Below, piece by piece: positions 1 through 64,000 of a stretch of 64,000 nucleotides of DNA. The stretch lies in IMG/VR virus record IMGVR_UViG_3300031276_000162, one strand, 5' to 3'. The notes under the pieces are model-generated. The model did no database searches, was not told the DNA's origin, and saw only the letters and a program-made list of their open reading frames with translations. The translations under genes were made by a program, and so were the position numbers. Position 1 is the stretch's first letter, and every line of letters begins with the position of its first letter. The stretch comes from an uncultured virus (IMG/VR IMGVR_UViG_3300031276_000162) (lineage: Duplodnaviria; Heunggongvirae; Uroviricota; Caudoviricetes).

Positions 1-559
1 ACAGGATGTGTCGTTAGGACACACTCTGTGTTCTAACGACCCCCCTAGCCTAGCCGAGCCTAGCCTAGCCAAGCCTAGCCTAGCCGAGCCTTCTTCTCCT
101 GCCGCCCCCACCGGTGATGTGTCCGGCCAGTCGGACGGGATGGAGTTGGTCGAACTGAAGAACTGGTGGCCGGCCGAAACGCTGATGGCGAAGGCAAAGG
201 CGGAGGGATGGAACGACCAGGCCATCGTGCGCTCGGCGAGCGCCATGAAGACCAAGAGCAAGCCGCACACGTCGGGGCCCCGGGGGCAACTGGACCGCGC
301 CTGGTGGCAGAGCTGGCTGAGTCACGAACGCAAGAGCGGCACCGGAGGTATCAGTGAAGCAAGCAATCGACCCGGAGGGGATCACGGAGGCAGTGCTCAA
401 GCCAGCGATGCGTCACCACCAGCAGCGGGTGCAGCGCCTCCAAACCCAGGGGGTCAGTCTCGATGGGTTGGTGGTAAACACCAAGCAGTGCTGGACGAAA
501 CGAAGCGAAAGTATCGTGCAAAAGTTGCCGCCCGACGTGACGGTGGCGCAACTTCTTGA
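1..559 (+). CDS. C-terminal part of phage replication initiator (probably 5'-truncated)
   Basis: Directly upstream of loader and DnaB; internal iteron-like repeats; Trp-rich small helical C-terminal domain (NWWP...DRAWWQSW). Confidence 0.55.
   Translation, partial: QDVSLGHTLCSNDPPSLAEPSLAKPSLAEPSSPAAPTGDVSGQSDGMELVELKNWWPAETLMAKAKAEGWNDQAIVRSASAMKTKSKPHTSGPRGQLDRAWWQSWLSHERKSGTGGISEASNRPGGDHGGSAQASDASPPAAGAAPPNPGGQSRWVGGKHQAVLDETKRKYRAKVAARRDGGATS
44..90. repeat. 3 x 15-bp tandem repeat CCTAGCCTAGCC(G/A)AG, candidate ori iterons
   Basis: Copies at 44-58, 59-73, 74-88 inside the putative initiator gene, as in lambda O-type origins. Confidence 0.7.
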
Positions 560-1325
560 CTGCACCACCGATGACGACCTGGAGGAGATGGGAGAGCGCG
601 AGCAGCTCTGCGCGCGCTGCCCGCCCACTGGCGGCCGCTGCTACGACAAGCCGAACGAGGGGATGCGGCCCGAGTGGCGCGCGCACGTCGCCCGGTGGAA
701 CGCTCCCGGACTCATCTGGACGGAGTGCGAGCGCTGGCAACCGTACCTGCTCGACCGCCGCATGCGCCGGTGGGGCTTCCCGCGCATAATGTTGCGCGCA
801 CACCTGGCGGAGTACGACGCGCACACCGACGAGGAGAGCGAAGCCGTCGCGATGCTGCAGGAGTACATCATCGACTTCTACGGCTACGTGCGCGACGGCG
901 CGGGGATCGCCATCTACGGCGACGTCGGCGTGGGCAAGACTACGCTCGCGTGCGCGGTGTGCCGCGAGCTGCTGGAGCGCCACAAGATCCGAGTCGCGCG
1001 CTACTGGGACGTCGCCGACCTGCTCGCGCGGCTGCGACCGCAGAAGGCCGAGGACGACCAGCGCGCGCAGATCGTTCAGGACTGCATGGCGTGCGCCGTG
1101 CTCGTGCTCGATGACCTCGGCGCGCACAACACCACCGAGTGGGTCCGCGAGCAGATCGGGATCATCGTCAACCACCGGTGGAGCAACGGCCTACCGACCA
1201 TCACGACCACCAACGCGCGCATCGAAGAGGCGGAGCAATCCATTGGCGAGCGCACCATGAGTCGGCTGCTGCACAACACCATCACCATCGGCATCGAAGG
1301 ACCCGATAAGCGCGCCGCGGGGTGA
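354..1325 (+). CDS. DnaC/IstB-like AAA+ helicase loader
   Basis: Walker A GDVGVGKT, Walker B VLVLDDLG, TITTTN, RTMSRL; N-terminal Cys cluster; GGAGG before GTG; coupled to DnaB. Confidence 0.9.
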   Translation: MKQAIDPEGITEAVLKPAMRHHQQRVQRLQTQGVSLDGLVVNTKQCWTKRSESIVQKLPPDVTVAQLLDCTTDDDLEEMGEREQLCARCPPTGGRCYDKPNEGMRPEWRAHVARWNAPGLIWTECERWQPYLLDRRMRRWGFPRIMLRAHLAEYDAHTDEESEAVAMLQEYIIDFYGYVRDGAGIAIYGDVGVGKTTLACAVCRELLERHKIRVARYWDVADLLARLRPQKAEDDQRAQIVQDCMACAVLVLDDLGAHNTTEWVREQIGIIVNHRWSNGLPTITTTNARIEEAEQSIGERTMSRLLHNTITIGIEGPDKRAAG

Positions 1326-2791
1326 CGATGTCGCACACTCCACTGCCTCCACAGAACCAAACGGCGGAGCTAGCGGTGCTCTCCGCCATGGCGCTGGACG
1401 ATACCGGAGCGGCGGCGGACGAGGCGCGGAGTATCATCGGGACGGAGCAAGCATTCTTCGCCGACGCGCACAAGCTGGTGTTCGACGCGATCTGCACGCT
1501 GCGCGAGAGCGACCAGGCCGTCGACATCATCACCATCGCGCGCTACCTGGAGAGCCACAACAAGTACCGGCAGGTCGGTAGCGAGCGGCTCCACGACATC
1601 CTGTACGCCACGCCGAGCATCGGGCACGTCGGCGACCACGCGCGCATCGTGCGCGACCTGTATCGGCTGCGCCGGACCATGCAGGAGGCGGGTCGCGTTG
1701 ACGCGACGGCGCGCGCGCTGGCCGACGCGGACCACGAGCAGATCCAGAACTTCCTCAATGACAACGAGATGCGCTTCAGCGACGTCGCGCACGTCGGGAT
1801 GCCAAGCGCGCTCCAGCCGATCTCGGACGTGCTGCACGAGACCTGGAAGGCCATCAACGCGGCCCACCAGCAGGGCAGCGCCGTCACCGGCGTACCCACG
1901 GGCTTCGAGCGCCTGGACTCGATCACCACGGGTTTGCACGACGGGGATCTGATCATCGTCGCCGGCCGGCCGAGCCAGGGCAAGACCGCGCTCGCGCTCG
2001 CGGCGGCGCGCCGCATCGCCGGCGCCGGCTTCGCCGTGCCGATCTTCAGTCTCGAAATGCCCGCCGACCAGCTCGCGCGTCGGCTGCTCGCGTCCGAGGC
2101 GCGCGTCGATCTGAAGCGCATCAACAACGGGCGCATCCAACCGAACGAGTGGACGAAGCTCACGGCGGCGATGGAGACGCTGAGCGCCTTGCCGCTGTTC
2201 GTGGACGACACGGCGGGACCGACCGTGCTCGACATCCGCGCGGTCGTCGGCAAGCTGCAGCGCGAGATCCAGAACGGCAAGCACGCGAGCTGCACCAAGG
2301 GGCGCATCGGCGCCGTCGTGGTGGACTACCTGCAGATGGTGCGGGCGACCACGCCGGGCCGCTCACGCGAGCAAGAGGTTAGCGACACGAGCCGCACGCT
2401 CAAGGGGCAGGCCAAGACGTTCAGCGCCCCGTACATCGTGGTCAGCCCGCTCAACCGCGAGCCCGAGAAGCGCCCCAACGCGCGACCGCGCCTCGCCGAC
2501 CTGCGCGAGAGCGGCGCCATCGAGTACGACGCCGACGTCGTGCTGTTCGTGCACCGCCCCGAGCTGTACGAGAAGGACGACCCGCAGCTCAAGGGCTGGG
2601 CCGAGATTATCGTCGGCAAGCAGCGCAACGGACCGACTGGGTCGATCAAGCTGGCGTACCGGGGCGAGTACACGCTGTTCGACAACCTGGCCGACTACGA
2701 GGGCGGCTACGACGAGGCGAGCGAGCAGGAGTACGCCGACCTGCCGGAGTGGGGAGACGAGTTTACCGACGGCGGCCGGGGAGGTTTCTGA
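1322..2791 (+). CDS. dnaB: Replicative DNA helicase
   Basis: PPQN..AE N-terminus, AGRPSQGKT, FSLEM, VVDYLQ, DLRESGAIEYDAD, KQRNGPTG. Confidence 0.97.
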   Translation: MTMSHTPLPPQNQTAELAVLSAMALDDTGAAADEARSIIGTEQAFFADAHKLVFDAICTLRESDQAVDIITIARYLESHNKYRQVGSERLHDILYATPSIGHVGDHARIVRDLYRLRRTMQEAGRVDATARALADADHEQIQNFLNDNEMRFSDVAHVGMPSALQPISDVLHETWKAINAAHQQGSAVTGVPTGFERLDSITTGLHDGDLIIVAGRPSQGKTALALAAARRIAGAGFAVPIFSLEMPADQLARRLLASEARVDLKRINNGRIQPNEWTKLTAAMETLSALPLFVDDTAGPTVLDIRAVVGKLQREIQNGKHASCTKGRIGAVVVDYLQMVRATTPGRSREQEVSDTSRTLKGQAKTFSAPYIVVSPLNREPEKRPNARPRLADLRESGAIEYDADVVLFVHRPELYEKDDPQLKGWAEIIVGKQRNGPTGSIKLAYRGEYTLFDNLADYEGGYDEASEQEYADLPEWGDEFTDGGRGGF

Positions 2792-3012
2792 TGCCCCGCC
2801 CGCCGTCCCGGGTGTGGGTGCTGCTCGGGGATCGAGTCGAGCAGGCCGAACTCGTTCGGCGCGCGCCCGATGGCCGCACGGCCACCTATCGCGACTTGGC
2901 CGGCCGAGAACGGTTTAGAAACTGGGATTGCAGCCAGGTGTACCCCTCGCGCCGCCATGCCGAGCGGACACTCGCTGCCCACCTGATCACCCACATGCGG
3001 AGGGGAGGCTAG
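2791..3012 (+). CDS. Small hypothetical protein
   Basis: TGATG coupling to the dnaB stop. Confidence 0.55.
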   Translation: MPRPPSRVWVLLGDRVEQAELVRRAPDGRTATYRDLAGRERFRNWDCSQVYPSRRHAERTLAAHLITHMRRGG

Positions 3013-3071
3013 CTTGCCCGCGGGTAACCCTACTTGCCGTATGCCCAGCGGCGGCGCTACCCTTCGACGCA

Positions 3072-3578
3072 GTGGTCGTTCTAGGAGTGGTCCCTGGCCT
3101 TGCCGCGTTGGCGTACAGCGTGCTCTCCTTCCGACCCCACGAGCTGCGGGCCGACCCGGTCGACTGCGGCGTGCTGCGCGCTCGCGGCCACTCCGACTCG
3201 GCCGACCAGTGGTGCATCGGCCGCAGCACCCGGGTGCACCGGCTCATCATGGGCGTGGTCTTCGAGCGCGACCCGCCCGCCGCGCTGGCCATCGGCCCGG
3301 CCTTCAGCCCCAAGGAGCCCGCCTCGCATGTGTTGTGCGTGGCGACGATGCTCGCCGCGCTGGCCATGGGGCTTCGGGCCCACGTCGAGCAGCTGGGCGA
3401 CGAGGCCAAGATCCGCGCCGCGCTGACCGACATCGTGGGCTGGAAGGTCGGCCAGCGGGCGATGCGGCAGGTCGTGAGCGAGTCGCTCACCGAGCAGCTG
3501 CCGAGCGCCAACCGCCGGGTGGTTGTGGCCACCGCCGCGGCGCTCGCGGCGGCGGGGAAACTGCGGGGGCGGCTGTGA
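3072..3578 (+). CDS. Degenerate RuvC-like protein (start uncertain)
   Basis: VLGVVPGLAALAYSVL resembles RuvC ILGIDPG..TGYGVI; length fits; catalytic acidic residues appear replaced. Confidence 0.5.
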   Translation: MVVLGVVPGLAALAYSVLSFRPHELRADPVDCGVLRARGHSDSADQWCIGRSTRVHRLIMGVVFERDPPAALAIGPAFSPKEPASHVLCVATMLAALAMGLRAHVEQLGDEAKIRAALTDIVGWKVGQRAMRQVVSESLTEQLPSANRRVVVATAAALAAAGKLRGRL

Positions 3579-3680
3579 TACCGTGCGGATCTGCTGGGAA
3601 AACCCGGAATCCATGTGAAACGGGTGTGAAACGTTCTTCGTGCTCAAAGCGTTGTAACTACGCAGAATCAGGATAGGTTG

Positions 3681-3911
3681 ATGGCAAAGAGCATCTCCCT
3701 TCACCGAGAGACGTTCGAGCGGCTCGACCAGGTCGTCGAGCGCTTGCGCGGCATGAAGCGCGCCGACTTACGATTTGCGCGCCGCCGTAACGCCTACGTG
3801 CTTTCGACCAGCGAGGTCGCTGACGTGGCGGTCCGCCTGGGGCTCGACCTCATCGAGGATCTGCACGACCTCAGCGAGGTCGTCGAGTTGCCACTTGTCG
3901 GCCGGCACTGA
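3681..3911 (+). CDS. Small putative ribbon-helix-helix DNA-binding protein
   Basis: MAKSISLHRETFERL: alternating beta strand then helix. Confidence 0.45.
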   Translation: MAKSISLHRETFERLDQVVERLRGMKRADLRFARRRNAYVLSTSEVADVAVRLGLDLIEDLHDLSEVVELPLVGRH

Positions 3912-3931
3912 GGGCGCGTATAGTCCGGGCC

Positions 3932-4477
3932 ATGCCAGGAGCCGCGTCGATACTCTGCGCTCAGTCGAGCGCGGAGTTGGTCACTTTCCTGCTCGCGCTC
4001 GTGCTCGGCGCCATCTTCTGCTCGCTCGCGGGTCTCCTGCTCGGCGGCCGCGCCGCCCGGCGGCGCTACCGGCGCGAGCTGGAGGGGGCACGCGAGTTTG
4101 CGGGGCGGATGGGACGCGAGCGTGACAGCGCGCTCGATGCGGCCAAGGCGCAGAAGCGGCAGCGCACGGACATGTTCGAGCGGATCGAGGGCATTATCGC
4201 CGAGCGCGACGGGTGGCAGCGCATCCACCACCAGGAGTCCGTCGCCCACGGCGCGGCCGAAACGATGCTGTTCAACGAGCGCTGGCGGCTGCTTCGGCAG
4301 CTGAAACAGGCCAGGATTAAGCCCAACAGCGACCCCCAGGTCGAGGAAGTGGTGCGCAGCTTCGAGGCCGAGTACGCCGCCCCGGCGAGAAAATCCCTGG
4401 AAGAGGCCAGCGGAAAGCCCGTAGAAGTGGCTCCCCTCAAGCCGAGCGAGGAGCTGGAGAGCGCTACCGATGACTGA
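3932..4477 (+). CDS. Membrane-anchored coiled-coil protein
   Basis: N-terminal hydrophobic helix then charged helical region. Confidence 0.6.
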   Translation: MPGAASILCAQSSAELVTFLLALVLGAIFCSLAGLLLGGRAARRRYRRELEGAREFAGRMGRERDSALDAAKAQKRQRTDMFERIEGIIAERDGWQRIHHQESVAHGAAETMLFNERWRLLRQLKQARIKPNSDPQVEEVVRSFEAEYAAPARKSLEEASGKPVEVAPLKPSEELESATDD

Positions 4478-5255
4478 CGATTCTGAGCCCGACGTCACCG
4501 CCACCGACGAGTTGCGCGCCGACGAAGAGCTGCCGCGCACCGGCATCGACCGGCTGCGCGCCGACGAGGAGATCTACCAATCGGCCGACAACAACCCGGC
4601 CGAGTACGAGATGGGCGAGGACGGGATGCCCAAGCCCAAGACCCCGACCAACATGCCGTTCGCGCCGCCGCTCTCTCCGGCGACGTTCATCTGCATGGCC
4701 GACACGAGCGGGTTCGTAATCCGCGACGAGTGGGGAGACGTCCTCGCGGAGTTTGCGCCCGACGAGGTGGAGCGCGCGCCGGATGGCCGCTGGCGGGTGC
4801 GCGTCGGGGAGGCCGAGAGCAAGTCGGAACAGCTGGGGGAGGTAGCGGCGCTCACGCTGCGGGCCATCGTGCAGGTGTGTGCGAGCCGCGGCTGGATCGA
4901 GGTCAAGCCGGTGCGCCCCGCGTGTAAACACTACGCTCGGCAGATGACCGACTTCCAGGACGACGACGAGCACGCGTTCATCGCGCGCATCTGCACGGCG
5001 CGGCGGGACACCGGTGGTGAATTCCTGTCGTTGCGCGACGCGCAGACGTTTGGATGCGACCTACGCGACCCACCCGAGCCCGTGGGGCGTGCGCGCCTCG
5101 ACAAGTTCGATGACAACAAGATCGAGTTGGGCAAGGAGCGCATCGCGCGCGGCGAGGTGTGGAACGTTGACCAGGCACTCGACGACGCGCTCGCACAGGA
5201 CGCGGATCAGGCGGCGTCCGAATTGACGGACGGTGGCATCTTCCAGAAAGGTTGA
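4470..5255 (+). CDS. Hypothetical protein
   Basis: Overlaps previous stop; high GC3 coding pattern. Confidence 0.7.
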   Translation: MTDDSEPDVTATDELRADEELPRTGIDRLRADEEIYQSADNNPAEYEMGEDGMPKPKTPTNMPFAPPLSPATFICMADTSGFVIRDEWGDVLAEFAPDEVERAPDGRWRVRVGEAESKSEQLGEVAALTLRAIVQVCASRGWIEVKPVRPACKHYARQMTDFQDDDEHAFIARICTARRDTGGEFLSLRDAQTFGCDLRDPPEPVGRARLDKFDDNKIELGKERIARGEVWNVDQALDDALAQDADQAASELTDGGIFQKG

Positions 5256-5262
5256 CCCGCAC

Positions 5263-5968
5263 GTGGCCGAAGAACCAAACGCACCCGTGGCACCCGACCC
5301 CGAACCGCCTCCCACGAGCCCCGATGCTCCCCCGCCTCCCGACCCGCCGGAGGACGAGGAGGAGATGGCCGACGTCGAGGACGAGGAGGGCGAGGACGAC
5401 GACGAAGAGTTGGACGAGGACGAGGAGGGCGAGGACGACGACGAGGACCCGGCCGAGACGCTGGTCGAGGTGAGCGAGAACGCTACCGCCGACCACGCCC
5501 GCGTCGGTGAGTTGGCGGCCGAGCTGCGCGCCGCCGTCGAGGAGAAGCAGGTGGGCTTGCAGGCCGCCGCGGCCGCGCCCGACGGCGACCCCGCCGCTCG
5601 CGCCATGGCGGAGCTGCACCTGGTGCAGATGAACGCGACGCTGTTCCTGCTCGACGAGGTCGGGGAGACACTGCTGTCGCTGCTCGACTCCCTGGCCTCC
5701 GCCACCACCGACAACGTGCTCGCGATCCGGGACTGGGCCGACAACGAGGTCGAGCCGTTGCTCGACGAGGTGGACGGCAGCGGCGTGCCCCCCGGCGCGC
5801 GCCTCGGCCAACCCGACCTGGCGATGATCATCGGGCTCATCGACCAGTACTGCGAGATGCTCAAACAGGGCATCACCCACCACCAGCGCGACTCGGAAGA
5901 GTACGCGGCCATCCACGCGCAGGTCACGCAGGTGCTCGCGCTGCGTGGGCGCGTGCAGCAGTGCGTTC

Positions 5969-5976
<8 letters not shown>
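5263..5976 (+). CDS. Acidic hypothetical protein
   Basis: Pro-rich and Asp/Glu-rich N-terminus then helical domain; start approximate. Confidence 0.65.
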
Positions 5977-8797
<2,821 letters not shown>

Positions 8798-8803
8798 CCT
8801 GCG

Positions 8804-9055
8804 ATGCGCCACCTCGACCCCGAGCAGTCCTTCGCGCAGCTGCTGCCCGACCTGGCCGGCGCCGTGCCCGATGAGCTGCGCGACCCGCTCGAAGACTTCA
8901 TCGCGGTGATCCTGCGCGTCACACAGGCCGTGCCGGCCCGCGTGGCCAACGACGCCCGGCAGGAGGCGGTGCTGTTGCCGAAGGGCACCGTGCAGGGCGC
9001 CAAGGATGCGCTGACCGAGGCGATGGGGGTGTTCTTTGCGCGGCTGGGCCAGTGA
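8804..9055 (+). CDS. Small helical hypothetical protein
   Basis: Starts 6 bp after previous stop; coding-like codon use. Confidence 0.6.
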   Translation: MRHLDPEQSFAQLLPDLAGAVPDELRDPLEDFIAVILRVTQAVPARVANDARQEAVLLPKGTVQGAKDALTEAMGVFFARLGQ

Positions 9056-9243
9056 GCGCCGCGGGGGACCAGGAGGGTAGACGAGGACTGCGCAGGCTGA
9101 GCAACCCACCGGCCCGCCCGTGCAGGAAGTGTGGCAGTGACCGGCACCTGTCCGTGAACTCGGTTGGGTCGTATGGTTTTGCTCGCTACTGGATCAGCTG
9201 CCGTTGCGGGGGGTAGCAACTGTCAGACAGACGCGGAGGGACC

Positions 9244-9555
9244 GTGAAGCAAGACGACCGACAGATCGAACGCGACGCTCTGATGTGGGCGGAGCACGAC
9301 CGAGACAAGGCGCAGGAGCGTGTTGCAGAACTGGAAGCGATGCTGCGGCGCGTTCTGGAGAGCGCGCCACTCTGCTTCAAGCGTGGTTGTGACAAGCCGG
9401 CGACGCGCCTGATGCCGACGGCCGTTCTCGATGATTGGATCAGGGTGTGCGACGAGCACTGCACTTGCACTGAGAACGAGTTTGGGCAGAGGGCGGTCGA
9501 AGTGCGGCACGCCGCACTGCACCGGGAAATCCGGCAAGCGCTGGACGGCAAGTAA
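9244..9555 (+). CDS. Small Cys-containing cassette protein
   Basis: GGAGG RBS; stop TAA lies in the junction repeat. Confidence 0.7.
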   Translation: MKQDDRQIERDALMWAEHDRDKAQERVAELEAMLRRVLESAPLCFKRGCDKPATRLMPTAVLDDWIRVCDEHCTCTENEFGQRAVEVRHAALHREIRQALDGK

Positions 9556-9576
9556 CTGTCACACAGGGAGCACCAC

Positions 9577-9905
9577 ATGACCGATCTACCGCCAGGCAGC
9601 TTTCTCAACTGCGATACCCACGGGCCGCTCCGGTGGCACCATGTCATCTACAATGAGTGTGGCGCTGTCTTTGATCTGGAGACGCCTGAGGGCGATCCGC
9701 GCGCAGCGGACAGTGCTGGTGGCATGTGCCCGGCTTGTACCCGGCTTGTGCGGCGCCCTTGCTCCCTTCCGTCTCCGAGGACTTCACTTCGCGAGCTATC
9801 TGTTGCAGATGCGCGGAGGCCATTATCAGGGAACGCGGCGCGGACTACTGCAAGCCGGATCCAGGCTGGGAGCCGATACCAGGCAAGCCAACCAAGCCGA
9901 ACTAA
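9577..9905 (+). pseudogene. Zn-ribbon cassette gene frameshifted by an 11-nt duplication
   Basis: CCCGGCTTGT at 9729-9738 and 9740-9749; removing 11 nt gives GMCPACAAPLL...ICCRC...KPN* ending at the next repeat. Confidence 0.65.
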
Positions 9906-9929
9906 CAACTGTCAGACAGGGAGTGAACG

Positions 9930-10028
9930 ATGTTGTGGCAACAGATTCTCGTGGGCTTCGCCGGGTTGGCACTCGGCTGTGCCATCGTCGTCCCGCTCCT
10001 ACTGCACGCTCGGAAACAGGACAAGTAA
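9930..10028 (+). CDS. 32-aa single-TM peptide (absent from ORF track)
   Basis: MLWQQILVGFAGLALGCAIVVPLLLHARKQDK*, bounded by two junction repeats, GGGAG RBS. Confidence 0.65.
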   Translation: MLWQQILVGFAGLALGCAIVVPLLLHARKQDK

Positions 10029-10049
10029 CTGTCAGACAGGGAAAGACGG

Positions 10050-10289
10050 ATGAGACGAACCATCATGCTCGTGGCTGCTGCGGCGCTCTCGGCGTCGTGC
10101 GCGGAGGGCAACCGGATACACAACTCGTGCGAGGATTGGAACTGGAATGCGTGCCGCACCTTCGTCCTGCAACCGGGCGTCTTTGGACACGACCGCTGCA
10201 AGAATCCCTGGCACGAGTTGGTGGTTGATCAGGGCGTTCCGATGTGTCGATGCAAGCGCCGCCCGGAGTGCGACCCGCAGCCCAAGTAA
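10050..10289 (+). CDS. Small Cys-rich putative lipoprotein
   Basis: MRRTIMLVAAAALSASC lipobox-like; ends in junction repeat. Confidence 0.65.
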   Translation: MRRTIMLVAAAALSASCAEGNRIHNSCEDWNWNACRTFVLQPGVFGHDRCKNPWHELVVDQGVPMCRCKRRPECDPQPK

Positions 10290-10308
10290 CTGTCAGACAG
10301 GCACCGGT

Positions 10309-10452
10309 ATGATCATCTGCATCTACCTCGACACCACGTTCCGTTGGAAGCTGGCGGCTACGTTCGACCACTGGGGCACCGGATGGACGTGGGACGCGGG
10401 CTGGTTGTGGTTCGGGGTTTCAGCCACCCACTACCAGGAGCCCGCCGAGTAA
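10309..10452 (+). CDS. 47-aa Trp-rich peptide
   Basis: Between repeat at 10287 and partial repeat at 10450. Confidence 0.5.
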   Translation: MIICIYLDTTFRWKLAATFDHWGTGWTWDAGWLWFGVSATHYQEPAE

Positions 10453-10458
10453 CTGCGC

Positions 10459-10668
10459 ATGCCGAGTAAAGATCCTGCGGACTACCCGATCTTCGAGTGG
10501 CACTGCGCCGCGTGCGGAAGATCGGCCGGCGTGGTTCAGCCAGAGCGGGTGCGCCAGCCGTGCGAGTGTGGCTCGCGCGACTTCCGGGCGTTCGGGGTCT
10601 GCGCGATCTGCTACTGCATGCTCGACCCGAGCGAGCCGCCGCCTCCGGCGCGCAACGATCACGAGTGA
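10459..10668 (+). CDS. Small Zn-finger protein
   Basis: CAAC, CECG, CAIC. Confidence 0.6.
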   Translation: MPSKDPADYPIFEWHCAACGRSAGVVQPERVRQPCECGSRDFRAFGVCAICYCMLDPSEPPPPARNDHE

Positions 10669-10681
10669 GGAGACACGCGAT

Positions 10682-10951
10682 ATGGAACAGAAGCTGCAGC
10701 GTTGTGTGCTGGTCGAGTTGGAAAGTATGCGCGGCGCGGTTGAGCTGCGCCAGATTGTGGAGCGGGCCTATGTGGCCGATCCGTCTGCCACGGATAGCAA
10801 CCTGCGGCGCCTGAAGCTCGATGACTGGATCGCTGAGCTGCGCATCGATGCGGCAACCGGCCGGCTGCGCGACAACGTCGAGTCCGTGGCGAGCCCGGGC
10901 TACGCGGCGATGCCGGTGCGGGTGGGCCGCATCCGGCCGCTGGACACCTGA
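10682..10951 (+). CDS. Small hypothetical protein
   Basis: GAGGAG RBS before ATG (MEQKLQRC...). Confidence 0.55.
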   Translation: MEQKLQRCVLVELESMRGAVELRQIVERAYVADPSATDSNLRRLKLDDWIAELRIDAATGRLRDNVESVASPGYAAMPVRVGRIRPLDT

Positions 10952-11021
10952 GCGCTCGCCCGCTGTCCGGCCGCAGGGGTAAAACGCGGCCAGATCTCCG
11001 CCACGCAATCCAAGTAAGCAC

Positions 11022-11067
11022 CTAGAGGGCCACTTTCTTGCTGCCTGAGCGGGGGGCCGGATAGCAT
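11022..11067 (+). promoter_or_regulatory. Putative late promoter, copy 1
   Basis: CTAGAGGGCCACTTTCTTGCTGCC is 22/24 identical to 36930-36953; TTGCTG-18-TAGCAT. Confidence 0.55.
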
Positions 11068-11072
11068 GGCAG

Positions 11073-11630
11073 GTGAGGTCGCTCCCCGTGCACGCTGCAG
11101 TCGGTCAACTCACCCGCCAACCCCAGGTGCGGTTTGGTCCTTTCGAGGGCCCGGCCACGACCATCGCTACCATGCGCGACAACGTGCGGGGCGAGCGGGG
11201 CGAGCGCAGCCAGCTGTTGCGCAGCGTGACCGAGGACGTGGTGCGCGGGCTCCAGCCCAAGGACTACCTCTCCGAGATCCTCGCCCTGCGCCATTTCGTG
11301 GCCACGCGCTGCCGCTACCTCAACGACCCGCTCACCACGGAGTGGGTGAAGGACCCGCAGCGACTGGCCGAGGAGATCCTCGCGAGCGGTAGCGCGGCGG
11401 CCGACTGTGACGAGATCGCCTCGCTGATCGTCGCCATGGCCCGGCAGTGTGGGCGCGAGGGAGAGTTCATCACGGTGGGCTTCGGGCGCCCGGGCTCGTA
11501 CGTGCATGTGTTTGCGCGCATCAAAGAACCCAAGAGTGGTAAGTGGATCGTGTGCGACCCGGTCGCGGGCGTCGATGAGGCCGGTATGCTTCATCGCGTC
11601 ACGACCTGGAAAGCTTGGCAGGTGGACTGA
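11073..11630 (+). CDS. Transglutaminase-like (Cys-His-Asp) enzyme, candidate maturation protease
   Basis: RYLNDP, ADCDE, VHVF, CDP motifs; first gene of the structural block. Confidence 0.8.
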   Translation: MRSLPVHAAVGQLTRQPQVRFGPFEGPATTIATMRDNVRGERGERSQLLRSVTEDVVRGLQPKDYLSEILALRHFVATRCRYLNDPLTTEWVKDPQRLAEEILASGSAAADCDEIASLIVAMARQCGREGEFITVGFGRPGSYVHVFARIKEPKSGKWIVCDPVAGVDEAGMLHRVTTWKAWQVD

Positions 11631-12145
11631 TGTACGTCTCGACTGACCTGGGCGCAGAGCGCCGCTCCGACATCGGCGGTGGACGGACTCGTGACGAGAC
11701 GCGCTTCGACCCGCTCTTCGGCCGCGGCTGCGACCCCGACGCCATGCCCACGGGCAAGGTGCTGGAGCTGTTGGGGCAGATCGCGGTGCTCGAAGCGCGG
11801 CGGGTGACTAACCGCCTGGACTGCGCCGCCCGCCCCGCTGCCGAGGTCGAGGCGTGTCAGAGCGGCGTGGACTTCAGCCACGACATCGACGTGGCCGCAC
11901 TCGAAAAGCAGATCGCGCAAGTGTGCGCGGCGCGCGAGTTGTGGGGGCCGCAGCAAGCGCCGGACCCGGACGCCGCTGCCGCCGCCGATGCTGCCGCGGC
12001 CGCCGCTGCGGATGCCGATGCTGCGGCGGCCCGCCGCGCCTCGGCCGCGGGGGGCGGGACCAACTGGTGGCTCATCGCGGGCGTGGGGGCGGCGGCGTTG
12101 GTGGGCTGGAAGCTCCTGAGCGGCAGGAAGGGCAAGGCGAGCTAG
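11630..12145 (+). CDS. Tail-anchored putative virion membrane protein
   Basis: MYVSTDLG start; Ala-rich linker; C-terminal TM plus basic tail. Confidence 0.7.
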   Translation: MYVSTDLGAERRSDIGGGRTRDETRFDPLFGRGCDPDAMPTGKVLELLGQIAVLEARRVTNRLDCAARPAAEVEACQSGVDFSHDIDVAALEKQIAQVCAARELWGPQQAPDPDAAAAADAAAAAAADADAAAARRASAAGGGTNWWLIAGVGAAALVGWKLLSGRKGKAS

Positions 12146-12148
12146 CTG

Positions 12149-12889
12149 ATGGCATACGTGCAGGCAGTTGGGCTGGTCGAGCGGGCCGAGCAGGTCAACG
12201 ACATCAACTTCTATGGCGAGGGCTGCGCCCGCGGCAAGTATCCGCCGCGTGAGCAGTATGACGCGCTCAAGCAGATGTACGTCCAGTACCGGATGTGGCA
12301 GACCGAGCGAGCGAAGTGTGCCGCGCTTCCCGCCGCGCAGCGCGCCGGGTGCGAGCAGAACACCCGCCTCGAATTCGAGCGCCGCTGCGCCGGGCCGCTC
12401 ACCCACCTGCAATCGCTGTGCAGTAAACTGCCCACCGACCAGCCCCCCGAGGACATCCGGTGGGAGCGCGGGTGCGCGCCCGGGAGCAAGCTGCCGCCGG
12501 ACGAGCTGCCGCTGGTCAATCAGATCATCGCGCTGGAGCAGCGCCTGGAAGCCGAGATCGCGTTCTGCATGCAAGCCCTCGGCCCGTATGGCCCGACCTG
12601 CCGCGCGGCGGTCGAGCAGCAGCTGCGGCCGCGGATCGACGCCAAGTATGCCGAGCTGGCGGCGCTGTGCGCGAGCAAGGCGCCCGCGCCGGCCGTGCTG
12701 CCGCCGGACGAAATCGAGACGCTGCCGGACGAGGCCGACCTGGCGCCGACCGCGCCGGCAAACGAGCCGGCCGCGCCCGCGAGCCGCGCGTCGGGCGCGG
12801 GCCACGGCGGGCTCTGGCTACTGCTCGGCGCCGCCGCGGCCGGGCTCGTGATCTGGAACCTCGCGCTGAAGAAGGGAGCGCGCGCATGA
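12149..12889 (+). CDS. Cys-rich tail-anchored protein
   Basis: MAYV start; C-terminal TM plus KK. Confidence 0.7.
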   Translation: MAYVQAVGLVERAEQVNDINFYGEGCARGKYPPREQYDALKQMYVQYRMWQTERAKCAALPAAQRAGCEQNTRLEFERRCAGPLTHLQSLCSKLPTDQPPEDIRWERGCAPGSKLPPDELPLVNQIIALEQRLEAEIAFCMQALGPYGPTCRAAVEQQLRPRIDAKYAELAALCASKAPAPAVLPPDEIETLPDEADLAPTAPANEPAAPASRASGAGHGGLWLLLGAAAAGLVIWNLALKKGARA

Positions 12890-13893
12890 CGTACCTGTCG
12901 CTCTACGGGCTCGGTGACACGGAAGACGCTTACCACGTCGCGCTCGAAGACTACATCGCCAACCCGACCCAGCAGACGTACGCCGCCGCGCTCACGGCCT
13001 ACCAGGCTGACCTGGTGACCTGGCAGTCGGAGAAGAACGACGCACTGCTCACGGGCGCCCGTGGCGCGGCCAACTACGCCGAGCGGTTGCGGCGCTACGA
13101 GGTGGCGCTCCAGAAGTACGAGGCCGCCCACGCGCGCTGGGTGAGCGACCAACGCGGCTATCAGCAGGCGCTCAGCGAGTGGACGGCGCTCACCAGCGCC
13201 CGCAGCGCGTGGATGATCAAGCAGGGTACCTGGACTGGGTTGATGAACCAGTACATGGACTGTCAGGACGAGTGGGATGCCTACTGGGAGACGTACAACG
13301 ACGTGCAGCTCAGGCGCAAGAGCATCACCGCGGTCTACGACGCGAGCGCCGCGATGATCCAGCGCGACTGGGGCTGGGCCGGCAAATTGCCCACCGCCCG
13401 GTGCATCAGCGCCGCGCTCAAGGCCCACCAGGCTGCCCTGTGTAGCCAGACCACCCGGTCGGTGGAGCATGTGCGCGGGCTCGACGGGGAGGTGCAGGAG
13501 CCCGGCACGAACACCTACTACGGGACAGACAGCAACGGGGTGCCGTACTGCGCGTCGGCCGCCTTGCCCGTCTGCCAAGCGTGGCCGCAGCTGCCGCCCG
13601 AGCCGCGGCCGTGCGCCCAGCACCCGGGGCCACCGCCGACCGAGCCGCCCCCGGCGGGGAGTAAGCCCACGCCGCCGTCCGCCCCCGAGCCGCAGCCGCC
13701 CGTGCGCCCGCCCCCGGCAGGCAGCGAGGCGGCCACCCGCCCAGCGCCCCAACCGCCCGCGCCGCTCGAACAGCAGCAGGCGGCGAGCGCGGCCGGCGGG
13801 TTCAGTGGCGCCGGGCTACTGCTCGCCGCGCTCGCCGCGGGCGGCGCTTACGTGCTGTACAAGCGGAGCAAGCGGCCGAAGGGAAGCAAGTGA
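12886..13893 (+). CDS. Coiled-coil/Pro-rich tail-anchored protein
   Basis: MTYLSLYGLG; ATGA coupling; C-terminal TM plus KRSKR. Confidence 0.7.
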   Translation: MTYLSLYGLGDTEDAYHVALEDYIANPTQQTYAAALTAYQADLVTWQSEKNDALLTGARGAANYAERLRRYEVALQKYEAAHARWVSDQRGYQQALSEWTALTSARSAWMIKQGTWTGLMNQYMDCQDEWDAYWETYNDVQLRRKSITAVYDASAAMIQRDWGWAGKLPTARCISAALKAHQAALCSQTTRSVEHVRGLDGEVQEPGTNTYYGTDSNGVPYCASAALPVCQAWPQLPPEPRPCAQHPGPPPTEPPPAGSKPTPPSAPEPQPPVRPPPAGSEAATRPAPQPPAPLEQQQAASAAGGFSGAGLLLAALAAGGAYVLYKRSKRPKGSK

Positions 13894-14252
13894 TGCTCCA
13901 CGGCTACCAGGAAGACTACGAGCGCGCGAGCGCCACGGCCACCAGCCGCTACAGCACGCTGCTGCTGTTTCGCAAGTACGGGCTGGAGCCGCCGGCCGTG
14001 TTTCCGGTGTGCATCCCGCCGGAGCGCAAGCGCGTGGCCGAAAAGGAGTGCGCGGGCGCCGCGCCCACCAGCCCGAACGACATCTACAACCAGTACCTGC
14101 CGCCGTGCGCCCTGGCCGAGATGCCCGAGTGTACCCCCAAGCACATCGTCGCCCCCCTGCCGGACAGCGGGTGGGGGCGCACCGCACTATGGATCGCCGG
14201 GGGCGTGGTCGTGGCCGGCGCCGGCGCGTGGCTGTTGACCAGGAAGCGTTAG
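13890..14252 (+). CDS. Small tail-anchored protein
   Basis: C-terminal TM plus RKR. Confidence 0.7.
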   Translation: MMLHGYQEDYERASATATSRYSTLLLFRKYGLEPPAVFPVCIPPERKRVAEKECAGAAPTSPNDIYNQYLPPCALAEMPECTPKHIVAPLPDSGWGRTALWIAGGVVVAGAGAWLLTRKR

Positions 14253-14261
14253 GAATCGAGC

Positions 14262-14954
14262 ATGCCGAACTACCCCACCTACCCCAGCCAGCCCTTCACC
14301 GGTAACCTGCCGAGCGCGGCCGCCCTCGGGCCCGAGGATCTGCACCCGTCGTCGGGCACCGCGCCCTACTACCAGGCCCAGATCGATCGCCGCTACACCC
14401 GGGCCCTCGCCGGGCTGGGGAGCGTCGAGGTGCAGGACGAGGGCACCGACCAGGGCTATGCCACCAATGAGCTGAACTACATCGCCGCGCTCGACGACGT
14501 GCAGGGCAACGGGGTGTTCGACCCGCCGGGCACCGAGCCCAACATCCACGGGGATGCGGGGGTGTTCGCAAGCCGCTACGGGCTGCCGGGCTACATGGCG
14601 CGCGAGCGCATGTACGAGCCGAGCGAGGTGGTCGACGCCACCACCGGCCGCCCCGTGGTCTACGTCAACTCGGGCGCGGTGTCGCTCGACAGCGCGGCGC
14701 AGGTAGCGTTCACCGAGCGGGGGCTCTATGCGCCGCCCGACCCGGTCATCCGACAGCAGCAGGCGTACAACGTGCCCGACGTGCCGACCGAGGACGTGAG
14801 CATGCCCGCGTGGCCGGTGGAGGGCGGCCCGACCAACGGGCTCGGACAGGACGAGGGGTGGAGCGCCACCAAGCTGCTGCTGGTGACGGGCGCGGCCGCC
14901 GTCGGGATGGGCGCGCTGTATGCGCTGCTCAAGAAGCGGGGGGCGAGGAGATAG
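14262..14954 (+). CDS. Tail-anchored protein with GLG motifs
   Basis: LAGLG, NGLG, GNGVF; TM plus KKR. Confidence 0.75.
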   Translation: MPNYPTYPSQPFTGNLPSAAALGPEDLHPSSGTAPYYQAQIDRRYTRALAGLGSVEVQDEGTDQGYATNELNYIAALDDVQGNGVFDPPGTEPNIHGDAGVFASRYGLPGYMARERMYEPSEVVDATTGRPVVYVNSGAVSLDSAAQVAFTERGLYAPPDPVIRQQQAYNVPDVPTEDVSMPAWPVEGGPTNGLGQDEGWSATKLLLVTGAAAVGMGALYALLKKRGARR

Positions 14955-14956
14955 CC

Positions 14957-15343
14957 ATGGCGTACGCAGTTGGTGAATACATCCCGGTGCCCAGCGCTTC
15001 GGGTCCCTACCAGGCGGCCGTGGCGGGCCGCCCCGACGGGCTCGGCGCCTACTGGGCCTATCCGCCCCACCTCCGGCACAGCGCGCAGGAGCCCATGCTG
15101 GGCGGCCTCGGCGCTTTCGGCCAGAACCGCGCCCTCAGTGGCACCGGCACGGCCGTCGCCCTGCTCGCCGTGTACGTGGCCCTGTACGGCACGGCGGGCT
15201 ACTACGCGGGCCGGGCGATGAGCCCGACGCCCGCTGGCCAGCGCACCTATGGCACCATCGGCGGGGTCACGAGCGTCATGCTCGGCCCCCTCGCCGCGCT
15301 CGGTCTCGGCGTGCTCGGCGCCGTCGCCCAGGAAGGAAGATAG
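14957..15343 (+). CDS. Two-TM protein with GLG motifs
   Basis: GAGGAG RBS; DGLG, LGGLG. Confidence 0.7.
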   Translation: MAYAVGEYIPVPSASGPYQAAVAGRPDGLGAYWAYPPHLRHSAQEPMLGGLGAFGQNRALSGTGTAVALLAVYVALYGTAGYYAGRAMSPTPAGQRTYGTIGGVTSVMLGPLAALGLGVLGAVAQEGR

Positions 15344-15345
15344 CC

Positions 15346-15987
15346 GTGGATATCAAACGCACAGCCGCCGACCTCAAGCAGGTCGTTCACATCGCCAACC
15401 GCTTGCTGAAGCGCATCGCGCACAAGGCGGGCTTCGAGGATCCCGGCGAGGTGCTGGAGATCGACCACATGGCGGGCGGCTACCGCATCGAGATGCAGGG
15501 CGGCGCGGTGGATCTGAGCCCCCGCGGCACAGCCACCGAGGTCACCCTCTGGATGGAGGGCTACCTCGAAGGGCTGGAGCGGATGGAGACGTTCGTGGTC
15601 CGGTTCGCGGCGCCGCCCGGGCAGCGGGCGAAGCTGCAGCGCAACGCGCGCCGCCCCGCGCGTCGGCGCATGAAGCGCAACTCCTTCATGGAGCCCGATG
15701 GCCAAGGCCCCGAAGACTGGCTGATCGTCGACACGGCCCAGGGCGGCACGGTCATCCCGTACGACGTGGTCGGCAGCATGCGCAAGAGCGACGTGCTGGA
15801 GTACACCGAGGCGTTCGACGTCAAGGACATCTACGAGGTGGAGAAGCAGCGCGGCTACGGGGTGCGCCTGAGCGCGCCCGGGTACATGGACTGCACGGAC
15901 TGGGAGTTCTTCGCGACCGAGGCCGAGGCCCGCGCGCGCATGGCCGAACTCCAAGCCGAGTGCGACGAGGAAGACGAGGAGTACTGA
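15346..15987 (+). CDS. Two-module protein with basic LQRN/MKRN linker
   Basis: KLQRNARRPARRRMKRN separates two globular parts; acidic C-module with RLSAPGYMDCTDW. Confidence 0.7.
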   Translation: MDIKRTAADLKQVVHIANRLLKRIAHKAGFEDPGEVLEIDHMAGGYRIEMQGGAVDLSPRGTATEVTLWMEGYLEGLERMETFVVRFAAPPGQRAKLQRNARRPARRRMKRNSFMEPDGQGPEDWLIVDTAQGGTVIPYDVVGSMRKSDVLEYTEAFDVKDIYEVEKQRGYGVRLSAPGYMDCTDWEFFATEAEARARMAELQAECDEEDEEY

Positions 15988-15989
15988 TC

Positions 15990-16361
15990 ATGCAGATGCC
16001 AATCCAGCCGCCGGGTGTGCCCAACCCTTGGGCGGTGCACGTGCACCCGTACCCGACCCGCTTTCACGGCGGCCGGTGGGGGCGGCCGGAGTTTGGCTAC
16101 CCGGTGGTCAACCGGCCCACCAACATCGACCGCCCCACGCACCTGCGCGGGCTGGGCGAGGTGCAGTACCAGGTGGGCGACGGCGTCTTCCGCTACCCGT
16201 CGTCGGGCGGCGGCGGGGTGTTCAATCGCGCCATCTCGGGCGCCGTCGGCGAGCCCAGCGAGGGCGCGCGCATCGCCGCCTTCGTCGGCGCGCTGGTGGT
16301 GGCCGCGGGCGGCACCTACCTGTTGTTGTCGTATCGACAGAAAGCGAGCCGACGCGCGTAG
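15990..16361 (+). CDS. Tail-anchored protein
   Basis: LRGLG, GDGVF, GGVF; TM plus basic tail. Confidence 0.7.
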   Translation: MQMPIQPPGVPNPWAVHVHPYPTRFHGGRWGRPEFGYPVVNRPTNIDRPTHLRGLGEVQYQVGDGVFRYPSSGGGGVFNRAISGAVGEPSEGARIAAFVGALVVAAGGTYLLLSYRQKASRRA

Positions 16362-17485
16362 TGGCCACCGACGTCATCATCTCCGCGTTCGCGTCCAAGC
16401 GCGAGGCCCAGCCGGTCGAGCAGCTGCGCGATGCGCCCAAGCTCATCGGCGTGGGCGGCATCGGCTCAGACCAGTACCAGGCAAGCTTCGACACGGCGCG
16501 CAAGCCGCGCGAGCCGTGGGGCGGCAAGCCCTTCTCGCGCGAGGCCGAGCGCTACCGCAACAAGGGCGGTGGCTCGATTCTCAAGGGGCTCATCCGCGCG
16601 ATGGCCCCCACCATCGAGCCCCGGCGCATCGCGCTGGTCGGCTTCAGCGCGGGCAACACCTTCCTGTCGCAGATCCTCAAGAACGAGGAGGACGCGGCGC
16701 TGGTCGACGTGGTGCTTGCCATCGACGGGATGACCTACAGCAAGGACTGGAAGGGCAACCCGGTGGGGTTCGATCACTGGGTGCGCTTCGGGATGCGCGC
16801 CGCCGGCGTGAACCGGATGGCGTCGGCGAGCAACCCGTACGGCGGCCCGCTGATGGTGGTGAGCCACACGGACATCGTGAGCGGCGCGCCCAGCAAGGCC
16901 AGCAGCACGGGCGACGCGGCCGCGCACCTGCTCCGCCAGGTGAACGGCCCCTACTGGGATGCGGCCAATCATGTGAGCCAGGACGTGCTGGCCGCGCAGG
17001 GCGCCAAGCAGCAGCAGGTGCTGCAGCGTCTGCGCGCCGCCTCGCGCCAGATCCCCTCGCCGCTGCGCATCCGGGGCGGCAACCCGCCGACCACCAAGAC
17101 GTGGGCCCAGCCGCCCTATCCAGTGGACCAGGGTTACCTCGGCAACCTGTGGACGCTGCGCTGGGGCGGCACGGGCGGCCCGGACCACATCCTGCAGTCG
17201 AACCAGGTGCAGAAGATGCTCTGGGAGACCTACCTGGTGCCCCGCTGGAACTCCCGCAACGAGGACGTGGCGGGGCTCGGCGGCGGCCTCGGCGGCGGGG
17301 GCGGCCCGGTCGCCCACCGGCTCGCGGGGGTGGACTGGACGACGCCGGACGCCACCCAGCCCGGCGGCGGCATCGTGCAGCCCGGCACGCTGGGCGGCCG
17401 GTGGGGCTTCTTTCTGATGCTCGCGGGGGTAGGCGCGGCGGGGCTCTGGGGCGGTAAGAAGCTGATGGAGACGTTGCAGTCATGA
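16361..17485 (+). CDS. Alpha/beta-hydrolase-like protein with C-terminal anchor
   Basis: LVGFSAG nucleophile elbow, IDG, late DH; VAGLG before TM. Confidence 0.6.
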   Translation: MATDVIISAFASKREAQPVEQLRDAPKLIGVGGIGSDQYQASFDTARKPREPWGGKPFSREAERYRNKGGGSILKGLIRAMAPTIEPRRIALVGFSAGNTFLSQILKNEEDAALVDVVLAIDGMTYSKDWKGNPVGFDHWVRFGMRAAGVNRMASASNPYGGPLMVVSHTDIVSGAPSKASSTGDAAAHLLRQVNGPYWDAANHVSQDVLAAQGAKQQQVLQRLRAASRQIPSPLRIRGGNPPTTKTWAQPPYPVDQGYLGNLWTLRWGGTGGPDHILQSNQVQKMLWETYLVPRWNSRNEDVAGLGGGLGGGGGPVAHRLAGVDWTTPDATQPGGGIVQPGTLGGRWGFFLMLAGVGAAGLWGGKKLMETLQS

Positions 17486-17543
17486 CCGGCCCGAGCACGA
17501 TGACAACCACCCCGGCGCGCCCTGCGCTGCAGATAGGGAGGCA

Positions 17544-18602
17544 ATGAGCATGGAAGCGTGGGAGTGGCTGACCCCCTGGGGCACGGCGAAAGCAATCAGC
17601 TCGGCGACCTCCGAGTGGGTGTTTGGCGTCGATCCGGAAACGGGGGCGATCGAGGGCACCGAGCCCCCGAGCGGCGAGCCCGTGACGGCGAGCATCTACG
17701 CGGCCGACTCATCCTCCGTGCTGGAGCGCATCGCCCACCGCTTCGTCGTGGACATCTTGCCCCCCGGCGCGACGTCTCGGCAGCGCGCGGGCTGGCTGGT
17801 GTTCTGGCGCGCGATAGCGATTGGCAACGTCGGCCTGATGCGCAAGATGTACGGCATCGACCCCGACGCGGGCTTCGACGTCACCCGGGGTGCGGCCAAG
17901 ATCCAGAAGCTTGCCGAGGAAAAGGCTGGGACCTGGCAGAGCATCTTCGGCAAGGTGGCCGTGCCGGCGCAGATGTTTGCGGCGCTCCAGGTCGACGGGC
18001 TGCGCAAACTGATCTCCTACACGTTCGGGGCGGTGGAGGCCGGCTGGGGCGCCCACGTCGGCACCAACCCCCAGGCGCTCGTCGACGGCGGGTACATGAC
18101 CCCGTCCCAGCTGACGCGCGACTACTTCCTCCGGCTCGCCGCCTACCAGTGCATGGGCAAGCTGCTCATGAACGAGCACACGAGGTTTCTGATGATCCGC
18201 GAAGGCGGCCCGGTCTCGGGGCTGGGCGCCGCACCGGTCGTCGCCGCGGCGGGCCTCGGGGCGCTGCCGTACGTGGCCGTGGTGGCCGTGGTCATCGGGG
18301 TCTGCCTGCTGGTGGCGACCGTGGCGCACATCGCGGCCAACAACCGCTTGCTGGAGAACGCGCGCATCGACTGCATGCGGCAGTTTGAGCGGACGGGTAA
18401 GGAGAGCAAGCTCTGCGCCACGCTGCCGCAGGCGTTTGCCGCGAGCGCCATGAACACCCCGGCCGCGCAGCTGACCCAGCAGCTCACCAAGTATGGCGTC
18501 ATCGCCGGGGCGGTGGTGCTGGGCATCGTGTTTCTGCCGACCATCATCCGCAGCGTGCGCTCGTCGAGCCAGGCGGCGACGGCGCCGAGGGTAAGCTCAT
18601 GA
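17544..18602 (+). CDS. Membrane protein with GLG motif
   Basis: GGGAGG RBS; VSGLG then two TM helices. Confidence 0.7.
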   Translation: MSMEAWEWLTPWGTAKAISSATSEWVFGVDPETGAIEGTEPPSGEPVTASIYAADSSSVLERIAHRFVVDILPPGATSRQRAGWLVFWRAIAIGNVGLMRKMYGIDPDAGFDVTRGAAKIQKLAEEKAGTWQSIFGKVAVPAQMFAALQVDGLRKLISYTFGAVEAGWGAHVGTNPQALVDGGYMTPSQLTRDYFLRLAAYQCMGKLLMNEHTRFLMIREGGPVSGLGAAPVVAAAGLGALPYVAVVAVVIGVCLLVATVAHIAANNRLLENARIDCMRQFERTGKESKLCATLPQAFAASAMNTPAAQLTQQLTKYGVIAGAVVLGIVFLPTIIRSVRSSSQAATAPRVSS

Positions 18603-19249
18603 CATACGTACGAACCGGACCTTTGGGCTCTGCTGCGCTGGGGCAATTCGTCATCGACGTGCCCCCGCAGTGCTTCGACAACGATGCGTTTCGCGACTGC
18701 TACTACCAGTATCTCGGCTATGCGCAGAGCGAATGCGCCGACCCGGACGTCGCATCCATGTACGTGGACCGCGAGGACTGCGTCCGCGACCTGATGCAGA
18801 ACGACGTCTGGAGCCGGTGCGTCACCGAGCATTGCCCGTCGCAGGTGCACAGCGGCGGGGTGGCCAAGTACGAGCCCTACCCGCTCAACACCTTTAGTCA
18901 GCAGACCAAGGATCTGCAGAACGACATCAACCTGGTGCTCGCCCAGCTCGGCTGCGAGCTGCTCAACCCTGACGGCAAGCTCGGGCCGCTGACCTGCGGC
19001 GCCGCGCGCAAGGTCGACCCCGGCATCGTGCCGCCGACGTGTGTGAAGTTCACGGAGCCCAAGTGCACCCCGAAGCCGGTCGTGGTCAAGCCCGCGCCCG
19101 CCCCCGTTGTGCCGGCCATGCCCGGGCCGACGACCCCTGCTCCGGAGAAACCCAAGACCAAGCTCGCCAACGTGATGATCGGTGGCGCGGTGGTCGCAGC
19201 GGTGGGCGCGGGCGGGTACTTCTTCGCGAAGAAGAAGGGAATGATCTGA
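18599..19249 (+). CDS. Tail-anchored protein with peptidoglycan-binding-like domain
   Basis: LQ..IN..L...G....DGKLGPLT; TM plus KKKG. Confidence 0.65.
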   Translation: MTYVRTGPLGSAALGQFVIDVPPQCFDNDAFRDCYYQYLGYAQSECADPDVASMYVDREDCVRDLMQNDVWSRCVTEHCPSQVHSGGVAKYEPYPLNTFSQQTKDLQNDINLVLAQLGCELLNPDGKLGPLTCGAARKVDPGIVPPTCVKFTEPKCTPKPVVVKPAPAPVVPAMPGPTTPAPEKPKTKLANVMIGGAVVAAVGAGGYFFAKKKGMI

Positions 19250-19659
19250 TGTACGTAGCACTAGGCGCCGACGTCGAGTGGCTGGGGCCGCCTCACTCAC
19301 TTGTCAAGAGCGTGCAGCAAGAGACCAACGTGGCTCTCAAGCGCTTGGGCTGCCACCAGATCGGGACCGACGGCAAGCTCGGGCCTGAGACCTGCGGCGC
19401 GATCGACTACGTGATGACGCGCGGCGAGCACAGCGCCGCGGCGGTGGCGCAGGCCCAGTGGCTCATGGGGATCTGTAAGCGCGCGTCCTACAGCTGCAAG
19501 GCCAGCGGCGGTGGCGGCGCGGCGCTGCCATACGAGCCGGCGACGGCCAGCGCTGCCTCTCCGCTCTCCTCATCCAATCTGATCGTGGGCGCCGTGGTGG
19601 TCGCCACGGTGGGCATCGTGGGCTACGCGATTGCAAAGAAGAAGGGCATGGTGAAGTGA
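19249..19659 (+). CDS. Paralogous peptidoglycan-binding-like tail-anchored protein
   Basis: MYVALG; DGKLGPETCGA; ends AKKKGM like the upstream gene. Confidence 0.7.
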   Translation: MYVALGADVEWLGPPHSLVKSVQQETNVALKRLGCHQIGTDGKLGPETCGAIDYVMTRGEHSAAAVAQAQWLMGICKRASYSCKASGGGGAALPYEPATASAASPLSSSNLIVGAVVVATVGIVGYAIAKKKGMVK

Positions 19660-20123
19660 TGATCCGCGGCTATGTTGACACCAGCAAGTTCCGGGGTCCG
19701 TACGCGGCGCCCGGTCTGATGATGAGCGGACTCGGCTCGGCGTGGCCCGCGCGCCGGCAGATGTACGACGTCTCCAACTTCATGGCGCCCTACGACGAGT
19801 ACTACTTCCAGGACAACCAGCTGCTCGGTCTCGGCGCTGCGGCGCAGGTGAGCGATGCGGAGCTGGCGGCGATGCCGGACGAGGTCCGGCGCTACCTGGT
19901 CACCGGCGAGCCCATGGGCACACTGCGCCGCGATCTCGGCGCCGCGAGCGCCCAGATCCCGCGCTGGACGTGGGCCATCCTGATGGTGGGCGGCGGGTAC
20001 ATGACCTACCGCAGCTACCAGGCGTGGAAGAAGGCCCGGGCGGCCAAGCCGGCCGCACGCGGCCCCTACACGCCCGCCGAGCGACAACTCAAGGCCAACG
20101 CCCGCCGCCGGGCGAGGAGATAG
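19656..20123 (+). CDS. Membrane protein with both GLG and LKAN motifs
   Basis: MSGLG, LLGLG, TM, QLKANARRRARR. Confidence 0.7.
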   Translation: MMIRGYVDTSKFRGPYAAPGLMMSGLGSAWPARRQMYDVSNFMAPYDEYYFQDNQLLGLGAAAQVSDAELAAMPDEVRRYLVTGEPMGTLRRDLGAASAQIPRWTWAILMVGGGYMTYRSYQAWKKARAAKPAARGPYTPAERQLKANARRRARR

Positions 20124-20134
20124 GGCCGCGTCGC

Positions 20135-20473
20135 GTGATCTACTCCCAATGGCAGCCCGACCGGGGCACCTATCGCTACCTTGAAGCCCGCGAGCGACGC
20201 GGCCTCGGCGATGATCTGCCCACGCCTGCGCTGCCGCTGGGCACGTCGATCGGTGTGCCGAGCGTCGATGCGGGCCGCAAGGCGCCGGCTGGCGTGCGCG
20301 TGGTCGGCCAGGGCGAGCAGCCGCTCGGCTCGGTGACCCCGGCCAGCAAGCGCGGCCTGGCGGGGGTGAGCGGAATGTTGGACGTCATGCCAGTGTGGGG
20401 CTGGCTGGCCCTGGGAATCACCCTCGGGTGGGCCCTGGGGCGGCGCAGGCCAAAGCGGGGGATGAAGGAGTAG
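20135..20473 (+). CDS. Small tail-anchored protein
   Basis: GTG start (IYSQW...); RGLG; TM plus RRR. Confidence 0.6.
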   Translation: MIYSQWQPDRGTYRYLEARERRGLGDDLPTPALPLGTSIGVPSVDAGRKAPAGVRVVGQGEQPLGSVTPASKRGLAGVSGMLDVMPVWGWLALGITLGWALGRRRPKRGMKE

Positions 20474-20482
20474 TAGTGTTCC

Positions 20483-20752
20483 GTGCTCTTAGCGCAATCT
20501 GCAGTGGATCTTTCTGGCCAGGGGCCTCTCGTCGCGGCCCTGGGGACGGCGATCGCGGTGCTGGCGGGGGTCGTCGTGATTCTGTGGAAACAGAACCAGA
20601 GGCTGTATCGGGAAATGGCGGACCACCTGCGGGCAGCGCGGGACGAAGCGGTGCAGCGCGAGAATCGAGTGCACCAGACGGTCGACAAGGTGGGCGACTT
20701 GCTCGATGCCTTACCGGCGCTCCTCCGCCAGACACTGCCACCGAAACTATGA
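20483..20752 (+). CDS. Holin-like single-TM coiled-coil protein
   Basis: N-terminal TM then short coiled coil; function speculative. Confidence 0.45.
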   Translation: MLLAQSAVDLSGQGPLVAALGTAIAVLAGVVVILWKQNQRLYREMADHLRAARDEAVQRENRVHQTVDKVGDLLDALPALLRQTLPPKL

Positions 20753-20878
20753 AAGAGGTGGCTCGCCTGGACGCAAAGCTGGCTCCTATCAAGCGGGATA
20801 ACGACGCCCGGCTCGACCAGATGGATGACCGTCTGGACGCGATGATCGCGCAATGCAAGGCGCGGAGCTGACCGGCGC

Positions 20879-21460
20879 ATGGCCCGACGCACCTACGTGG
20901 AAAACCCTCGCGCCCTCGCCCGCAACGAGGCCGAGCGGCTACGGGAGACCTTCGTGGATCGTCCCGTGGAGCGGGTCGAGTACGTGAAGTGGGACTGGCC
21001 CAAGCGCATGCATGAGGTGGGCCAGTGTGTCGCGGTTATGTACAGCAGTGACAAGTGGCGCTCCCGCGGTGACAACGAGGACTACAAGCATGTGAGCGAG
21101 GGCGAGCAGCGATTGTTTGTGCGCGAGGGCTTCCTGCGTGACGCCGACGCCGATCCCAGCGGGCGGCAGAAGCTCGATGTGTGCGGGCCCGCGGTCGAGG
21201 TCAACGGCCGGATGCCGGAAGCCTTCGCGGTGCTCGCCCCGCTGCTGGGCATCCAGGCGCGCCTCTATGAGTGCGCGGGTGAAGCGGAGCCGGAGCTGGG
21301 GGACGAGCACTTCCAGATCAACATTGATGGGGCCACGCTTGGGGCGGCCAAGCATCCGGACACGGGCGAGACGTTCCTGATCGTGTACACGCCGAGTCAG
21401 GTGCTCGCCATGGTGACGGGCGACGTGCTCGACGTGAAGCAGGACGGGATCGTTGGGTAG
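20879..21460 (+). CDS. Hypothetical protein with YVENP leader
   Basis: GGAG RBS; MARRTYVENP then globular domain. Confidence 0.75.
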   Translation: MARRTYVENPRALARNEAERLRETFVDRPVERVEYVKWDWPKRMHEVGQCVAVMYSSDKWRSRGDNEDYKHVSEGEQRLFVREGFLRDADADPSGRQKLDVCGPAVEVNGRMPEAFAVLAPLLGIQARLYECAGEAEPELGDEHFQINIDGATLGAAKHPDTGETFLIVYTPSQVLAMVTGDVLDVKQDGIVG

Positions 21461-21462
21461 CC

Positions 21463-22818
21463 ATGGCTGGGCTGGGCGCAACCGGAGTGAGCGAGGTCGA
21501 CGACTTCACTGTAGCGCGCGTGCAGGAGTTGGCGCCCGCCCGCGCTGAGCTGCAAGAGCGCTACGGGCAGTACGAGCCCTACGCCCGCTTCGCCGGCGAC
21601 ATCGGCCCCTCCGTGGCGGCCGGCGACACCGCCGCCATGACCGAGTGGGGCGAGCAGGCGCTGCGGGCCTACGCGAGCGAACAGCTGGGTTTTGATGTGA
21701 ACAACATCAACACCTCGCGCGACATCGTGCGCGCCGCCCAGGGCTACGGTGAGCAGTACCTGAAAGAGAGCTACGGGATCTCGCTCTCGCTGGAGGGTGT
21801 GCGCTTGCAGGATGCCATGCGTGATCTGGCGTACGCGGGCTGCACCTACGCCACCGGCATCAACCCGCAGCTGGCCGAGGTGACCCTCAACGCGCTCTCC
21901 GACGGCAAGCTCACCACGACGGAGTGTGAATCGATCGGCGGCACGGCCGGCGCCATCGCGGGCGCGGCGGTCTGCCAAGCCTTCGGCATCCCCGCGCCCA
22001 TCGGTGCGTGGCTGGGCGGCGCCTTCGGCTCCTCCATCGGCACCATGATCGGTGAGATCACTGGCATGAGCGCCCGCGAGCGCTGGAAGGCCGAGGAGGA
22101 AGCCCGCCACGCCGCGCTGGCCCAGCTCTACGAGTACGGCAACAAGCATTGCAAGACCGCCCGCGCGCGTTACTGGATGACGTTCGACGAGATGCTTGCG
22201 CAGGTGGGCGGCTCCTGGGAGCGGCTGGAGTGCCTGGTGGGCGCGCGGTTTGCGGTGCGCTACTGGGGCCCCTCGCCCCGCCCGACGGGCGCGACCTGCC
22301 GCCATCCGTTCGGTTGCCCCTACCCGCACCGGCACCGCGGCACCGCGGGCCGCTACGAGCGGGTGGCGTCGGCCTACCGGGTGTGGGGTCTGGACTGGCC
22401 CAGCTGCAACGAGCGCGTGATCTGTACGATGCCGCGCTACACGTCGGGGCAGAGCGTGAACAGCTACCGCCAGCAGGTCGAGGCGTGGGTGGGCGGCAAC
22501 GAGTGGCCCTCGCGGGTGGGTATTGCACCGACCTTCGCGCCCTACCAGGCGCGGATGAGAGCGCTCACCGCGACCACCATGCGCATCACCGGGGATCTGA
22601 CCAAGACCGCCTCGGTGGTGCAGACCGAGATGGACATGCACCGGCAGAAAGTGCAGTTGCAGAGCACGGGCAAGACGCAGCAGAGCGCGTACATCGCCGC
22701 GATGCTCGACCGGGCCCGGCTGGTGGGCGAGCGCCGCACGCGCGCGCTCAACTACGGGGCGCTCGCCCTCGGCGGCGCCGGGCTGGGCTACGTGCTGTGG
22801 AAAGGACGGTCCGGATGA
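21463..22818 (+). CDS. Tail-anchored protein with glycine-zipper segment
   Basis: MAGLG start; GGTAGAIAGAA...GAWLGGAFGSSIG; C-terminal TM. Confidence 0.75.
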   Translation: MAGLGATGVSEVDDFTVARVQELAPARAELQERYGQYEPYARFAGDIGPSVAAGDTAAMTEWGEQALRAYASEQLGFDVNNINTSRDIVRAAQGYGEQYLKESYGISLSLEGVRLQDAMRDLAYAGCTYATGINPQLAEVTLNALSDGKLTTTECESIGGTAGAIAGAAVCQAFGIPAPIGAWLGGAFGSSIGTMIGEITGMSARERWKAEEEARHAALAQLYEYGNKHCKTARARYWMTFDEMLAQVGGSWERLECLVGARFAVRYWGPSPRPTGATCRHPFGCPYPHRHRGTAGRYERVASAYRVWGLDWPSCNERVICTMPRYTSGQSVNSYRQQVEAWVGGNEWPSRVGIAPTFAPYQARMRALTATTMRITGDLTKTASVVQTEMDMHRQKVQLQSTGKTQQSAYIAAMLDRARLVGERRTRALNYGALALGGAGLGYVLWKGRSG

Positions 22819-23207
22819 GTGAGGTGCAGCTGACCGAGGCGGGTCTAGCCGCCCGCCGGCTCGTCGAGCAAGGCGGCCAGCCCATCACCCTGCGCCAGGC
22901 GGCGCGACAGGCACGCGCCGTGCAGCAGGAGATCGCCCACCCCAGCCAGAAGTGCGCGGCGCGGCTCCAGGCAGCACGTGAGGTCTGTCCGGTACCGAAC
23001 TTCCTGCTGCAGTACCCGCCCTTCACCAGCGCCCCGCACGCGCCGCCGCCGGCGAGTCGCGCCGCGCAGTCGCAGGTGATCTTCCACTACGTGTCCCGGC
23101 AGCGGCTCGCCCTCGAAGGGGCCCGCCCCGGCTGGCCCCTCTGGCTTGGTGCCACCGCAGCAGCGGCGGCGGTGGGCGTGTGGCTCGTGCGTCGGCGGGG
23201 GCGGTGA
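22815..23207 (+). CDS. Small tail-anchored protein
   Basis: ATGA coupling; TM plus RRRGR. Confidence 0.65.
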   Translation: MSEVQLTEAGLAARRLVEQGGQPITLRQAARQARAVQQEIAHPSQKCAARLQAAREVCPVPNFLLQYPPFTSAPHAPPPASRAAQSQVIFHYVSRQRLALEGARPGWPLWLGATAAAAAVGVWLVRRRGR

Positions 23208-23211
23208 GAAG

Positions 23212-24015
23212 ATGTTCACGGCCATCGTCACGTGTATGGGACGTCGGCGCTTCCTGGAGCGCGCGCTGCCCGCCATCGTGCAGGGCGCCAACCTGACGTG
23301 TCTGGTCGACTACTCCTGTCCGGATGGCTCGGGCGACTGGGCCGAGCGCACGCTCGGCCACACCGGCCGGCTGGTGGTGGTGCGCGTGCCGGGGCAGAAG
23401 AAGTTCAACAAGCCGCGCGCGTACAATGCCGGGGTGCGGGAGCTGCTCCGGCGCGGGGTGGGCGGCTTCTACTGCTTCCTGGACGCCGACACCCTCGTGG
23501 GCCCGTCGTTCTGGCTCTGGCTCGCCACCCACGCCCGCCCCGAGTACTTCTACGTCATCAGGGGCGCGCGCGACAACATTGACAACACGGGCATCCTGGT
23601 GGTGGACGCCCAAGCCTTCGCCGCGTCAGGGGGATACGACGAGAACTTTGAAGGATGGGGTTACCAAGACATCGACATGCGCCTCAGGTTGGCCGTGAAG
23701 CTCGGTATGGGCTTCGAGGAGATCCCCGCCCATCTGGTGAGCGCCATCTCGCACTCGAACGAGGTGCGCGGGCGGCACTACCAAGAATCGCGCAGCAGTA
23801 GTTGGCCGCGCAATAGACGGCTGTTCAGCTACAATGTTCGCGCCTGGGCGGGGACAACTGTGGAGCAAATGGACCCCGCCGCGGTGGCGCGCCTGACCCT
23901 AGCCTGCCGACGCGGAGTTGGCCGTGGTCTTGCAGCGTACACATTTTGGCGGAACGCGGGAGCATCTCGGTCAGCTGCGCTGCGGTTGACGCTCGCTGCT
24001 CGGGGGTGCTGGTGA
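23212..24015 (+). CDS. GT-A glycosyltransferase (GT2/GT7-like), copy 1
   Basis: TCMGR, VDYSCP, FLDAD, GGYDENFEGWGYQD. Confidence 0.9.
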   Translation: MFTAIVTCMGRRRFLERALPAIVQGANLTCLVDYSCPDGSGDWAERTLGHTGRLVVVRVPGQKKFNKPRAYNAGVRELLRRGVGGFYCFLDADTLVGPSFWLWLATHARPEYFYVIRGARDNIDNTGILVVDAQAFAASGGYDENFEGWGYQDIDMRLRLAVKLGMGFEEIPAHLVSAISHSNEVRGRHYQESRSSSWPRNRRLFSYNVRAWAGTTVEQMDPAAVARLTLACRRGVGRGLAAYTFWRNAGASRSAALRLTLAARGCW

Positions 24016-24824
24016 TGATCACTGCAGTCGTTACCTGTATGGGCCGGCGGGCGTTTCTGGAGCGCACGCTGCCGTGGATGCTGCAGGGTGCGGACCGTGT
24101 GGTAGTGGTTGACTACTCGTGTCCGGAGCGGTCGGGCGAGTGGGCGTGGCAAAGATATGGTGATAGCGGCAAGTTGGTTGTGAAGCACGTGCCGAACCGT
24201 GCTCGCTTCAACCTGTCGAAGGCGCGCAACGCTGGTGTGGAGGCGAGCCTCGCCGCCGGGGCCAACGGATGGCTGTGCTTCCTGGACGCGGATACAGTCG
24301 CCCCCCCCGCCTTCTGGCTGTGGTTGAGACAGAATGTGACGCCCAACCTGTTCTATGTCGTGGAGGGCCACTGGGCCACGCGCGGTTTGGGCGGCATACT
24401 GGTGGTGGAGCAGGCCGCTTTCCTTGCGTCGGGTGGCTACGACCCAGAGTTTCGTGGATGGGGGCACGAAGACGTAGATATGCGCCTGCGCCTGGCGCTG
24501 AAGATGGGCATGGGCTTCCGGACGATGCCCCCGACCCTCGTGTCTTCCCTACCACATAGCGATGCCTTGCGGACGGAAACGCAAACCGATTCAAAGGCAG
24601 CATCTGGAGAACGCAATGCCCGGCGCATGGCAGCAAACGTGCGGCGGTGGATGAGGCGGCACTCTCACGAAGTCGACGCAGCGGTGGTGGCCCGGTTGGT
24701 AACGGGCTGTGGCTGCGGTAAAGGCGCAGGATTTGGCGCCTCCGTACTCTTCTGGAAACGAGTGACCGGATCTCGCTCGTCGAGCGTTCGACGAGCGTGG
24801 GCTGCCCGGCGGTGCTGGTGGTGA
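24015..24824 (+). CDS. GT-A glycosyltransferase, copy 2
   Basis: FLDAD, GGYDPEFRGWGHED. Confidence 0.9.
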   Translation: MITAVVTCMGRRAFLERTLPWMLQGADRVVVVDYSCPERSGEWAWQRYGDSGKLVVKHVPNRARFNLSKARNAGVEASLAAGANGWLCFLDADTVAPPAFWLWLRQNVTPNLFYVVEGHWATRGLGGILVVEQAAFLASGGYDPEFRGWGHEDVDMRLRLALKMGMGFRTMPPTLVSSLPHSDALRTETQTDSKAASGERNARRMAANVRRWMRRHSHEVDAAVVARLVTGCGCGKGAGFGASVLFWKRVTGSRSSSVRRAWAARRCWW

Positions 24825-25705
24825 TCACTGCGGTCGTTACCTGTATGGGCCGGCGGGCGTTTCTGGAGCGCACGCTGCCGTGGATGCTGCAGGGCGCGGA
24901 CCGTGTGGTAGTGGTCGACTACTCATGTCCGCAGCAAACCGGCGACTGGGCAGCCCGAGCCTATGGACACACGGGAAAGCTGGTGGTGCGACGTGTTCCG
25001 GGTCGTCAGCGGTTCAATAAGTGCGAAGCATACAACGCAGGGGCACAGGCTCTCGCCGGCGGCGATGAGCGCGGCTGGCTGTGCTTCCTGGATGCCGATA
25101 CCGGTACGAGCCCGGGCTTCTGGCTCTGGCTCCGGCAGCGGTTGACACCGGGCCTCTTCTACATCGTAAAGGGTGGGCCAAGCACCCGGGAGGTAACGGG
25201 TGTGCTCGCGGTTGAGCATCGGGCATTCTTACTATCAGGCGGGTACGACCCACAGTTCCGCGGCTGGGGAGTGGAGGACATCGACATGCGTCTCCGTCTG
25301 GCCATGCAGATGGGGATGGGCTTCGATGAGATACCCGGAGCCCTTTTGGAACCACTTCCCCACGGCAATGATCTTCGCGTTGTAAACTATGGGACTGCGG
25401 ACAACTCCATTGCCAAGTCGGCGGCGCGCAACAGTAAGCTGATGGGGAAGAACGTGCGCCGGTGGGTCAGGGAAAGGGGCGCCATGCCGGACCCAGCAAT
25501 CTGGGCTCGACTGGTGATGGGCTGCCGGTCTGGCGCCGCGACCGGATTTAGCCAGGTCTACCACTTCTGGCGCGGCACCGGACTCAACCAGTATCAGGCC
25601 GCGCGGCTAGCCATGGAGGGGCGTAGGTGCTGGTATGAGGACGCGGCACCGGCGGATGGGTTAGCGGCGATATTGCACCAAGTGCTCTCGGTGGGGCGGA
25701 ACTGA
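24821..25705 (+). CDS. GT-A glycosyltransferase, copy 3
   Basis: FLDAD, GGYDPQFRGWGVED; 5' end near-identical to copy 2. Confidence 0.9.
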   Translation: MITAVVTCMGRRAFLERTLPWMLQGADRVVVVDYSCPQQTGDWAARAYGHTGKLVVRRVPGRQRFNKCEAYNAGAQALAGGDERGWLCFLDADTGTSPGFWLWLRQRLTPGLFYIVKGGPSTREVTGVLAVEHRAFLLSGGYDPQFRGWGVEDIDMRLRLAMQMGMGFDEIPGALLEPLPHGNDLRVVNYGTADNSIAKSAARNSKLMGKNVRRWVRERGAMPDPAIWARLVMGCRSGAATGFSQVYHFWRGTGLNQYQAARLAMEGRRCWYEDAAPADGLAAILHQVLSVGRN

Positions 25706-26247
25706 TGCGGCCGTGGCTTTCCGCTGAGTGCATTGGGTTCCTGGATCGGCTGCTGGGGGGGCACGAGCATGTGTTCGAATATGGTTCTGGTGGCTCCACG
25801 CTGTTCTTTGCAGGCCGCGCGCGGTCCGTAGTCTCGGTAGAGCATAGCCGCGGGTGGCATGCGCGGGTACGACGCGAATTGCGTGAGCAGGGCCGTCACA
25901 ACGTGCTCCTGCGCTGCATACCGCCGGATGGAAGGTTCGTCCGCGCCCCACCCGCGATTTACAAGTCGGGGTCACTGACCTGCTGGCGCTGCACGTTTCA
26001 CCGGTATGCGGCTGAGATCGACAGGCACCGACGCCCATTCGATTTCGTACTGGTGGATGGCCGCGCCCGGGCCGGTTGCATGGCTCATGCGCGCGCCGTC
26101 GTGGCACCGGGTGGCTGGCTGGTGCTCGACGACTCGCAGCGCCGCCGCTATGCGGCCGCCAAACGCGCGATGCGTCAGGGTTGGGAGATGGTGGTGCTCC
26201 CAGGCAAGACGCTAGGCAGCACCACGCACCTGTGGCGTCGGCACTAG
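25705..26247 (+). CDS. Class I SAM-dependent methyltransferase
   Basis: FEYGSGGST, SVEH, LVDGRAR, VLDDS. Confidence 0.85.
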   Translation: MRPWLSAECIGFLDRLLGGHEHVFEYGSGGSTLFFAGRARSVVSVEHSRGWHARVRRELREQGRHNVLLRCIPPDGRFVRAPPAIYKSGSLTCWRCTFHRYAAEIDRHRRPFDFVLVDGRARAGCMAHARAVVAPGGWLVLDDSQRRRYAAAKRAMRQGWEMVVLPGKTLGSTTHLWRRH

Positions 26248-26310
26248 AGGCCCTGAAAGTTCTCAAAACGCGGGGTGGCTGGTAATACAAGATGTAGAAA
26301 GGGAATCGCC

Positions 26311-26751
26311 ATGTTCAAGCTTCTCAAACTGCTGCTGCTCTGCGCCTGTCTCGGATTGCCGGTAGGGGGCTGCGCCGCCATCATGCCCCTGCTGCCCAAG
26401 ATCGTGAGCGTGGTGACCGACGCGATGCTGGTGATGGACATCATCGACACCGCGGCCCGGACCTACTTCGACACCCACCCGCAGGTCACGCCCGAGGTGC
26501 GGCAGAAGTATGCCAACGTCTACACCAAGGCGCTGGCTGCCCTCAAGGCCGCGCAAGCGGCGTGCCGGGGCGCGGAGGAGCTGGACCAGGCGCAGTACGA
26601 CCAGGCGTTCGCGGAGTTCCGCAAAGCCTATGCCGAGTTGATGGAGCTGCTCGGCAAACAGGGCATGCTCCAGGGCCAGTACCTCGCCGCCGCTCCGGGC
26701 GAGCAGGTGTACATCCCCGAGCCGGTGGCCCTGAGTTACCGGGTGCAGTAG
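26311..26751 (+). CDS. Helical lipoprotein
   Basis: Signal peptide ending VGGC. Confidence 0.65.
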   Translation: MFKLLKLLLLCACLGLPVGGCAAIMPLLPKIVSVVTDAMLVMDIIDTAARTYFDTHPQVTPEVRQKYANVYTKALAALKAAQAACRGAEELDQAQYDQAFAEFRKAYAELMELLGKQGMLQGQYLAAAPGEQVYIPEPVALSYRVQ

Positions 26752-26753
26752 CC

Positions 26754-27413
26754 ATGCGCATGGGGCAGTGGCTGGTTGCAGGTCTCGGTGCCGTGGTGGT
26801 GAGCGCCACCGTGGCGTACGCCATGACCGAGCCGCTGCTGCGCCCAGGCGACCGGGTGGTGCTGATCGGGGACTCGCTCGCGGTGGGCCTCGGGGAGATG
26901 GCGGCCTACCAGGGCCAGAGTGCGCTGCGGGTCGAGTTGGGCCGCCGCCAGGTCAACCTGGAGCCGCTCGGCGAGGGAGCGACGACGAGCCTGCAGTGGA
27001 GCGGGACCGGGCACCTCAACACCGAGCGGCTGCAGCCGGCGCTCAGCTCCCAACCGCGCGCGGTGCTGGTGGTGCTGGGCACGAACGACTGCCACTACGA
27101 CTACGGCCACTGCCCGCCCTTCCAGCAACGGGTTTTCGCCATCGCCCAGAGCATCCAGGCGGCGGGCGCCGCGCCGGTGCTGGTGGCGATGCCCGAGATG
27201 CCGTGGGAGAGGGAGCACGACGGCCGGGCGCGCATGCAGTTCGCCCGGCAGGTCATGAAGAGCGCTGCCCGCCATACGGGTGGCGTCTACATCGAGCCGC
27301 CGCCCATGGCCGTGAAGCGGTGGCCTGACCGGCTGCACCCGGACCCGGAGGGCAACCGGGTGTGGGCGGGTTTCATCATGAGCGTCCTGGGCCGGGCGAG
27401 GAGATGGAAGTGA
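26754..27413 (+). CDS. SGNH/GDSL hydrolase
   Basis: IGDSL, LGTND, DRLHP; N-terminal anchor. Confidence 0.9.
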   Translation: MRMGQWLVAGLGAVVVSATVAYAMTEPLLRPGDRVVLIGDSLAVGLGEMAAYQGQSALRVELGRRQVNLEPLGEGATTSLQWSGTGHLNTERLQPALSSQPRAVLVVLGTNDCHYDYGHCPPFQQRVFAIAQSIQAAGAAPVLVAMPEMPWEREHDGRARMQFARQVMKSAARHTGGVYIEPPPMAVKRWPDRLHPDPEGNRVWAGFIMSVLGRARRWK

Positions 27414-28204
27414 TGACGCAATATGGACTGGGGTGGATCCCCGACGAGCCTGACGCGCGCGATGCGCTCTTCGCGACGCGCAACTTGTTTCCGACGCTGG
27501 ACGCGCCGGCGAGCTGTGATGGTCGCGAGTGGGTGGCCGACATTCTCGACCAGAACCCCCTGCCCTCGTGCGTGGCCCAGGCCGTCAACGGCGCCATCCG
27601 CGCGGTGCAGTGGCACCAGGACGGCGGCGACCCGCCGGAGCTGACCTCGCGCTTCTGGACCTGGTACTACGCGCGGCTGCAGCACGGCGAGCACCGCAGC
27701 ATCACCGGCACCTACATCCGGCTGGCGGTCAAGGCTCTCAATCGCTTGGGCCGCCCCCCCGAGCACGTCTGGCCGCACGTGCTGAGCGATCTTGATGCCA
27801 CGCGTCCGACGTGCCTGCGCAAGCCGCCGCCGGTGGTGAGCGCCCACGCGCACGACAAGCGGTTAGTAGGCTACCACCGGATCCTGGAGACCGGGGCCGA
27901 GCGGGTAGCGATGATCAAGCGCAGCGTGAGCCAGCACCACTTCGTGGTCTTCGGCACGCTGGTCAGCCAGGAGTTTGCCCGCCCCGGCGCCAAGGCGCGG
28001 TGCTACCCGCGACCGGGCCCGAGCGCCACCATCGCCGGCGGCCATGCCATGTACATCGTGGGCTATGACGCCGACGGTGCGTGGATAGCCAACAGCTGGG
28101 GTACGGGGTGGGGCGACGGTGGCTTCGCGCACCTGAGTTGGGACTACCTCATGTGGTACGAGACGCGCGATCTCCAGGCCATCACCCTACGGGAGGCCGC
28201 GTGA
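27413..28204 (+). CDS. Papain-like (C1) cysteine peptidase
   Basis: GW.PD.PD.RD, DQ...SCVAQA, GGHAM.IVGYD, NSWG..WG. Confidence 0.92.
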   Translation: MTQYGLGWIPDEPDARDALFATRNLFPTLDAPASCDGREWVADILDQNPLPSCVAQAVNGAIRAVQWHQDGGDPPELTSRFWTWYYARLQHGEHRSITGTYIRLAVKALNRLGRPPEHVWPHVLSDLDATRPTCLRKPPPVVSAHAHDKRLVGYHRILETGAERVAMIKRSVSQHHFVVFGTLVSQEFARPGAKARCYPRPGPSATIAGGHAMYIVGYDADGAWIANSWGTGWGDGGFAHLSWDYLMWYETRDLQAITLREAA

Positions 28205-28206
28205 GC

Positions 28207-28608
28207 ATGCCTAACTGGATCAAGTTGTGTCTGGCCAGCGCCGCCCTCGTACTGGGCTGCGCCGGCACCTGCGAGCCTGGGCTGCCGCCGCCCACCGACC
28301 CGACGGCCATCGACGCGGGCCCCGAGCCCCAGCCCCCCGCGGACGCCGCAGCGGGGCGCCTGCCGCCCGAGGAAGGCGCGAGCGGCTGCGAGCGAGCGTG
28401 CAACCGCCTGCGCCGGCTGAAGTGCCCGGGCGGCGAGGGCAGTCCGTCGGGCGCTTCCTGCGAACAGGTCTGCGAAAACCAGGACCGCAGCGGCATCGGC
28501 AGCTTCTGCACGGCCTACGTGATGGAGATCCAGGGGACGCTGCTGCCCAGCGGCGAGCGCGAGTGCGACGAGGACGAACTGCAGCGCGCGTTCGAGGCGT
28601 GCGAATAG
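28207..28608 (+). CDS. Cys-rich lipoprotein
   Basis: LVLGC lipobox, Pro linker, CERAC..L..L.C...CEQVC. Confidence 0.65.
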   Translation: MPNWIKLCLASAALVLGCAGTCEPGLPPPTDPTAIDAGPEPQPPADAAAGRLPPEEGASGCERACNRLRRLKCPGGEGSPSGASCEQVCENQDRSGIGSFCTAYVMEIQGTLLPSGERECDEDELQRAFEACE

Positions 28609-28619
28609 GCAGGTGACCG

Positions 28620-29162
28620 ATGCTGGCAACGGGCGAGACCTGGAACGACGGCAAGACGCGCATCCACCGCTTCAGCGAATCGATCGTCTGCACCGACGTG
28701 CGCTTCGCGGGCAAGCGCGGCCAGAAGTGTGAAGAGCTGAGCGCGTGGGGGCTCGACAGCCAACCGGTGGACGTGGACCTGCTGGTCGGGGGCCTGGTCA
28801 CGCTGGCGATGCTGGAGCTGGGCTTCGGCGCGCTGCGGGATGCAATGCTCGTGCACGGGGTGAGCGAGTCGCACATCGAGCAGAGTCAGCTGCGGGGCGT
28901 GGACGTCGAGCCGGGAAAGTTCGAGTGGCGGGGCGACCACGTCGAGGTGACCATCGGCCTCAACGAGGTGGTGATCGCGGATCTCGATGACCAGTACAAC
29001 GAGCCGGCCGCGATGACGCGCAAGCGCACCGACGCCAAGCGCGCCGGCGCGTGGCTCCGGGCGCATCTGTCGGTAGCGAGCAAGATGTGGTTTGGGGAAC
29101 TGCTCCGGGCGATTCGCGAGGAGACCGGCGTCTCGATGCATCAATGGTGCCGAATGGACTAG
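28620..29162 (+). CDS. Hypothetical protein
   Basis: AGGTG RBS; coding-like codon use. Confidence 0.7.
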   Translation: MLATGETWNDGKTRIHRFSESIVCTDVRFAGKRGQKCEELSAWGLDSQPVDVDLLVGGLVTLAMLELGFGALRDAMLVHGVSESHIEQSQLRGVDVEPGKFEWRGDHVEVTIGLNEVVIADLDDQYNEPAAMTRKRTDAKRAGAWLRAHLSVASKMWFGELLRAIREETGVSMHQWCRMD

Positions 29163-29171
29163 GAGATAGAC

Positions 29172-29837
29172 ATGACACGTCACAAGCGTAAGCTCACCCC
29201 GGTCCGCCGCGAGCTGCACTTCGCGGGGTATGACTTCACGAGCAGTCCAGAGGGGACCATCGTGCACCGGGAACGGGTAGACACGACGGCGCCCGGGGAC
29301 CACGGAGCTGATCCACTCGGCGACGGCACCTTCCGGATGGTGCCCTCGGGAGACGTGGTGGACTGGGACGAGCGCCAGCGACGGCTCGCCAGGTTCCACA
29401 AGAACTCGGACCGACGCGAGGGTGAACAACACCTCATCAAGGAGCTGGACCTGGGCGCGCGCGGTCAATTCCGGGTGACGCTGACCGCCGCCAGTGCCGA
29501 CGCCGGCCCGTACTACCTGGGCAACCGGTTCGAGTACTGGAAGCGCTTCGGCAGCAGCGAGCACGGACCGGCCGGAGTGGCGGGTAGCAACGCGCAGCGC
29601 GAGGCGTATGCCAAGGCGTACGCCGCCTTGAGCGGTCTCATGCTCATCGAGCCGGATGAGGTGCGCGGGTGGGCTGACGTGCGCTATCTGGTGGATCTGT
29701 CAGCCAAAGCGGTGCAGTGGGCCGTCGCCCGCGCGAAACGGCAGGGCACGGTGAACGTTCGGGAGGGCGACATCGAGCTGTCGGCGAACGTGAAGTTTTT
29801 GGAGCTGGCCGGCAAGGCTGGCTACACCGTGGACTGA
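29172..29837 (+). CDS. Modular protein with basic leader and FHKN junction
   Basis: AGGAG RBS; MTRHKRK; RLARFHKN. Confidence 0.7.
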   Translation: MTRHKRKLTPVRRELHFAGYDFTSSPEGTIVHRERVDTTAPGDHGADPLGDGTFRMVPSGDVVDWDERQRRLARFHKNSDRREGEQHLIKELDLGARGQFRVTLTAASADAGPYYLGNRFEYWKRFGSSEHGPAGVAGSNAQREAYAKAYAALSGLMLIEPDEVRGWADVRYLVDLSAKAVQWAVARAKRQGTVNVREGDIELSANVKFLELAGKAGYTVD

Positions 29838-29944
29838 GGGACTGCCCCGCCGGTAAAAGTGGGCGGTTTCTGGCGTATTTTGCCCGAGCACGGGGGCGCG
29901 GGCCCCGGCGCTCGGCCACCGGGCCGCAGGGAAAGAGCATTTCG

Positions 29945-29989
29945 TAGAGGGGCGATTTGTTGACGGGTTGCCCACCGCGCCGATAGCCT
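29945..29989 (+). promoter_or_regulatory. Putative late promoter, copy 2
   Basis: TAGAGGGGCGATTTG then TTGACG-18-TAGCCT upstream of the core-like gene. Confidence 0.55.
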
Positions 29990-30066
29990 GACCCTCGTAC
30001 ACGCAGCGACCCGATCGCCAGTCGGACATTCGGAAACGCGGCGCGCTCACTAGAGGTGCGTTTCGA

Positions 30067-32082
30067 ATGGCTGGCAAACAAACGGTTGGGAAGGCGTTCC
30101 GTATCGGCAAGAAGGACGTGCGTGGCTACGGCTACGTGGATCCTCCGAGTCAGCGAAGGATGCGCCGCAACCCACCGGGCGTATCGGCAATCGCTGCAAT
30201 CAACGGCCCCGGTGCTTACCGGCGGCATGTTCGTAGTGCGCGGGAGGCTATGGCTGGCCTCAGCGCCAACAAGCGACGTGCGCGTGCACGCACCCTGACG
30301 CGCGCTGAAGGAAGTGCGTTCGCAAGTCGCATGGCAGAGGCCAAGTCCAGGAAGGCAGGAGACAAGATGCGCCGAAATCGTCAAACCCCAGCCCAGAAGC
30401 GGGCTTCGCTCAGAAACCTCGCCAAGGGACGTCGCAAGCAGCGCGGCGGCCGCCTGCGCAAGAACACGGCAAGTCTGAAGCGGCGCGCCGTCCGCCGGCG
30501 TCCGCTGCGGGCCAACCCGAAGAAGCGGCGCGCCACGCGCAAGACCGCTCCGAAGCGTCGGCTCCGCGCCAACGCCGCCAAGCGGCGCAAGACGACCACC
30601 CGCAAGCGTCGGACGCTGCGGCGCAACGCGCCCAAGCGTCGGATGAGCAAAGCCGCTCGCTCCGCTGCCGCGAAGAAGGGCTGGCGCAAGCGCAAGTCGC
30701 TGCGCCGCAACGCGCCGAAGCGCCGGACCACGGCCAAGCGCCGTCGGGCCGCCCCCCGCAAGCGTCGGAGTCTGCGCCGCAACGCGCCGAAGCGTCGCAC
30801 GAGCAAGGCCGCTCGCTCCGCCGCCGCCCGCAAGGGCTGGCGCAAGCGCAAGTCGATGCGTCGCAACGCGCCGAAGCGCCGGGCCACGTCCAAGCGGCGT
30901 CGGGCCACGCCGAAGCGTCGGAGCCTGCGTCGCAACGCGCCGAAGCGTCGCACGAGCAAGGCCGCTCGGTCGGCCGCCGCCCGCAAGGGCTGGCGCAAGC
31001 GTCGCGGTCTGCGCCGCAACGCGCCGAAGCGCCGGACCACGTCCAAGCGGCGTCGGGCCGCTCCGAAGCGCCGCTCGATGCGTCGCAACACCGGCAAGCG
31101 CCGCATGTTCCGTCGCAACCAGGGCGCCGTCGAGACGGCCAAGGCCGCTCTCATGGCCGGCGCGCTGATCACCGGCGGTCTGGTGGCCGAGAAGGTGCTC
31201 GCGAAGGTGCTGACCAGCCTGGTGCTGGACAAGGTGCTCGGCGACTCGCAGACCGGCGAGCCGGCGGCGGTGACCGGGCTCGGTGCCGTGGAGCCGTACA
31301 AGAACATCCTCGCTGGGGTGCTCGCGGCTTCGGCTGGCCTGGTGGCAACGCATTACGTGGTGAAGGACTCCGAGACCAAGGCGCTGATCGCCGGCGGCAT
31401 GGTCGCGGGGCTGCTGCACACCGTGGTGGTCGCTGGCCTCTCGCGCATGGGCGAGGGCTCGGCGGCGGGCTACCTGGCTGGTGCTGACGACGCGATGGCC
31501 GCTCGCTTGAGCGCCATGACCGGCTTCGGTGCGAGCCTCCAGCCGCGCTACGCGCAGGTCGCGGGGCTCGGGCGGCAGGCGCCGTTCGAGGCGTATGCCG
31601 GCGCCCCGGGCATGGGCGAGTACTTCGAGTCGGGCGTCGAGGGCATGGGCAACTACATGCCGAACGACGACATCCAGCAGGCCGCTGCTGGCTTCGGTGG
31701 CGCGGACGACGACTACCAGGGCACCCACATCAGCCCGGCCAGCGATCTGGACCGGCAGCTGAGCATCGCGGAAGCCGCAGCTGGCGTGGGGGCCTACCCC
31801 CAGATCCAGCAGGCGGCAGCCGGCATGGGCGAGTACTTCCGCCAGCCCGTTGCGGGCATGGGCGAGTACTTCCGCCAGCCGGTAGCGGGTCTGGGTGAAT
31901 ACCTGACCAGGAAGCCGGATGGCAGTGTGGTCAGCGCGGGTCGAGCAGACACGTGGGTCCCGGGGACCAGCGACCCGCAACTGTGGGCCGGTACCCGTGA
32001 GGTGCAACGGCTGCAGGAGAGTACGGCCATGACCCCGGCCGGCATCATCAGCACCGCGGGAGGCGACGGCATCTTCGGATAG
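30067..32082 (+). CDS. Arg/Lys-rich core-like protein fused to membrane helices and GMG repeats
   Basis: N-half protamine-like with many xRRN; hydrophobic helices; C-half AGMGEY repeats. Confidence 0.85.
   Translation: MAGKQTVGKAFRIGKKDVRGYGYVDPPSQRRMRRNPPGVSAIAAINGPGAYRRHVRSAREAMAGLSANKRRARARTLTRAEGSAFASRMAEAKSRKAGDKMRRNRQTPAQKRASLRNLAKGRRKQRGGRLRKNTASLKRRAVRRRPLRANPKKRRATRKTAPKRRLRANAAKRRKTTTRKRRTLRRNAPKRRMSKAARSAAAKKGWRKRKSLRRNAPKRRTTAKRRRAAPRKRRSLRRNAPKRRTSKAARSAAARKGWRKRKSMRRNAPKRRATSKRRRATPKRRSLRRNAPKRRTSKAARSAAARKGWRKRRGLRRNAPKRRTTSKRRRAAPKRRSMRRNTGKRRMFRRNQGAVETAKAALMAGALITGGLVAEKVLAKVLTSLVLDKVLGDSQTGEPAAVTGLGAVEPYKNILAGVLAASAGLVATHYVVKDSETKALIAGGMVAGLLHTVVVAGLSRMGEGSAAGYLAGADDAMAARLSAMTGFGASLQPRYAQVAGLGRQAPFEAYAGAPGMGEYFESGVEGMGNYMPNDDIQQAAAGFGGADDDYQGTHISPASDLDRQLSIAEAAAGVGAYPQIQQAAAGMGEYFRQPVAGMGEYFRQPVAGLGEYLTRKPDGSVVSAGRADTWVPGTSDPQLWAGTREVQRLQESTAMTPAGIISTAGGDGIFG
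30616..31090 (+). repeat. Three ~153-156-bp coding repeats (RRNAPKRRxSKAARSAAAxKGWRKR...)
   Basis: Units start near 30619, 30775, 30928. Confidence 0.85.
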
Positions 32083-32369
32083 ACGCTCGCCAGGGGCAGT
32101 GCCCGAGCGGATCGGTAGTCCGCCGCGGGGCCCCGTTGCACCGAGCCCGGTAGGGAGCACGCGAGTGCTACCCCCGGGCTCGGGGCATCAGGAATACCCG
32201 AAGCGAGCATGGTGCGAGCCCAAGGTTTCCGATCACGGCACCGAAGATGGAACAAGCGATCGTCAAACCGCTTCTCGTTGGATGGTGCAGTGGTGTGTCT
32301 GTTTGGCAGGGACGACGGGGAACCAGGCCCTAAGACGAAATTTGGTATCCCTGCTGAGGAGAGAGAATC
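32083..32369 (+). ncRNA. Candidate structured RNA / 5' leader
   Basis: ~290-nt intergenic; stem 32141-32150/32174-32183 with inner AGCAC-GCGA-GTGCT GNRA hairpin; second stem 32107-32123. Confidence 0.35.
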
Positions 32370-33122
32370 ATGGCCAAAGTTGTCAGCATGCGCGAGCGCG
32401 TTCACCAGCCGTTCTGGGATTCGCTCATTCGCACGGCGGGACTGACTGCGGGGACTGTCACCGACAGCACCAGTCTGTTCACGTCGAACGCGGCACGCAC
32501 GCAGGCTACGACGAACCTGATCAACGGCAGCACGCTGCCGTCCGACCAGTCCCACGTCGTGCTCGCGCTGCGGTGCTTCGCGTGGTACCGCAACCCCATC
32601 CGCCGGGTGCCCGGTGGTGGCACTGGGGAAGTCGCCGACAACGGCGACTACCTGCTGCTCGCCCCCTGGCTCGTTGGTGGTGCGGCGGTTGGTCAAGCTC
32701 CGGCAACGGTGCAGGACTACTATCGCATCATCTGGCAAACCGAGGAGCAGCTCCACTGGTCCTTCGGCACCGGCCTCAAGAACTCCATCGACAACATGCC
32801 GACCTGGTACTTCCCCGCAGGTGGGGGAATCAGTGGCGACATGGGTGGAACGACGGACCTGATCCACTGGCAGAATTCCGGCACCGACGGCCATTCGGGC
32901 ATCCTGCGCCTCGCGCGCGCGATCCTGATCCCGCCGCGCCAGAACATCCTGTGCAGTGCGACCATCTACGCTCTCCCCGACGGCGGGGCGGCGCAGACGT
33001 TCGGGACCACGCAGGGCAGCCGCAACATGCTGTCGCTCCGAGACAACCTCAACGCGATCGACGCGATGCAGAAGGTCATCACGTTCACGTTCGACGGTCT
33101 GTTCTCGCGAGACGTTCAGTAG
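32370..33122 (+). CDS. Candidate major capsid protein (single jelly-roll-like)
   Basis: Strong RBS, downstream hairpin, 250 aa beta-rich without TM, QPFWDS..LF..TN...G.LP pattern, follows the core-like gene; fold is inferred. Confidence 0.6.
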   Translation: MAKVVSMRERVHQPFWDSLIRTAGLTAGTVTDSTSLFTSNAARTQATTNLINGSTLPSDQSHVVLALRCFAWYRNPIRRVPGGGTGEVADNGDYLLLAPWLVGGAAVGQAPATVQDYYRIIWQTEEQLHWSFGTGLKNSIDNMPTWYFPAGGGISGDMGGTTDLIHWQNSGTDGHSGILRLARAILIPPRQNILCSATIYALPDGGAAQTFGTTQGSRNMLSLRDNLNAIDAMQKVITFTFDGLFSRDVQ

Positions 33123-33136
33123 TCACAACCGAGGCA

Positions 33137-33160
33137 GGCGGCCCGCTCGTGCGGGCCGCC
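33137..33160 (+). terminator. GC-rich hairpin after capsid candidate
   Basis: GGCGGCCCGC-TCGT-GCGGGCCGCC perfect 10-bp stem; no U-tract. Confidence 0.55.
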
Positions 33161-33256
33161 GCCGCGTAGCCTGAAAACCTCAACTTTCCACCCACGTCTC
33201 TCCGGCACAGCTTCTCGAAGCTGTTTTTCCTGGGGCAACCCAGCGTACAGGGACTC

Positions 33257-34222
33257 ATGATGACCCAAGTCAACCTTCAAGAACTCGCCCGCCAGGCCAA
33301 TTACGCCGCGCAGGTCGCGCGACAGGCGCAGACCGCGCTCGCGCAGGTCAACGCGGATCACGCCGCGCTGAAACAGGAGCTGCAGAAGCAACAGCAGGGC
33401 AACGAAGCGCTGCGCAATGCCCTCTCGCGCGTCGAGATCCAGAAGCAGGGCGGCGATCCGCACATCCAGCGCATCGAAAACATCCCCGGCGTCCGCGTGC
33501 CGTTCGATCTGTTGGTCGACATCGCGATTGCCGCCGGCAGCACCTCGGTGGTGCAGGGGTCGGTGACGATCCCGCAGGACGGACCGTTCGTGGCGGTGGC
33601 CCGGTATGCCACTCTCCTGTCGTCCTATGCCTTCTCGGTGACTCCGGTGGGCGGCGGCACGGCGGCGAGCTTTCGCGGCCGCAGCTACGGCCGCTACCGC
33701 CCGGTCAGCTCGGTGTGGGATCTTGGTGACTCGGTGCGCGCCAACCAGGTGGCCCAAGTCGGGCTGGCGTTCCCGGGCACCGGCGCCCCCTACATCGTCT
33801 CCCCGGCCAACGCCTCCCCCTTCCGCTCGATGGAAGGCGACTTCCGGATCCGGTTCGAGGCGACTGGCAGCGGCTTCCCGCGCTCCAACCTGGAGGTGCC
33901 CAGCCCGTTCTGGAGCCACGCTATCAACGAGCCCTTTGCGCTCGGGGCGCTTGACTTCTTCGAGCGCGGCAGCGTGCTGCAGTGGCGCGTCGCCCCCACG
34001 CACGAGAACAACCCGCAGTACGGCAACCTGTCGGGCTTCAGCGCCAACCCCAACTACCCGTTCCTCGACTCGGGCTTCGATGCCGTCGAGGGCATCGACG
34101 ACTCGATCCAGGAGCTGGGCTCCCAGACGACCGACCCGGTCATCCGGGTGGCCAACGCAGTGCTCACCATCGGGATGCACGGCTACATCGTCCGCCAGCC
34201 AGCCGGCGCCGGACAATACTAG
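33257..34222 (+). CDS. Candidate second capsid/vertex protein
   Basis: N-terminal coiled coil then beta-rich domain ending LTIGMHGY. Confidence 0.5.
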   Translation: MMTQVNLQELARQANYAAQVARQAQTALAQVNADHAALKQELQKQQQGNEALRNALSRVEIQKQGGDPHIQRIENIPGVRVPFDLLVDIAIAAGSTSVVQGSVTIPQDGPFVAVARYATLLSSYAFSVTPVGGGTAASFRGRSYGRYRPVSSVWDLGDSVRANQVAQVGLAFPGTGAPYIVSPANASPFRSMEGDFRIRFEATGSGFPRSNLEVPSPFWSHAINEPFALGALDFFERGSVLQWRVAPTHENNPQYGNLSGFSANPNYPFLDSGFDAVEGIDDSIQELGSQTTDPVIRVANAVLTIGMHGYIVRQPAGAGQY

Positions 34223-34251
34223 TCGGGGCCGACCTGGGGTAGAATAAACCC

Positions 34252-35160
34252 ATGGTAGCCTCCTGCCCGAACCCGGTTCAGTCACTCGCGGACGCCTTCG
34301 TCGAAGCGAACCCGCACCTGCAGCAGTCCGGGGGCGCCGCCGATGAGCCCATCACCGAGGGCGGCAGTGTGATGGTGGGCCAGCGCAACCAGGCCCAGCG
34401 CGTGATCCAGGCCGGCGGCATGCTGAGCAGCCTGCTGCTGCACCCCTCCATCACGCCGCTGGAGCAGATCTACCGCAAGCTGCCGCCCGACGGGGTGTTC
34501 GAGGCGACTATCCGCGAGCCGCTGACGTTCACCATCGGGGCGTTCACGGTGCCGCGGGGCCAGAGCTTCGTGCTGGCCGAGTACCGCTTTGACATCTTCC
34601 GCCTCGATGGCTCCGCAGCGGGCAACGCCGTGCTGCTGGAGGAGCGGCGGGTGCCCACCGTCATCGGCTACGATCTGCGGTTCGAGGAGTTCCGCAAGGG
34701 CAACCTCGACTACGAGATCCTGCCCATCAATCCGTCGTTCTCGGACGATCCCTCGTACGGGGGCGTCACCGGCACGGGCATCGATTTCCAGGCCCCGCAG
34801 GTGACGTTCCCCGTGAACTTCGACACCGCGACCCAGCAGCTCTTGCAGACCGTGTACGGTGCGCCGGGCACCGCCCCGGGCGTCGGCGCCCTCAGCGAGT
34901 CGGCGACCAACGAGCAGGGCTCGCGCGTGAGCGCGTCGGGCGCGGGCTCGGCGCTGATCCCGCAGGGGCAGCGGATGCAGGGCCCGAGCCAGTTCCCGTT
35001 CTCGTTCAAGCTCGACGCCAACCAGACGGTACAGCTGTCGGTCACGGCGTTCAGCCCGTGTCGTATCCCGATCGCGTTCTTCGAGACGCGCTTGAGCGGG
35101 TACCTGGTGCCCACCAACGCCATCAAGAAGCTGATGGCGGGAGTGGAGCCGCCATGGTGA
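34252..35160 (+). CDS. Candidate minor capsid/penton-like protein
   Basis: FTVPRGQSFVL, beta-rich, ends RLSGYL. Confidence 0.5.
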   Translation: MVASCPNPVQSLADAFVEANPHLQQSGGAADEPITEGGSVMVGQRNQAQRVIQAGGMLSSLLLHPSITPLEQIYRKLPPDGVFEATIREPLTFTIGAFTVPRGQSFVLAEYRFDIFRLDGSAAGNAVLLEERRVPTVIGYDLRFEEFRKGNLDYEILPINPSFSDDPSYGGVTGTGIDFQAPQVTFPVNFDTATQQLLQTVYGAPGTAPGVGALSESATNEQGSRVSASGAGSALIPQGQRMQGPSQFPFSFKLDANQTVQLSVTAFSPCRIPIAFFETRLSGYLVPTNAIKKLMAGVEPPW

Positions 35161-35338
35161 GGCGGGCAAGGTATCGGAGCGGCCGCTCCATTCGGCGCTG
35201 GCGCCTCAGCGGGATGGGGAGTGAAAACCTCATCCAAACTCGTGTCCTCGGCTCCTTTGGACGCGGCGTTTGCTGGGCGCTATCTTCCGACTGTTTGGGG
35301 CGGCCGCTTCCGTGTTCTCGCGACCGGGCAGGTGATCG

Positions 35339-36187
35339 ATGAGCGCTGTGGGTGCGTACTACGCGAGCAACCCAAACTGGCCGGCGTTCGGCCGCGCCGC
35401 TCAGGGGCTCGGCGGCGAGCAGGCCAACTTCGCCAACGAGATCATCACCGAGCTGCTGACCGGGGCGACGCTGGGGCGCTACTCACCGTGGGCCGAGCAG
35501 GTGAGCGACACGACGTGGCAGGAAGTGCCGCGCGAGTGGTGCTACACGCTCTTCCCCATCGACCAGGCGCTGCTCCAGGCGGCCGAGGCGGCCTCGTTCG
35601 GCCACCCGGTGCCGTTCGTGGCGCTGTTGTTTACCCAGCCCGCGACTCTCGAAGCCATCGATCGGGCGCTGCACGGCAGCCGCTACGTGCGCGACATCTC
35701 GCTTGGCATCTACAGTATCGAGCAGCCGGCCGTGGTGCCGCCCGTCCGCTTCCTGGTGCACACGCAGCACCGCGACACCCTGCCGGGCGACGGCGCGGGT
35801 GGCGGCCCGAAGAGCATCGACGCGGTGGCTCAAGAACTGGGCGGTCAGGTAGTGTTCGTGGGGCAGACGCCACTACCTGACGGGGCCCCCCGGCCCGGGG
35901 TGACCTTCCAGGAGGCGCTCGACCTGCAGCTGGGCGTGCCGGGCACGCAGCCCCCGCCCGGTGGCGGGACGGTGCCGGTGGGCCCCCCGCCCGGGGCGGA
36001 GGTCGTGCCCGCGCCGGCGGCCCCGGACTCGGGCGCGGAGCCGGCGAGCCTGGTGGTGGGGACCAAGCCGCGAGCCGATCAAGGTCGAAACGACCTGCTT
36101 GTGCTCGCACTCGTCGGCGCGGCCGCCGCCGGGCTGTTGTGGTGGGCGTCGCGGCGGAAGCAACCATCAACCCAGGCGGCAACCTAG
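35339..36187 (+). CDS. Tail-anchored protein
   Basis: AQGLG, Pro linker, TM plus RRK. Confidence 0.7.
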   Translation: MSAVGAYYASNPNWPAFGRAAQGLGGEQANFANEIITELLTGATLGRYSPWAEQVSDTTWQEVPREWCYTLFPIDQALLQAAEAASFGHPVPFVALLFTQPATLEAIDRALHGSRYVRDISLGIYSIEQPAVVPPVRFLVHTQHRDTLPGDGAGGGPKSIDAVAQELGGQVVFVGQTPLPDGAPRPGVTFQEALDLQLGVPGTQPPPGGGTVPVGPPPGAEVVPAPAAPDSGAEPASLVVGTKPRADQGRNDLLVLALVGAAAAGLLWWASRRKQPSTQAAT

Positions 36188-36189
36188 TC

Positions 36190-36306
36190 ATGGCCAGACG
36201 GATCCAAGCGGTGAGCGGTGTGGACATGGGTAGCAAGACGGTCGCATGGGTGCTCATCATCGGGACCGCCGCCGTGGTATTCTGGGCCACGCTAAGGAAG
36301 AAGTAG
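36190..36306 (+). CDS. 38-aa TM peptide (absent from ORF track)
   Basis: MARRIQAVSGVDMGSKTVAWVLIIGTAAVVFWATLRKK* fills the gap exactly. Confidence 0.6.
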   Translation: MARRIQAVSGVDMGSKTVAWVLIIGTAAVVFWATLRKK

Positions 36307-36315
36307 GAGGCGACT

Positions 36316-36717
36316 GTGTTTGACGGTGGCGGAACAGGTGGCGTGTTTGGAAGCGCTGGTGGTCTGGGAGACGTGCTGCCCGAGCACGTGCCCACCGAGG
36401 GCTTCGAGGATCTGATGGAGCAGGCCCCGGCGGTGGCGCCGGGTATGCAGCAGGCCGCCGCCGGCATGGGCCAGGTGCCGGCCTATCGCCCGCCGCGCGA
36501 GGTGCCGCGCCGCCAGCCCGCGCCGCAGATGCCAATGATGCCGCCGGGCGCGCCCCAGCAGGCCGCCGCCGGCATGGGCGCTTTCCAGGTGCCGGTGGGC
36601 GCCACCGGCGGCGGGACGAGCGGTGGGGCGCTCACGGCAGCGTTTCTGGGTGGCGTGCTGGTAGCCGGGGTGGGCTACGGCGCCTACCGGATCTGGCAGA
36701 ACCGCAACGGAGAGTGA
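36316..36717 (+). CDS. Tail-anchored protein with QQAAAGMG repeats
   Basis: AGGAGG RBS; shares QQAAAGMG with the 30067 protein. Confidence 0.75.
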   Translation: MFDGGGTGGVFGSAGGLGDVLPEHVPTEGFEDLMEQAPAVAPGMQQAAAGMGQVPAYRPPREVPRRQPAPQMPMMPPGAPQQAAAGMGAFQVPVGATGGGTSGGALTAAFLGGVLVAGVGYGAYRIWQNRNGE

Positions 36718-36720
36718 TGG

Positions 36721-36933
36721 GTGCGGGGTCTGTCAGCCACCGACGTACTGGCCATCGCCGAGGCCACCCGGCGCTTGGGGGTGAGTCCCGCCGGGCTGGC
36801 GGGCCGGCTCGCCGGGCTCGGCGCGGGGGAGCAGAAGCTCGTGCCGCCGTGGGGCTGGTACGGCGCTGCGGCCGTGCTCGGGATCGGGGTAGGCGTGGCG
36901 GTGGTGCGGTGGGCGGCGCCTCGTCTGAGCTAG
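36721..36933 (+). CDS. Small tail-anchored protein
   Basis: LAGLG then TM. Confidence 0.6.
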   Translation: MRGLSATDVLAIAEATRRLGVSPAGLAGRLAGLGAGEQKLVPPWGWYGAAAVLGIGVGVAVVRWAAPRLS

Positions 36934-36975
36934 AGGGGCAGTTTCTTGCTGCCCGCGGCGGTCCGCCGGTAGACT
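36930..36975 (+). promoter_or_regulatory. Putative late promoter, copy 3
   Basis: CTAGAGGGGCAGTTTCTTGCTGCC; TTGCTG-18-TAGACT. Confidence 0.55.
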
Positions 36976-37018
36976 CATAGTACAAACGCTGAGCAGCAGC
37001 GCAACGGAGACGGAAAAC

Positions 37019-37588
37019 ATGTCAGGCATCCTCGCGGGCGACACACTCCAGAAGATGAACGGGCGCGACTACAGCGCCCAGGGGACGCTCGGCTGCGTCG
37101 GCTGTGGAGCGGTGCTCCAGTCCGGCCCGGGCTTCTCCTTCAAGGATGGCAGCCTCGGCGGGCAGATGCAGACGGGCCCGGGCCGCGAGACTCAGGACGG
37201 CTCGCTCGGGGCGGTCCACCAAGGTGCGTCTGGCATCTGGGGCGCTGACGGTAGGTTCCATCCTGAGCAGTGGAGAAGTAGAGGCGGACGGGTGACTAGT
37301 GTGAACGATCCCACCAACCCGAGCACGTGGACTGTGCAGCCAGGACCGTCGCCGGCTCAGAGAGGCGCGCGCGGCTCGGCTCGGGCGAGAGCGGCAGCGA
37401 GAGGACGAGCTAGGGCGGCGGCTTCACGCGCGGCCAAATCACGGACTGCGGCGCGCTATGCGGCGCGCTATGCGCGACCGCGCGTGCGCTCCTTCAGCGG
37501 CCTCGGTCTCATCAACCTGAGCAGCGAGTTGCTCATCGGATTGGCCGCGGGCGCGGGCATCGGATGGCTGGTGCTCAGGAAGAGGTAA
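37019..37588 (+). CDS. DGSLG-repeat tail-anchored protein 1
   Basis: GPG..F/xKDGSLG twice, Arg/Ala-rich segment, FSGLG, TM. Confidence 0.75.
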   Translation: MSGILAGDTLQKMNGRDYSAQGTLGCVGCGAVLQSGPGFSFKDGSLGGQMQTGPGRETQDGSLGAVHQGASGIWGADGRFHPEQWRSRGGRVTSVNDPTNPSTWTVQPGPSPAQRGARGSARARAAARGRARAAASRAAKSRTAARYAARYARPRVRSFSGLGLINLSSELLIGLAAGAGIGWLVLRKR

Positions 37589-37594
37589 CAAGCC

Positions 37595-37867
37595 ATGCAG
37601 CTCGGAACTCTAGGCACAGGCCCCGGTCGCGCGTTCAAGGACGGTAGCCTCGGCGGGCAGATGCAGACGGGCCCGGGGCGGCAGTTTCGCGACGGCGCGC
37701 TCGGCGTCCAGGTCTACCGGCCCGGCCGGCTGAAGCCGCGCTACGAGCCGCTGCGTCGTAACCGCCGGACCATGGCGGGCCTCGGCCTCATCCGACTGAG
37801 CAGCGAGTTGCTCATCGGGCTGACCGCCGGCGCCGGGCTCACCTGGTGGGTGCTGAGGAAGAAGTAG
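37595..37867 (+). CDS. DGSLG-repeat tail-anchored protein 2
   Basis: DNA-level paralogue of 37019; LRRN and MAGLG. Confidence 0.75.
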   Translation: MQLGTLGTGPGRAFKDGSLGGQMQTGPGRQFRDGALGVQVYRPGRLKPRYEPLRRNRRTMAGLGLIRLSSELLIGLTAGAGLTWWVLRKK

Positions 37868-37877
37868 GAGACCGCGC

Positions 37878-38108
37878 ATGTACTTGGGCAACATAGGATC
37901 AGGTCCGGGTCGTTCGTACCGTGACGGCTCCCTGGGAGCTTCGACGCAGACGGGCGCTGGGCGGCAGTACCGTGACGGCTCGCTCGGGCTGTTCGAGATC
38001 GGCGGCGACTTCATCGTGGGCGCGGCGCTCGGCACCATCGGGGTCTGGCTGCTGATGCGCGGGCTGACGCTGCCGGGCACGAAGTCCGCCGCCGCGGCTG
38101 CCAGGTAG
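37878..38108 (+). CDS. DGSLG-repeat tail-anchored protein 3
   Basis: YRDGSLG twice; AGGAG RBS. Confidence 0.75.
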   Translation: MYLGNIGSGPGRSYRDGSLGASTQTGAGRQYRDGSLGLFEIGGDFIVGAALGTIGVWLLMRGLTLPGTKSAAAAAR

Positions 38109-38117
38109 GCGCCGCCG

Positions 38118-38387
38118 GTGCGCTCCGCCACGGTCACGGTCCTCGCCGCCGTCGGCGTCGTGGTCGCGGCCGCTGGCGTACTGGTGCTGCTGCCGAGCGG
38201 CCCGCCCACGGCGCGCTACCGGCTGGCCATCAGGCAGCCCGGGGGCGAGGTGCAGTACGAGGGCCCGGCCGAGTTGACCGAGGAGCAGGCCCTCAACTGG
38301 CAGCTCGACGCGCAGGAGGGCAGCTGGAACGCCCTGGTGACCCGCTATCGGTGGGATGTGGAAACAGCCGATTGGGTGGCCGTTTAA
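38118..38387 (+). CDS. Small N-anchored protein
   Basis: N-terminal TM. Confidence 0.55.
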   Translation: MRSATVTVLAAVGVVVAAAGVLVLLPSGPPTARYRLAIRQPGGEVQYEGPAELTEEQALNWQLDAQEGSWNALVTRYRWDVETADWVAV

Positions 38388-38463
38388 CCCGCCGCCCCGC
38401 CCACCCCATGCGTAGCGGGTCCGATGCTGGCCGTCTGGCCGCAGCGGGTGGTAGTCTGAACCC

Positions 38464-39105
38464 GTGGCTTGGTCGGCCAAAGACATCGCCGAGGCTGCCA
38501 GTCGGGTAGCGGTGGCATTTCAGGGTGCGCCCGTGGGGCTGCCCCGCCGGCTGTGGGATCAGCTCAGCCCGTGGCTGCAGCGCGTGACGCTGAGCGCGAC
38601 GGAGAAGGCTCTGCCGCACCTGCTGCACGAGGGCCTGTGCGACGTGCCGGTGTACGAGAACGGGCAGCACGTCGGCCCCTGCATCAACCAACCGGTGCTC
38701 AAGTGCGACATGTGCGGCCGGAAATGCTGCTTGGACCACTGCCGCATCGACCAGTACTGGGACGGCGTCTGCTATGCGTGCCTGATGGAATTCGCGGCCA
38801 CCAAGCGCGTGCAGGAAGTGCCGCCCCCGGGCCCGCGCCCGTGGGAGCGCGCTGCCGAGCAGCCGACGCCAGAGCAGCAGCAGCGCGCCGAGCGGGCAGC
38901 GGTGCGCGCGGCGCATCGGATGATCGGGGTGCGGATCGACGCGAGCGACGCGGAGGTCAAGGCGGCCCTGAAGCAGAAGCTGGCCAGCTGTCACCCCGAC
39001 CGGGTGCAGAGTGAGCGGGCCAAGCTCAAGGCCGAGGAGCGGTTCAAGCAACTCCAGGATGCGTACCGCGTGATCATGAAGTCACGCGGCCAGGCGGCAG
39101 CATAG
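38464..39105 (+). CDS. Zn-finger plus C-terminal J-domain protein
   Basis: CxxC clusters; ASDAEVKAA..CHPDR...AEERFKQLQDAY. Confidence 0.85.
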   Translation: MAWSAKDIAEAASRVAVAFQGAPVGLPRRLWDQLSPWLQRVTLSATEKALPHLLHEGLCDVPVYENGQHVGPCINQPVLKCDMCGRKCCLDHCRIDQYWDGVCYACLMEFAATKRVQEVPPPGPRPWERAAEQPTPEQQQRAERAAVRAAHRMIGVRIDASDAEVKAALKQKLASCHPDRVQSERAKLKAEERFKQLQDAYRVIMKSRGQAAA

Positions 39106-39116
39106 GAGCGCGAGCG

Positions 39117-39503
39117 ATGGGCATGGTGAAGTGGCTCTTGATAGGTGGCGCAGCGGCAGCTGGCTACCTGCTGTACACCGCCCAGCAGAAGGCGGAGCGA
39201 GACTGCAAGATGTGCAAGCGGCTGGTCACCGAGGGCAACGATGCAACCAGGGTGCACTGGCCGTGCCCGAGCTGCGCCGTGCGCCTTTACGACCAACCCT
39301 GCCGCAGCTGCGCTGAAGTAGCCATCGCTCAAGCGCCCATGATCGCGACTGAGCTGGTACGGCTCAAGGCCGAGTACTCACGCTTGCCGGGTGACCGAGC
39401 GAAACGCGAGCAGGTGGCAGCCGAGCTAGTCGGGCTGCCCACCAACATCGTCATGCTCGCCCAGCGCGCGGGCCTGGCCCGCCCCCAGATCCACCTCACC
39501 TAG
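39117..39503 (+). CDS. N-anchored protein with three CxxC
   Basis: AGGAG RBS; CKMC, CPSC, CRSC. Confidence 0.65.
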   Translation: MGMVKWLLIGGAAAAGYLLYTAQQKAERDCKMCKRLVTEGNDATRVHWPCPSCAVRLYDQPCRSCAEVAIAQAPMIATELVRLKAEYSRLPGDRAKREQVAAELVGLPTNIVMLAQRAGLARPQIHLT

Positions 39504-39516
39504 AGGAAACACCAAC

Positions 39517-39927
39517 ATGTCGTACGAAGCCGTTCAGCCAACGTTCTATCAGTTCAAGGTGCCGGGCACGCCGTGGCAGACCGGCGCTCCGGGCTGGAGC
39601 GTGGCGCCGGTGCCGGGGTGGGGCCAGAACCCGAACCAGGTGGGGCCGCCGCGCATCGCCGTGAACGGCCCGGGCGACGACCCCCTCAAGCCGGTGGTGC
39701 AGCTGGCCACGCTGGGCGTGCTGGTGCTCGCCGGGGTGATGCTCTGGAAGTACGGGAAGAAGGAGCAGTGGTTCACGCCGAACGCGGGCGTGAATGGGTA
39801 TTGGAGGATCGTGAGGCGCAACGGCAAGTTGGATCCCCGCCGATTCGTCAGCTCACATGAGGCGGGCGCCGCGGCCAATAAGAAATATGGTCTCGGTAAT
39901 TGGACGTTGGAGTGGGAAGAGGCGTAA
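39517..39927 (+). CDS. Membrane protein with FTPN junction
   Basis: Pro/Gly/Trp-rich N-part, TM, FTPN then extra module. Confidence 0.7.
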   Translation: MSYEAVQPTFYQFKVPGTPWQTGAPGWSVAPVPGWGQNPNQVGPPRIAVNGPGDDPLKPVVQLATLGVLVLAGVMLWKYGKKEQWFTPNAGVNGYWRIVRRNGKLDPRRFVSSHEAGAAANKKYGLGNWTLEWEEA

Positions 39928-39948
39928 TGGCGCCGCAGAGGTAATGCC

Positions 39949-40746
39949 ATGCTGATCGACGAGAAAGCGCTGTACGACGAACTGGTGGACGCGGGCCTGC
40001 TGCCCGACGTGCCCTACAACGCCGCGAGCACGCAGGAGCTGGCCGCCGTCCGGCGCGTGGTGGCGGGCCTGAACGCGCCGCTGGTGCGCACCGCCACCCA
40101 GATCTACGACAAGCTGGAGCGGCTCTCCGCTGAGCAGAAGCCCTACCTGCGCAGGGTGGGCTACGCTAGCGTGTACATCGTGGGCACCATCTACAAGGGT
40201 GTGCCCGGCCGGCAGTACACGATCAAGCACACCGATGCGTGGAAGTCGCCCCAGATGCCGTGGGCGCTGCAATGGAACGCCGTGCTGGGTGAAGAGGGTC
40301 AAGACGAGGTCGTGACCGGTCAGGATGCGCTGCTCGATCTGGGCAACACCTTTCCGCAGGACTGGGAGAGCGGCTCGGACACGCCCGAGGAGGCGATGGA
40401 GGAGTTGCGCCGCAACATGATCCATCAGATCGAGCGCGAGTCTAAAACCAGTGTCATGCAGACCCTGCTCAAAACGGTGGAGCGGCTGGCGCCGTTCGAC
40501 ATTCCCCGGGTGTGCCTCATCGGCGAGAGCATGGGCGGCCCCTTCGAGTGGCGCGTGGTGGCTGGCGATGTGGTCGAGAGCGAGCAGGAGGCCGAGCAGA
40601 AAGGGGCGTGGGTGACCGCGACGGAGCGCGAGGTCGGGATCGGGTTTATGGATCCTCACGAGAGCCCCGGCGACGCGATTGCGGCCTTTGGGGAGTCGGT
40701 TCAGAACATCCCCGCTTACACCTTGCCCAAGAAGCACAAGAGGTAG
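39949..40746 (+). CDS. Hypothetical protein
   Basis: GAGGT RBS; coding-like. Confidence 0.75.
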   Translation: MLIDEKALYDELVDAGLLPDVPYNAASTQELAAVRRVVAGLNAPLVRTATQIYDKLERLSAEQKPYLRRVGYASVYIVGTIYKGVPGRQYTIKHTDAWKSPQMPWALQWNAVLGEEGQDEVVTGQDALLDLGNTFPQDWESGSDTPEEAMEELRRNMIHQIERESKTSVMQTLLKTVERLAPFDIPRVCLIGESMGGPFEWRVVAGDVVESEQEAEQKGAWVTATEREVGIGFMDPHESPGDAIAAFGESVQNIPAYTLPKKHKR

Positions 40747-40749
40747 AAC

Positions 40750-41358
40750 GTGTACGTCGCACTCGGACAAGAGGCCCAGCAAAACGGCGAAGCCGCCCCG
40801 CCCCCCGTCGGACCCTACCCGGTCCGCGCCGGCCGCGACTCGCCGGACCACAGCTACCCGTACTACCGGTGGGCGCCGCCGCTGCCGTTCAACTCGCCGC
40901 TGTGGAGCGCGAGCAAGGCGTGGGGTCGCTTTCCGTGCGGTCCAGCGTATCAGGCGCCCCCGGGCGAGAACTGCCCCAGCTGTTTCAATGGGCTCGGTGC
41001 CTACTACGCGGCCCGCCCGAACTGGCCCACCGCGCTGGGCGCTGACGCGACCCCGGCCGAGCTGGAAGCGTGGGCGCTTAACCATCTTCCAGCGTGCTAC
41101 TCGGACGGATTCCACCAGTGCTTCGTCAACGAGCATCTCGACGCCTACCCGAGCTGCAAGCGGTTCGTGGACGCCTACCATGTGGGCGGCGACACCGGCC
41201 CCGTGAACCAGGCCGTCCGGAAGATCCCGTACTGCCCGGAGCCCGCGGCGCGCATGAGCGAGGCATCGCTGATGTCGGGCCCCGTGGGGCTGGCGGTTGC
41301 GGCCGTGGTGGGCGCTGCGGTAGGCTGGATGGCCGGCAAGGCATCTAGCAAAGGCTGA
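40750..41358 (+). CDS. Tail-anchored Cys-rich protein
   Basis: MYVALG, FNGLG, TM. Confidence 0.7.
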   Translation: MYVALGQEAQQNGEAAPPPVGPYPVRAGRDSPDHSYPYYRWAPPLPFNSPLWSASKAWGRFPCGPAYQAPPGENCPSCFNGLGAYYAARPNWPTALGADATPAELEAWALNHLPACYSDGFHQCFVNEHLDAYPSCKRFVDAYHVGGDTGPVNQAVRKIPYCPEPAARMSEASLMSGPVGLAVAAVVGAAVGWMAGKASSKG

Positions 41359-41363
41359 AACTC

Positions 41364-41783
41364 ATGTCGCTCGACGAAACGAAGTGGGGAACCCGATGTA
41401 GCGCGCCCGTGGGGACGCTGTTCGGGACCGTGGCGCTGTTTGACCGTGGCCGAGGCTACCAGTTTGCCCGGGAGGACGCGCTGGTGGGCCCCCTGCTGCC
41501 GAGCCTGACGCGCGCCACGCAGTACGCCCAAGCCAAGGGCTGGCGCCTCACGCTGCTGCAGGACGCGGGGGTGGTGGGGGAGCAGAGCGCCCAACCGGTT
41601 CAGGCGGCCGTTCTGCCGGCCGGGCAACTGTCGGTGGAGCCGAAGCCGGCGGCCGCGACGCTGCCCACCGCGCCAGCGGCCCCCCTGCCCCCCCTGCCCG
41701 CGCCCAAACCCGCCGCCCCCAAGGTGACGAGCGCGCCGGCGCGCCCGCGCGGGCGGGCGAAGCGCGGCCGCGGGAAGAGGTAG
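41364..41783 (+). CDS. Hypothetical protein with Pro/basic tail
   Basis: Tight packing with neighbours. Confidence 0.6.
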   Translation: MSLDETKWGTRCSAPVGTLFGTVALFDRGRGYQFAREDALVGPLLPSLTRATQYAQAKGWRLTLLQDAGVVGEQSAQPVQAAVLPAGQLSVEPKPAAATLPTAPAAPLPPLPAPKPAAPKVTSAPARPRGRAKRGRGKR

Positions 41784-41785
41784 CT

Positions 41786-42304
41786 GTGGCGAAACGCAAA
41801 GCCGGGCCCCGGGGTCTGCTGTCGTGGGTGGACGACGCGCTGGAGGAGATTGGCCTGGTCGACGTGACGGCGGCCCAGACCCCGATGGGGACGCCCACGG
41901 TCGAGATCGACAGCGTGGTGGCCATCCAACTCCTGTCGGAAGGGGAGTACGCGGTCATTCTGATCGAGCCCGAGAATGGAGCGTACGAGGAGCATGGGCG
42001 CTATCACGGCCCGCACGCGTTCGAGATTGCGCTCAGCGAGGCGGTGGAGCACCTTGCGCGCTATCAGCTGCTCGGCGAGCACCTCGCGGCCAGCGAATAC
42101 GCCTCGTGCGAGTACGAAGACTGTGACGGCGAGCCCAAGGTGGAGATGATGGGCACGGGCCAGAAGTTCTGTGCGTACCATGGAGCGATGGTCGCCGTGA
42201 TGAACGTGACCCCGGCCGCCGACCGAGTCGAGGCGGTGCGCGAGGCGATGAGCGTGCCGGAGTGGCGGAAGTTCAAGCGCGCGGTTGCCCAGAGCAAGGA
42301 GTAG
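41786..42304 (+). CDS. Acidic protein with basic leader
   Basis: MAKRK; C-x4-C...FCxxH. Confidence 0.65.
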   Translation: MAKRKAGPRGLLSWVDDALEEIGLVDVTAAQTPMGTPTVEIDSVVAIQLLSEGEYAVILIEPENGAYEEHGRYHGPHAFEIALSEAVEHLARYQLLGEHLAASEYASCEYEDCDGEPKVEMMGTGQKFCAYHGAMVAVMNVTPAADRVEAVREAMSVPEWRKFKRAVAQSKE

Positions 42305-42306
42305 CC

Positions 42307-44460
42307 GTGGCCCGAGCGAGCTGGCCAGGGTCGGAATTCGCGGGTGCGCATTTTGACTACGCGCGAGCGGCCCGGAAACTCGACCGCTGGGACTTCATCG
42401 CGGCCTTCCTGATCTGGGCCACGCGCACGGCGGAGCGGCGCAAGGTTACGGGCGGCATGCAAGTGGTCGCAACCGAGTCGGGCTTCGAGTATGGATGGCC
42501 GGGCCTGATGCAGCCAATCAAGGACTCGCGCGAGCTGTACGAACGGGCCCGCCGCACGCCGCTGAGCTTCTACACGCGCCAGGCTGATGACCTACGCGCC
42601 GATCTGCTTGCAGAGGAGTCAGGGATGAAAGCAAACGCGCGCCGCAAGTCAAACGTCTCACCCATCGAGGCGCTGTCGCTGGCTAAGGTAAACGAGGGCG
42701 GAGTGGACTGGCAGACCGGAGAGCGGGTGGTGTTTGCGTTCACGCACAACACCCAGAAATCGCCCGGCGCCGGTCCCGGCGACCGCTACCAGCAGAAGAT
42801 CGAGCCGGCGGGCTACTACGCGACGGCCCGTGACGAGTCGGATACCGCAGCGGCCCCGCCGTCGGGGTGGGTGTGGGGCACAGCTCAAGTTACCCCGCTC
42901 GTGCTGGTCGAGAACACTCGTCGCGATGAGGAGGGCGTCTACGGACCGCACTCCCGGAAGGCGCGGCTCAGCGCGCACTACGGCGGCAAGAAGCGCAAGT
43001 CGCTGAGCCAGGCCGTATTGCGGGACGGCTACGACGCCATCGTGACCGTCGGCAAGTACGGCACCGGCGAGATTGTACTGCTGGACCCCCAACGCAGCAT
43101 TATCGGAACGGACGAACCCATGAGACAGAACGCATCTTCCGCCGCATCGGCCCGCTCACCCAGCGGCAGCTCCTGGACCACTCGCGCACCGTTCCACGTG
43201 GGCGGACAGTGGCGCTGGGTGACATGGACTCATCGCCACGCGAATAAGCACGCGGCCATCATCGAGAAGGCAGACGAGCTGGGCGCTGACGGTTGGGACT
43301 TCGGCCAAGCGGACCACGATCTGACCCGTGAGTCGCGGTATGCTCGCAACGCGAGCGAGCGCGGCGAGCGCATGCGACGCAACGGATCTCGTTGGAGTCC
43401 CGGCGACCCTCCCTTCCGGGTGATGGGGGAATCCAACGTTCCTACTGGTCCGGAGAGCGTGCCGTGGGTCGAGAGTAGCCACTGGAGCGAGGCGGATGCA
43501 GAGCAGGCACGCGATGCGTTGAAGCGTGAGGAGGGCCGAGCGTTCAGCTTCTGGGTCGAGCAGCGCCCCGGCGAGCGGATGAGCGCGAACCCGTCTTGGG
43601 GTGAGGGCTACGGCTACCCGTTCGTGACGCCCCGAGGGCGCCGCCTGCAGATGTTTCGCAAGGGTCAGAAGGTGCGCTTCTATGACGAGCGCGGCCGGCA
43701 GGTGGGCCCCGAGCAAAGCAATGTCGGGCCGGCCGTCGCTTATGCCATGGAACAGGGCTGGCGGGACGAAGGGGCAAAGGCCCAGGCGCGCCGACCGTCA
43801 CGTTACCAATGCGCGCGCTGCGGCGAATACACCGACGAGTCCAAGCTCAGCTCTGAGGGGGAGTGCTCAGCCTGCGCGATAGGCCAGGGCTTGCTCGGCG
43901 AGAGGTCGCAGCCGCAGATGTCGAAAAATGCGGCTCGGATGCGCCCCGCAGTGCGCCGCCTCGTGGCGGCGGTAGCTGACCAGCGAAACTTCGGCCGCGT
44001 GAGTCACCAGACAATCGAGGATGCCATCCAAGGGGGCTACGTAGTTGAGTTGCGGGAGGGCGTGCCCGGCTATGAGTATGGGGTGTATCCGTACCGCGCC
44101 ACAGACAAGGGTCTGGGGGCGCTGGGGCGCGCCACCAGCAAGGCTACCGGAAGAATGGACCCAGGTATTTTGCGTCGCCAGCGTGAAGAGATTGAACATG
44201 ATCGGCGCGTCCGGTTGCGTCCCAACAAGACCGGCCAGGGCAAGTACTGGGTCTGGCTCGTGCAGAAGGGGACGAACCAGCCGCTGCGGAGCGAGGGTCC
44301 CTACGGACCCCACGATCTCGAAGGGGGCAAGACGTTTGCACGCATCGGCGCCACCGAGGGCCAGCATGACCGCGCCGTGAGCCTGGGGCGTGACCCCGGC
44401 TGCCCGAGCTTCCAGATCGTGCGCCGCTACCGGGCGGGGACCGGCGAGCGGGTCATCTAG
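42307..44460 (+). CDS. Polyvalent-like modular protein A
   Basis: Dissimilar modules separated by MKAN, MRQN, YARN, MRRN, MSAN, MSKN, LRPN. Confidence 0.75.
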   Translation: MARASWPGSEFAGAHFDYARAARKLDRWDFIAAFLIWATRTAERRKVTGGMQVVATESGFEYGWPGLMQPIKDSRELYERARRTPLSFYTRQADDLRADLLAEESGMKANARRKSNVSPIEALSLAKVNEGGVDWQTGERVVFAFTHNTQKSPGAGPGDRYQQKIEPAGYYATARDESDTAAAPPSGWVWGTAQVTPLVLVENTRRDEEGVYGPHSRKARLSAHYGGKKRKSLSQAVLRDGYDAIVTVGKYGTGEIVLLDPQRSIIGTDEPMRQNASSAASARSPSGSSWTTRAPFHVGGQWRWVTWTHRHANKHAAIIEKADELGADGWDFGQADHDLTRESRYARNASERGERMRRNGSRWSPGDPPFRVMGESNVPTGPESVPWVESSHWSEADAEQARDALKREEGRAFSFWVEQRPGERMSANPSWGEGYGYPFVTPRGRRLQMFRKGQKVRFYDERGRQVGPEQSNVGPAVAYAMEQGWRDEGAKAQARRPSRYQCARCGEYTDESKLSSEGECSACAIGQGLLGERSQPQMSKNAARMRPAVRRLVAAVADQRNFGRVSHQTIEDAIQGGYVVELREGVPGYEYGVYPYRATDKGLGALGRATSKATGRMDPGILRRQREEIEHDRRVRLRPNKTGQGKYWVWLVQKGTNQPLRSEGPYGPHDLEGGKTFARIGATEGQHDRAVSLGRDPGCPSFQIVRRYRAGTGERVI

Positions 44461-44638
44461 CGCCCCGCTCCGCCAACCGCTTCACCCGCGCCAGCAACTC
44501 CTCCCACTCTGGCTTCGTCGGGATGTACGGCTCGCCGTCGGGCGCCGGGGCGAAGCACGTCTCGGTGCCGTCGGGCGCGCGGGCCCACAGCCACCCATCC
44601 CTCGTGAACCAGCCTACGCGTAACTCGTTGGGTGGCAT
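44453..44638 (-). CDS. Small hypothetical protein
   Basis: Minus-strand TTGACA-16-TAGGCT just upstream. Confidence 0.5.
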   Translation of the reverse strand: MPPNELRVGWFTRDGWLWARAPDGTETCFAPAPDGEPYIPTKPEWEELLARVKRLAERGAR

Positions 44639-44647
44639 ACGCGGGTC

Positions 44648-44712
44648 AGCCTAGCAGCATCGCCTATGGTGTCAACGGTGCGCTTGACGGGCCTCCGCGC
44701 GGCGGGTAGCGT
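44648..44712. promoter_or_regulatory. Back-to-back sigma70-like promoters
   Basis: GGTGTCAACGGTGCGCTTGAC core; + TTGACG-17-TAGCGT; - TTGACA-16-TAGGCT. Confidence 0.6.
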
Positions 44713-44719
44713 TGCGCGC

Positions 44720-45448
44720 ATGGCCCTCCCGCCCGGCCGTTTCCTGCTGCCCCCCGGCACGAACGTCGACAAGGCGCGGCTCTACCACGCGCTGCGGGAG
44801 GCGGGGCTGCAGCCCTTGCTGCGCGCGAACGAGCACGGCCCGATGCTGGGTCTGGGCGGGGTGACCAAGCTGGAGAGCGGCGTCGGCCCCGTGCTGCAGG
44901 GCATCTCGGTGGAGCACAGCGTGCCGCGGGTGCGGGTCGGGCGCATCGAGCAGCCCTACATCTTCCCGCACGCCTTGGTGGATCTGTGCCTTAGCACCTG
45001 GGCGCTCCAGCGCGACTTGCGGGTGAGCTTCCGGGGCCTGATGACGCCGCGCCGCGCGCAGCTGCTCTACCCGTGGCGGGGGCGGCCCGGGGTGTCGCTC
45101 CTGGGCACCGAGCGCGGCCGCGCGAGCGGCACCAAATACTGGGACACGGAGTACTTCGCGGAGCTGGGCCGGTCGGAGTACGTGCTGTCGCCCGACGGGG
45201 ACTTCCCGTTCGCGTACCGCACGTTTGAGGCAGCCCTGTGCGGCGCCGTTCCGATCGTGGAGACGCGCCACCCGTGCTACGGGGATCTGCACGTGCTGGC
45301 GCTCGGCGAGGTGACGCCCGAGACGCTGCCGGAGTGGTCGGCCGAGTTGGCCGCAGAGAACCTGGCGCGCGCTGAAGCGCTCACGACGGTGCCGCGGGAA
45401 GCGCTGCGGGCCGAGGTCTACCGGCTGGGCGGGTGGCACGGCGCCTAG
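44720..45448 (+). CDS. Exostosin-like (GT47-type) glycosyltransferase
   Basis: F.G...R, Y...L.RS.YVLSPDGD...YRTFEAALCGAVP. Confidence 0.75.
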   Translation: MALPPGRFLLPPGTNVDKARLYHALREAGLQPLLRANEHGPMLGLGGVTKLESGVGPVLQGISVEHSVPRVRVGRIEQPYIFPHALVDLCLSTWALQRDLRVSFRGLMTPRRAQLLYPWRGRPGVSLLGTERGRASGTKYWDTEYFAELGRSEYVLSPDGDFPFAYRTFEAALCGAVPIVETRHPCYGDLHVLALGEVTPETLPEWSAELAAENLARAEALTTVPREALRAEVYRLGGWHGA

Positions 45449-45507
45449 GCCCGGGCCATAAATTCCCGGAATCAACGCGCAAATCGGCGGCGTTTGACCC
45501 GCGCGGC

Positions 45508-45530
45508 ATCGTGACTCCGGGAGTCACGAT
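45508..45530. repeat. Perfect 11-bp-arm palindrome
   Basis: ATCGTGACTCC-G-GGAGTCACGAT. Confidence 0.85.
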
Positions 45531-45624
45531 CCTGAATTCCCCCACGCTCCAAGTGCCCGGGATCACGGGCCCCCACGGCCCCACCGCCGCCGTAAACGGG
45601 TCAAACGAACCGCCACCGGGTTCC

Positions 45625-45669
45625 TTTGACCCGGGTGACCAGGGGGGGTTCCGGAACGTTAGGCAACGG
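45625..45669. repeat. 45-bp inverted repeat, left copy
   Basis: Exact reverse complement of 47195-47239; imperfect match extends to ~75 bp. Confidence 0.92.
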
Positions 45670-45931
45670 CCGCGGGGCCGGCTCGTTTGGCCCGAAGATC
45701 GCCACCTCCGGGCGAACTCGGTCCAAAGCAGCGCCGTCGCAGGTCGGCGGCGTTGGCGCCCTCGTCGGCGCTCTCGTACAGCTGGGCCGCGCGCTCGACG
45801 TCTCCGTCGTCACCAACAGCACGGCGGAGCCGGTCGAGGGCAGCGTAGTCGCCAGCGCTGCCACCTAGCCTGTCGGCGAGCTGGTTCAGGTCACGCCAGA
45901 GCGAATCGTCGATGGAGTACCGCGCCGTCAT
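45659..45931 (-). CDS. Small helical protein, paralogue of 47540-47800
   Basis: Y.ID...R.L..LADR.GG..YAA.DRL....G...DVERAA.LYE......A.DLRR.C.GP shared. Confidence 0.7.
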   Translation of the reverse strand: MTARYSIDDSLWRDLNQLADRLGGSAGDYAALDRLRRAVGDDGDVERAAQLYESADEGANAADLRRRCFGPSSPGGGDLRAKRAGPAAVA

Positions 45932-46887
45932 AGGTTCCTCACTTCTGGCCTACGCCCCCCACCCCCAGAACCTTCCCTCGCCCTCAGCGCCTTCCACTGC
46001 GCATCGCTCAGATAGGCCAGTGTCCACCCGCAGCACCCGCAATGCGGGCACGCCGGCGCCGCCGGGTCCTCGTCATCCGGTAGGTCCCGCCAGAGTGTCC
46101 CGTACTCTCGCACAGTACGACGCCCTCGAAGCGCCACGTCCACCATCGCTGCGAGTAGCGGATGCGTCTGCGACGCTCGACCGTCGCTCCGCGCCACGCC
46201 TTTCGTGAGGTACTTCGCAACTTCAGCACTGGCACCCTTCTGCGATTTGACTCGCTTCACGTTGTACTGCTCGCCGCAGCCGGCGGCCACCACCACGCTG
46301 CGCAAGGTGGCCAACACGTCCTTCTGCAGGAACGGTGATCGGACCAAAACGTGGATGTGCACGAGGCCGCCGGGGCTCACCTCAAGTTCGGCATGAGCAG
46401 CAGTCGCCCCCTGCACCTTCATGACCGCCCACGCCGCCTTCCACCCGGCCCACGCGGTCTCCGCATCGGCGACGATGCGCTCCACGCTCGTGCCCGGCGG
46501 CTTGCGTACCGTGAGCGTGTGCAGCCACCACGACTGCCCCCGGCGCTTCACCGGGTACACGCGCATCGCCCGCCGCAGTCGCTTGCGCCGCCGCTGGGCC
46601 CCGTCGCGCGCGCAGCTCGGGCACACCCGGCTCTCGCAGTCAGCGGAAACCATCGCGTGGGTCAGGTCAGGCCGGCCGCAGCCCCTGCAGACGGGCACCG
46701 CCATCATGGAGCCGCAGGCGCGGATGCGCGCCGAGCGACTCCCGGTGCCCTCGAACCAGGCGACGGCGTCCGCCGCCAACCCCTTCCACTCGTGGAACCC
46801 GAGCTGCACACCGGCGCGGTCGAACCCGAACGCCAACTGCCGCCGGGCGTCGCATGGGACATCGGGCAGCTCCCCAGGCGGGGGCAT
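45928..46887 (-). CDS. rep: Rolling-circle HUH replication initiator (Rep_1-like); start uncertain
   Basis: C..C/C..R.CP.C, motif I HTLTV, motif II HIHVL, motif III EVAKYLTK, LRGRR...YG. Confidence 0.85.
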   Translation of the reverse strand: MPPPGELPDVPCDARRQLAFGFDRAGVQLGFHEWKGLAADAVAWFEGTGSRSARIRACGSMMAVPVCRGCGRPDLTHAMVSADCESRVCPSCARDGAQRRRKRLRRAMRVYPVKRRGQSWWLHTLTVRKPPGTSVERIVADAETAWAGWKAAWAVMKVQGATAAHAELEVSPGGLVHIHVLVRSPFLQKDVLATLRSVVVAAGCGEQYNVKRVKSQKGASAEVAKYLTKGVARSDGRASQTHPLLAAMVDVALRGRRTVREYGTLWRDLPDDEDPAAPACPHCGCCGWTLAYLSDAQWKALRAREGSGGGGRRPEVRNL

Positions 46888-47194
46888 GTCCCACGGCGCC
46901 TCGGGTGAGCCGGAAAGCTGTGTGGTGTCGTGTGGTTCGAATTTTGCGGATATTGCGAGTGGGTCAAACGAAGGTGTGCCGGGGTGTGCCGGAGGTGTGC
47001 CCGGCACACCGTCAAACGAAGTGCCCGATGAAGTGCCCGTGCCCGTTTCGGGCGTTTCGCCCGAGTGCCCGTTTCGGGCACTTCGCCGGTGGTCGTCCTG
47101 TGCTCGGTCCCGTGGTCCGTCCCGTGACCCGTCCCGTCCGGTTCCCGTAGGGGCGGCCGGACCAGTGGACGGGTCAAACGAACCGGCCACCCGT

Positions 47195-47239
47195 CCGTTG
47201 CCTAACGTTCCGGAACCCCCCCTGGTCACCCGGGTCAAA
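47195..47239. repeat. 45-bp inverted repeat, right copy
   Basis: CCGTTGCCTAACGTTCCGGAACCCCCCCTGGTCACCCGGGTCAAA. Confidence 0.92.
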
Positions 47240-47279
47240 CGAACCCCCCAGGGCTGGCGTTGGAGTCGAGTTTCTCGAC

Positions 47280-47489
47280 TCAGTCGTCCTCAGCCCGCCA
47301 CCGGTCAGAATGCCCGCGGCGGAGTAGCTGATAGGGGATCCAACTTTTGTCGGCGCTGCCCTCCCAAGCCACGAGAACCTCATCGTCTTCGAATCCGAGC
47401 ACTTTGCCTTGGTCAAAGTCCTCAGTGTACGGGTCGCCGGCCTCAACCGGCAGCTGAAGGCGGATGTCTTTCTTTCGGAGTCTTGCCAT
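47280..47489 (-). CDS. Small SH3/Tudor-like protein
   Basis: GKV......VLVAW......WI pattern. Confidence 0.5.
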   Translation of the reverse strand: MARLRKKDIRLQLPVEAGDPYTEDFDQGKVLGFEDDEVLVAWEGSADKSWIPYQLLRRGHSDRWRAEDD

Positions 47490-48255
47490 GTCCAGTGCAT
47501 CTTACCCCGCGGGTGTTGGTATTGATAGAATCCGCGCTGCTACTTCGCGGTGAGGGTCGGCCGCGGGTCGGCGCACGGCTGGGCTTCCCTCTCGGGTCCG
47601 TAGCACCCGCGTCGCAGGTCGCGCGCTCGCTCGGTCTCGCCCACGTCCTCGTACAGCCAGGCGGCGCGCTCCACGTCGGCCTCGGTGCCGGTGAAGCACT
47701 CCAACCGGTCGATGGCCGCGTAGCCCCGCCCGCCGTGGCGGTCAGCGAGCAAGCGCAACGCACGCCCGGTGCCGGTGTCGATGTAGTATTGGCGGGCCAC
47801 CAGACGCGCTCGACGCCCAGGCCGCGCTCCGCGCGCTCCATCCACTCCTCGAACTCGGGCCGGTCCACTCTCTCCATCCACCGCTCGAAGTCGACCCGGT
47901 CCTGGGCGGTGAGCCCCGGCGCCGCGGGGCCCCCGTTGAGCATCCGCTGCTCGCGCTGGGCGAGGTCGAGCGCGAGCCACTTCTCAGTGAGGGTCAATCC
48001 CCGCCCGGCGTCGGGGTCCGGGCCCGGCGGCATATCGCGCAGGAAAGCAGGCTCCGCCCGCTGCGCCTCAGTCGGCACGAGGCTACCGCTCTCGCGCACC
48101 TGCATTTCGACGAGGACCTGCACCGCGGCACGTAGCCGGTCCACGCCACCGAGATCCCCAACGGTCGCCTTTGCGCTTGGACTGCCGGCGTCGGCCTCTG
48201 TGATCAACATCATCAGCGCCTCGCGGGCGGCCTGCACTGCTTGCTTCTCGTTCAT
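47443..48255 (-). CDS. Hypothetical protein (3' part runs over the next gene)
   Basis: GGAGAGGA RBS; first ~150 aa look coding, the rest overlaps 47540-47800 out of frame. Confidence 0.5.
   Translation of the reverse strand: MNEKQAVQAAREALMMLITEADAGSPSAKATVGDLGGVDRLRAAVQVLVEMQVRESGSLVPTEAQRAEPAFLRDMPPGPDPDAGRGLTLTEKWLALDLAQREQRMLNGGPAAPGLTAQDRVDFERWMERVDRPEFEEWMERAERGLGVERVWWPANTTSTPAPGVRCACSLTATAGGATRPSTGWSASPAPRPTWSAPPGCTRTWARPSERATCDAGATDPRGKPSRAPTRGRPSPRSSSADSINTNTRGVRCTGHGKTPKERHPPSAAG
47540..47800 (-). CDS. Paralogue of 45659-45931
   Basis: GTG start inferred from the alignment. Confidence 0.65.
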   Translation of the reverse strand: MARQYYIDTGTGRALRLLADRHGGRGYAAIDRLECFTGTEADVERAAWLYEDVGETERARDLRRGCYGPEREAQPCADPRPTLTAK

Positions 48256-48482
48256 GGAGTCCTCTCCCCCGTCCTACGCCCCCCGTGGATCAAGCGCAGA
48301 TGTGGTCGTGGCGTTGCGGTTTGCGTAGAACGAGCCACTGCCGAAAGCGCAGCGGCTAAGTTGAAGCAGATCAGACCATGTCGATCGAACCCGACGTATC
48401 CGCTCAATGGCTCGGGCCACGTCCGAACAGCTTCGCTGAGCAAACTGGTGATGTCCGGGAAGGGGGGCGGCGCAATTCTCAT
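48252..48482 (-). CDS. Small hypothetical protein
   Basis: Preceded by repeated leader with RBS; ATGA coupling. Confidence 0.5.
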   Translation of the reverse strand: MRIAPPPFPDITSLLSEAVRTWPEPLSGYVGFDRHGLICFNLAAALSAVARSTQTATPRPHLRLIHGGRRTGERTP

Positions 48483-48531
48483 CTCGGTTTCCTCTCCCCC
48501 ATCCTACGCCCCCCGCCCCCAACACCTTCCC

Positions 48532-48900
48532 TCACCTGTTCTCTCCCCAACCGTCGAGCGCGCTTCTTGCGGTCGCGGGTCTCGAAGGCTTGCCTGGGGG
48601 TCGGGACGCTGTGCTAAGCTTTAGGTCATTGACTTGGGCACCACAAGTTGCCAGTTGTACGACCCCGACAGTTTCTGCTGCCGGGGTCGTGGCCGTTCTG
48701 GGGCTGCTTGGAGATACGCCCTTCCGGGCCGGGTGGGAAGTCCTGGGGCGGGTGCGGCGCTCGCGGATGCCCTTGAGGGCGTCACGGGCGAGCACGATGC
48801 AGTGGCGGGCGCGGTCCTCGTCACCGGCGTCGACTGCGGCGCCCGCGAAGCGCAGGCAGGTCTCGGCGGAGCGGATGGCGTCGGAGAGGGAGGTGGTCAT
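48532..48900 (-). CDS. Hypothetical protein
   Basis: Helical N-terminal ~50 aa; starts 6 bp after GT stop. Confidence 0.4.
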   Translation of the reverse strand: MTTSLSDAIRSAETCLRFAGAAVDAGDEDRARHCIVLARDALKGIRERRTRPRTSHPARKGVSPSSPRTATTPAAETVGVVQLATCGAQVNDLKLSTASRPPGKPSRPATARSALDGWGENR

Positions 48901-48906
48901 ATATAT

Positions 48907-49533
48907 CTATCCCCAGTTCGGATCCCCTGGCTGGCGGCGCCACCCGGGGTCGAAGGTAGCACCCGCTGAGCGCTGCCGACTCGCGGGGGTCCCCAGCAGA
49001 CTCGGCACGAGCTGGTTGTGTTCGACGAGCGAGGGGCCGTGAGAGCGGATCCGGTGACCGGTGTCGTACACCGCATGCGACACCGCAGAGTCCCACGGAT
49101 CTCCCTGAGCCATGAACATCAGTGCCAACCCGACGAAGCTCGGCAACAAGCTGGTGCGGTACAGGACACCCTGCGTGCATGCCCACTCGTGCAGGGGGTA
49201 CCAGCAGTCCTCGCGGCCCCGCCAACCCCCGGGCTTCAGCAGCCAGCCGGCACCAAATTGGTGGTGGTTGCGCCACCTCCAAGTCCGGCAGTTGTGCAAG
49301 ATGTTCTGGTTCACCCACACGTCGTCTTCGAGCACCAGAACATGCCCGGCCTTGCTCTTCGCCGCGCGCTCGTGGGTGGCCTGCCAATGTTCCCTGGCGC
49401 CCACCCCCGGAGGGTTCTCGCAGACGACGTAATCTTTGCCGATGTCGCTCTGCTCAATGGAAGCGAAGGTCGCTGCGTGTGATTCGCGCCCAGGAGCCGC
49501 AAACACGAAGACCTCAATGGAGTTGCTCACCAC
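48907..49533 (-). CDS. GT-A glycosyltransferase-like, paralogue of 51115
   Basis: VLVLEDD, SLVEH; near-full-length similarity to 51115-51762. Confidence 0.75.
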   Translation of the reverse strand: MVSNSIEVFVFAAPGRESHAATFASIEQSDIGKDYVVCENPPGVGAREHWQATHERAAKSKAGHVLVLEDDVWVNQNILHNCRTWRWRNHHQFGAGWLLKPGGWRGREDCWYPLHEWACTQGVLYRTSLLPSFVGLALMFMAQGDPWDSAVSHAVYDTGHRIRSHGPSLVEHNQLVPSLLGTPASRQRSAGATFDPGWRRQPGDPNWG

Positions 49534-49762
49534 TTCAAACCCAACTCCTCGAACGTCTGGCGAAGGAACATCAGCTCCACGTCCATCACGTGCTCTTCGG
49601 CGTCGGAAAGGCGCCGCATCTGCCAGTCGCGATTTTCGCGGGACCGGCGGCCCAGATCGGTGTGACCGGTGGCGCCCCGCCTCCGGCGGCGTTGCTTGCG
49701 CCAGGTCGGATCGTGCTTCTTCCAGTCGTACCGGCTGTAATCGGTCGTGCCGTAGGGTTTCA
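49527..49762 (-). CDS. Small basic protein
   Basis: In minus-strand run; start approximate. Confidence 0.4.
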
Positions 49763-49770
49763 CGGCGCCC

Positions 49771-49953
49771 TCACTTCCCGGCCAGAACCTTCGTCTGTTT
49801 CGCTGTCTTGGTGCCATCCGCCAGGGCGGCGAGCAACTCCCGGTGGCCATCGATTGACCGGCGGATCGCGGCGTCGATCCGTTTGGAAGTGCTCTCTTTG
49901 CGCCCGCCAGTCTTAACGCCGCGCACCATGGGGAGCTTGATCGGCTCGCTCAT
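49771..49953 (-). CDS. Small basic protein
   Basis: GGAGG RBS before MSEPIKL. Confidence 0.5.
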   Translation of the reverse strand: MSEPIKLPMVRGVKTGGRKESTSKRIDAAIRRSIDGHRELLAALADGTKTAKQTKVLAGK

Positions 49954-50020
49954 CGCTTCCTCCGCTTCCTGATCACGCGTGGCGCTGGCCGGTTGAGCAG
50001 CCCTCTTGCCTTGCCAGTCG

Positions 50021-50086
50021 AGAATAGCAACCACAATGGCGGTGTCAACGGTGCCCTTGACCGGCGCGCTCCTCGCAGGATATGGT
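50021..50086. promoter_or_regulatory. Back-to-back promoters, second copy
   Basis: GGTGTCAACGGTGCCCTTGAC; + TTGACC-18-TATGGT; - TTGACA-16-TATTCT. Confidence 0.6.
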
Positions 50087-50093
50087 GGCCGAC

Positions 50094-50321
50094 ATGGCAT
50101 CCAAGAAGCGCCGTAAGTTGCCCGCCAAGCGGAAGACTAGGGCGGCGGCCAAGCAGCGGCCCCCGCTTCAGGCCAGCACGAAGCGGCGCGCCGCGCCGCC
50201 GGGCGATCCATGGGACGACGTGCCGGAGGATCCCGAGACCATCTTCCATCTGAAGGAAGCCGCGCGCCACTTCGACGCGGCCTACAACGTGCGCCGTCCC
50301 CGCACGCGCCGGGGGCGCTGA
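50094..50321 (+). CDS. Small basic protein
   Basis: MASKKRRK; ATG 7 nt after the -10. Confidence 0.55.
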   Translation: MASKKRRKLPAKRKTRAAAKQRPPLQASTKRRAAPPGDPWDDVPEDPETIFHLKEAARHFDAAYNVRRPRTRRGR

Positions 50322-50327
50322 GCCGCG

Positions 50328-51134
50328 GTGGTCTGCCGCGCGTGGTGGCTCAGCGGGCTCAACAACTTCGGGGACCAGCTGACGCCGTGGCTCGTGGAGC
50401 AGGTCACGGGCGAGCCGGCGCAGTACTGCGAGATCGATGAGCCCCGGCGCAAGCTGATCGGCGCCGGCAGCGTGGTGACCCGCGCGCGGTCGGGCTCGGT
50501 GGTCTGGGGCGCCGGCGCCCTGAGCCTGCGCGAGAGCGTGGCCCCGAACGCTGACTACCGGGCCGTGCGTGGCCCCAAGACGCGCAAGATGGTGCTGGAG
50601 CAGGGGGGCCACTGCCCAGAGGTCTACGGCGACCCCGGCCTGCTGGTGCCGTGGTGGGTGGACGCTTCGCCCAAGCAGTGGACGCTCGGCATCGTCCCGC
50701 ACTTCATGGACTACGAGCAGGCGAGCCACGAATACCCGGAGGGCGTGGAGTTCACCATCATCGACGTGCGCGCGGAGGTGGAGCAGGTCGCCCGACGCAT
50801 CAGCAGCTGCGAGGTGATCGCGAGCAGCTCCCTGCACGGGCTGGTGCTCGCCTGTGCGTATGGGATCCCGCACGTGCAGCTGGTGTTTGGGGCACGCCTG
50901 GCCGGGGACGGGATCAAGTTTGCCGACTTCTACGATGGGATCGGCTACGAGCCGGCGCCGGTGCTGCGCGCCGACGAGGAGGGGTTCATCAGCCCGGAGG
51001 AGATGCTGCGAGTGGCTGCCCAGGCCGGCCCGCTCGACCTGTCAGACCTGTGGCACGCCTGCCCCATCGCCGAGCTGAACGAAGCGGGGACGATTGCTCC
51101 CATGGTGCCACCGTATGCCGTCCGAACGAATTGA
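50328..51134 (+). CDS. Polysaccharide pyruvyl transferase
   Basis: NFGD.L, AVRGP.T, GDPGLL, SSSLHG. Confidence 0.88.
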   Translation: MVCRAWWLSGLNNFGDQLTPWLVEQVTGEPAQYCEIDEPRRKLIGAGSVVTRARSGSVVWGAGALSLRESVAPNADYRAVRGPKTRKMVLEQGGHCPEVYGDPGLLVPWWVDASPKQWTLGIVPHFMDYEQASHEYPEGVEFTIIDVRAEVEQVARRISSCEVIASSSLHGLVLACAYGIPHVQLVFGARLAGDGIKFADFYDGIGYEPAPVLRADEEGFISPEEMLRVAAQAGPLDLSDLWHACPIAELNEAGTIAPMVPPYAVRTN

Positions 51135-51762
51135 AACGCTGGTCTTCGCTGCCCCCGGCCGCGACGAGGCGCACGCCCGCTGCTTCGCCTCCATCGAGGC
51201 GAGCGACATCGGCCAGGACTACACCGTGCAGCTGCACCCGGCCGGGGTGAGCGCGCGCGAGCACTGGCATGCCACCATGCTGTGCGCCGCCGCGGCCGCG
51301 AGCGACTACGTGCTCGTGCTCGAAGACGATGTGCTCGTCAACCGTCACATCCTGCACAACTGCCGAACCTGGAGGTGGCGCTACGACCCGCACTTCGCGG
51401 CCGGGTGGCTCTACAAGCCGGGCGGCCTGATGCCCGGGGTGGACGGCTGGTACACGAAGAACATCGAGTGGTACGGCGGTATCGCCGTGCTGTGGAAGCG
51501 CGCGGCGCTGGCGCAGCTGATGCCGCGGGCGTGGGAGCTACTGGCCGAGCTGGACTCGAACGCGTGGGACGTGGCCATCTCAAAGGCGGTGCTGACGGGC
51601 GGCTACGGCATCAGGATGCACTCGCCGAGCCTGGCCGAGCACCTGGACGAGATGCCGAGCCTGATGGGCCACCAGCCGAACTACTGGTTCCGGACGAGTC
51701 GGGGGACGTACGACGAGCAGTGGCAGCGGGCGCCCGGGGACCGGAACGGGCAGTTCGTTTGA
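51115..51762 (+). CDS. GT-A glycosyltransferase-like
   Basis: VLVLEDD, PSLAEH. Confidence 0.75.
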   Translation: MPSERIETLVFAAPGRDEAHARCFASIEASDIGQDYTVQLHPAGVSAREHWHATMLCAAAAASDYVLVLEDDVLVNRHILHNCRTWRWRYDPHFAAGWLYKPGGLMPGVDGWYTKNIEWYGGIAVLWKRAALAQLMPRAWELLAELDSNAWDVAISKAVLTGGYGIRMHSPSLAEHLDEMPSLMGHQPNYWFRTSRGTYDEQWQRAPGDRNGQFV

Positions 51763-52161
51763 TCCTGTGCTGAAGCTGGGGACAAGTCCCCGGGCGCCTG
51801 TCAAGGGCTCGTCGCACCGGCTCGTTTGACCCGCGACGTAGATTGTCACAGCGGCCCCCGCCCGCTTGACCCGCCAGGCCGGCGCCGGCGGCCATCGATG
51901 GCGCAATTCCACTCCATGGCGCTCCTGACCGCGATTTCTCGTTTGACCTGGAATGGATCCCCGGGTTTCATTCCACCCGTCGCCTCATCATTCCACCCAT
52001 GGGGGGCGAGCCCCGTGCGCTCTGGCGGTTCGTTTGACCCGGTGATCGAACCGCTGATCGAACCGCTGATCGAGGCCGGGGCGTCCCGGGTGAGGGCGAC
52101 GCCAGTGCGGGTCAAACGAGGAGCGGCCGGCGGGCCGTTTTTCGGGAATCTCGTTTGACCC
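51755..52161. repeat. Cluster of TCGTTTGACCC/GGGTCAAACGA sites
   Basis: Copies near 51756, 51822, 51939, 52030, 52109, 52150; 52109-52161 forms a 12-bp IR; TGATCGAACCGC tandem at 52043. Confidence 0.85.
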
Positions 52162-52287
52162 ACCCCTGGCGTGTCAGATCCGCCACCTCTGGCGCTATCA
52201 TGGTCGTCGCCGCCGTCTGCTCCCCGGTGGAAGCGTAGCACCCCCCGAATTGGCCAGCGGGCCCCCTGGTCGGTTAGCATTGGGGGC

Positions 52288-54903
52288 ATGTCGCTAGCAG
52301 AAGACCGGGACACGTTGGATCAGTTGGTTCAGATGGCCGCCGAGTCGGCGGAACTGGACATTGAGCCTGCCGGTGGGGTCAGCGACGCGCTGGTCCGGGT
52401 AGCAGAAGAGTACGACGGCGCGGTGGAGATTGCGCTCGGCGAGATGGTGAAGGTCTTCCCGCCCAAGGGCGGCGCGACGCCCGAGGACATTTTCGAGGCC
52501 GACGGTGCGTACAACATCCTGATGACCTTGCGCGGCGAAGGGGTTGGGATCTGGGACGGGCGCTGGGAGGAGTTCTACGACGACACCGAGGGGCCGGAGC
52601 AATTCCTGAAGGACACGCTCTCGCAGTACGCCGACGACACGGGGGGGGGCAAGCTGAACGAGGCGTTTGACAACGAAGCGCACGAGACTTCGCTGCGCCG
52701 CAGTCGTCGCCAGAGCAAACTGCAACCGAACGCGCGGGCTCGCGCTACCGCTGAGCTTCAGACCACCAAACTACGACGCGGCCAGGAAGTGCTGGCGAAG
52801 ACCTACGAGGGAGAGCTGTACCCGAAGACCTACGCGAACCGCACCCAGGCTCAGAAGGCTGCCGCGAAGCTCGGCTCTGGCTGGATCGTAATCGGGCGCC
52901 GGCCGTTCTACGTTGCGCGGGCCAGCACTACGGAGAGCGGCATAGCCAGAGCCGCGTCACGCTTCTACAGCATCGGCGAGGGGGGCCTGACTCCCGTCAC
53001 CGGCGGCCGCGACATCTACCTGCAGCCCGGCGTCATCTACTACATGGGCGCGAGCAGTAGCCCCGATCAGATCATGATCACGGGGCTCGAAGGCGCGAGC
53101 GACTCGGGAGCCATCCACTACAAGAGCTACCCGTTCACGGGCAAGGAGGCGCGCATCGAGAACGAGATCGGGCGCGACCTGATTGCGCAGGGCACTGCGA
53201 CAGAGCTGAAGCGGCGCAAGGAATTCCCTGCGCGTATGGCCTCGCTCAAGCGGGACCCGGGTTACGCCAAGGTCATCGAGGCCGACCCAGACTACCAGGC
53301 CGACATTGCCTCGATGGAGGCGGTGCTTGCCGGGCGACCGGGCAAGGTCGAGGACCCCTACGACTACTGGCCCAGGTACGTGACCGTGGAGGCCACCAAG
53401 CCCGCCAGTGAGTACCCGCGCGGCGATCCATGGTACGGCGCGGAGGAGTACGGGGGCGTGGGTGGTCTGGAGCGCGGCGGCAAGACGCTGTACGAGATCC
53501 ATACCAACCGCAAGGGCGAGCGGGCGTTGCGGGCGGATGACCGCTTCCGGGTGGTCGGGTCGAGCGAGGAGCGGCCGAAGTACGAAGAGAACCCTCGCCA
53601 CGGCCGCCCCTCAGAGGAGCAGTTGCTGCAGGGCTCGGTCTACGAGGATGCCTTCCGTGAAGCCCGCGATGGCGGCTCCACGATCCAGGAAGCCCGGGTC
53701 TATGCCCAGGAGCAGGCGGATGCTGACCGGGGCGAGCGTCTGGCCGGCGCGGGCGGGCACGACTGGGAGCACGAGCGCAACGCCGCTGGCGCACATAACG
53801 GGTCCACAGGAGTAGTCTTCGAGGCTGCCACCCGAGGCGGTAAGTACCGCATCGAGGTGGCCAGGAGAGGCGACGAATACGCAATGACAACGTTCACTAG
53901 CGGGCAGTCCGCTGGTCGAGCCACTGGATATACGCAAGGGGAAATGCTCAAGCGCGTGACCGGAGAGATCTATAATGCCAAGAAGTATGATGGCATCAAT
54001 TACCGTATCTCCCACGACGAGTTGGGAGTCGGAACGGTTCTGGGCGCGTCAATGTACGGGCCGGAGTTTTCCAAGGGTAGCCACCGTCCGAACTCCCCAC
54101 CCCGCCCCAAGCCCGGTGAACAGCAAATCGCGGTGACGCACCAACACGCGCAGATCCGCTACCGATACAACCGCAAGGCGTACACGCTGATAGTAAGCCG
54201 CGGTGGAAGCTGGGAGCTGACCAGCGCGGGCGCGGTTGCTAGCGGCAGTGTCGTGGGTGTTAAGAGTTCCATGCCCAGGCTGGCGCAGGAGCGCGGCCGG
54301 AAGGTGCACGACAGCACCCTGACGGAGGCGGCGCGGCAGCTATACGACTCGGGGTTGTGGGACGGAGTGGCTGGTGGCCCAGGCGCCAAGTGGGACATTC
54401 TGGAAGAGCAGGGCGGCGGACACCACCGCCCCAACGCACGCCCTGGGCTGACCCCCTCGGAAGTCGCTCAACTCCCGGTTGGGTCCATCGTGTACTCCCG
54501 GGCGGCTGGGTTTGCCATGAGTGTGGTTCCTGACGGCGGCCTTGCTCCCATCACAGTTCTGCCGGAAAGGGCTGGCGGCGGCGAGCCTGACGGCGAACCT
54601 ATCGCGTCGTTCGGTGAGGAGTTTGCTCTCGTGAAGCAAGGGCGCGGCAAGCTGCTGACCGAAGGAACGGCACAGCGGCTAGTTATCACCTGGATGCGAG
54701 AACAAGGCGCGCAGCACAACCCCGGCCAGGACACCACCCTCGCCGAGATCAAGCGCCGCGCCGCCGACGCCAAGCAGGCTCGGAAGTCGTGGGCCTTCTT
54801 CACCCTGCACGGCAAGGAAGCCGGCATCAAGCTGACGGGCGTCGGCGATGCGTGGCTGAAGCGCGCAACAAAGGCCGACATTGAACGAGTGGCTGTCTAC
54901 TAG
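52288..54903 (+). CDS. Polyvalent-like modular protein B
   Basis: Modules separated by LQPN, YEEN, HERN, HRPN, HRPN, AQHN. Confidence 0.75.
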   Translation: MSLAEDRDTLDQLVQMAAESAELDIEPAGGVSDALVRVAEEYDGAVEIALGEMVKVFPPKGGATPEDIFEADGAYNILMTLRGEGVGIWDGRWEEFYDDTEGPEQFLKDTLSQYADDTGGGKLNEAFDNEAHETSLRRSRRQSKLQPNARARATAELQTTKLRRGQEVLAKTYEGELYPKTYANRTQAQKAAAKLGSGWIVIGRRPFYVARASTTESGIARAASRFYSIGEGGLTPVTGGRDIYLQPGVIYYMGASSSPDQIMITGLEGASDSGAIHYKSYPFTGKEARIENEIGRDLIAQGTATELKRRKEFPARMASLKRDPGYAKVIEADPDYQADIASMEAVLAGRPGKVEDPYDYWPRYVTVEATKPASEYPRGDPWYGAEEYGGVGGLERGGKTLYEIHTNRKGERALRADDRFRVVGSSEERPKYEENPRHGRPSEEQLLQGSVYEDAFREARDGGSTIQEARVYAQEQADADRGERLAGAGGHDWEHERNAAGAHNGSTGVVFEAATRGGKYRIEVARRGDEYAMTTFTSGQSAGRATGYTQGEMLKRVTGEIYNAKKYDGINYRISHDELGVGTVLGASMYGPEFSKGSHRPNSPPRPKPGEQQIAVTHQHAQIRYRYNRKAYTLIVSRGGSWELTSAGAVASGSVVGVKSSMPRLAQERGRKVHDSTLTEAARQLYDSGLWDGVAGGPGAKWDILEEQGGGHHRPNARPGLTPSEVAQLPVGSIVYSRAAGFAMSVVPDGGLAPITVLPERAGGGEPDGEPIASFGEEFALVKQGRGKLLTEGTAQRLVITWMREQGAQHNPGQDTTLAEIKRRAADAKQARKSWAFFTLHGKEAGIKLTGVGDAWLKRATKADIERVAVY

Positions 54904-54912
54904 GAGAAACCC

Positions 54913-55500
54913 ATGGCACGGAAGCAGCCGAGGAAGTCCAGCAAACGGCGCATGCGTCGCAACGAGCAGCAGACGGCGAAGGACGCGACGCAGTTTTACG
55001 CGCAGCCCTACCAGGGGGGCGCGGGCTTCTACTTCGACACCGCCGAGGAGTTCGAGACCGTGCTGGGTCGGTTCAGGAAGCGCGGCGTCGAGGAGTTCGA
55101 GCTGCAGGTCATCAACGGCGAGGACGAGGACACAACGCTGGCTGCCGCCCTGCTGAGCGCTGGCGCACTCGACCAGACGAACATCGAGCGCTGGTACGAG
55201 GACATCGAAGAGGAGCTGGACACCTACCAGAAGGCCGCCCTGCTCTACATCGTCGCCTACGGCGAGCACGACCTCGACAAGGCCCTTGGCTTCATCGAGA
55301 ACTTCAGCGTCTACGAGGGGCGGATGAAGGAAGCCGCCGAGGAGATGCTCGACGACCAGGGCGGCCCCACCACCCTGCCCAAGGAAGAGCTGGAGCGCTA
55401 CTTCGACTACGAAGCCTACGCCCGCGACCTCAACTTCAATGGCGAGCTACACGAGATCGAGCTGGGCGGCGAGACCTACTCGCTGCTCGGGACGTTCTGA
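54913..55500 (+). CDS. ardA: ArdA-like antirestriction protein with basic MRRN leader
   Basis: Acidic; C-terminal LERYFDYEAYARDL signature. Confidence 0.8.
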   Translation: MARKQPRKSSKRRMRRNEQQTAKDATQFYAQPYQGGAGFYFDTAEEFETVLGRFRKRGVEEFELQVINGEDEDTTLAAALLSAGALDQTNIERWYEDIEEELDTYQKAALLYIVAYGEHDLDKALGFIENFSVYEGRMKEAAEEMLDDQGGPTTLPKEELERYFDYEAYARDLNFNGELHEIELGGETYSLLGTF

Positions 55501-55508
55501 GGCTGAGC

Positions 55509-56405
55509 ATGGCGACCAAGAAGAAGCTTGCCCGTAAACGCTTTCTCGTGCTTGGCACTGCGGACTACTTCCGCGATCGGGATCTGCTTTTCAAGTACGG
55601 CCGCCACACGATCGAACGCGCCGCCCCCACGAAGGTCGAGGCGATGCGCATCGCCTACGAGTTCATGGACGCAAACGAGGTGCAGGGTCGCGAGGCAAAG
55701 GTTTGGATCGAGGAGCAGAAGCTCTCCCGCGGACAGTACTACGGCGAGGGCTACGGTGCGGTTGCGTCTTGGCGAGCGAGCAACTGGGGGGAAAGAGGTG
55801 AGGCGGAGATGAGGCGCAACAAGTCCGTTGACGAGGATGACATCAGGGATGCGTTGGAGTCGCAGCTGCAGACGATGGCCGACGAGTCCGCCGCCCAGGC
55901 GCACAGCATGGTGGACGACCAGCTGCTGATGGATCTGGGCGAGCTGGACTACGACACCGACGAGGTGTACGTCATCGCGGAGTTCGGCGACGAGGTCGGC
56001 GTGAGCGAGGACCTCCTGGTCGATCCGTCTTGGTACAAGGAGCTTGGCCTGGAGCCGCCCGAAAACGTCGTCGACAAGTGGGGCGAGGCGAGTACGAAGG
56101 AGAAGGGTCCTGGCGGGTACGGCACTCGTGCGGACTGGGCGCTCATCGAGTGGCTCAGGGAGCAGGGCTACGAGCAGGTGAAGCGATTGGGCGGCGCGAA
56201 GCCGACCGGCGACGAGACGGAGATTGAGGGCGAGTTCGTGGTCGAGCGCGTGGCCCAAGAGCTGGGCGCCGCGAAAGACGACGTCTGGGAAGTACTCGAA
56301 GCCGAGTTTGGGGCGTCGCGCGATGGCCAGGTCTACTACAGCTCAAACTCGGGCCAGATCGACGTGTACGCGATCCCGCTCGAAAGCGAGGACGACGAGG
56401 ACTGA
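55509..56405 (+). CDS. Two-module protein, highly acidic after MRRN
   Basis: MATKKKLARKR; EMRRN junction. Confidence 0.75.
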   Translation: MATKKKLARKRFLVLGTADYFRDRDLLFKYGRHTIERAAPTKVEAMRIAYEFMDANEVQGREAKVWIEEQKLSRGQYYGEGYGAVASWRASNWGERGEAEMRRNKSVDEDDIRDALESQLQTMADESAAQAHSMVDDQLLMDLGELDYDTDEVYVIAEFGDEVGVSEDLLVDPSWYKELGLEPPENVVDKWGEASTKEKGPGGYGTRADWALIEWLREQGYEQVKRLGGAKPTGDETEIEGEFVVERVAQELGAAKDDVWEVLEAEFGASRDGQVYYSSNSGQIDVYAIPLESEDDED

Positions 56406-56414
56406 AAAGGACAC

Positions 56415-57119
56415 ATGATGCGACGCAAATCAAGTGTGACAGCAGGCGATCTGATGAAGGATGTGTTCGTGGTCATGGACGACCAGGGGCGTAAGATGGA
56501 TGAGGAGGACATCCACCCCGGCGCGATGCTGATCGGCTACCAGCAGGGGTTCGAGCCCTACGTGTTCGCCGTGGTCGACCCCGAGGGCGACGAGGTACCA
56601 GAGTCGGACGCGGACGACGCGGTGGACGAGTACATTGCCAAGGAGTTCGACGAGGAGGAGGCCGAGTCGTTCGAAGAGCCCACCTACATGGTGCGGGTGA
56701 CCGAGGACGACCTGCCCGATTGGCCCGTCGCCTACATCGTGGAGTACACGAACACCAACTCCAACGACTGGAGCGAGAACGGGTGGGGGGTGTTCACCTG
56801 CACGGTGCGAGATGACGCCATGGACGAGGTAGTGAGCGCGCTCAAGGAGCGCTTCATCGAAGAGGTGTTCAGCGAGGAAGCGAAGGAAAAGGGCGACACG
56901 CCGGAGAAGGCCGATGACCGCGCCGTCTACTACATGTGGACGGACTGGGATGCGTACAGCCAAGAGGAGGTGGACGAGATGGAGGAGGCCGGGGAATATC
57001 CCGAGCACTCCACCGAGCTGGTCCAGATCAACAGCGTGAAGCGCGTCGACCAAGCGGCGCTCGATGCATACGAGGAAAAGCACGGGGAGCCCGTGTTCGA
57101 GTACGACGCGACGGAGTAG
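56415..57119 (+). CDS. Highly acidic protein (DNA-mimic-like)
   Basis: MMRRK then D/E-rich body. Confidence 0.75.
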   Translation: MMRRKSSVTAGDLMKDVFVVMDDQGRKMDEEDIHPGAMLIGYQQGFEPYVFAVVDPEGDEVPESDADDAVDEYIAKEFDEEEAESFEEPTYMVRVTEDDLPDWPVAYIVEYTNTNSNDWSENGWGVFTCTVRDDAMDEVVSALKERFIEEVFSEEAKEKGDTPEKADDRAVYYMWTDWDAYSQEEVDEMEEAGEYPEHSTELVQINSVKRVDQAALDAYEEKHGEPVFEYDATE

Positions 57120-57167
57120 GGGTTGCTTTAGCGCTGCGGCGGTGGTTAAGCTAGCGGCGGAAACCCT

Positions 57168-57893
57168 GTGAACCTCATTCTCTGCGCCCACCACCAGATC
57201 GGCTGCCGCGTGCTGGAGTGGGTGTTGCGCGCCGGTTGCGCCGACCGGTTGGCGGTATTCACGCACGTGAGCCGGGAGCACGAGGGCAACGTGCTGGAGT
57301 TAGCGCGTGCCCACGGTGTGACGGCCACGACGGCCAGCGTCAACCGGGCGCCGCTGCCGTTCCGGCCGGACATCATCGCCAGCGTGTACTATCGCGGCAT
57401 CATCAAGCCGCACGTCATCGAGGCGTGCGGGGGTCGGATCTTCAATGCCCACCCGTCGCTGCTGCCCAACCATCGGGGCTGCTCGGCCGTGCCGTGGGCC
57501 ATCATCGAGGGCGACGCGGTCACGGGCATGACTTACCACTACATCGACGAGGGCATCGATACCGGCCGGGTGCTGGTGCAGGCCGCGGTGCAGATCGACC
57601 TGGACGAGACGCAGCTGTCGCTGTACGAGAAGTGCATGGCGGTGGGCGCGCGCTACTGGCCGGCCGCGTTCGAGCTGGTGCAGGCTGGTTTCCCAGGAGT
57701 GCCGCAGCTCGGCCGCCGGCAGAGCTACCATCGGCGCGGCTGTCCCTACGGCGGCGAGATCCAGCCGGGTTGGTCGCTCGATCAGGTGGAGCGCTTCATC
57801 CGTGCGATGCACTACCCGCCGCTGCCGGGAGCGCGATTTCGTGGTCGGCCGGTGGGTAGCGTGAAGGAGTACCGTGCGTTGCTGCCCGTCTAA
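57168..57893 (+). CDS. Formyltransferase (probably sugar N-formyltransferase)
   Basis: FNAHPSLLP.HRG, HYIDEGIDTG; upstream TTGCTT-18-TAAGCT. Confidence 0.88.
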   Translation: MNLILCAHHQIGCRVLEWVLRAGCADRLAVFTHVSREHEGNVLELARAHGVTATTASVNRAPLPFRPDIIASVYYRGIIKPHVIEACGGRIFNAHPSLLPNHRGCSAVPWAIIEGDAVTGMTYHYIDEGIDTGRVLVQAAVQIDLDETQLSLYEKCMAVGARYWPAAFELVQAGFPGVPQLGRRQSYHRRGCPYGGEIQPGWSLDQVERFIRAMHYPPLPGARFRGRPVGSVKEYRALLPV

Positions 57894-57982
57894 TCGTTCC
57901 TTGCCCTAATCCAAGACGTCGTCAGTCGGTACCTCAATGGGAAGCGGATCTCGGTTCACAGGACCGAACTCCTACCAGTCGT

Positions 57983-59191
57983 TCATGGTGAAGTCGCGCA
58001 GCAGCGAAAGCCGGTGGCGGGTTGGGGCAGGGAGCGCGCGGCGGAGGCGGGACTGTTGCAACGTAGGTTGCCGCTGGCCTGGGTGTTCCCGTAGCACCCT
58101 CCGCGGATCGGGCACTCATCGTTGGCTCCTCCCTCGATGGAGCACTCTCCCGTCCACTCCCACACATTGCCACTTAGGTCGAGCACACCCCTGTAGCTGG
58201 GTGCTGTGGCCTGGCAACTGGCCAAAGAGCCCACAGGCAGGGCGGTGTTGACGACGGGATCCGAGTTCCAATACTCGTATGAGTTGCACGCATCGGACAC
58301 GTAGGTGCTGGAGGCGTAGGGGTAAATGTTCTGGCCGCCCGAGCTGCATGCGTTGTACCACTCGTCCTGTTCTGGATCGTTCAGGTCGACCGTTGTGGCT
58401 CCGCCGACTGCTCCGCATAGGTGCTTGCCCATGTCCTGACAGTAGGCGTAGGCCGAGCACCAGTCGATGCAGGTGCGGGGGTGCGTGCCGCACTGGTCGC
58501 CGGCGCAGACCTTGGGGTGGGAAGTGCAGGCGGGGTCGGGGGCGAAGCTTGTCAGGTACGCACAGGCCGGCGGCATTGCGGGAGTCGGAGCGAGCGCGAG
58601 CCAACGGTCGTACTGGTCGCGGACGACCTCGGTCCGGTCGATCAGGTAGGAAACTCCGGCCGGGGTGGAGAGCGCGACCATGGCCGTGGAGCACATTCCG
58701 GAGCGGCACTGTTCTCCGAAAGCGCATTCGTCTTCGTCCTCCCAGGCGCCGCTTGCCGAGCAGAAGCGGGGCAGGCCGTTGCTGCATTTGCGCTCTCCTG
58801 GAATGCAGTCGTCTCCCCCGCCCCCAGCTCCTGCCCTGCCCCCCGTGGTCTGCGACTCTCCCCCACCGCCGAGTCCCGCTACACCTCCAGATGCCGGCTG
58901 ACCGGCCGCGCCGGCTGATGCGCTGCTGGAGCCAGCCCCGCCGACCAGGTTGGAACCCCCTGCTGCCGCCGCCTGGCCGCCTTCAGGTGCCCCGGCGCTC
59001 CCAGCGCGCGCTACTACTGCCCCGCCCCCTCCATCTCCGCCAGACGTGGCGGGATGCGTCGCCTGGGCGCCTCCCATCCCGGCCCATCCCGCCGTGCCGG
59101 CAGAGAGGTCCCGTGGGTCGCCCCGCCGCGTGGAGCTGCCCGAGCATGCAGTGAGAGTGGAAAGCATTAGGAGCAGGGTGGCGGTTTTCAT
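57983..59191 (-). CDS. Lipoprotein with FGE-sulfatase (CLec-fold) domain
   Basis: LTAC lipobox, Gly/Ala linker, IDRTEV, DLSGNVWEW, RGG, GFRCC. Confidence 0.88.
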   Translation of the reverse strand: MKTATLLLMLSTLTACSGSSTRRGDPRDLSAGTAGWAGMGGAQATHPATSGGDGGGGAVVARAGSAGAPEGGQAAAAGGSNLVGGAGSSSASAGAAGQPASGGVAGLGGGGESQTTGGRAGAGGGGDDCIPGERKCSNGLPRFCSASGAWEDEDECAFGEQCRSGMCSTAMVALSTPAGVSYLIDRTEVVRDQYDRWLALAPTPAMPPACAYLTSFAPDPACTSHPKVCAGDQCGTHPRTCIDWCSAYAYCQDMGKHLCGAVGGATTVDLNDPEQDEWYNACSSGGQNIYPYASSTYVSDACNSYEYWNSDPVVNTALPVGSLASCQATAPSYRGVLDLSGNVWEWTGECSIEGGANDECPIRGGCYGNTQASGNLRCNSPASAARSLPQPATGFRCCATSP

Positions 59192-59246
59192 GATTGCCTC
59201 CGAATCGATCCTACGTTGCTGCTACCGGCGAGCTTCCCCTTGACCT

Positions 59247-60068
59247 TCAGATTTCTGCCAGCCGCCCCAACAACTCGTCCCAGTTCGTAGTGTAGAGGCA
59301 CCCATGGGGCGCTTGTTGCCGTAGGAATGCGTCGACAAAGATCGGCTCGTGCCCACTCACGCACAGCGGTTTGCCCACCGCCGCGCTGAACACGAAGCCG
59401 CCTCCAATGCCGATGTGCACTGACGCCACCGCGTCCCGGATGTAGGTGCAGTCCTGTCGCAGCTGAGCAAGTCTCATCTCGTGATCCGGACTGAAGGTGC
59501 CGATGGTCAGATCGGTCAGTTCAAGCGAGCGGCTTAGTTCTGAATAGATGGAGTAGATGCGCCCCGGTCCGTGTTCCCGGTACTCGCGGCTCGGCTCCAT
59601 TTCCTGCTCGCCGAGCAGCACCAGTTGGTAGCGCTGGGCAAGCGACTGAAGGGCACGTAGCAGTTCGGGCCAGCGCGCATCGAACACCTTGCGGGGCATA
59701 AACCTCACCTTGGTGTTGAGCACCACGTAGGGGCGCTCCGTGTGTAGCGCCGGTCCAGCACAAAGCACGTTAGCTAGCCGTGGCCACTGCGGCCTGGCCC
59801 CGAAGTGGATGTACATGCACTCATCGGTGCAGTGTGTGGCTTGCAGTCCCGGCACTACGACGTAGGGGGGGCAGTCGAATATGAGCCGAGCGAAGCGGGT
59901 AGCAAAGTCGCGGTAGCGGGCACTCCGAAAGTGCAGAATTTCGCGGGCGAAGCCCACCCGCACTTCACGACAGTGGGCCACCACTGGGTCGAGCTGCGCT
60001 CTGCCCAACACGAGATCCCCCAACCCGAGAGCCAGCCCTATCTGGAAGCTTTCTGGTGCTCGATCCAT
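59247..60068 (-). CDS. Glycosyltransferase-like protein, paralogue of 63317
   Basis: GLGD start, PYVVLNTKVR, LRQDCTY.RDA. Confidence 0.6.
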   Translation of the reverse strand: MDRAPESFQIGLALGLGDLVLGRAQLDPVVAHCREVRVGFAREILHFRSARYRDFATRFARLIFDCPPYVVVPGLQATHCTDECMYIHFGARPQWPRLANVLCAGPALHTERPYVVLNTKVRFMPRKVFDARWPELLRALQSLAQRYQLVLLGEQEMEPSREYREHGPGRIYSIYSELSRSLELTDLTIGTFSPDHEMRLAQLRQDCTYIRDAVASVHIGIGGGFVFSAAVGKPLCVSGHEPIFVDAFLRQQAPHGCLYTTNWDELLGRLAEI

Positions 60069-60133
60069 GCCGTCCCGCCCAGGTGGAGATTGCCACTACG
60101 CTGGGCTGCGCACCAATGATAACATAGGCGCCC

Positions 60134-61126
60134 ATGGTCATCTATGTTGCTTTCCCCGAAGATCCGGATGCCTACCCCGAGCGGGAGAGCATCAACCCCA
60201 ACGTCGTGGCGTGCCACTTCATCTACTACGCGCTCAAGCGCAAGTTCGGGGAGAAGGTGGAGTTTCTACACTGGAGTCTGCGGCCGGACTATCAGCCCGA
60301 GGACGTGGTGGTGGGTCTGCTGCCGGGCCAGAGCCTGAACTACTGGCCGCGCCGGGTGGTGGTGAGCAACGATAACTTCGACGTGAACAAGTGGAAGCAC
60401 GGGAAGTTCTCCAAGTACGGGATGAACTTTCAGACGGATCACACGTTCGGCTACAACCATGTGCTGAAGGACTCATGGGCTTGCGTCTTCATGACCAACG
60501 ACGTGGCCATCAAGAAGTGGGATGAGGACCACCCCGACGTGAAGGAGAAGAAGGATTGGCTGCTCGACAATGTGGGAAGCATGCGCTTGATGCAGCACCC
60601 ATTGGACAAGGAGCGGCTGGGAGCGAAGTTTGATCCTAACCGTCGCTACGACCACTTGCGTATGCTGATCTACCACGACGGCTGGCGCAAAAATGCCCAG
60701 CAGCTCATCGACCTGCTGGGGCGCATCGGGCTCAAGCAGAAGGTGAGCTACGACGTGACGGGATGGGTAGACAAGACCAACCCTGGCAAGATCGACGCCG
60801 TGCTCAAACACTACGCCTACCTCGCTCACGTCAGCGTGAGCGAGGGGTTCCCCTACATGGCCAATGAGTTTCTGTGTCAGGGACTGCTCCTGTACGGACA
60901 CGAGGAGTGGTGGGACGGGTACGGTTACCAGGGATTGCGGTGGACCTACGACCCAGATCGTGAGGCCCAGAACGTCGCGTCGCTCAAACTGATTCTGGGT
61001 GACGCCTACAAGGAGCAGTATTACCAGATTCGCGACGACGTATGGAGCCGGCACATGAACCGTACGGACAACACGTGGGAGGCGTTCAGCGCGGCCGTAG
61101 TGGAAGAGGTGGAGCGCCACCTATGA
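60134..61126 (+). CDS. GT-B glycosyltransferase-like protein
   Basis: S.SEGFP....E...G (EX7E-type motif). Confidence 0.6.
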   Translation: MVIYVAFPEDPDAYPERESINPNVVACHFIYYALKRKFGEKVEFLHWSLRPDYQPEDVVVGLLPGQSLNYWPRRVVVSNDNFDVNKWKHGKFSKYGMNFQTDHTFGYNHVLKDSWACVFMTNDVAIKKWDEDHPDVKEKKDWLLDNVGSMRLMQHPLDKERLGAKFDPNRRYDHLRMLIYHDGWRKNAQQLIDLLGRIGLKQKVSYDVTGWVDKTNPGKIDAVLKHYAYLAHVSVSEGFPYMANEFLCQGLLLYGHEEWWDGYGYQGLRWTYDPDREAQNVASLKLILGDAYKEQYYQIRDDVWSRHMNRTDNTWEAFSAAVVEEVERHL

Positions 61127-62028
61127 AGCTTCTGGTCACCACCAGTCAGGGCGGTCTGCTGTACGACCCCGAAACGCGCCGCAAGACGCCGGTGGAGCGG
61201 GGTGCGGAGGGGAGCACGGACTGTTTTGGTGTGACCTGGACGCGGCAGGGTCGGTTGTACATCGCCTGGCGCTTTCCGGCTCAGATCCTGGAGTATGATG
61301 AAAAGCTCGCGCCCACGGGTCGTCGCCTGATTTCGCCGCATGGAGAGAGCTTCGACAAGCAAAAGCTCAACTGTGCGCCCCACCAGCTGCTGTGCATCGG
61401 CAACTTCATTCTGGTGGCTGATACGGGGTGGAACGAGGTGACCGTTTTCGATGCCGACACGTTGCAGTGCGTCAGTCGTTGGTGCCCGCACGTGGATACG
61501 CAGCCGGACGGGGCACGTTCGGAGTGTCGCCACTACAACTCACTGTACTACGAGCCAGGTGTCCTTTGGACTGTAGCTCACATGCATACCCAGCAGGAGT
61601 CGCGCGTATGGTGCGTGAGCTACGACGAGGAGCGCGGTCAGGTGGGCGGTCTGCTGGCTACTGTCGACTGTGGTTGGGGGGCGCACAACATTTTTCGGCT
61701 GGGCGGCAAGCTGGCCATCTGTGATTCGATGCGCCACCGGGTGCGCTACATTGGGGGCGAGCAAACCACTATTTACCAGGAGCCATCCTCGGCGGTGCTA
61801 CGGGGGGTATGTTTGCCTGAGCCGGAACAGCTTGCGGTGGTCGGTGGCTCGCAATTAACGGTGCAGAGGGAGTGCCGTTGGTCTGGCGGCGGCTGGTTGC
61901 TCATCTGGCGTAACCCGGGTATGCGGGGAGATCCGGAGATGCACGAGCTAGGCCCGGGTCCTGTGCAGGATGTGCGCTGTCTGGACAGCCCGGACGCGGC
62001 TCACTCGCCGGTAGCACCTTTCTGGTGA
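61123..62028 (+). CDS. Beta-propeller-like protein
   Basis: FGVTW, PHQL, HYNSL, AHNI, LRGV blade-like repeats. Confidence 0.6.
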   Translation: MKLLVTTSQGGLLYDPETRRKTPVERGAEGSTDCFGVTWTRQGRLYIAWRFPAQILEYDEKLAPTGRRLISPHGESFDKQKLNCAPHQLLCIGNFILVADTGWNEVTVFDADTLQCVSRWCPHVDTQPDGARSECRHYNSLYYEPGVLWTVAHMHTQQESRVWCVSYDEERGQVGGLLATVDCGWGAHNIFRLGGKLAICDSMRHRVRYIGGEQTTIYQEPSSAVLRGVCLPEPEQLAVVGGSQLTVQRECRWSGGGWLLIWRNPGMRGDPEMHELGPGPVQDVRCLDSPDAAHSPVAPFW

Positions 62029-62693
62029 CCGGACTTATCGCATTGCCGGTAGCGCACGAGCCACTTGCCCAAACGCTCAGGTACCAGGCCAGCCCGCTCG
62101 GACATCACCTCCACTGAGCGGCCGAGGAAGAAGAAGCAGTGGTACTTGGAGTGGGCGTACTCGTACTCATAGCAGGGTGTGCGGTGGAGCATAGTACCGC
62201 CCGGTGCCAGGTAACCGAGCATCTCGACCAGCGCGGCAACTGGGTCCTGAAAGTGCTCCAGCACGTTGTTCGACATGATCCCATCGAATTGCGCCCGGGC
62301 CGGTAGCTGGGCGCGGATGAGCGGTCGCGTCTGGGCCAGGAAGGGATCGTAGCCCGTTAGGCGCACCCCCTGCGTGCGCGCCTCGCTGCATGCTCTGGAG
62401 ATGGCCCCCGAGCCCCAATTGAGATAGCTGTGCCCGATCTGTGGTGGAAATTGTGCCAGCACGGCCAGCTCATCGTCTGTGGCGTCGTAGCGAGCGGGGT
62501 GGCGAGCATGCAGTTGTCGGTACTCCTCCGCTAGCTCCTCTGCGTTGAGTGCTAGCATACGCTCAGTACCGAAAACCACGCCGCAGTCAGGGCACTCATA
62601 TCGCACTAGCTCTTCCTGACTAAAGAAGCACCGGGAGCGCCGGATCTTCATAAAAGGCCCGCCACTCAGGCAGATGGGACAGGTGCTGGGCAT
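62001..62693 (-). CDS. SAM-dependent methyltransferase with N-terminal Zn ribbon
   Basis: CPIC/CPDC, LNWGSG, GYDP, NVLEHF.DP. Confidence 0.8.
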   Translation of the reverse strand: MPSTCPICLSGGPFMKIRRSRCFFSQEELVRYECPDCGVVFGTERMLALNAEELAEEYRQLHARHPARYDATDDELAVLAQFPPQIGHSYLNWGSGAISRACSEARTQGVRLTGYDPFLAQTRPLIRAQLPARAQFDGIMSNNVLEHFQDPVAALVEMLGYLAPGGTMLHRTPCYEYEYAHSKYHCFFFLGRSVEVMSERAGLVPERLGKWLVRYRQCDKSGHQKGATGE

Positions 62694-63313
62694 GCAACCG
62701 CGCGGAGCGCAAATATGGCGTTGTTGTGGTCGGTACCGTGGAGCAGATAGTGCCGGTGGAGCATGTCGACTAAAGGCTGCAGGCCGACAATCCAGTGCTC
62801 GACGCACAGGATCTCCGGTAGGGCGATGGCCCGTTGGATCATGGGCTGCAGCACTTGCAACTCGGTACCCTCTACGTCTAGCACCATGAGCTGTGGTTGA
62901 GGGAGGTCGAGCGCCTCAACGAGATATGGGTAGGTTCGGCACTGGACTTGGTATTGCTCGAAAGCGCAATCCTTGTGGCGCAGCGCGGCCAGGTGCTCAG
63001 TGGTGTGGCAGAGGGAACCTTGCCCGAAGTCACGCCCATGGACCGGGTGGATTGCGTGGCGGAATGGGGCCACGCAGTTCTGATCCCAAAGGGCTAGCTG
63101 CAGGTTGAGCGCGTGAGGGCGGTTGGAGCAGAGCCGGCGGTACAGATCCGGCACGGGCTCCAGGTTGAGACCACGCCAGCCCTGGTCGCGCTCCAGGGGC
63201 AGGCCCACTGCATCGATGAGACCATCGAAGGCGCCCGCCTCGATGAAGAACCCTGGCCGAGCCGGGAGCAGGCCATTGCGCGCCAAGTACCTGCTAGGAC
63301 CGTATAGAGGCAC
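62666..63313 (-). CDS. FkbM-family methyltransferase
   Basis: FFIEAGAFDG, W.GL.LEP, LDVEG.E. Confidence 0.88.
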   Translation of the reverse strand: MPLYGPSRYLARNGLLPARPGFFIEAGAFDGLIDAVGLPLERDQGWRGLNLEPVPDLYRRLCSNRPHALNLQLALWDQNCVAPFRHAIHPVHGRDFGQGSLCHTTEHLAALRHKDCAFEQYQVQCRTYPYLVEALDLPQPQLMVLDVEGTELQVLQPMIQRAIALPEILCVEHWIVGLQPLVDMLHRHYLLHGTDHNNAIFALRAVACPAPVPSA

Positions 63314-63316
63314 GGA

Positions 63317-64000
63317 CTACAGCTCCGAGAGAAGGTGGAGAAACTCGTCGGCGTTGCGCAGCACGTTGGCATGCGCCACTGGACCCTGGTTGTAGAGGTA
63401 GTTGAACACGGGATTGGGATCCGTGCGCCAGCCCAGCGTCTCGCCCACAGCAGTGATGACGCAGAACAGTCCTGACAGCCCGATGGTGATACACCGGTGG
63501 GCATCGCGCATGTAGGTGCAGTCCTGGCGTAGCTTGCTCAGGTTGGGCACAGTCAGCCCTAGCCGAGGCACGGTGAGATCCACTAGGGGCAGCTCGTCCT
63601 TCATGTCCTGGTATATGGAGTAGACGTTGTCGGCCCCGTGGACTGCATACTCCTCATTGTACTCGACCTCGCGCTCACCAGTGAGTACCAGGTCGTAGCG
63701 ATCTGACAGAGTGCGGAGCGCCTGGTAGAAACGGGGACGCATCTCCTCATACTGTTTGCGGTGCAGATCTCGCACCTTCGTCATAAGCAGCAGGTAAGGC
63801 CGGTCGAGCGCGAGGGACTCCCCCGCACACAGCAAGTGTGGCAGCCATGGCTTCTGGGGCAGGATGTGGTCCTCCTGCCAGATCCCGTAGTTGTTCGTAG
63901 CCTTGGCCTGCGAGTGAGGAGCGATCACGTAGGGAGAGTCGAGAAACAGCACACGAGCGAGATCCAACACGAAGGGGCGATGCCCCTCAGTACGGCAGTG
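63317..64000 (-). CDS. Glycosyltransferase-like protein (5' end beyond window)
   Basis: PYLLLMTKVR, LRQDCTYMRDA; paralogue of 59247. Confidence 0.6.
   Translation of the reverse strand, partial: HCRTEGHRPFVLDLARVLFLDSPYVIAPHSQAKATNNYGIWQEDHILPQKPWLPHLLCAGESLALDRPYLLLMTKVRDLHRKQYEEMRPRFYQALRTLSDRYDLVLTGEREVEYNEEYAVHGADNVYSIYQDMKDELPLVDLTVPRLGLTVPNLSKLRQDCTYMRDAHRCITIGLSGLFCVITAVGETLGWRTDPNPVFNYLYNQGPVAHANVLRNADEFLHLLSEL

Follow-up and report, generated by a model that had tools for sequence, protein, structure and literature searches.

The locus examined here raises the question of why so many otherwise dissimilar proteins share one very short glycine-containing motif. The window, i.e., the whole 64,000-nucleotide stretch of DNA from an uncultured virus (IMGVR_UViG_3300031276_000162) that was analysed, carries a block of particle genes headed by a gene for an enzyme with a transglutaminase core (Table 1). 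The initial annotation had listed a recurrent pentapeptide, [LIVMF]xG[LMF]G, in this block and likened it to the cleavage consensus of adenain, proposing either adenovirus-like maturation in a bacterial membrane-containing virus or an assembly docking motif. As set out below, the window belongs to an undescribed viral family in which the same tiny Gly-Leu/Met-Gly tag is found on many unrelated particle proteins. Genes are referred to by their start coordinates.

Table 1. Features of the particle-gene block and positions of the tags
Coordinates	Strand	Product	Tags and other details
11073..11630	+	Transglutaminase-core Cys-His-Asp enzyme	First particle-block gene; Pfam PF01841
12886..13893	+	Tail-anchored protein	N-terminal tag MTYLSLY-GLG-DTEDAY; LYGLG at nt 12901
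14262..14954	+	Tail-anchored protein	Residues 51 (LAGLG, nt 14406) and 193 (~10 residues ahead of anchor)
14957..15343	+	Small membrane protein	Residues 28 (GLGAYWAYPP) and 50 (LGGLG, nt 15098)
15990..16361	+	Tail-anchored protein	LRGLG-EVQY at nt 16143; L001 orthologue keeps tag (IAGLGD-Y)
16361..17485	+	374-aa protein	VAGLGGGLG at nt 17267, ~45 residues before weak C-terminal anchor
17544..18602	+	Membrane protein	VSGLG (nt 18213) and AAGLG immediately ahead of first TM helix
19656..20123	+	Two-tag protein	MSGLG nt 19722, LLGLG nt 19821
21463..22818	+	451-aa protein starting M-A-GLG	MAGLG at nt 21463
27404..28204	+	Papain (C1)-like peptidase	Pfam PF00112, E 1.4e-4; phrog_16701 'peptidase', E 8e-10
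30067..32082	+	Core-type protein with C-terminal tag array	e.g. QQAAAGMGEYFRQPVAGMGEYF
32370..33122	+	Candidate small major capsid protein, single jelly roll	
33257..34222	+	Candidate second capsid protein, N-terminal long helix and jelly roll	
34252..35160	+	Third conserved capsid-block protein	Window copy without tag
35339..36187	+	Tail-anchored protein	AQGLGGEQ at residue 23; six orthologues keep -LG
36316..36717	+	Tail-anchored protein	Three tags: GGLGDVLP, QQAAAGMGQVPAY, QQAAAGMGAFQVP
36721..36933	+	70-aa tail-anchored protein	LAGLG nt 36808, 12 residues before anchor
37019-37588	+	Small protein, paralogue of next	FSGLG nt 37493, immediately N-terminal of C-terminal anchor
37595-37867	+	Small protein, paralogue of preceding	MAGLG nt 37772, immediately N-terminal of C-terminal anchor
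40750..41358	+	Tail-anchored Cys-rich protein	FNGLG-AYYAARPNWP at nt 40984

All 16 pentapeptide types originally listed were located on the + strand, in frames with coding-type GC3. The counting set comprised 48 + strand genes (9,967 aa, 11.0-42.4 kb of the window), including three carriers missed by naive longest-ORF calling and re-called (12886, 14957, and 15990). The pentapeptide occurs 20 times in 14 of these genes, compared with 3.5 +/- 1.9 instances and 3.4 genes expected from per-protein shuffling, either observed value being reached in 0/1000 shuffles. When shuffling was confined to blocks of 30, 20, 12, or 8 residues, 4.4-4.9 instances were expected and 20 was again reached in 0/1000. 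The remaining 31 window proteins showed no enrichment (1 instance versus 1.4 expected). Among block genes, the control tripeptides were flat (observed versus shuffled: LGG, 13 versus 9.2; GGL, 7 versus 9.3; GAG, 13 versus 14.7), and neither GVG (9 versus 7.9) nor GIG (5 versus 3.2) was enriched. Furthermore, G[LMF]G appears 45 times in the coding frame versus 2-19 times in the five other frames, and the 40 G[LM]G instances are spelled by 19 different 9-mers, so that the signal lies at the protein level.

These counts bear on one explanation, namely, that the motif has no shared function and reflects Gly-rich, high-GC composition, glycine-zipper helices, or recent duplication of a few genes. 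Gly and Leu are indeed common in these proteins, certain GLG sit inside the C-terminal anchors of relatives, and the tandem repeats of gene 30067 account for 6 of the 20 instances. However, with gene 30067 and three glycosyltransferase paralogues removed, the pentapeptide still occurs 14 times in 13/44 genes against 4.0 expected (0/1000), just 6 of 54 G[LMFV]G lie within predicted transmembrane (TM) segments, and beyond the tag no carrier can be aligned with another, cross-matches being confined to orthologues. Composition is thus not sufficient to account for the GLG frequency, and this reading, largely refuted by the controls, retains hardly any probability; the motif is a genuine signal under selection, restricted to the particle-gene block. 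Outside particle blocks, the tripeptide is slightly depleted (20 versus 29.7; 33/1000 shuffles as low), as is GLG (10 versus 18.4; 21/1000), with control tripeptides undepleted there, as expected if stray tags were harmful, in what is a weak test (p about 0.02-0.03, uncorrected).

The constrained part of the motif is G-[L/M]-G, the central residue being Leu in 69%, Met in 20%, and Phe in 11% of cases; this tolerance, together with the lack of GVG and GIG enrichment, points to a defined side-chain pocket. Small residues usually precede the tripeptide, and Ala, Glu, Gln, or Asp, then Tyr, Phe, or Pro follow (Tyr 16% at +4, Phe 12% at +5). The first 30 residues, which make up 12.6% of all residues, contain 61 of the 193 non-TM instances in the window and relatives, and several leaders span no more than 2-4 residues (MA-GLG, MMS-GLG, MYA-GLG). 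A tail anchor preceded by the motif is found in 13 of the 18 carriers, and in 11 of these 13 the tail that follows the anchor is net-basic. Protein starts are also conserved as M-[S/T]-Y, yielding a composite N-terminal leader, M-[S/T]-Y...G-[LM]-G: Tyr occupies residue 2 or 3 in 9/48 block proteins (3.0 expected) and in 26/129 from seven other loci (7.8 expected), compared with 0/31 and 5/135 outside blocks. The Tyr/Phe after the tag and the M-[S/T]-Y start suggest that both flanks of the tripeptide contribute binding energy.

In several orthologue sets, the tag is conserved at aligned positions. All six sequences covering the N-terminus of the 21463 protein (the window and five orthologues) keep the GLG, behind leaders of 2-20 residues and within unalignable flanks, the N-terminal part being absent from relative L003; this protein bears a weak Pfam likeness to the P22 ejection protein gp7 (E 4e-4, below cut-off). 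Both tags of gene 19656 are retained in the L001 orthologue, and the second is shortened to -LG in L004 and L006, while orthologues of 34252 in L002, L004, and L005 carry 1-2 GLG tags within a Pro-rich N-terminal tail. The tag of gene 20135 is not kept in its orthologues. In the 30067 protein, ~370 hyper-basic residues (40% K+R) and a hydrophobic segment (414-458) precede a C-terminal array in which the G-[LMFV]-G unit occurs 10 times (nt 31270-31896), with pentapeptides VTGLG (31270), MTGFG (31516), VAGLG (31558 and 31882), and VAGMG (31849). Six orthologues retain arrays of about 5-10 units, and the unit A-A-G-[LM]-G-[EQ]-[YF]-[FY] is maintained despite copy-number turnover, with tags 10-15 residues apart.

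The enzyme heading the block, a soluble protein of ~180 aa with 309 homologues found, matches PF01841 at 30.8 bits (cut-off 23), and its triad (C107, H140, and D157) is conserved without exception across 36 homologues and in 6/6 genomes. In the relatives for which identity was measured, it is 55-58%; overall, the enzyme is conserved to the same degree as 33257 (55-72% versus 36-68% identity), with 32370 higher and the putative substrates diverging fast. A sequence search for a solved relative gave none at E<=1. The enzyme is a candidate reader or cutter of the tag. The papain-like peptidase 27404 was ruled out as a family-wide partner, since it was found in 1 of 5 relatives searched. By contrast, the enzyme is present, at the head of the block, in 8/8 related viral contigs of 61-140 kb, all of which are enriched in G[LMF]G (17-32 versus 5.0-9.3 expected; 0-1/300 shuffles), bearing out the proposed co-occurrence of the transglutaminase-like gene with the motif. 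In a complete 138-kb relative, 28 of 49 tag instances fall in the 20 kb after the enzyme gene. A complete relative encodes SLT and amidase lysins, identifying the element as a bacterial virus; the membrane that had also been proposed is probable, given the many tail-anchored proteins and the two adjacent proteins modelled closest to the single jelly-roll capsid protein of SPV1.

Could the enzyme be a true transglutaminase, with the tag marking Gln donors through which core or membrane proteins are covalently cross-linked to the shell? Pfam places it in the transglutaminase core, and tags are often preceded by Gln (QQAAAG[LM]G), which is enriched at -4 (13%, +1.7 log2). This preference is nevertheless limited to the arrays, its main source, and gene 36316; most single tags have no Gln nearby, and most bacterial PF01841 proteins are, to our knowledge, not known cross-linkers. 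We therefore consider cross-linking very improbable.

A search of 50,697 phage records for the enzyme matched the cultured phage SSIP-1 alone, the family profile spanning the catalytic Cys and His of the distant homologue gp34 (E 1e-12, 57-protein search). According to PMC6356626 and PMC4958249, SSIP-1 has no tail, contains a membrane, and has capsid proteins of two types. It differs from the window family in its circular 44-kb genome of 57% GC, compared with 125-140 kb, terminal repeats, and 65-69% GC, and in that gp34, annotated as a structural protein, is 304 aa long with its own membrane anchor. It nonetheless combines the enzyme homologue with the same, albeit milder, tag enrichment: in the late block, G[LMF]G occurs 13 times versus 6.3 (12/1000) and the pentapeptide 6 times versus 1.5 (4/1000), while early genes show no enrichment of the tag (2 versus 2.5 expected). 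Small late proteins, two of which (gp37 and gp53) are annotated as structural, carry the tag at a distance of 17-34 residues from the N-terminus, and the gp34 tag, RARGMGEP, stands between catalytic domain and anchor, as a self-releasing protease would carry it. No other protein convincingly links SSIP-1 to the family (four other phmmer rows, E 7e-4 to 2e-3). We know of no discussion of the tag or the enzyme for SSIP-1. P23-77, the one negative-control phage, has a membrane, two jelly-roll capsid proteins, and 68% GC; it has no enzyme homologue and no pentapeptide (0 versus 2.3 expected), and its tripeptide rises no more than the LGG or GGL control. That enrichment is missing from this high-GC phage and from the rest of the window but present in SSIP-1 further argues against a compositional origin. 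Moreover, enzyme and tag travel together, in 8/8 relatives and down to SSIP-1, and are both lacking from P23-77, which, along with the invariant triad of an enzyme conserved while its putative substrates diverge, argues for reading of the tag by the enzyme.

The shell itself offers another potential reader. For the 32370 protein, 684 homologues were found, of which the top 120 share 70-86% identity. When its AF2 model (pLDDT 62.5) was compared with 48,161 chains, the SPV1 capsid protein 6oj0 scored best (Z 7.0, rmsd 4.0, 130 aligned), a match that is no more than suggestive, with Z below 8. The model of 33257 (404 homologues; pLDDT 60.5) likewise matches 6oj0 best (Z 7.4, rmsd 3.5, 126 aligned), followed by capsid proteins of EhV-201, PBCV-1, HCIV-1, and STIV (Z 6.1-6.6), with the Orf virus D13 orthologue among the rows (Z 6.2); Foldseek with this model gave no match at E<=0.001. 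The models are thus suggestive of two jelly-roll capsid proteins. In such a shell, the tag might be a short linear motif serving as an uncut docking peg, which would fit membrane and core proteins into a putative pocket on the inner face of the jelly-roll capsid lattice or on a cementing protein, selecting proteins into the particle and tying DNA, membrane, and shell together; the repeats of the lattice would let the core-protein arrays bind by avidity. We regard docking as nearly as likely as cutting. It agrees with the exposed, mostly N-terminal or juxtamembrane, ectodomain-side position of the tags, with arrays that change copy number yet keep their unit, with the aromatics after the tripeptide, with leaders too short for meaningful trimming, and with the extreme conservation of 32370, as expected of a shared docking surface. 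On the other hand, P23-77 has the same capsid architecture without the tag, which is therefore not general to this kind of lattice; between the family and SSIP-1, the tag persists while detectable sequence similarity is kept by the enzyme only and not by a capsid protein; and docking leaves the conserved Cys enzyme at the head of the block unexplained.

A precedent for docking comes from poxviruses, in which, as described in PMC8971458, a tail of the membrane protein A17 binds a Phe-rich pocket of the jelly-roll protein D13 and is later cut, releasing the lattice. The poxvirus system differs from the window family in its eukaryotic host, its one main substrate versus dozens, and its protease of a different clan. 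The poxvirus protease site type is AG-X, cut after the glycine, and this type is unenriched here (AG[ASTK], 33 versus 36.3 expected). By analogy, the tag might do both, docking membrane proteins to the lattice and then being cut by the Cys enzyme, which would free or rearrange the shell. Such a sequence of events would draw on the evidence for docking and cutting alike and fits the composite leader, but requires two putative interactions instead of one, and appears unlikely. Short terminal peptides also load unrelated proteins into a shell in the case of the phage T4 capsid-targeting sequence, a leader removed by the prohead protease, and of encapsulin cargo-loading peptides; these differ in sequence and serve HK97-type shells without a membrane, whereas many tags of the window family are internal or arrayed.

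With adenovirus, the likeness is one of logic: one virion-packaged cysteine enzyme, one short Gly-containing consensus, and many precursors (pVI, pVII, pVIII, pIIIa, pX, and pTP, covering capsid, cement, and core), a basic DNA-condensing core protein being among the carriers in both. One adenain site, IVGL-G (cut at the hyphen), has the exact shape of the pentapeptide, according to PMC4246237. Beyond that site, the suggested resemblance is formal: the full consensus is unenriched ([MIL]xG[^LMF]G, 12 versus 13.3 expected; [MIL]xGGx, 21 versus 15.5, reached by 99/1000 shuffles), and the P4 hydrophobic residue is optional in the window family, where Met, Ile, or Leu stands at P4 in 26% of 193 instances and the tripeptide with other residues at P4 is itself enriched (35 versus 12.5; 0/1000). 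Pfam adenain (Peptidase_C5) found no match among 74 window proteins or 145 proteins of one complete relative, and the family further differs from adenovirus in the transglutaminase core of the candidate enzyme, the bacterial host, the mostly tail-anchored carriers, and the tandem arrays. A transglutaminase fold is shared by the bacterial LapG-type cysteine proteinases, site-specific proteases acting at a small-residue motif, although the corresponding BTLCP Pfam match was absent for the window enzyme, two homologues, and SSIP-1 gp34, even at E<=5.

Collectively, our preferred, if tentative, reading, to which we assign a probability of roughly 40%, is that the transglutaminase-fold Cys enzyme reads the tag and probably cuts it. 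Against cutting, arrays of 5-10 tags resemble motifs for multivalent binding more than they do protease sites, and trimming leaders of 2-4 residues would achieve little; belonging to the transglutaminase-core superfamily is no proof of peptidase activity, and a papain-fold enzyme carried in the virion can also be a hydrolase of the cell wall. A preference for a hydrophobic P2 is typical of papain-fold enzymes, and the enzyme would bind the Leu/Met between the two glycines in a hydrophobic pocket. The tag would be the core of a family-wide particle-protein signal, displayed on the exposed, non-anchor side of tail-anchored proteins and, in tandem, on the C-terminal tail of the presumed DNA-condensing core protein. 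In these viruses, which are probably large, tailless, membrane-containing viruses of bacteria, cutting at or beside the tag during particle maturation would trim off short leaders at the N-terminus, separate ectodomains from their anchors, and break the link between core protein and shell.

A short sequence tag with the core G-[LMF]-G, mainly G-[L/M]-G, recurs in the particle block on the + strand of the window far more often than composition predicts. In the curated gene set on which our motif counts rest (48 + strand genes, 9,967 aa, 11.0-42.4 kb), 14 genes carry the motif proposed in the initial annotation, [LIVMF]xG[LMF]G, with 20 instances in all, whereas shuffling yields 3.5 +/- 1.9 instances in 3.4 genes (0/1000 shuffles reach the observed values). 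All 16 pentapeptide types listed there are present in frames with coding-type GC3, three of them in genes that need re-calling. Within the block, GLG is found 30 times (9.3 expected) and G[LMF]G[ASDE] 26 times (3.9 expected), and the control tripeptides are flat (LGG 13 vs 9.2, GGL 7 vs 9.3, GAG 13 vs 14.7, GVG 9 vs 7.9, GIG 5 vs 3.2). The 31 window proteins encoded outside the block hold a single instance of the motif, with 1.4 expected. The coding frame holds 45 copies of G[LMF]G, against 2-19 in each of the remaining five. Forty instances draw on 19 different 9-mers, and predicted membrane helices contain just 6 of the 54 G[LMFV]G instances. Gly-rich, high-GC composition, named initially as the explanation that could undo the motif, does not account for it: shuffles confined to blocks of 30 down to 8 residues yield 4.4-4.9 instances (0/1000). 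With the repeat-rich gene 30067, which encodes a basic core-type protein, and the glycosyltransferase paralogues left out, 13 of 44 genes still carry 14 instances, where 4.0 are expected (0/1000). That the tag is an artefact we consider extremely improbable. The GMGF of the three glycosyltransferase paralogues was considered as a further instance and set aside as an internal family motif, and it is excluded from the stricter counts.

A profile of 193 instances outside membrane helices, taken from the window and its relatives, concentrates its information in the tripeptide G-[L 69%, M 20%, F 11%]-G. Flanking preferences are mild: A or S tends to precede the core, +3 favors A, E, Q or D, Y takes +4 in 16%, and +5 favors F or P. 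The instances gather near protein starts: 61 of the 193 fall within the first 30 positions and 94 within the first 60, stretches that account for 12.6% and 25% of all residues, respectively. C-terminal anchors are predicted in 25 of the 45 scored block proteins (48 minus the three glycosyltransferase paralogues). Among the window carriers of the tag, 13 of 18 are tail-anchored; in 11 of these 13 the tail beyond the anchor is net-basic, and all 13 carry the tag N-terminal to the anchor. Proteins of the block (11615-42304) and of the related IMG/VR loci L001-L008 often begin M-[S/T/A]-Y or M-Y. Tyr occupies residue 2 or 3 in 9 of the 48 block proteins of the window, where 3.0 would be expected; the figure for seven other loci is 26 of 129 (7.8 expected), and outside the blocks it is 0/31 and 5/135. 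This N-terminal Tyr signature may be the first motif reported in the initial annotation, and together with the tag it forms composite leaders such as M-T-Y-R-S-M-T-GLG. Three small tandem paralogues carry [FY]-[KR]-D-G-[SA]-L-G...Q-T-G-[PA]-G-R repeats ahead of a C-terminal anchor, and in locus L005 a repeat unit of this type is fused with the tag as S-D-G-S-L-GLG. In L002-L007, GLG also recurs within C-terminal anchors before the basic tail (...A-V-GLG-A-W-L-L-R-R, ...L-Y-GLG-A-V-A...), a second setting for this tripeptide, here embedded in the membrane.

Protein 33257, one of two candidate capsid proteins, led to eight relatives (36-54% identity) on IMG/VR contigs of 61-140 kb, with terminal repeats in three of the five records that report their ends. 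G[LMF]G is enriched in all eight loci, with 17-32 instances where 5.0-9.3 are expected (0-1/300 shuffles reach the count), and the longer motif in seven (0-1/300), L008 giving 11/300. The LGG or GGL control is flat in six loci and somewhat high in L007 (12 vs 5.5, 6/300) and L003 (39/300). In the complete relative (138,414 bp), 28 of 49 instances lie at 80-100 kb, in the stretch that directly follows the gene of the transglutaminase-like protein and surrounds the candidate capsid genes, at a density of ~5.4 per 1000 aa compared with ~0.8 elsewhere; its block alone holds 32 instances against 9.3 (0/1000). The tag is retained at aligned positions in several orthologue sets whose flanks cannot be aligned. 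In the 21463 family, all six aligned sequences that include the N-terminus carry it, behind leaders of 2-20 residues; orthologues also retain the tag of 15990, both sites of 19656 and an -LG core in 35339, and those of 20135 do not retain it. In six orthologues of 30067 the tag forms a C-terminal array of about 5-10 units, varying in copy number. Judged from sequence comparison, the tag is a family trait.

The other end of protein 30067 has a different character. Its first ~370 residues consist of ~40% Lys+Arg in long near-perfect repeats (RRNAPKRR...KGWRKRK), resembling protamine or an adenovirus core protein, and the orthologues hold 23-40% K+R across the first 55% of their length.

The tandem arrays and very short leaders, the aromatic residues that follow the core together with the conserved N-terminal start, and the position of the tag on the ectodomain side all favor a reading in which the tag would serve as a docking peg that is left uncut. 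We regard this as possible, though tentative, and as close to the reading that we put first, in which the tag would be cut by an enzyme encoded in the same block.

The gene of this enzyme, the first of the block, encodes a transglutaminase-core Cys-His-Asp protein that scores 30.8 bits against PF01841 (cut-off 23 bits; 42.7 and 28.3 for two homologues). Its 309 homologues are mostly ~177 aa long and 55-72% identical, and some are labelled "transglutaminase-like putative cysteine protease" by their source. All 36 sequences compared share C107, H140 and D157, and DCD...HVF...D[PT]V is found in six of six genomes. The expected co-occurrence of this gene with the motif holds throughout, as the gene is present in all eight relatives whose loci are enriched in the core. 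The profile of the family, compared with solved structures, gave a best match of only E 0.099. Membership in LapG/BTLCP was rejected on sequence profiles, four proteins giving no BTLCP match at E<=5. The weak papain-C1-like peptidase of the block was likewise discarded as a partner of the tag, being found in only one of five relatives; its own N-terminal YGLGW is probably a family sequence. Cross-linking of tagged proteins by the enzyme, as a transglutaminase, appears very unlikely to us.

Features with coordinates in the window and in SSIP-1
Feature	Position (nt)	Basis or content
DnaC-like loader and DnaB helicase	354-2791	Pfam/PHROG
Transglutaminase-core protein (+ strand)	11073-11630	Pfam/PHROG
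Three tandem GT2 glycosyltransferases and methyltransferase	23.2-26.2 kb (23146-26247)	Pfam/PHROG
Weak papain-C1-like peptidase	27404-28204	Pfam/PHROG
Basic part of protein 30067	30067-31180	Lys+Arg-rich repeats
Three small tandem paralogues	37019-38108	repeats ahead of C-terminal anchor
DnaJ-domain protein	38464-39105	Pfam/PHROG
ArdA, formyltransferase, few others		Pfam/PHROG
SSIP-1 gp34	21296-22210 (SSIP-1, L022)	transglutaminase core, tagged linker, anchor

The gene content of the window offers few other landmarks (see table). Its G+C is 60-72%, nearly all coding signal lies on the + strand, and most of the 74 scanned proteins match neither Pfam nor PHROG families. The capsid block has no match in 50,697 phage records by blastn or tblastn. 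The DnaJ-domain gene lies inside the particle block and is kept in all eight relatives. The glycosyltransferase and methyltransferase group has a GC3 of 0.73-0.83 vs ~0.9 in its neighbors and breaks up the particle block, and may therefore be a later insertion.

What kind of virus carries the tag is indicated by a three-gene core (32370, 33257 and 34252) conserved in all relatives, with 684 metagenomic homologues for 32370 and 404 for 33257. AlphaFold models of these two proteins are of middling confidence (pLDDT 62.5 and 60.5, respectively). Among 48,161 chains, both independently find as best match 6oj0, the single jelly-roll capsid protein of SPV1, a virus that contains a membrane, 32370 with Z 7.0 (rmsd 4.0, 130 aligned) and 33257 with Z 7.4 (rmsd 3.5, 126 aligned), values below 8, which can reflect a common arrangement. 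Further matches of 33257 are capsid proteins of EhV-201, PBCV-1, HCIV-1 and STIV and the D13 orthologue of Orf virus (Z 6.1-6.6), and Foldseek against the PDB returned nothing for this model at E<=0.001. Since Z stays below 8 and Foldseek gave no match, the models are suggestive, not proof, of single jelly-roll capsid proteins. Pfam profiles for terminase, portal, HK97 capsid and tail proteins have no match in the window or in the complete relative (145 of 165 proteins); the same is true of an FtsK/HerA-type packaging ATPase, a family whose divergent members could be missed. The complete relative also has no Pfam-recognizable DNA polymerase, and encodes Cpn10, two DnaJ-domain proteins, a classical AAA ATPase, a 1279-aa integrase-domain protein and a collagen-repeat protein. 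Its SLT and amidase lysins, found among the same 145 of 165 called proteins, show its host to be a bacterium. The candidate capsid gene also occurs on five MAG contigs, one of them 122,730 bp long, with inconsistent labels (two Pirellulales, one each Pseudomonadales, Pseudomonadota and Gemmatimonadota); the contigs probably represent entire viral genomes that were wrongly binned with bacterial MAGs. One homologue is named Gemmatimonadales.

Adenoviruses, poxviruses and African swine fever virus characteristically mature by means of one packaged protease that cuts at consensus sites, and the initial annotation likened the motif to the consensus of the adenovirus protease, adenain. The formal resemblance is real: according to the review PMC4246237, adenain sites include IVGL-G in pVI, and QRGF-G is listed as non-consensus. 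The likeness does not extend to the consensus as a whole, which is not enriched. The sites do not follow (M/I/L)XGX-G or (M/I/L)XGG-X: [MIL]xG[^LMF]G occurs 12 times vs 13.3 expected and [MIL]xGGx 21 times vs 15.5 (99/1000 shuffles), and the core preceded by a residue other than M, I or L at P4, the motif's "hydrophobic" position, is itself enriched (35 vs 12.5, 0/1000). Across the 193 instances, Ala fills P4 in 24% of cases; the share of M/I/L is 26%, rising to 40% when V and F are counted as well. No Peptidase_C5 domain (adenain, MEROPS C5) is matched among the 74 window proteins at E<=0.01 or among 145 of 165 called proteins of the complete relative at E<=1e-4.

The family also has a link to a cultured virus. 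Among 50,697 phage records, the only match of the enzyme is gp34 of phage SSIP-1 (E 0.01), which is annotated as a structural protein and passes PF01841 at 29.6 bits; searched against 57 proteins, the profile of the enzyme family finds gp34 at E 1e-12, and the match spans 135 positions, the catalytic Cys and His among them. Gp34 consists of a transglutaminase core, a linker with a tag of its own, RARGMGEP, and a C-terminal membrane anchor; by contrast, the enzyme of the window family is soluble and ~180 aa long. According to reviews, SSIP-1 is a tailless membrane-containing phage with two types of capsid protein, of the vertical single beta-barrel group (PMC6356626, PMC6260650, PMC4958249). 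Other SSIP-1 proteins gave no convincing match to the window or the complete relative, four further phmmer rows having E 7e-4 to 2e-3. In the late block of SSIP-1 (genomic GC 57%), G[LMF]G occurs 13 times vs 6.3 (12/1000) and the longer motif six times vs 1.5 (4/1000), compared with two vs 2.5 expected in the early genes. Its instances belong to small late proteins and lie 17-34 residues in from the N-terminus; two of these proteins, gp37 and gp53, are annotated as structural. Thermus phage P23-77, which is built alike and has 68% GC but lacks an enzyme homologue, served as a negative control: it holds no instance of the longer motif against 2.3 expected, and its increase in the core is no greater than that of the LGG or GGL control.

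From the window family to SSIP-1, enzyme and tag thus occur together with nothing else recognizably shared, which we count in favor of cutting. The absence of the tag from the enzyme-less P23-77 and the site within gp34 itself argue in the same direction, as does a mild depletion of the core outside particle blocks (20 vs 29.7, 33/1000 as low; GLG 10 vs 18.4, 21/1000). The preference for Leu and Met over Val and Ile suggests a side-chain pocket. On these sequence patterns, our leading reading, at a probability of about 0.4, is that the enzyme would read the tag on particle proteins and cut there. Docking and cutting need not exclude each other, as illustrated by the poxvirus membrane protein A17: it docks into a pocket of D13, a lattice protein with a jelly-roll fold, and its later processing releases D13 (PMC8971458). 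A two-step scheme overlapping both single readings, in which the tag would first peg the core protein that condenses the DNA, along with dozens of membrane proteins, to a single-jelly-roll capsid lattice before a virion-packaged transglutaminase-fold protease cuts and frees the shell, is in our estimate rather unlikely. It would be a bacterial counterpart to adenovirus and poxvirus maturation, with an unrelated enzyme. With enzyme and tag both present in the cultured SSIP-1, the question of what the tag does is open to bench test now.

One packaged cysteine enzyme acting with a short consensus on many particle proteins, or a targeting peptide shared among them, is a known principle; what is new here are the enzyme family, the tag, the putative membrane-protein substrates and the host domain. 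Our literature search found no description of the GLG motif in virions, and among the papers listed none covers a transglutaminase-fold virion maturation protease, this virus group, or consensus-site maturation by a packaged protease in tailless membrane-containing phages. Collectively, the results bring into view a virus family that is large, widespread and still lacking annotation (309-684 metagenomic homologues of core genes) with a simple code marking its particle proteins, and under any reading the tag is a practical predictor of virion proteins in dark-matter genomes. Should the two-step scheme be true, protease-driven maturation of membrane-lined jelly-roll particles would be ancient, or would have evolved repeatedly.

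Follow-up and report, generated by a model that had tools for sequence, protein, structure and literature searches.

A conserved hydrophobic-x-x-Asn motif at leader and module boundaries in a group of large bacterial viruses, and its possible role as a protease site

The 64,000-nucleotide stretch of DNA analysed here (the window) comes from a group of large bacterial viruses that has not been described before, and its proteins share a real, conserved short linear motif at leader and module boundaries. The motif, phi-x-x-N, consists of a bulky hydrophobic residue or His (M, L, F, Y or H; V or I less often), two variable residues and an Asn, and recurs at module borders. We give about even credence to the reading that it is the site of a virus protease, with the hydrophobic residue at P4 and the Asn at P1, which processes a protamine-like polyprotein as well as multi-domain proteins. 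The group consists of uncultivated viruses of 95-182 kb, and two related contigs occur in Pirellulales MAGs. Proteins are named below by the first position of their gene, and a slash marks the point directly after the Asn. The motif is densely packed in one protein:

30067..32082, plus strand: gene of the core polyprotein, 671 aa, motif on 15 of its 19 Asn
30160..31119, plus strand: motif-bearing basic region of 30067, from the first MRRN (N35) to the invariant FRRN (N351)

The N-terminal half of this protein is rich in Arg and Lys and holds 15 [MLFYH]xxN copies (over a dozen were originally predicted); hydrophobic segments at 360, 414 and 437 follow, and then a C-terminal half with GMGEYF repeats. 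Tandem triplication of a 156-bp unit within the basic region (30599-31061, 88% matches) accounts for about 6 of the 15 copies. The C-terminal half (residues 353-671) has 87 metagenomic homologues, whose N-terminal halves are Arg-rich and diverged and carry the motif on 810 of 1265 Asn (64%), against 5-21% at 13 other offsets in the same basic regions and a background of 10%. In an alignment of 39 sequences of the family no Asn other than N351 is invariant, and sites of the YAAN/RRRR type persist in distant relatives at 27% identity. If the motif is a protease site, this polyprotein would be the primary and universal substrate of a virus-encoded endopeptidase that cuts directly after the Asn. 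Its Arg-rich half would give protamine-like, presumably DNA-bound peptides of mostly 5 to 30 residues, and cleavage at the last site, FRRN, would free them from the hydrophobic C-terminal half.

The signal extends beyond this protein. Among the 11 proteins named in the original prediction, all of which contain the motif strings reported for them, the residue at -3 is one of [MLFYH] for 49 of 87 Asn. Across the 76 called proteins of the window the motif falls on 111 of 414 Asn, against a background of 17.6%; without 30067 it falls on 98 of 406 (z 3.3), and -3 is the sole standout, the remaining 15 offsets giving z from -1.3 to 1.9. A matrix trained exclusively on 30067 homologues from elsewhere and then applied to the other window proteins found 34 sites against 16.3 +/- 3.9 expected, a total reached in 0 of 500 shuffles, with chance accounting for about half of these matches because the loose motif is noisy. 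The ten named genes contribute 16 sites against 2.7 expected, to be read with the caveat that they were chosen because of the motif; the other 67 genes have 18 against 13.4 (reached by 116 of 1000 shuffles), and sixteen replication or enzyme genes have 6 against 4.1, so that the excess is confined to the named genes and absent from replication and glycan genes. The tetrapeptide MRRN is seen three times outside 30067. Several of the listed instances, such as LSAN and YLGN (29172) or FIEN and LNFN (54913), are without supporting context. Since the codons of the motif vary synonymously and CGNCGNAAY shows no out-of-frame excess (6 copies in frame, 2 in other frames and 2 in non-coding DNA), the signal lies in the peptide and not in the DNA. 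The 11 proteins are mutually unrelated by blastp except for a weak match between 54913 and 52171 (E 0.004), which bears out the claim that the motif recurs in unrelated genes.

The virus group also uses a second short linear motif, G[LMI]G[AESDQ][YFW], with 8 copies against 0.6 expected; a role as a cleavage site is improbable for it.

The same matrix gives graded results in related genomes. Relative G001 has 49 sites against 27.4 expected (0 of 200 shuffles). In G002 and G004 there is a modest surplus beyond the core protein (55 against about 42.5, reached by 4 of 200 shuffles in each); that of G003 lacks significance (45 against 37.8; 28 of 200 shuffles), and the distant G009 has none (47 against 51.9). 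Strong enrichment outside the core protein is limited to the window and its closest relative.

The position of the motif can be judged best in two multi-domain proteins:

52288..54903, plus strand: multi-domain (polyvalent-type) protein, 871 aa, or 910 aa from the GTG at 52171
52720-52731, plus strand: LQPN in 52288
53581-53592, plus strand: YEEN in 52288
53770-53781, plus strand: HERN in 52288
54082-54093 and 54424-54435, plus strand: HRPN in 52288
54709-54720, plus strand: AQHN in 52288
42307..44460, plus strand: multi-domain protein, 717 aa, borders confirmed by relatives
42625-42636, plus strand: MKAN in 42307
43120-43131, plus strand: MRQN in 42307
43339-43350, plus strand: YARN in 42307
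43372-43383, plus strand: MRRN in 42307
43579-43590, plus strand: MSAN in 42307
43918-43929, plus strand: MSKN in 42307
44215-44226, plus strand: LRPN in 42307

Copy numbers had been put too low for both, at seven in 42307 (we count 9) and at five plus AQHN in 52288 (6 plus AQHN). In the 910-aa form, 577 database homologues set the borders of at least four independently occurring domains (40-174, 257-471, 494/549-625 and 753-850), and five of seven [MLFYH]xxN motifs, together with AQHN, lie within 16 residues of a border. HERN (N537) falls inside the longest matches to domain C and just ahead of the shortest, and YRYN at 664-667 is not at a border. A motif precedes the start of domain D in G001 as well, and position is kept where the letters differ, as in HRPN/ARPGLTPSEVAQLPVGS in the window and MAAN/PERGTTITAAEVSALPVGS in G001. 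In 42307, LRPN/KTGQGKYWVWL corresponds to HTPN/GGYYVWVL in G003, ahead of the same domain; MRQN/ in 42307 and YEYN/ in L014 both stand ahead of another shared domain; MSAN/ precedes a WGxxYG domain common to P0002-P0005; and the last domain of 42307 is a free-standing ORF in L019. The predicted role of the motif as a mark of leader and module boundaries is therefore supported, resting as it does on homology-defined domain borders and on motifs that are conserved in position and divergent in sequence among relatives. A site near the domain-A border is found in 11 of 56 database homologues upstream and in 9 of 58 downstream (chance 6.4%), and since so few homologues have one, use of the motif is narrow. 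We detected no peptidase domain in 42307 or 52171.

Basic flanks, which had been described as a frequent feature, do not generalise: the multi-domain proteins of relatives have sites in basic, neutral and acidic contexts (YEEN/A, MESN/A, LEPN/G), and many are of the neutral or acidic Y-E-x-N/A kind. This range of contexts favours a context-independent enzyme site over a DNA-binding element. In this genome and close relatives, the proposed cleavage would also separate the modules of 42307 and 52288, and would act behind short leaders in other proteins:

54913..55500, plus strand: ArdA-like anti-restriction protein, 17-residue basic leader ending in MRRN (54952-54963)
20879..21460, plus strand: conserved protein, N-terminal leader MARRTYVEN/ (YVEN, 20894-20905)
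55509..56405, plus strand: function-unassigned protein, MRRN (55809-55820) between a basic-start N-terminal and an acidic C-terminal part
15346..15987, plus strand: two-part protein with basic linker, LQRN (15634-15645) and MKRN (15670-15681)
19656..20123, plus strand: membrane protein, C-terminal end LKAN/ARRRARR (20088-20099)
39517..39927, plus strand: membrane protein, FTPN (39772-39783) and VRRN (39811-39822) after a hydrophobic segment
37595..37867, plus strand: small membrane protein, LRRN (37751-37762)
29172..29837, plus strand: protein with basic N-terminal part, FHKN (29394-29405)

The leader is a family trait in 20879, as eight of nine members (family identity 38-55%) have a leader of 4-9 residues that ends in the motif, beginning M-x-R-R-[YL]-x-x-N or MRTN. 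Protein 54913 starts at an ATG behind an AGGAG Shine-Dalgarno sequence and matches Pfam ArdA (34.2 bits, cut-off 27), a PHROG anti-restriction family and a Microcystis phage antirestriction protein. The prediction that ArdA begins right after its leader is approximately correct, the Pfam match covering only residues 90-185. The gene is missing from five relatives, and the case is therefore specific to this genome. Homologues of 39517 in L012 and L015 end, as 19656 does, in a motif followed by an Arg tail, and FHKN of 29172 falls under the matrix threshold and is a weak case.

Two genes of the window come into question for the enzyme:

11073..11630, plus strand: transglutaminase-fold cysteine protease, candidate for the motif
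27362..28204, plus strand: papain-like peptidase, second candidate enzyme, weak Pfam C1 match

Both had been proposed, and the comparison with relatives favours 11073. This protein matches Pfam PF01841 (30.7 bits, cut-off 23), has 309 homologues (54-70% identity among 40 aligned) and is encoded in 10 of 10 related viral records, and its Cys-His-Asp triad (C112, H145, D162) is invariant in 41 sequences. Foldseek matches to its AF2 model (pLDDT 93.2) comprise the putative cysteine proteases 3isr and 3kd4, PNGase, LapG and PeiW/PeiP. The papain-like peptidase has a homologue in one of five relatives and is not conserved in the group. A single protease, most likely 11073, would thus release the separate modules. 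Transglutaminase-fold enzymes also deamidate, cross-link or deglycosylate, and this versatility, together with the PNGase match, counts against a protease reading of 11073. So does the residue after the Asn count against cleavage, since a bond ahead of Pro resists most endopeptidases: the homologue basic regions favour Pro at P1' (+1.4 bits, 112 of 1265 sites), and window sites of this kind are YVEN/P, MSAN/P, YEEN/P and AQHN/P. Cutting would presumably take place in or for the virion, to which we infer that the motif proteins belong; neither the window nor G003, a relative with direct terminal repeats, yielded a recognisable capsid, portal or terminase. The originally suggested loading of cargo into the capsid by DNA-binding basic segments, and its delivery at infection, would be hypothetical further steps.

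The frequent Pro would be of no consequence if the motif were left uncut and served for binding, either as a regularly spaced hydrophobic-plus-Asn staple that assists in DNA condensation by the polybasic protein or as a docking or targeting signal that recruits proteins to capsid, scaffold, membrane or chaperone during assembly. We consider these two versions, taken together, unlikely. P4 is nearly the sole hydrophobic residue within the homologue basic regions, as for a contact point, the conserved block that holds the motif proteins includes genes for a DnaJ-domain protein and for many membrane proteins of the tail-anchored type, and the second motif described above shows that the group uses other linear motifs for purposes that are unlikely to be cleavage. 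However, a docking motif need not mark every border, and phi-x-x-N lies exactly at the borders of unrelated modules, in one case ahead of a domain that stands free in another genome; its acidic as well as basic contexts argue against DNA binding, and the short leaders that end in it resemble propeptides. Modification of the Asn with the backbone left intact, by deamidation or cross-linking to Lys through the transglutaminase fold or by glycosylation at an atypical sequon, seems to us somewhat more doubtful again. Enzymes of this fold act on side-chain amides, the PNGase among the fold matches handles modified Asn, the substrates are Lys-rich, Gly and Pro after the Asn do not hinder side-chain chemistry, and the window and its relatives have many glycosyltransferase genes. 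These glycan gene islands lie outside the conserved block, however, and no N-x-S/T pattern is present (S plus T at +2 on 157 of 1265 sites in the homologue basic regions, not enriched). More than 20 glycans or cross-links in a DNA-condensing polybasic stretch are also hard to rationalise, and modification leaves the module-border position, the leaders and the free-standing domain unexplained.

That the motif outside the core-protein family reflects largely chance or composition, as a loose pattern picked by eye among Arg-rich linkers of a high-GC genome, is very improbable. About 18% of all Asn should fit the loose motif, and the chance share of the matrix matches, the 67 other genes, G003, G009 and the instances without context all fit such an explanation. 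It does not account for the single prominent offset among 16, for the independently trained matrix with its excess in the named genes and its shuffle result, for the repeated MRRN or for relatives that keep positions while letters change.

The proposed protease site combines features of several known systems. Legumain and other asparaginyl endopeptidases of clan CD require Asn at P1, and the related caspases read a hydrophobic P4. The likeness to legumain lies in the P1 Asn, whereas the candidate 11073 is transglutaminase-like in its fold, and scans of the window and of 139 G003 proteins turned up neither a C13 nor a C14 domain at the thresholds used. The prohead proteases of T4 and giant phages are serine proteases with an assemblin-like fold and motifs that end in Glu, unlike the Asn motif and transglutaminase-fold Cys candidate proposed here; in T4, certain internal proteins with their targeting leaders act against host defence. 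According to PMC10052503, SPN3US gp245 cuts head and ejection proteins multiple times at its motif (14 sites in nine substrates), the consensus recurs among head, internal and ejection proteins, and N-terminal propeptides are removed, long ones being cut repeatedly. The recurrence of a short consensus across proteins, as described there for such proteases (T4 gp21, SPN3US gp245, phiKZ gp175), is a likeness to the present case. A polybasic polyprotein cut into many small peptides, as proposed here, is absent from the T4 and giant-phage systems, and no prohead-type protease or HK97 capsid protein was recognised in the window or in G003.

Adenovirus maturation is a further parallel, its protease AVP having a fold that differs from the transglutaminase-like one. 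According to PMC4246237, AVP cuts DNA-bound core precursors and has the model substrate Met-Arg-Gly-Gly; the likeness, as far as that source describes it, consists of a cysteine protease, a four-residue site with hydrophobic P4, and substrates that include basic DNA-bound core precursors and other virion proteins. The substrates pVII and pX are Arg-rich, and small basic peptides stay with the DNA. In AVP sites Gly adjoins the scissile bond where Asn would do so here, and the adenovirus host is eukaryotic. The sole pointer to an evolutionary link, a weak one, is a protein of the conserved block:

32370..33122, plus strand: 250 aa, best-conserved protein in the block (53-82% identity in 12 relatives)

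It is predicted to be mostly beta, with weak jelly-roll leads, and provides context for the proposed virion role. The polyvalent proteins of phages and conjugative elements resemble 42307 and 52288 in being large and assembled from numerous unrelated modules, which are combined differently elsewhere, and an anti-restriction domain is associated with them. Iyer et al. 2017 (PMC5512222) predicted that they are packaged in the virion, enter along with the DNA and undergo processing into units, and proposed an embedded zincin-like metallopeptidase as the processing enzyme; the accessible text of that paper describes no linker motif, whereas our proposal involves an enzyme encoded separately and a specific motif at the borders.

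The pattern phi-x-x-N, in which phi is M, L, F, Y or H at position -3 from an Asn, is best seen in the core protein (30067-32082, + strand, 671 aa). Residues 353-671 of this protein, which contain hydrophobic segments and GMGEYF repeats, have 87 metagenomic homologues of 369-876 aa, none of them named. The N-terminal halves of the homologues are rich in Arg and Lys and otherwise poorly conserved, and in these basic halves 810 of 1265 Asn residues (64%) have one of the five residues at -3; the background is 10%, and 13 other offsets give 5-21%. If the Asn is taken as P1, position -3 is P4; His, which the original prediction had placed in this class, indeed ranks third in frequency at P4 (158), and A (147) and V (66) are the commonest residues outside the class. 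The Asn is followed by R, G, A, P or K, and the distance from one Asn to the next is mostly 5-30 residues. The Asn of FRRN (N351), at the end of the basic half, is invariant in an alignment of 39 sequences, and relatives at 27% identity retain sites such as YAAN/RRRR and FTPN/R (the slash marks the proposed cut). The N-glycosylation sequon does not account for these Asn residues: position +2 is S in 107 and T in 50 of 1265 cases (12%), which is no enrichment, and R is the commonest residue there.

The window has a G+C content of 60-72% throughout, and nearly all of its genes lie on the + strand. Few of its 91 candidate proteins are named by the profile libraries (Pfam, PHROGs).

Window features recognised by profile matches
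354-1325: DnaC-like loader
1322-2791: DnaB
11073-11630: transglutaminase-like protein
23146-27413: glycosyltransferases, methyltransferase, GDSL hydrolase
27362-28204: papain-like protein (weak match)
38464-39105: DnaJ-domain protein
44666-51762: further glycan enzymes
54913-55500: ArdA
also recognised: formyltransferase and FGE-sulfatase-like protein

All of the motif strings listed in the original prediction are found in window proteins. In the 11 proteins named there, which are mutually unrelated by blastp apart from a weak match between 54913 and 52171, 49 of 87 Asn residues carry the motif, and among the 414 Asn of 76 called proteins 111 do so, where the residue background is 17.6%. When the core protein is omitted, position -3 still stands out (98 of 406 Asn, z 3.3), with z between -1.3 and 1.9 at the remaining 15 offsets from -8 to +8. 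We also used a position matrix covering -4 to +2 around Asn, trained exclusively on core-protein homologues, scored relative to the composition of the homologues' basic regions and thresholded so as to keep 60% of the training sites. In this one virus, several proteins carry the short consensus more often than expected by chance: the window without the core protein yields 34 sites, compared with 16.3 +/- 3.9 in shuffled sequences, and none of 500 shuffles attains 34. Since shuffles yield about half as many sites, approximately half of the motif matches are noise. The excess falls on the 10 named genes (16 sites, 2.7 expected). The other 67 genes have 18 sites against 13.4, a number attained by 116 of 1000 shuffles; the 16 genes annotated for replication or enzymes, the control proposed with the original prediction, have 6 against 4.1, which favours the observation; and 20 genes outside 11-57 kb have 2 against 4.4.

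Several ordinary sources of such a pattern were considered. A motif acting at the DNA level can be dismissed, since synonymous codons vary at the sites and CGNCGNAAY shows no enrichment in other frames or on the opposite strand; a search with the back-translated RRNAPKRR pattern likewise gave seven loci, every one an out-of-frame chance match. Repetition does contribute, as a 156-bp tandem triplication accounts for about 6 of the 15 motif copies in the core protein, but it is not the whole explanation, because the motif also occurs in non-repeated parts and in the 87 diverged homologues. General helix-capping by Asn was rejected as the source, because in 44 proteins outside the candidate blocks the count at -3 is no higher than the background (40 of 217, z 0.1). 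An [ILV]-[DE]-x-N-P element is conserved in 6 of 7 homologues of the 36721 protein (loci L008 and L011-L015), and this shows that a structural role, not that of a site, is probable for some of the phi-x-x-N matches. The window copy of this protein (36721-36933) lacks the element and has RRLGVSP instead.

The original prediction placed the motif at leader and module boundaries, and this placement is borne out in the multi-domain protein at 52171-54903 (910 aa, read from the GTG at 52171). With this protein as query, an exhaustive search returned 577 matches (E <= 0.001), which fall on separate segments: residues 40-174, 257-471, 494/549-625 and 753-850. As these segments lie at the start, middle or end of the matching proteins, they are independent modules, and at least four of them match separate proteins in other architectures, as in polyvalent proteins. 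The motifs LQPN (N187), YEEN (N474), HRPN (N641), HRPN (N755) and the variant AQHN (N850) are at module borders or no more than 16 residues away, and HERN (N537) directly precedes the third module in its shortest form; YRYN (N667) fits no border. Related viruses keep the motif in position but mark these borders with other letters. Ahead of the fourth module, the window has HRPN/ and the related record G001 has MAAN/; ahead of the last module of the second multi-domain protein, 42307, the window has LRPN/ and G003 has HTPN/, and this module is a separate small ORF at locus L019; ahead of another 42307 module, the window has MRQN/ and locus L014 has YEYN/. MSAN/ stands ahead of the WGxxYG module of 42307, which P0002-P0005 also have. 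The relatives also encode large proteins composed of strings of such units (30676-33759 in G001; 89855-91870, 105689-107506 and 107503-110151 in G003), separated by Y-E-x-N/A, M-A-A-N/P, L-E-P-N/G and similar sequences in surroundings that are often neutral or acidic. For database homologues of the first 52171 module, 11 of 56 have a site no more than 25 residues upstream and 9 of 58 have one downstream (6.4% expected), as would fit a motif employed by a single lineage.

Sites of the same kind are found at protein termini. In the 20879 family, 8 of 9 members begin with M-x-R-R-[YL]-x-x-N (MRTN once) ahead of a conserved body. The 19656 protein ends in LKAN/ARRRARR, and homologues of the 39517 protein end in MVSN/RRQRRRTRR (L012) and MAAN/RRRGRARR (L015). 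The starts of the 19656 and 20879 families (19656-19700 and 20879-20905) have a further resemblance: the families are otherwise unrelated, most members start with M-x-R-R-x-Y, and this may be a separate signal. The ArdA-like protein has a 17-residue basic leader ending in MRRN, with AGGAG upstream of its start codon. Its assignment relies on a match to PF07275 (34.2 bits, cut-off 27, covering only profile positions 88-152) and on a PHROG anti-restriction match (4.8e-9), the direct match to the solved ArdA 2w82 reaching just E 0.23; no ArdA homologue was found in the five relatives searched. There is a weak similarity between 54913-55500 and the first module of 52171-54903 (E 0.004, 34% over 58 residues), a module that may itself be a second, if divergent, unit of the ArdA type.

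Two enzymes had been put forward as the protease, and only the one at 11073-11630 is supported as a candidate. It matches PF01841 with 30.7 bits (cut-off 23) and has 309 homologues of about 177 aa; in 40 aligned homologues with 54-70% identity to the window copy, C112, H145 and D162 are invariant. Its predicted fold (pLDDT 93) resembles, in Foldseek, the putative cysteine proteases 3isr and 3kd4, PNGase, Rad4, LapG, TgpA and the virus-encoded isopeptidases PeiW and PeiP, and a BFVD search returned mostly unnamed viral proteins. A homologue is encoded in all 10 of the 10 related viral records, distant ones included. The papain-like protein at 27362 is present in one of five relatives and is excluded as a conserved enzyme. 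An MRDN within 11073 was considered as a self-cleavage site and rejected, as its Asn is not conserved. Legumain- and caspase-type peptidases of clan CD (C13/C14), specific for Asn or Asp, gave no Pfam match among 91 window proteins and 139 proteins of G003; as most of these proteins match no family at all, a divergent member may be among them.

In IMG/VR, alignment with the core protein identified 11 loci, whose contigs measure 54-182 kb; 10 are at least 95 kb long and 3 of the 11 have direct terminal repeats. It also identified two contigs of Pirellulales MAGs (L019 and L020), the only matches in the species-representative genome collection. The latter point to hosts among Planctomycetes, bearing in mind that binning of viral contigs can mislead. 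The window and its relatives have a common gene order: DnaC, DnaB, 5945 (950 aa), 11073, 14262, 18599, 19656, 20879, 21463, the core protein, 32370, 33257, 34252, 35339, 36721, the DnaJ protein and 39517. In the window this block is broken up by two glycan/modification islands (23146-29162 and 44666-51762), whose content includes three GT2 genes, a methyltransferase, a GDSL hydrolase, a GT47-like gene and a pyruvyl transferase; the island at 23-29 kb has no counterpart at that position in the relatives' loci. For the 17544 protein, the IMG/VR scan and the phage database search gave no result.

The matrix was applied to whole related records without their core protein, a comparison proposed with the original prediction.

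Matrix sites in related viral records, core protein omitted
G001: 49 sites, 27.4 expected, attained by 0 of 200 shuffles
G002: 55 sites, 42.8 expected, attained by 4 of 200 shuffles
G004: 55 sites, 42.3 expected, attained by 4 of 200 shuffles
G003: 45 sites, 37.8 expected, attained by 28 of 200 shuffles
G009 (distant): 47 sites, 51.9 expected, attained by 153 of 200 shuffles

An excess is seen in G001 and, to a smaller degree, in G002 and G004, and is weak or lacking in G003 and G009. The core protein thus carries the motif throughout the group, and the extent of its use in other proteins depends on lineage, being greatest in the window and its closest relative.

A conserved, position-specific motif at module borders accompanies a universally conserved enzyme with a cysteine-protease fold. 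As the most likely reading, we propose that 11073 would cut after the motif Asn, that the polybasic half of the core protein would thereby become many small DNA-bound peptides freed from the hydrophobic C-terminal half, and that multi-domain and leader-bearing proteins would be set free as separate units. Three points count against this reading: Pro is favoured directly after Asn, transglutaminase-fold enzymes can instead alter side-chain amides, and the presence of these proteins in the particle is presumed. Motif-directed proteolytic maturation and cargo release are already known in kind. In the parts of the sources available, giant phages process head and ejection proteins at motifs (PMC10052503), and the adenovirus protease acts on DNA-bound Arg-rich core precursors, with Met-Arg-Gly-Gly as a model substrate (PMC4246237); both are close analogies of the proposed cutting. 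Polyvalent proteins have been proposed to be packaged and processed into units, but by another processing enzyme and, in the portion of that paper available, with no mention of a border motif (Iyer et al. 2017, PMC5512222), whereas here there is a border motif and a separate candidate enzyme. No embedded zincin-like MPTase was found in 42307 or 52171, neither of which matches a Pfam family at E <= 1.

If cutting does occur at the motif, this would represent a new protease specificity in bacterial viruses (P1 Asn with a hydrophobic P4) and a maturation-protease role for a transglutaminase-fold enzyme. To our knowledge, this would be the first bacterial virus to make many small Arg-rich peptides from one precursor, in the manner of the adenovirus core. 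The literature searched, which included few subscription journals, yielded no paper on such peptides in bacterial viruses and nothing on Asn-directed processing in phages, transglutaminase-like maturation proteases, protamine-like phage cores or this virus group. The otherwise unreadable multi-domain proteins of the group would become parsable strings of modules, with the motif predicting where units start and end, and the predicted units would include an ArdA anti-restriction protein behind a removable leader. The group is widespread, as seen from the 87 core-protein and 309 protease homologues in metagenomes, and is almost unannotated by current profile libraries.

Pfam and PHROGs recognised no terminase, portal or capsid protein (HK97-type included) in the window or in G003, a 125-kb record with direct terminal repeats and a CheckV completeness of 80%, for which Pfam covered the 139 proteins of at least 70 aa among 152 called, and PHROGs covered 76 of the 139, approximately those of at least 100 aa without a Pfam match. 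The lone 'virion structural protein' match (phrog_1645) was rejected as a hallmark, being to an accessory protein common to cyanophages and phage HMO-2011, and a weak match to P22 gp7 in the conserved block (E 4e-4) is below the cut-off. Walker A motifs in the window were matched in DnaC, DnaB and, weakly, inside 52171, and in no other protein. The most conserved protein of the group (32370-33122, 53-82% identity) is predicted to be mostly beta. Its model (pLDDT 57) has weak fold matches to jelly-roll capsid proteins of iridovirus, PBCV-1, PRD1 (P3) and SPV1, the best Foldseek matches being to the first three (E 0.02-0.06); VIA Z scores to generic jelly rolls reach at most 6.8, and an Atlas match to PRD1 P2/P3 clusters has a low score (0.75-0.77). 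This predicted structure is only a lead to a non-tailed, jelly-roll virus, for which the PRD1-adenovirus lineage, with its jelly-roll capsid and internal membrane, was the model considered. At least 10 proteins between 12149 and 41358 carry one hydrophobic segment within their ~35 C-terminal residues, in many cases with a basic tail behind it (12149, 12892, 13890, 14262, 18599, 35339, 36316, 36721, 37019 and 40750). Such a block of putative tail-anchored membrane proteins suggests that the particle or its assembly site contains membrane.

Taken as a whole, the most elaborate reading of these data seems to us improbable: an undescribed lineage of viruses of Planctomycetes (Pirellulales), about 95-182 kb in size and without recognisable tailed-phage hallmarks, possibly with a jelly-roll capsid and an internal membrane, in which DNA would be condensed by a protamine-like polyprotein cut after Asn at phi-x-x-N by a transglutaminase-fold cysteine protease, in adenovirus style, and the same code would serve to detach ArdA and other anti-defence modules from leaders and polyproteins, so that they are delivered together with the genome.

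A second short motif, G-[LMI]-G-[AESDQ]-[YFW] (for example GLGAYF and GMGEYF), occurs 8 times in four window proteins (0.6 expected) and 6-11 times in each of G001-G004 (about 1 expected), figures for a pattern fixed only after it had been noticed. Its window sites are at 31609-31890 (in the core protein), in the 36571 and 40990 regions, and at 15038-15110. The ORF at 14810-15343, which overlaps 14262-14954, has two GLGA[YF] motifs and two hydrophobic segments and may be a real gene.
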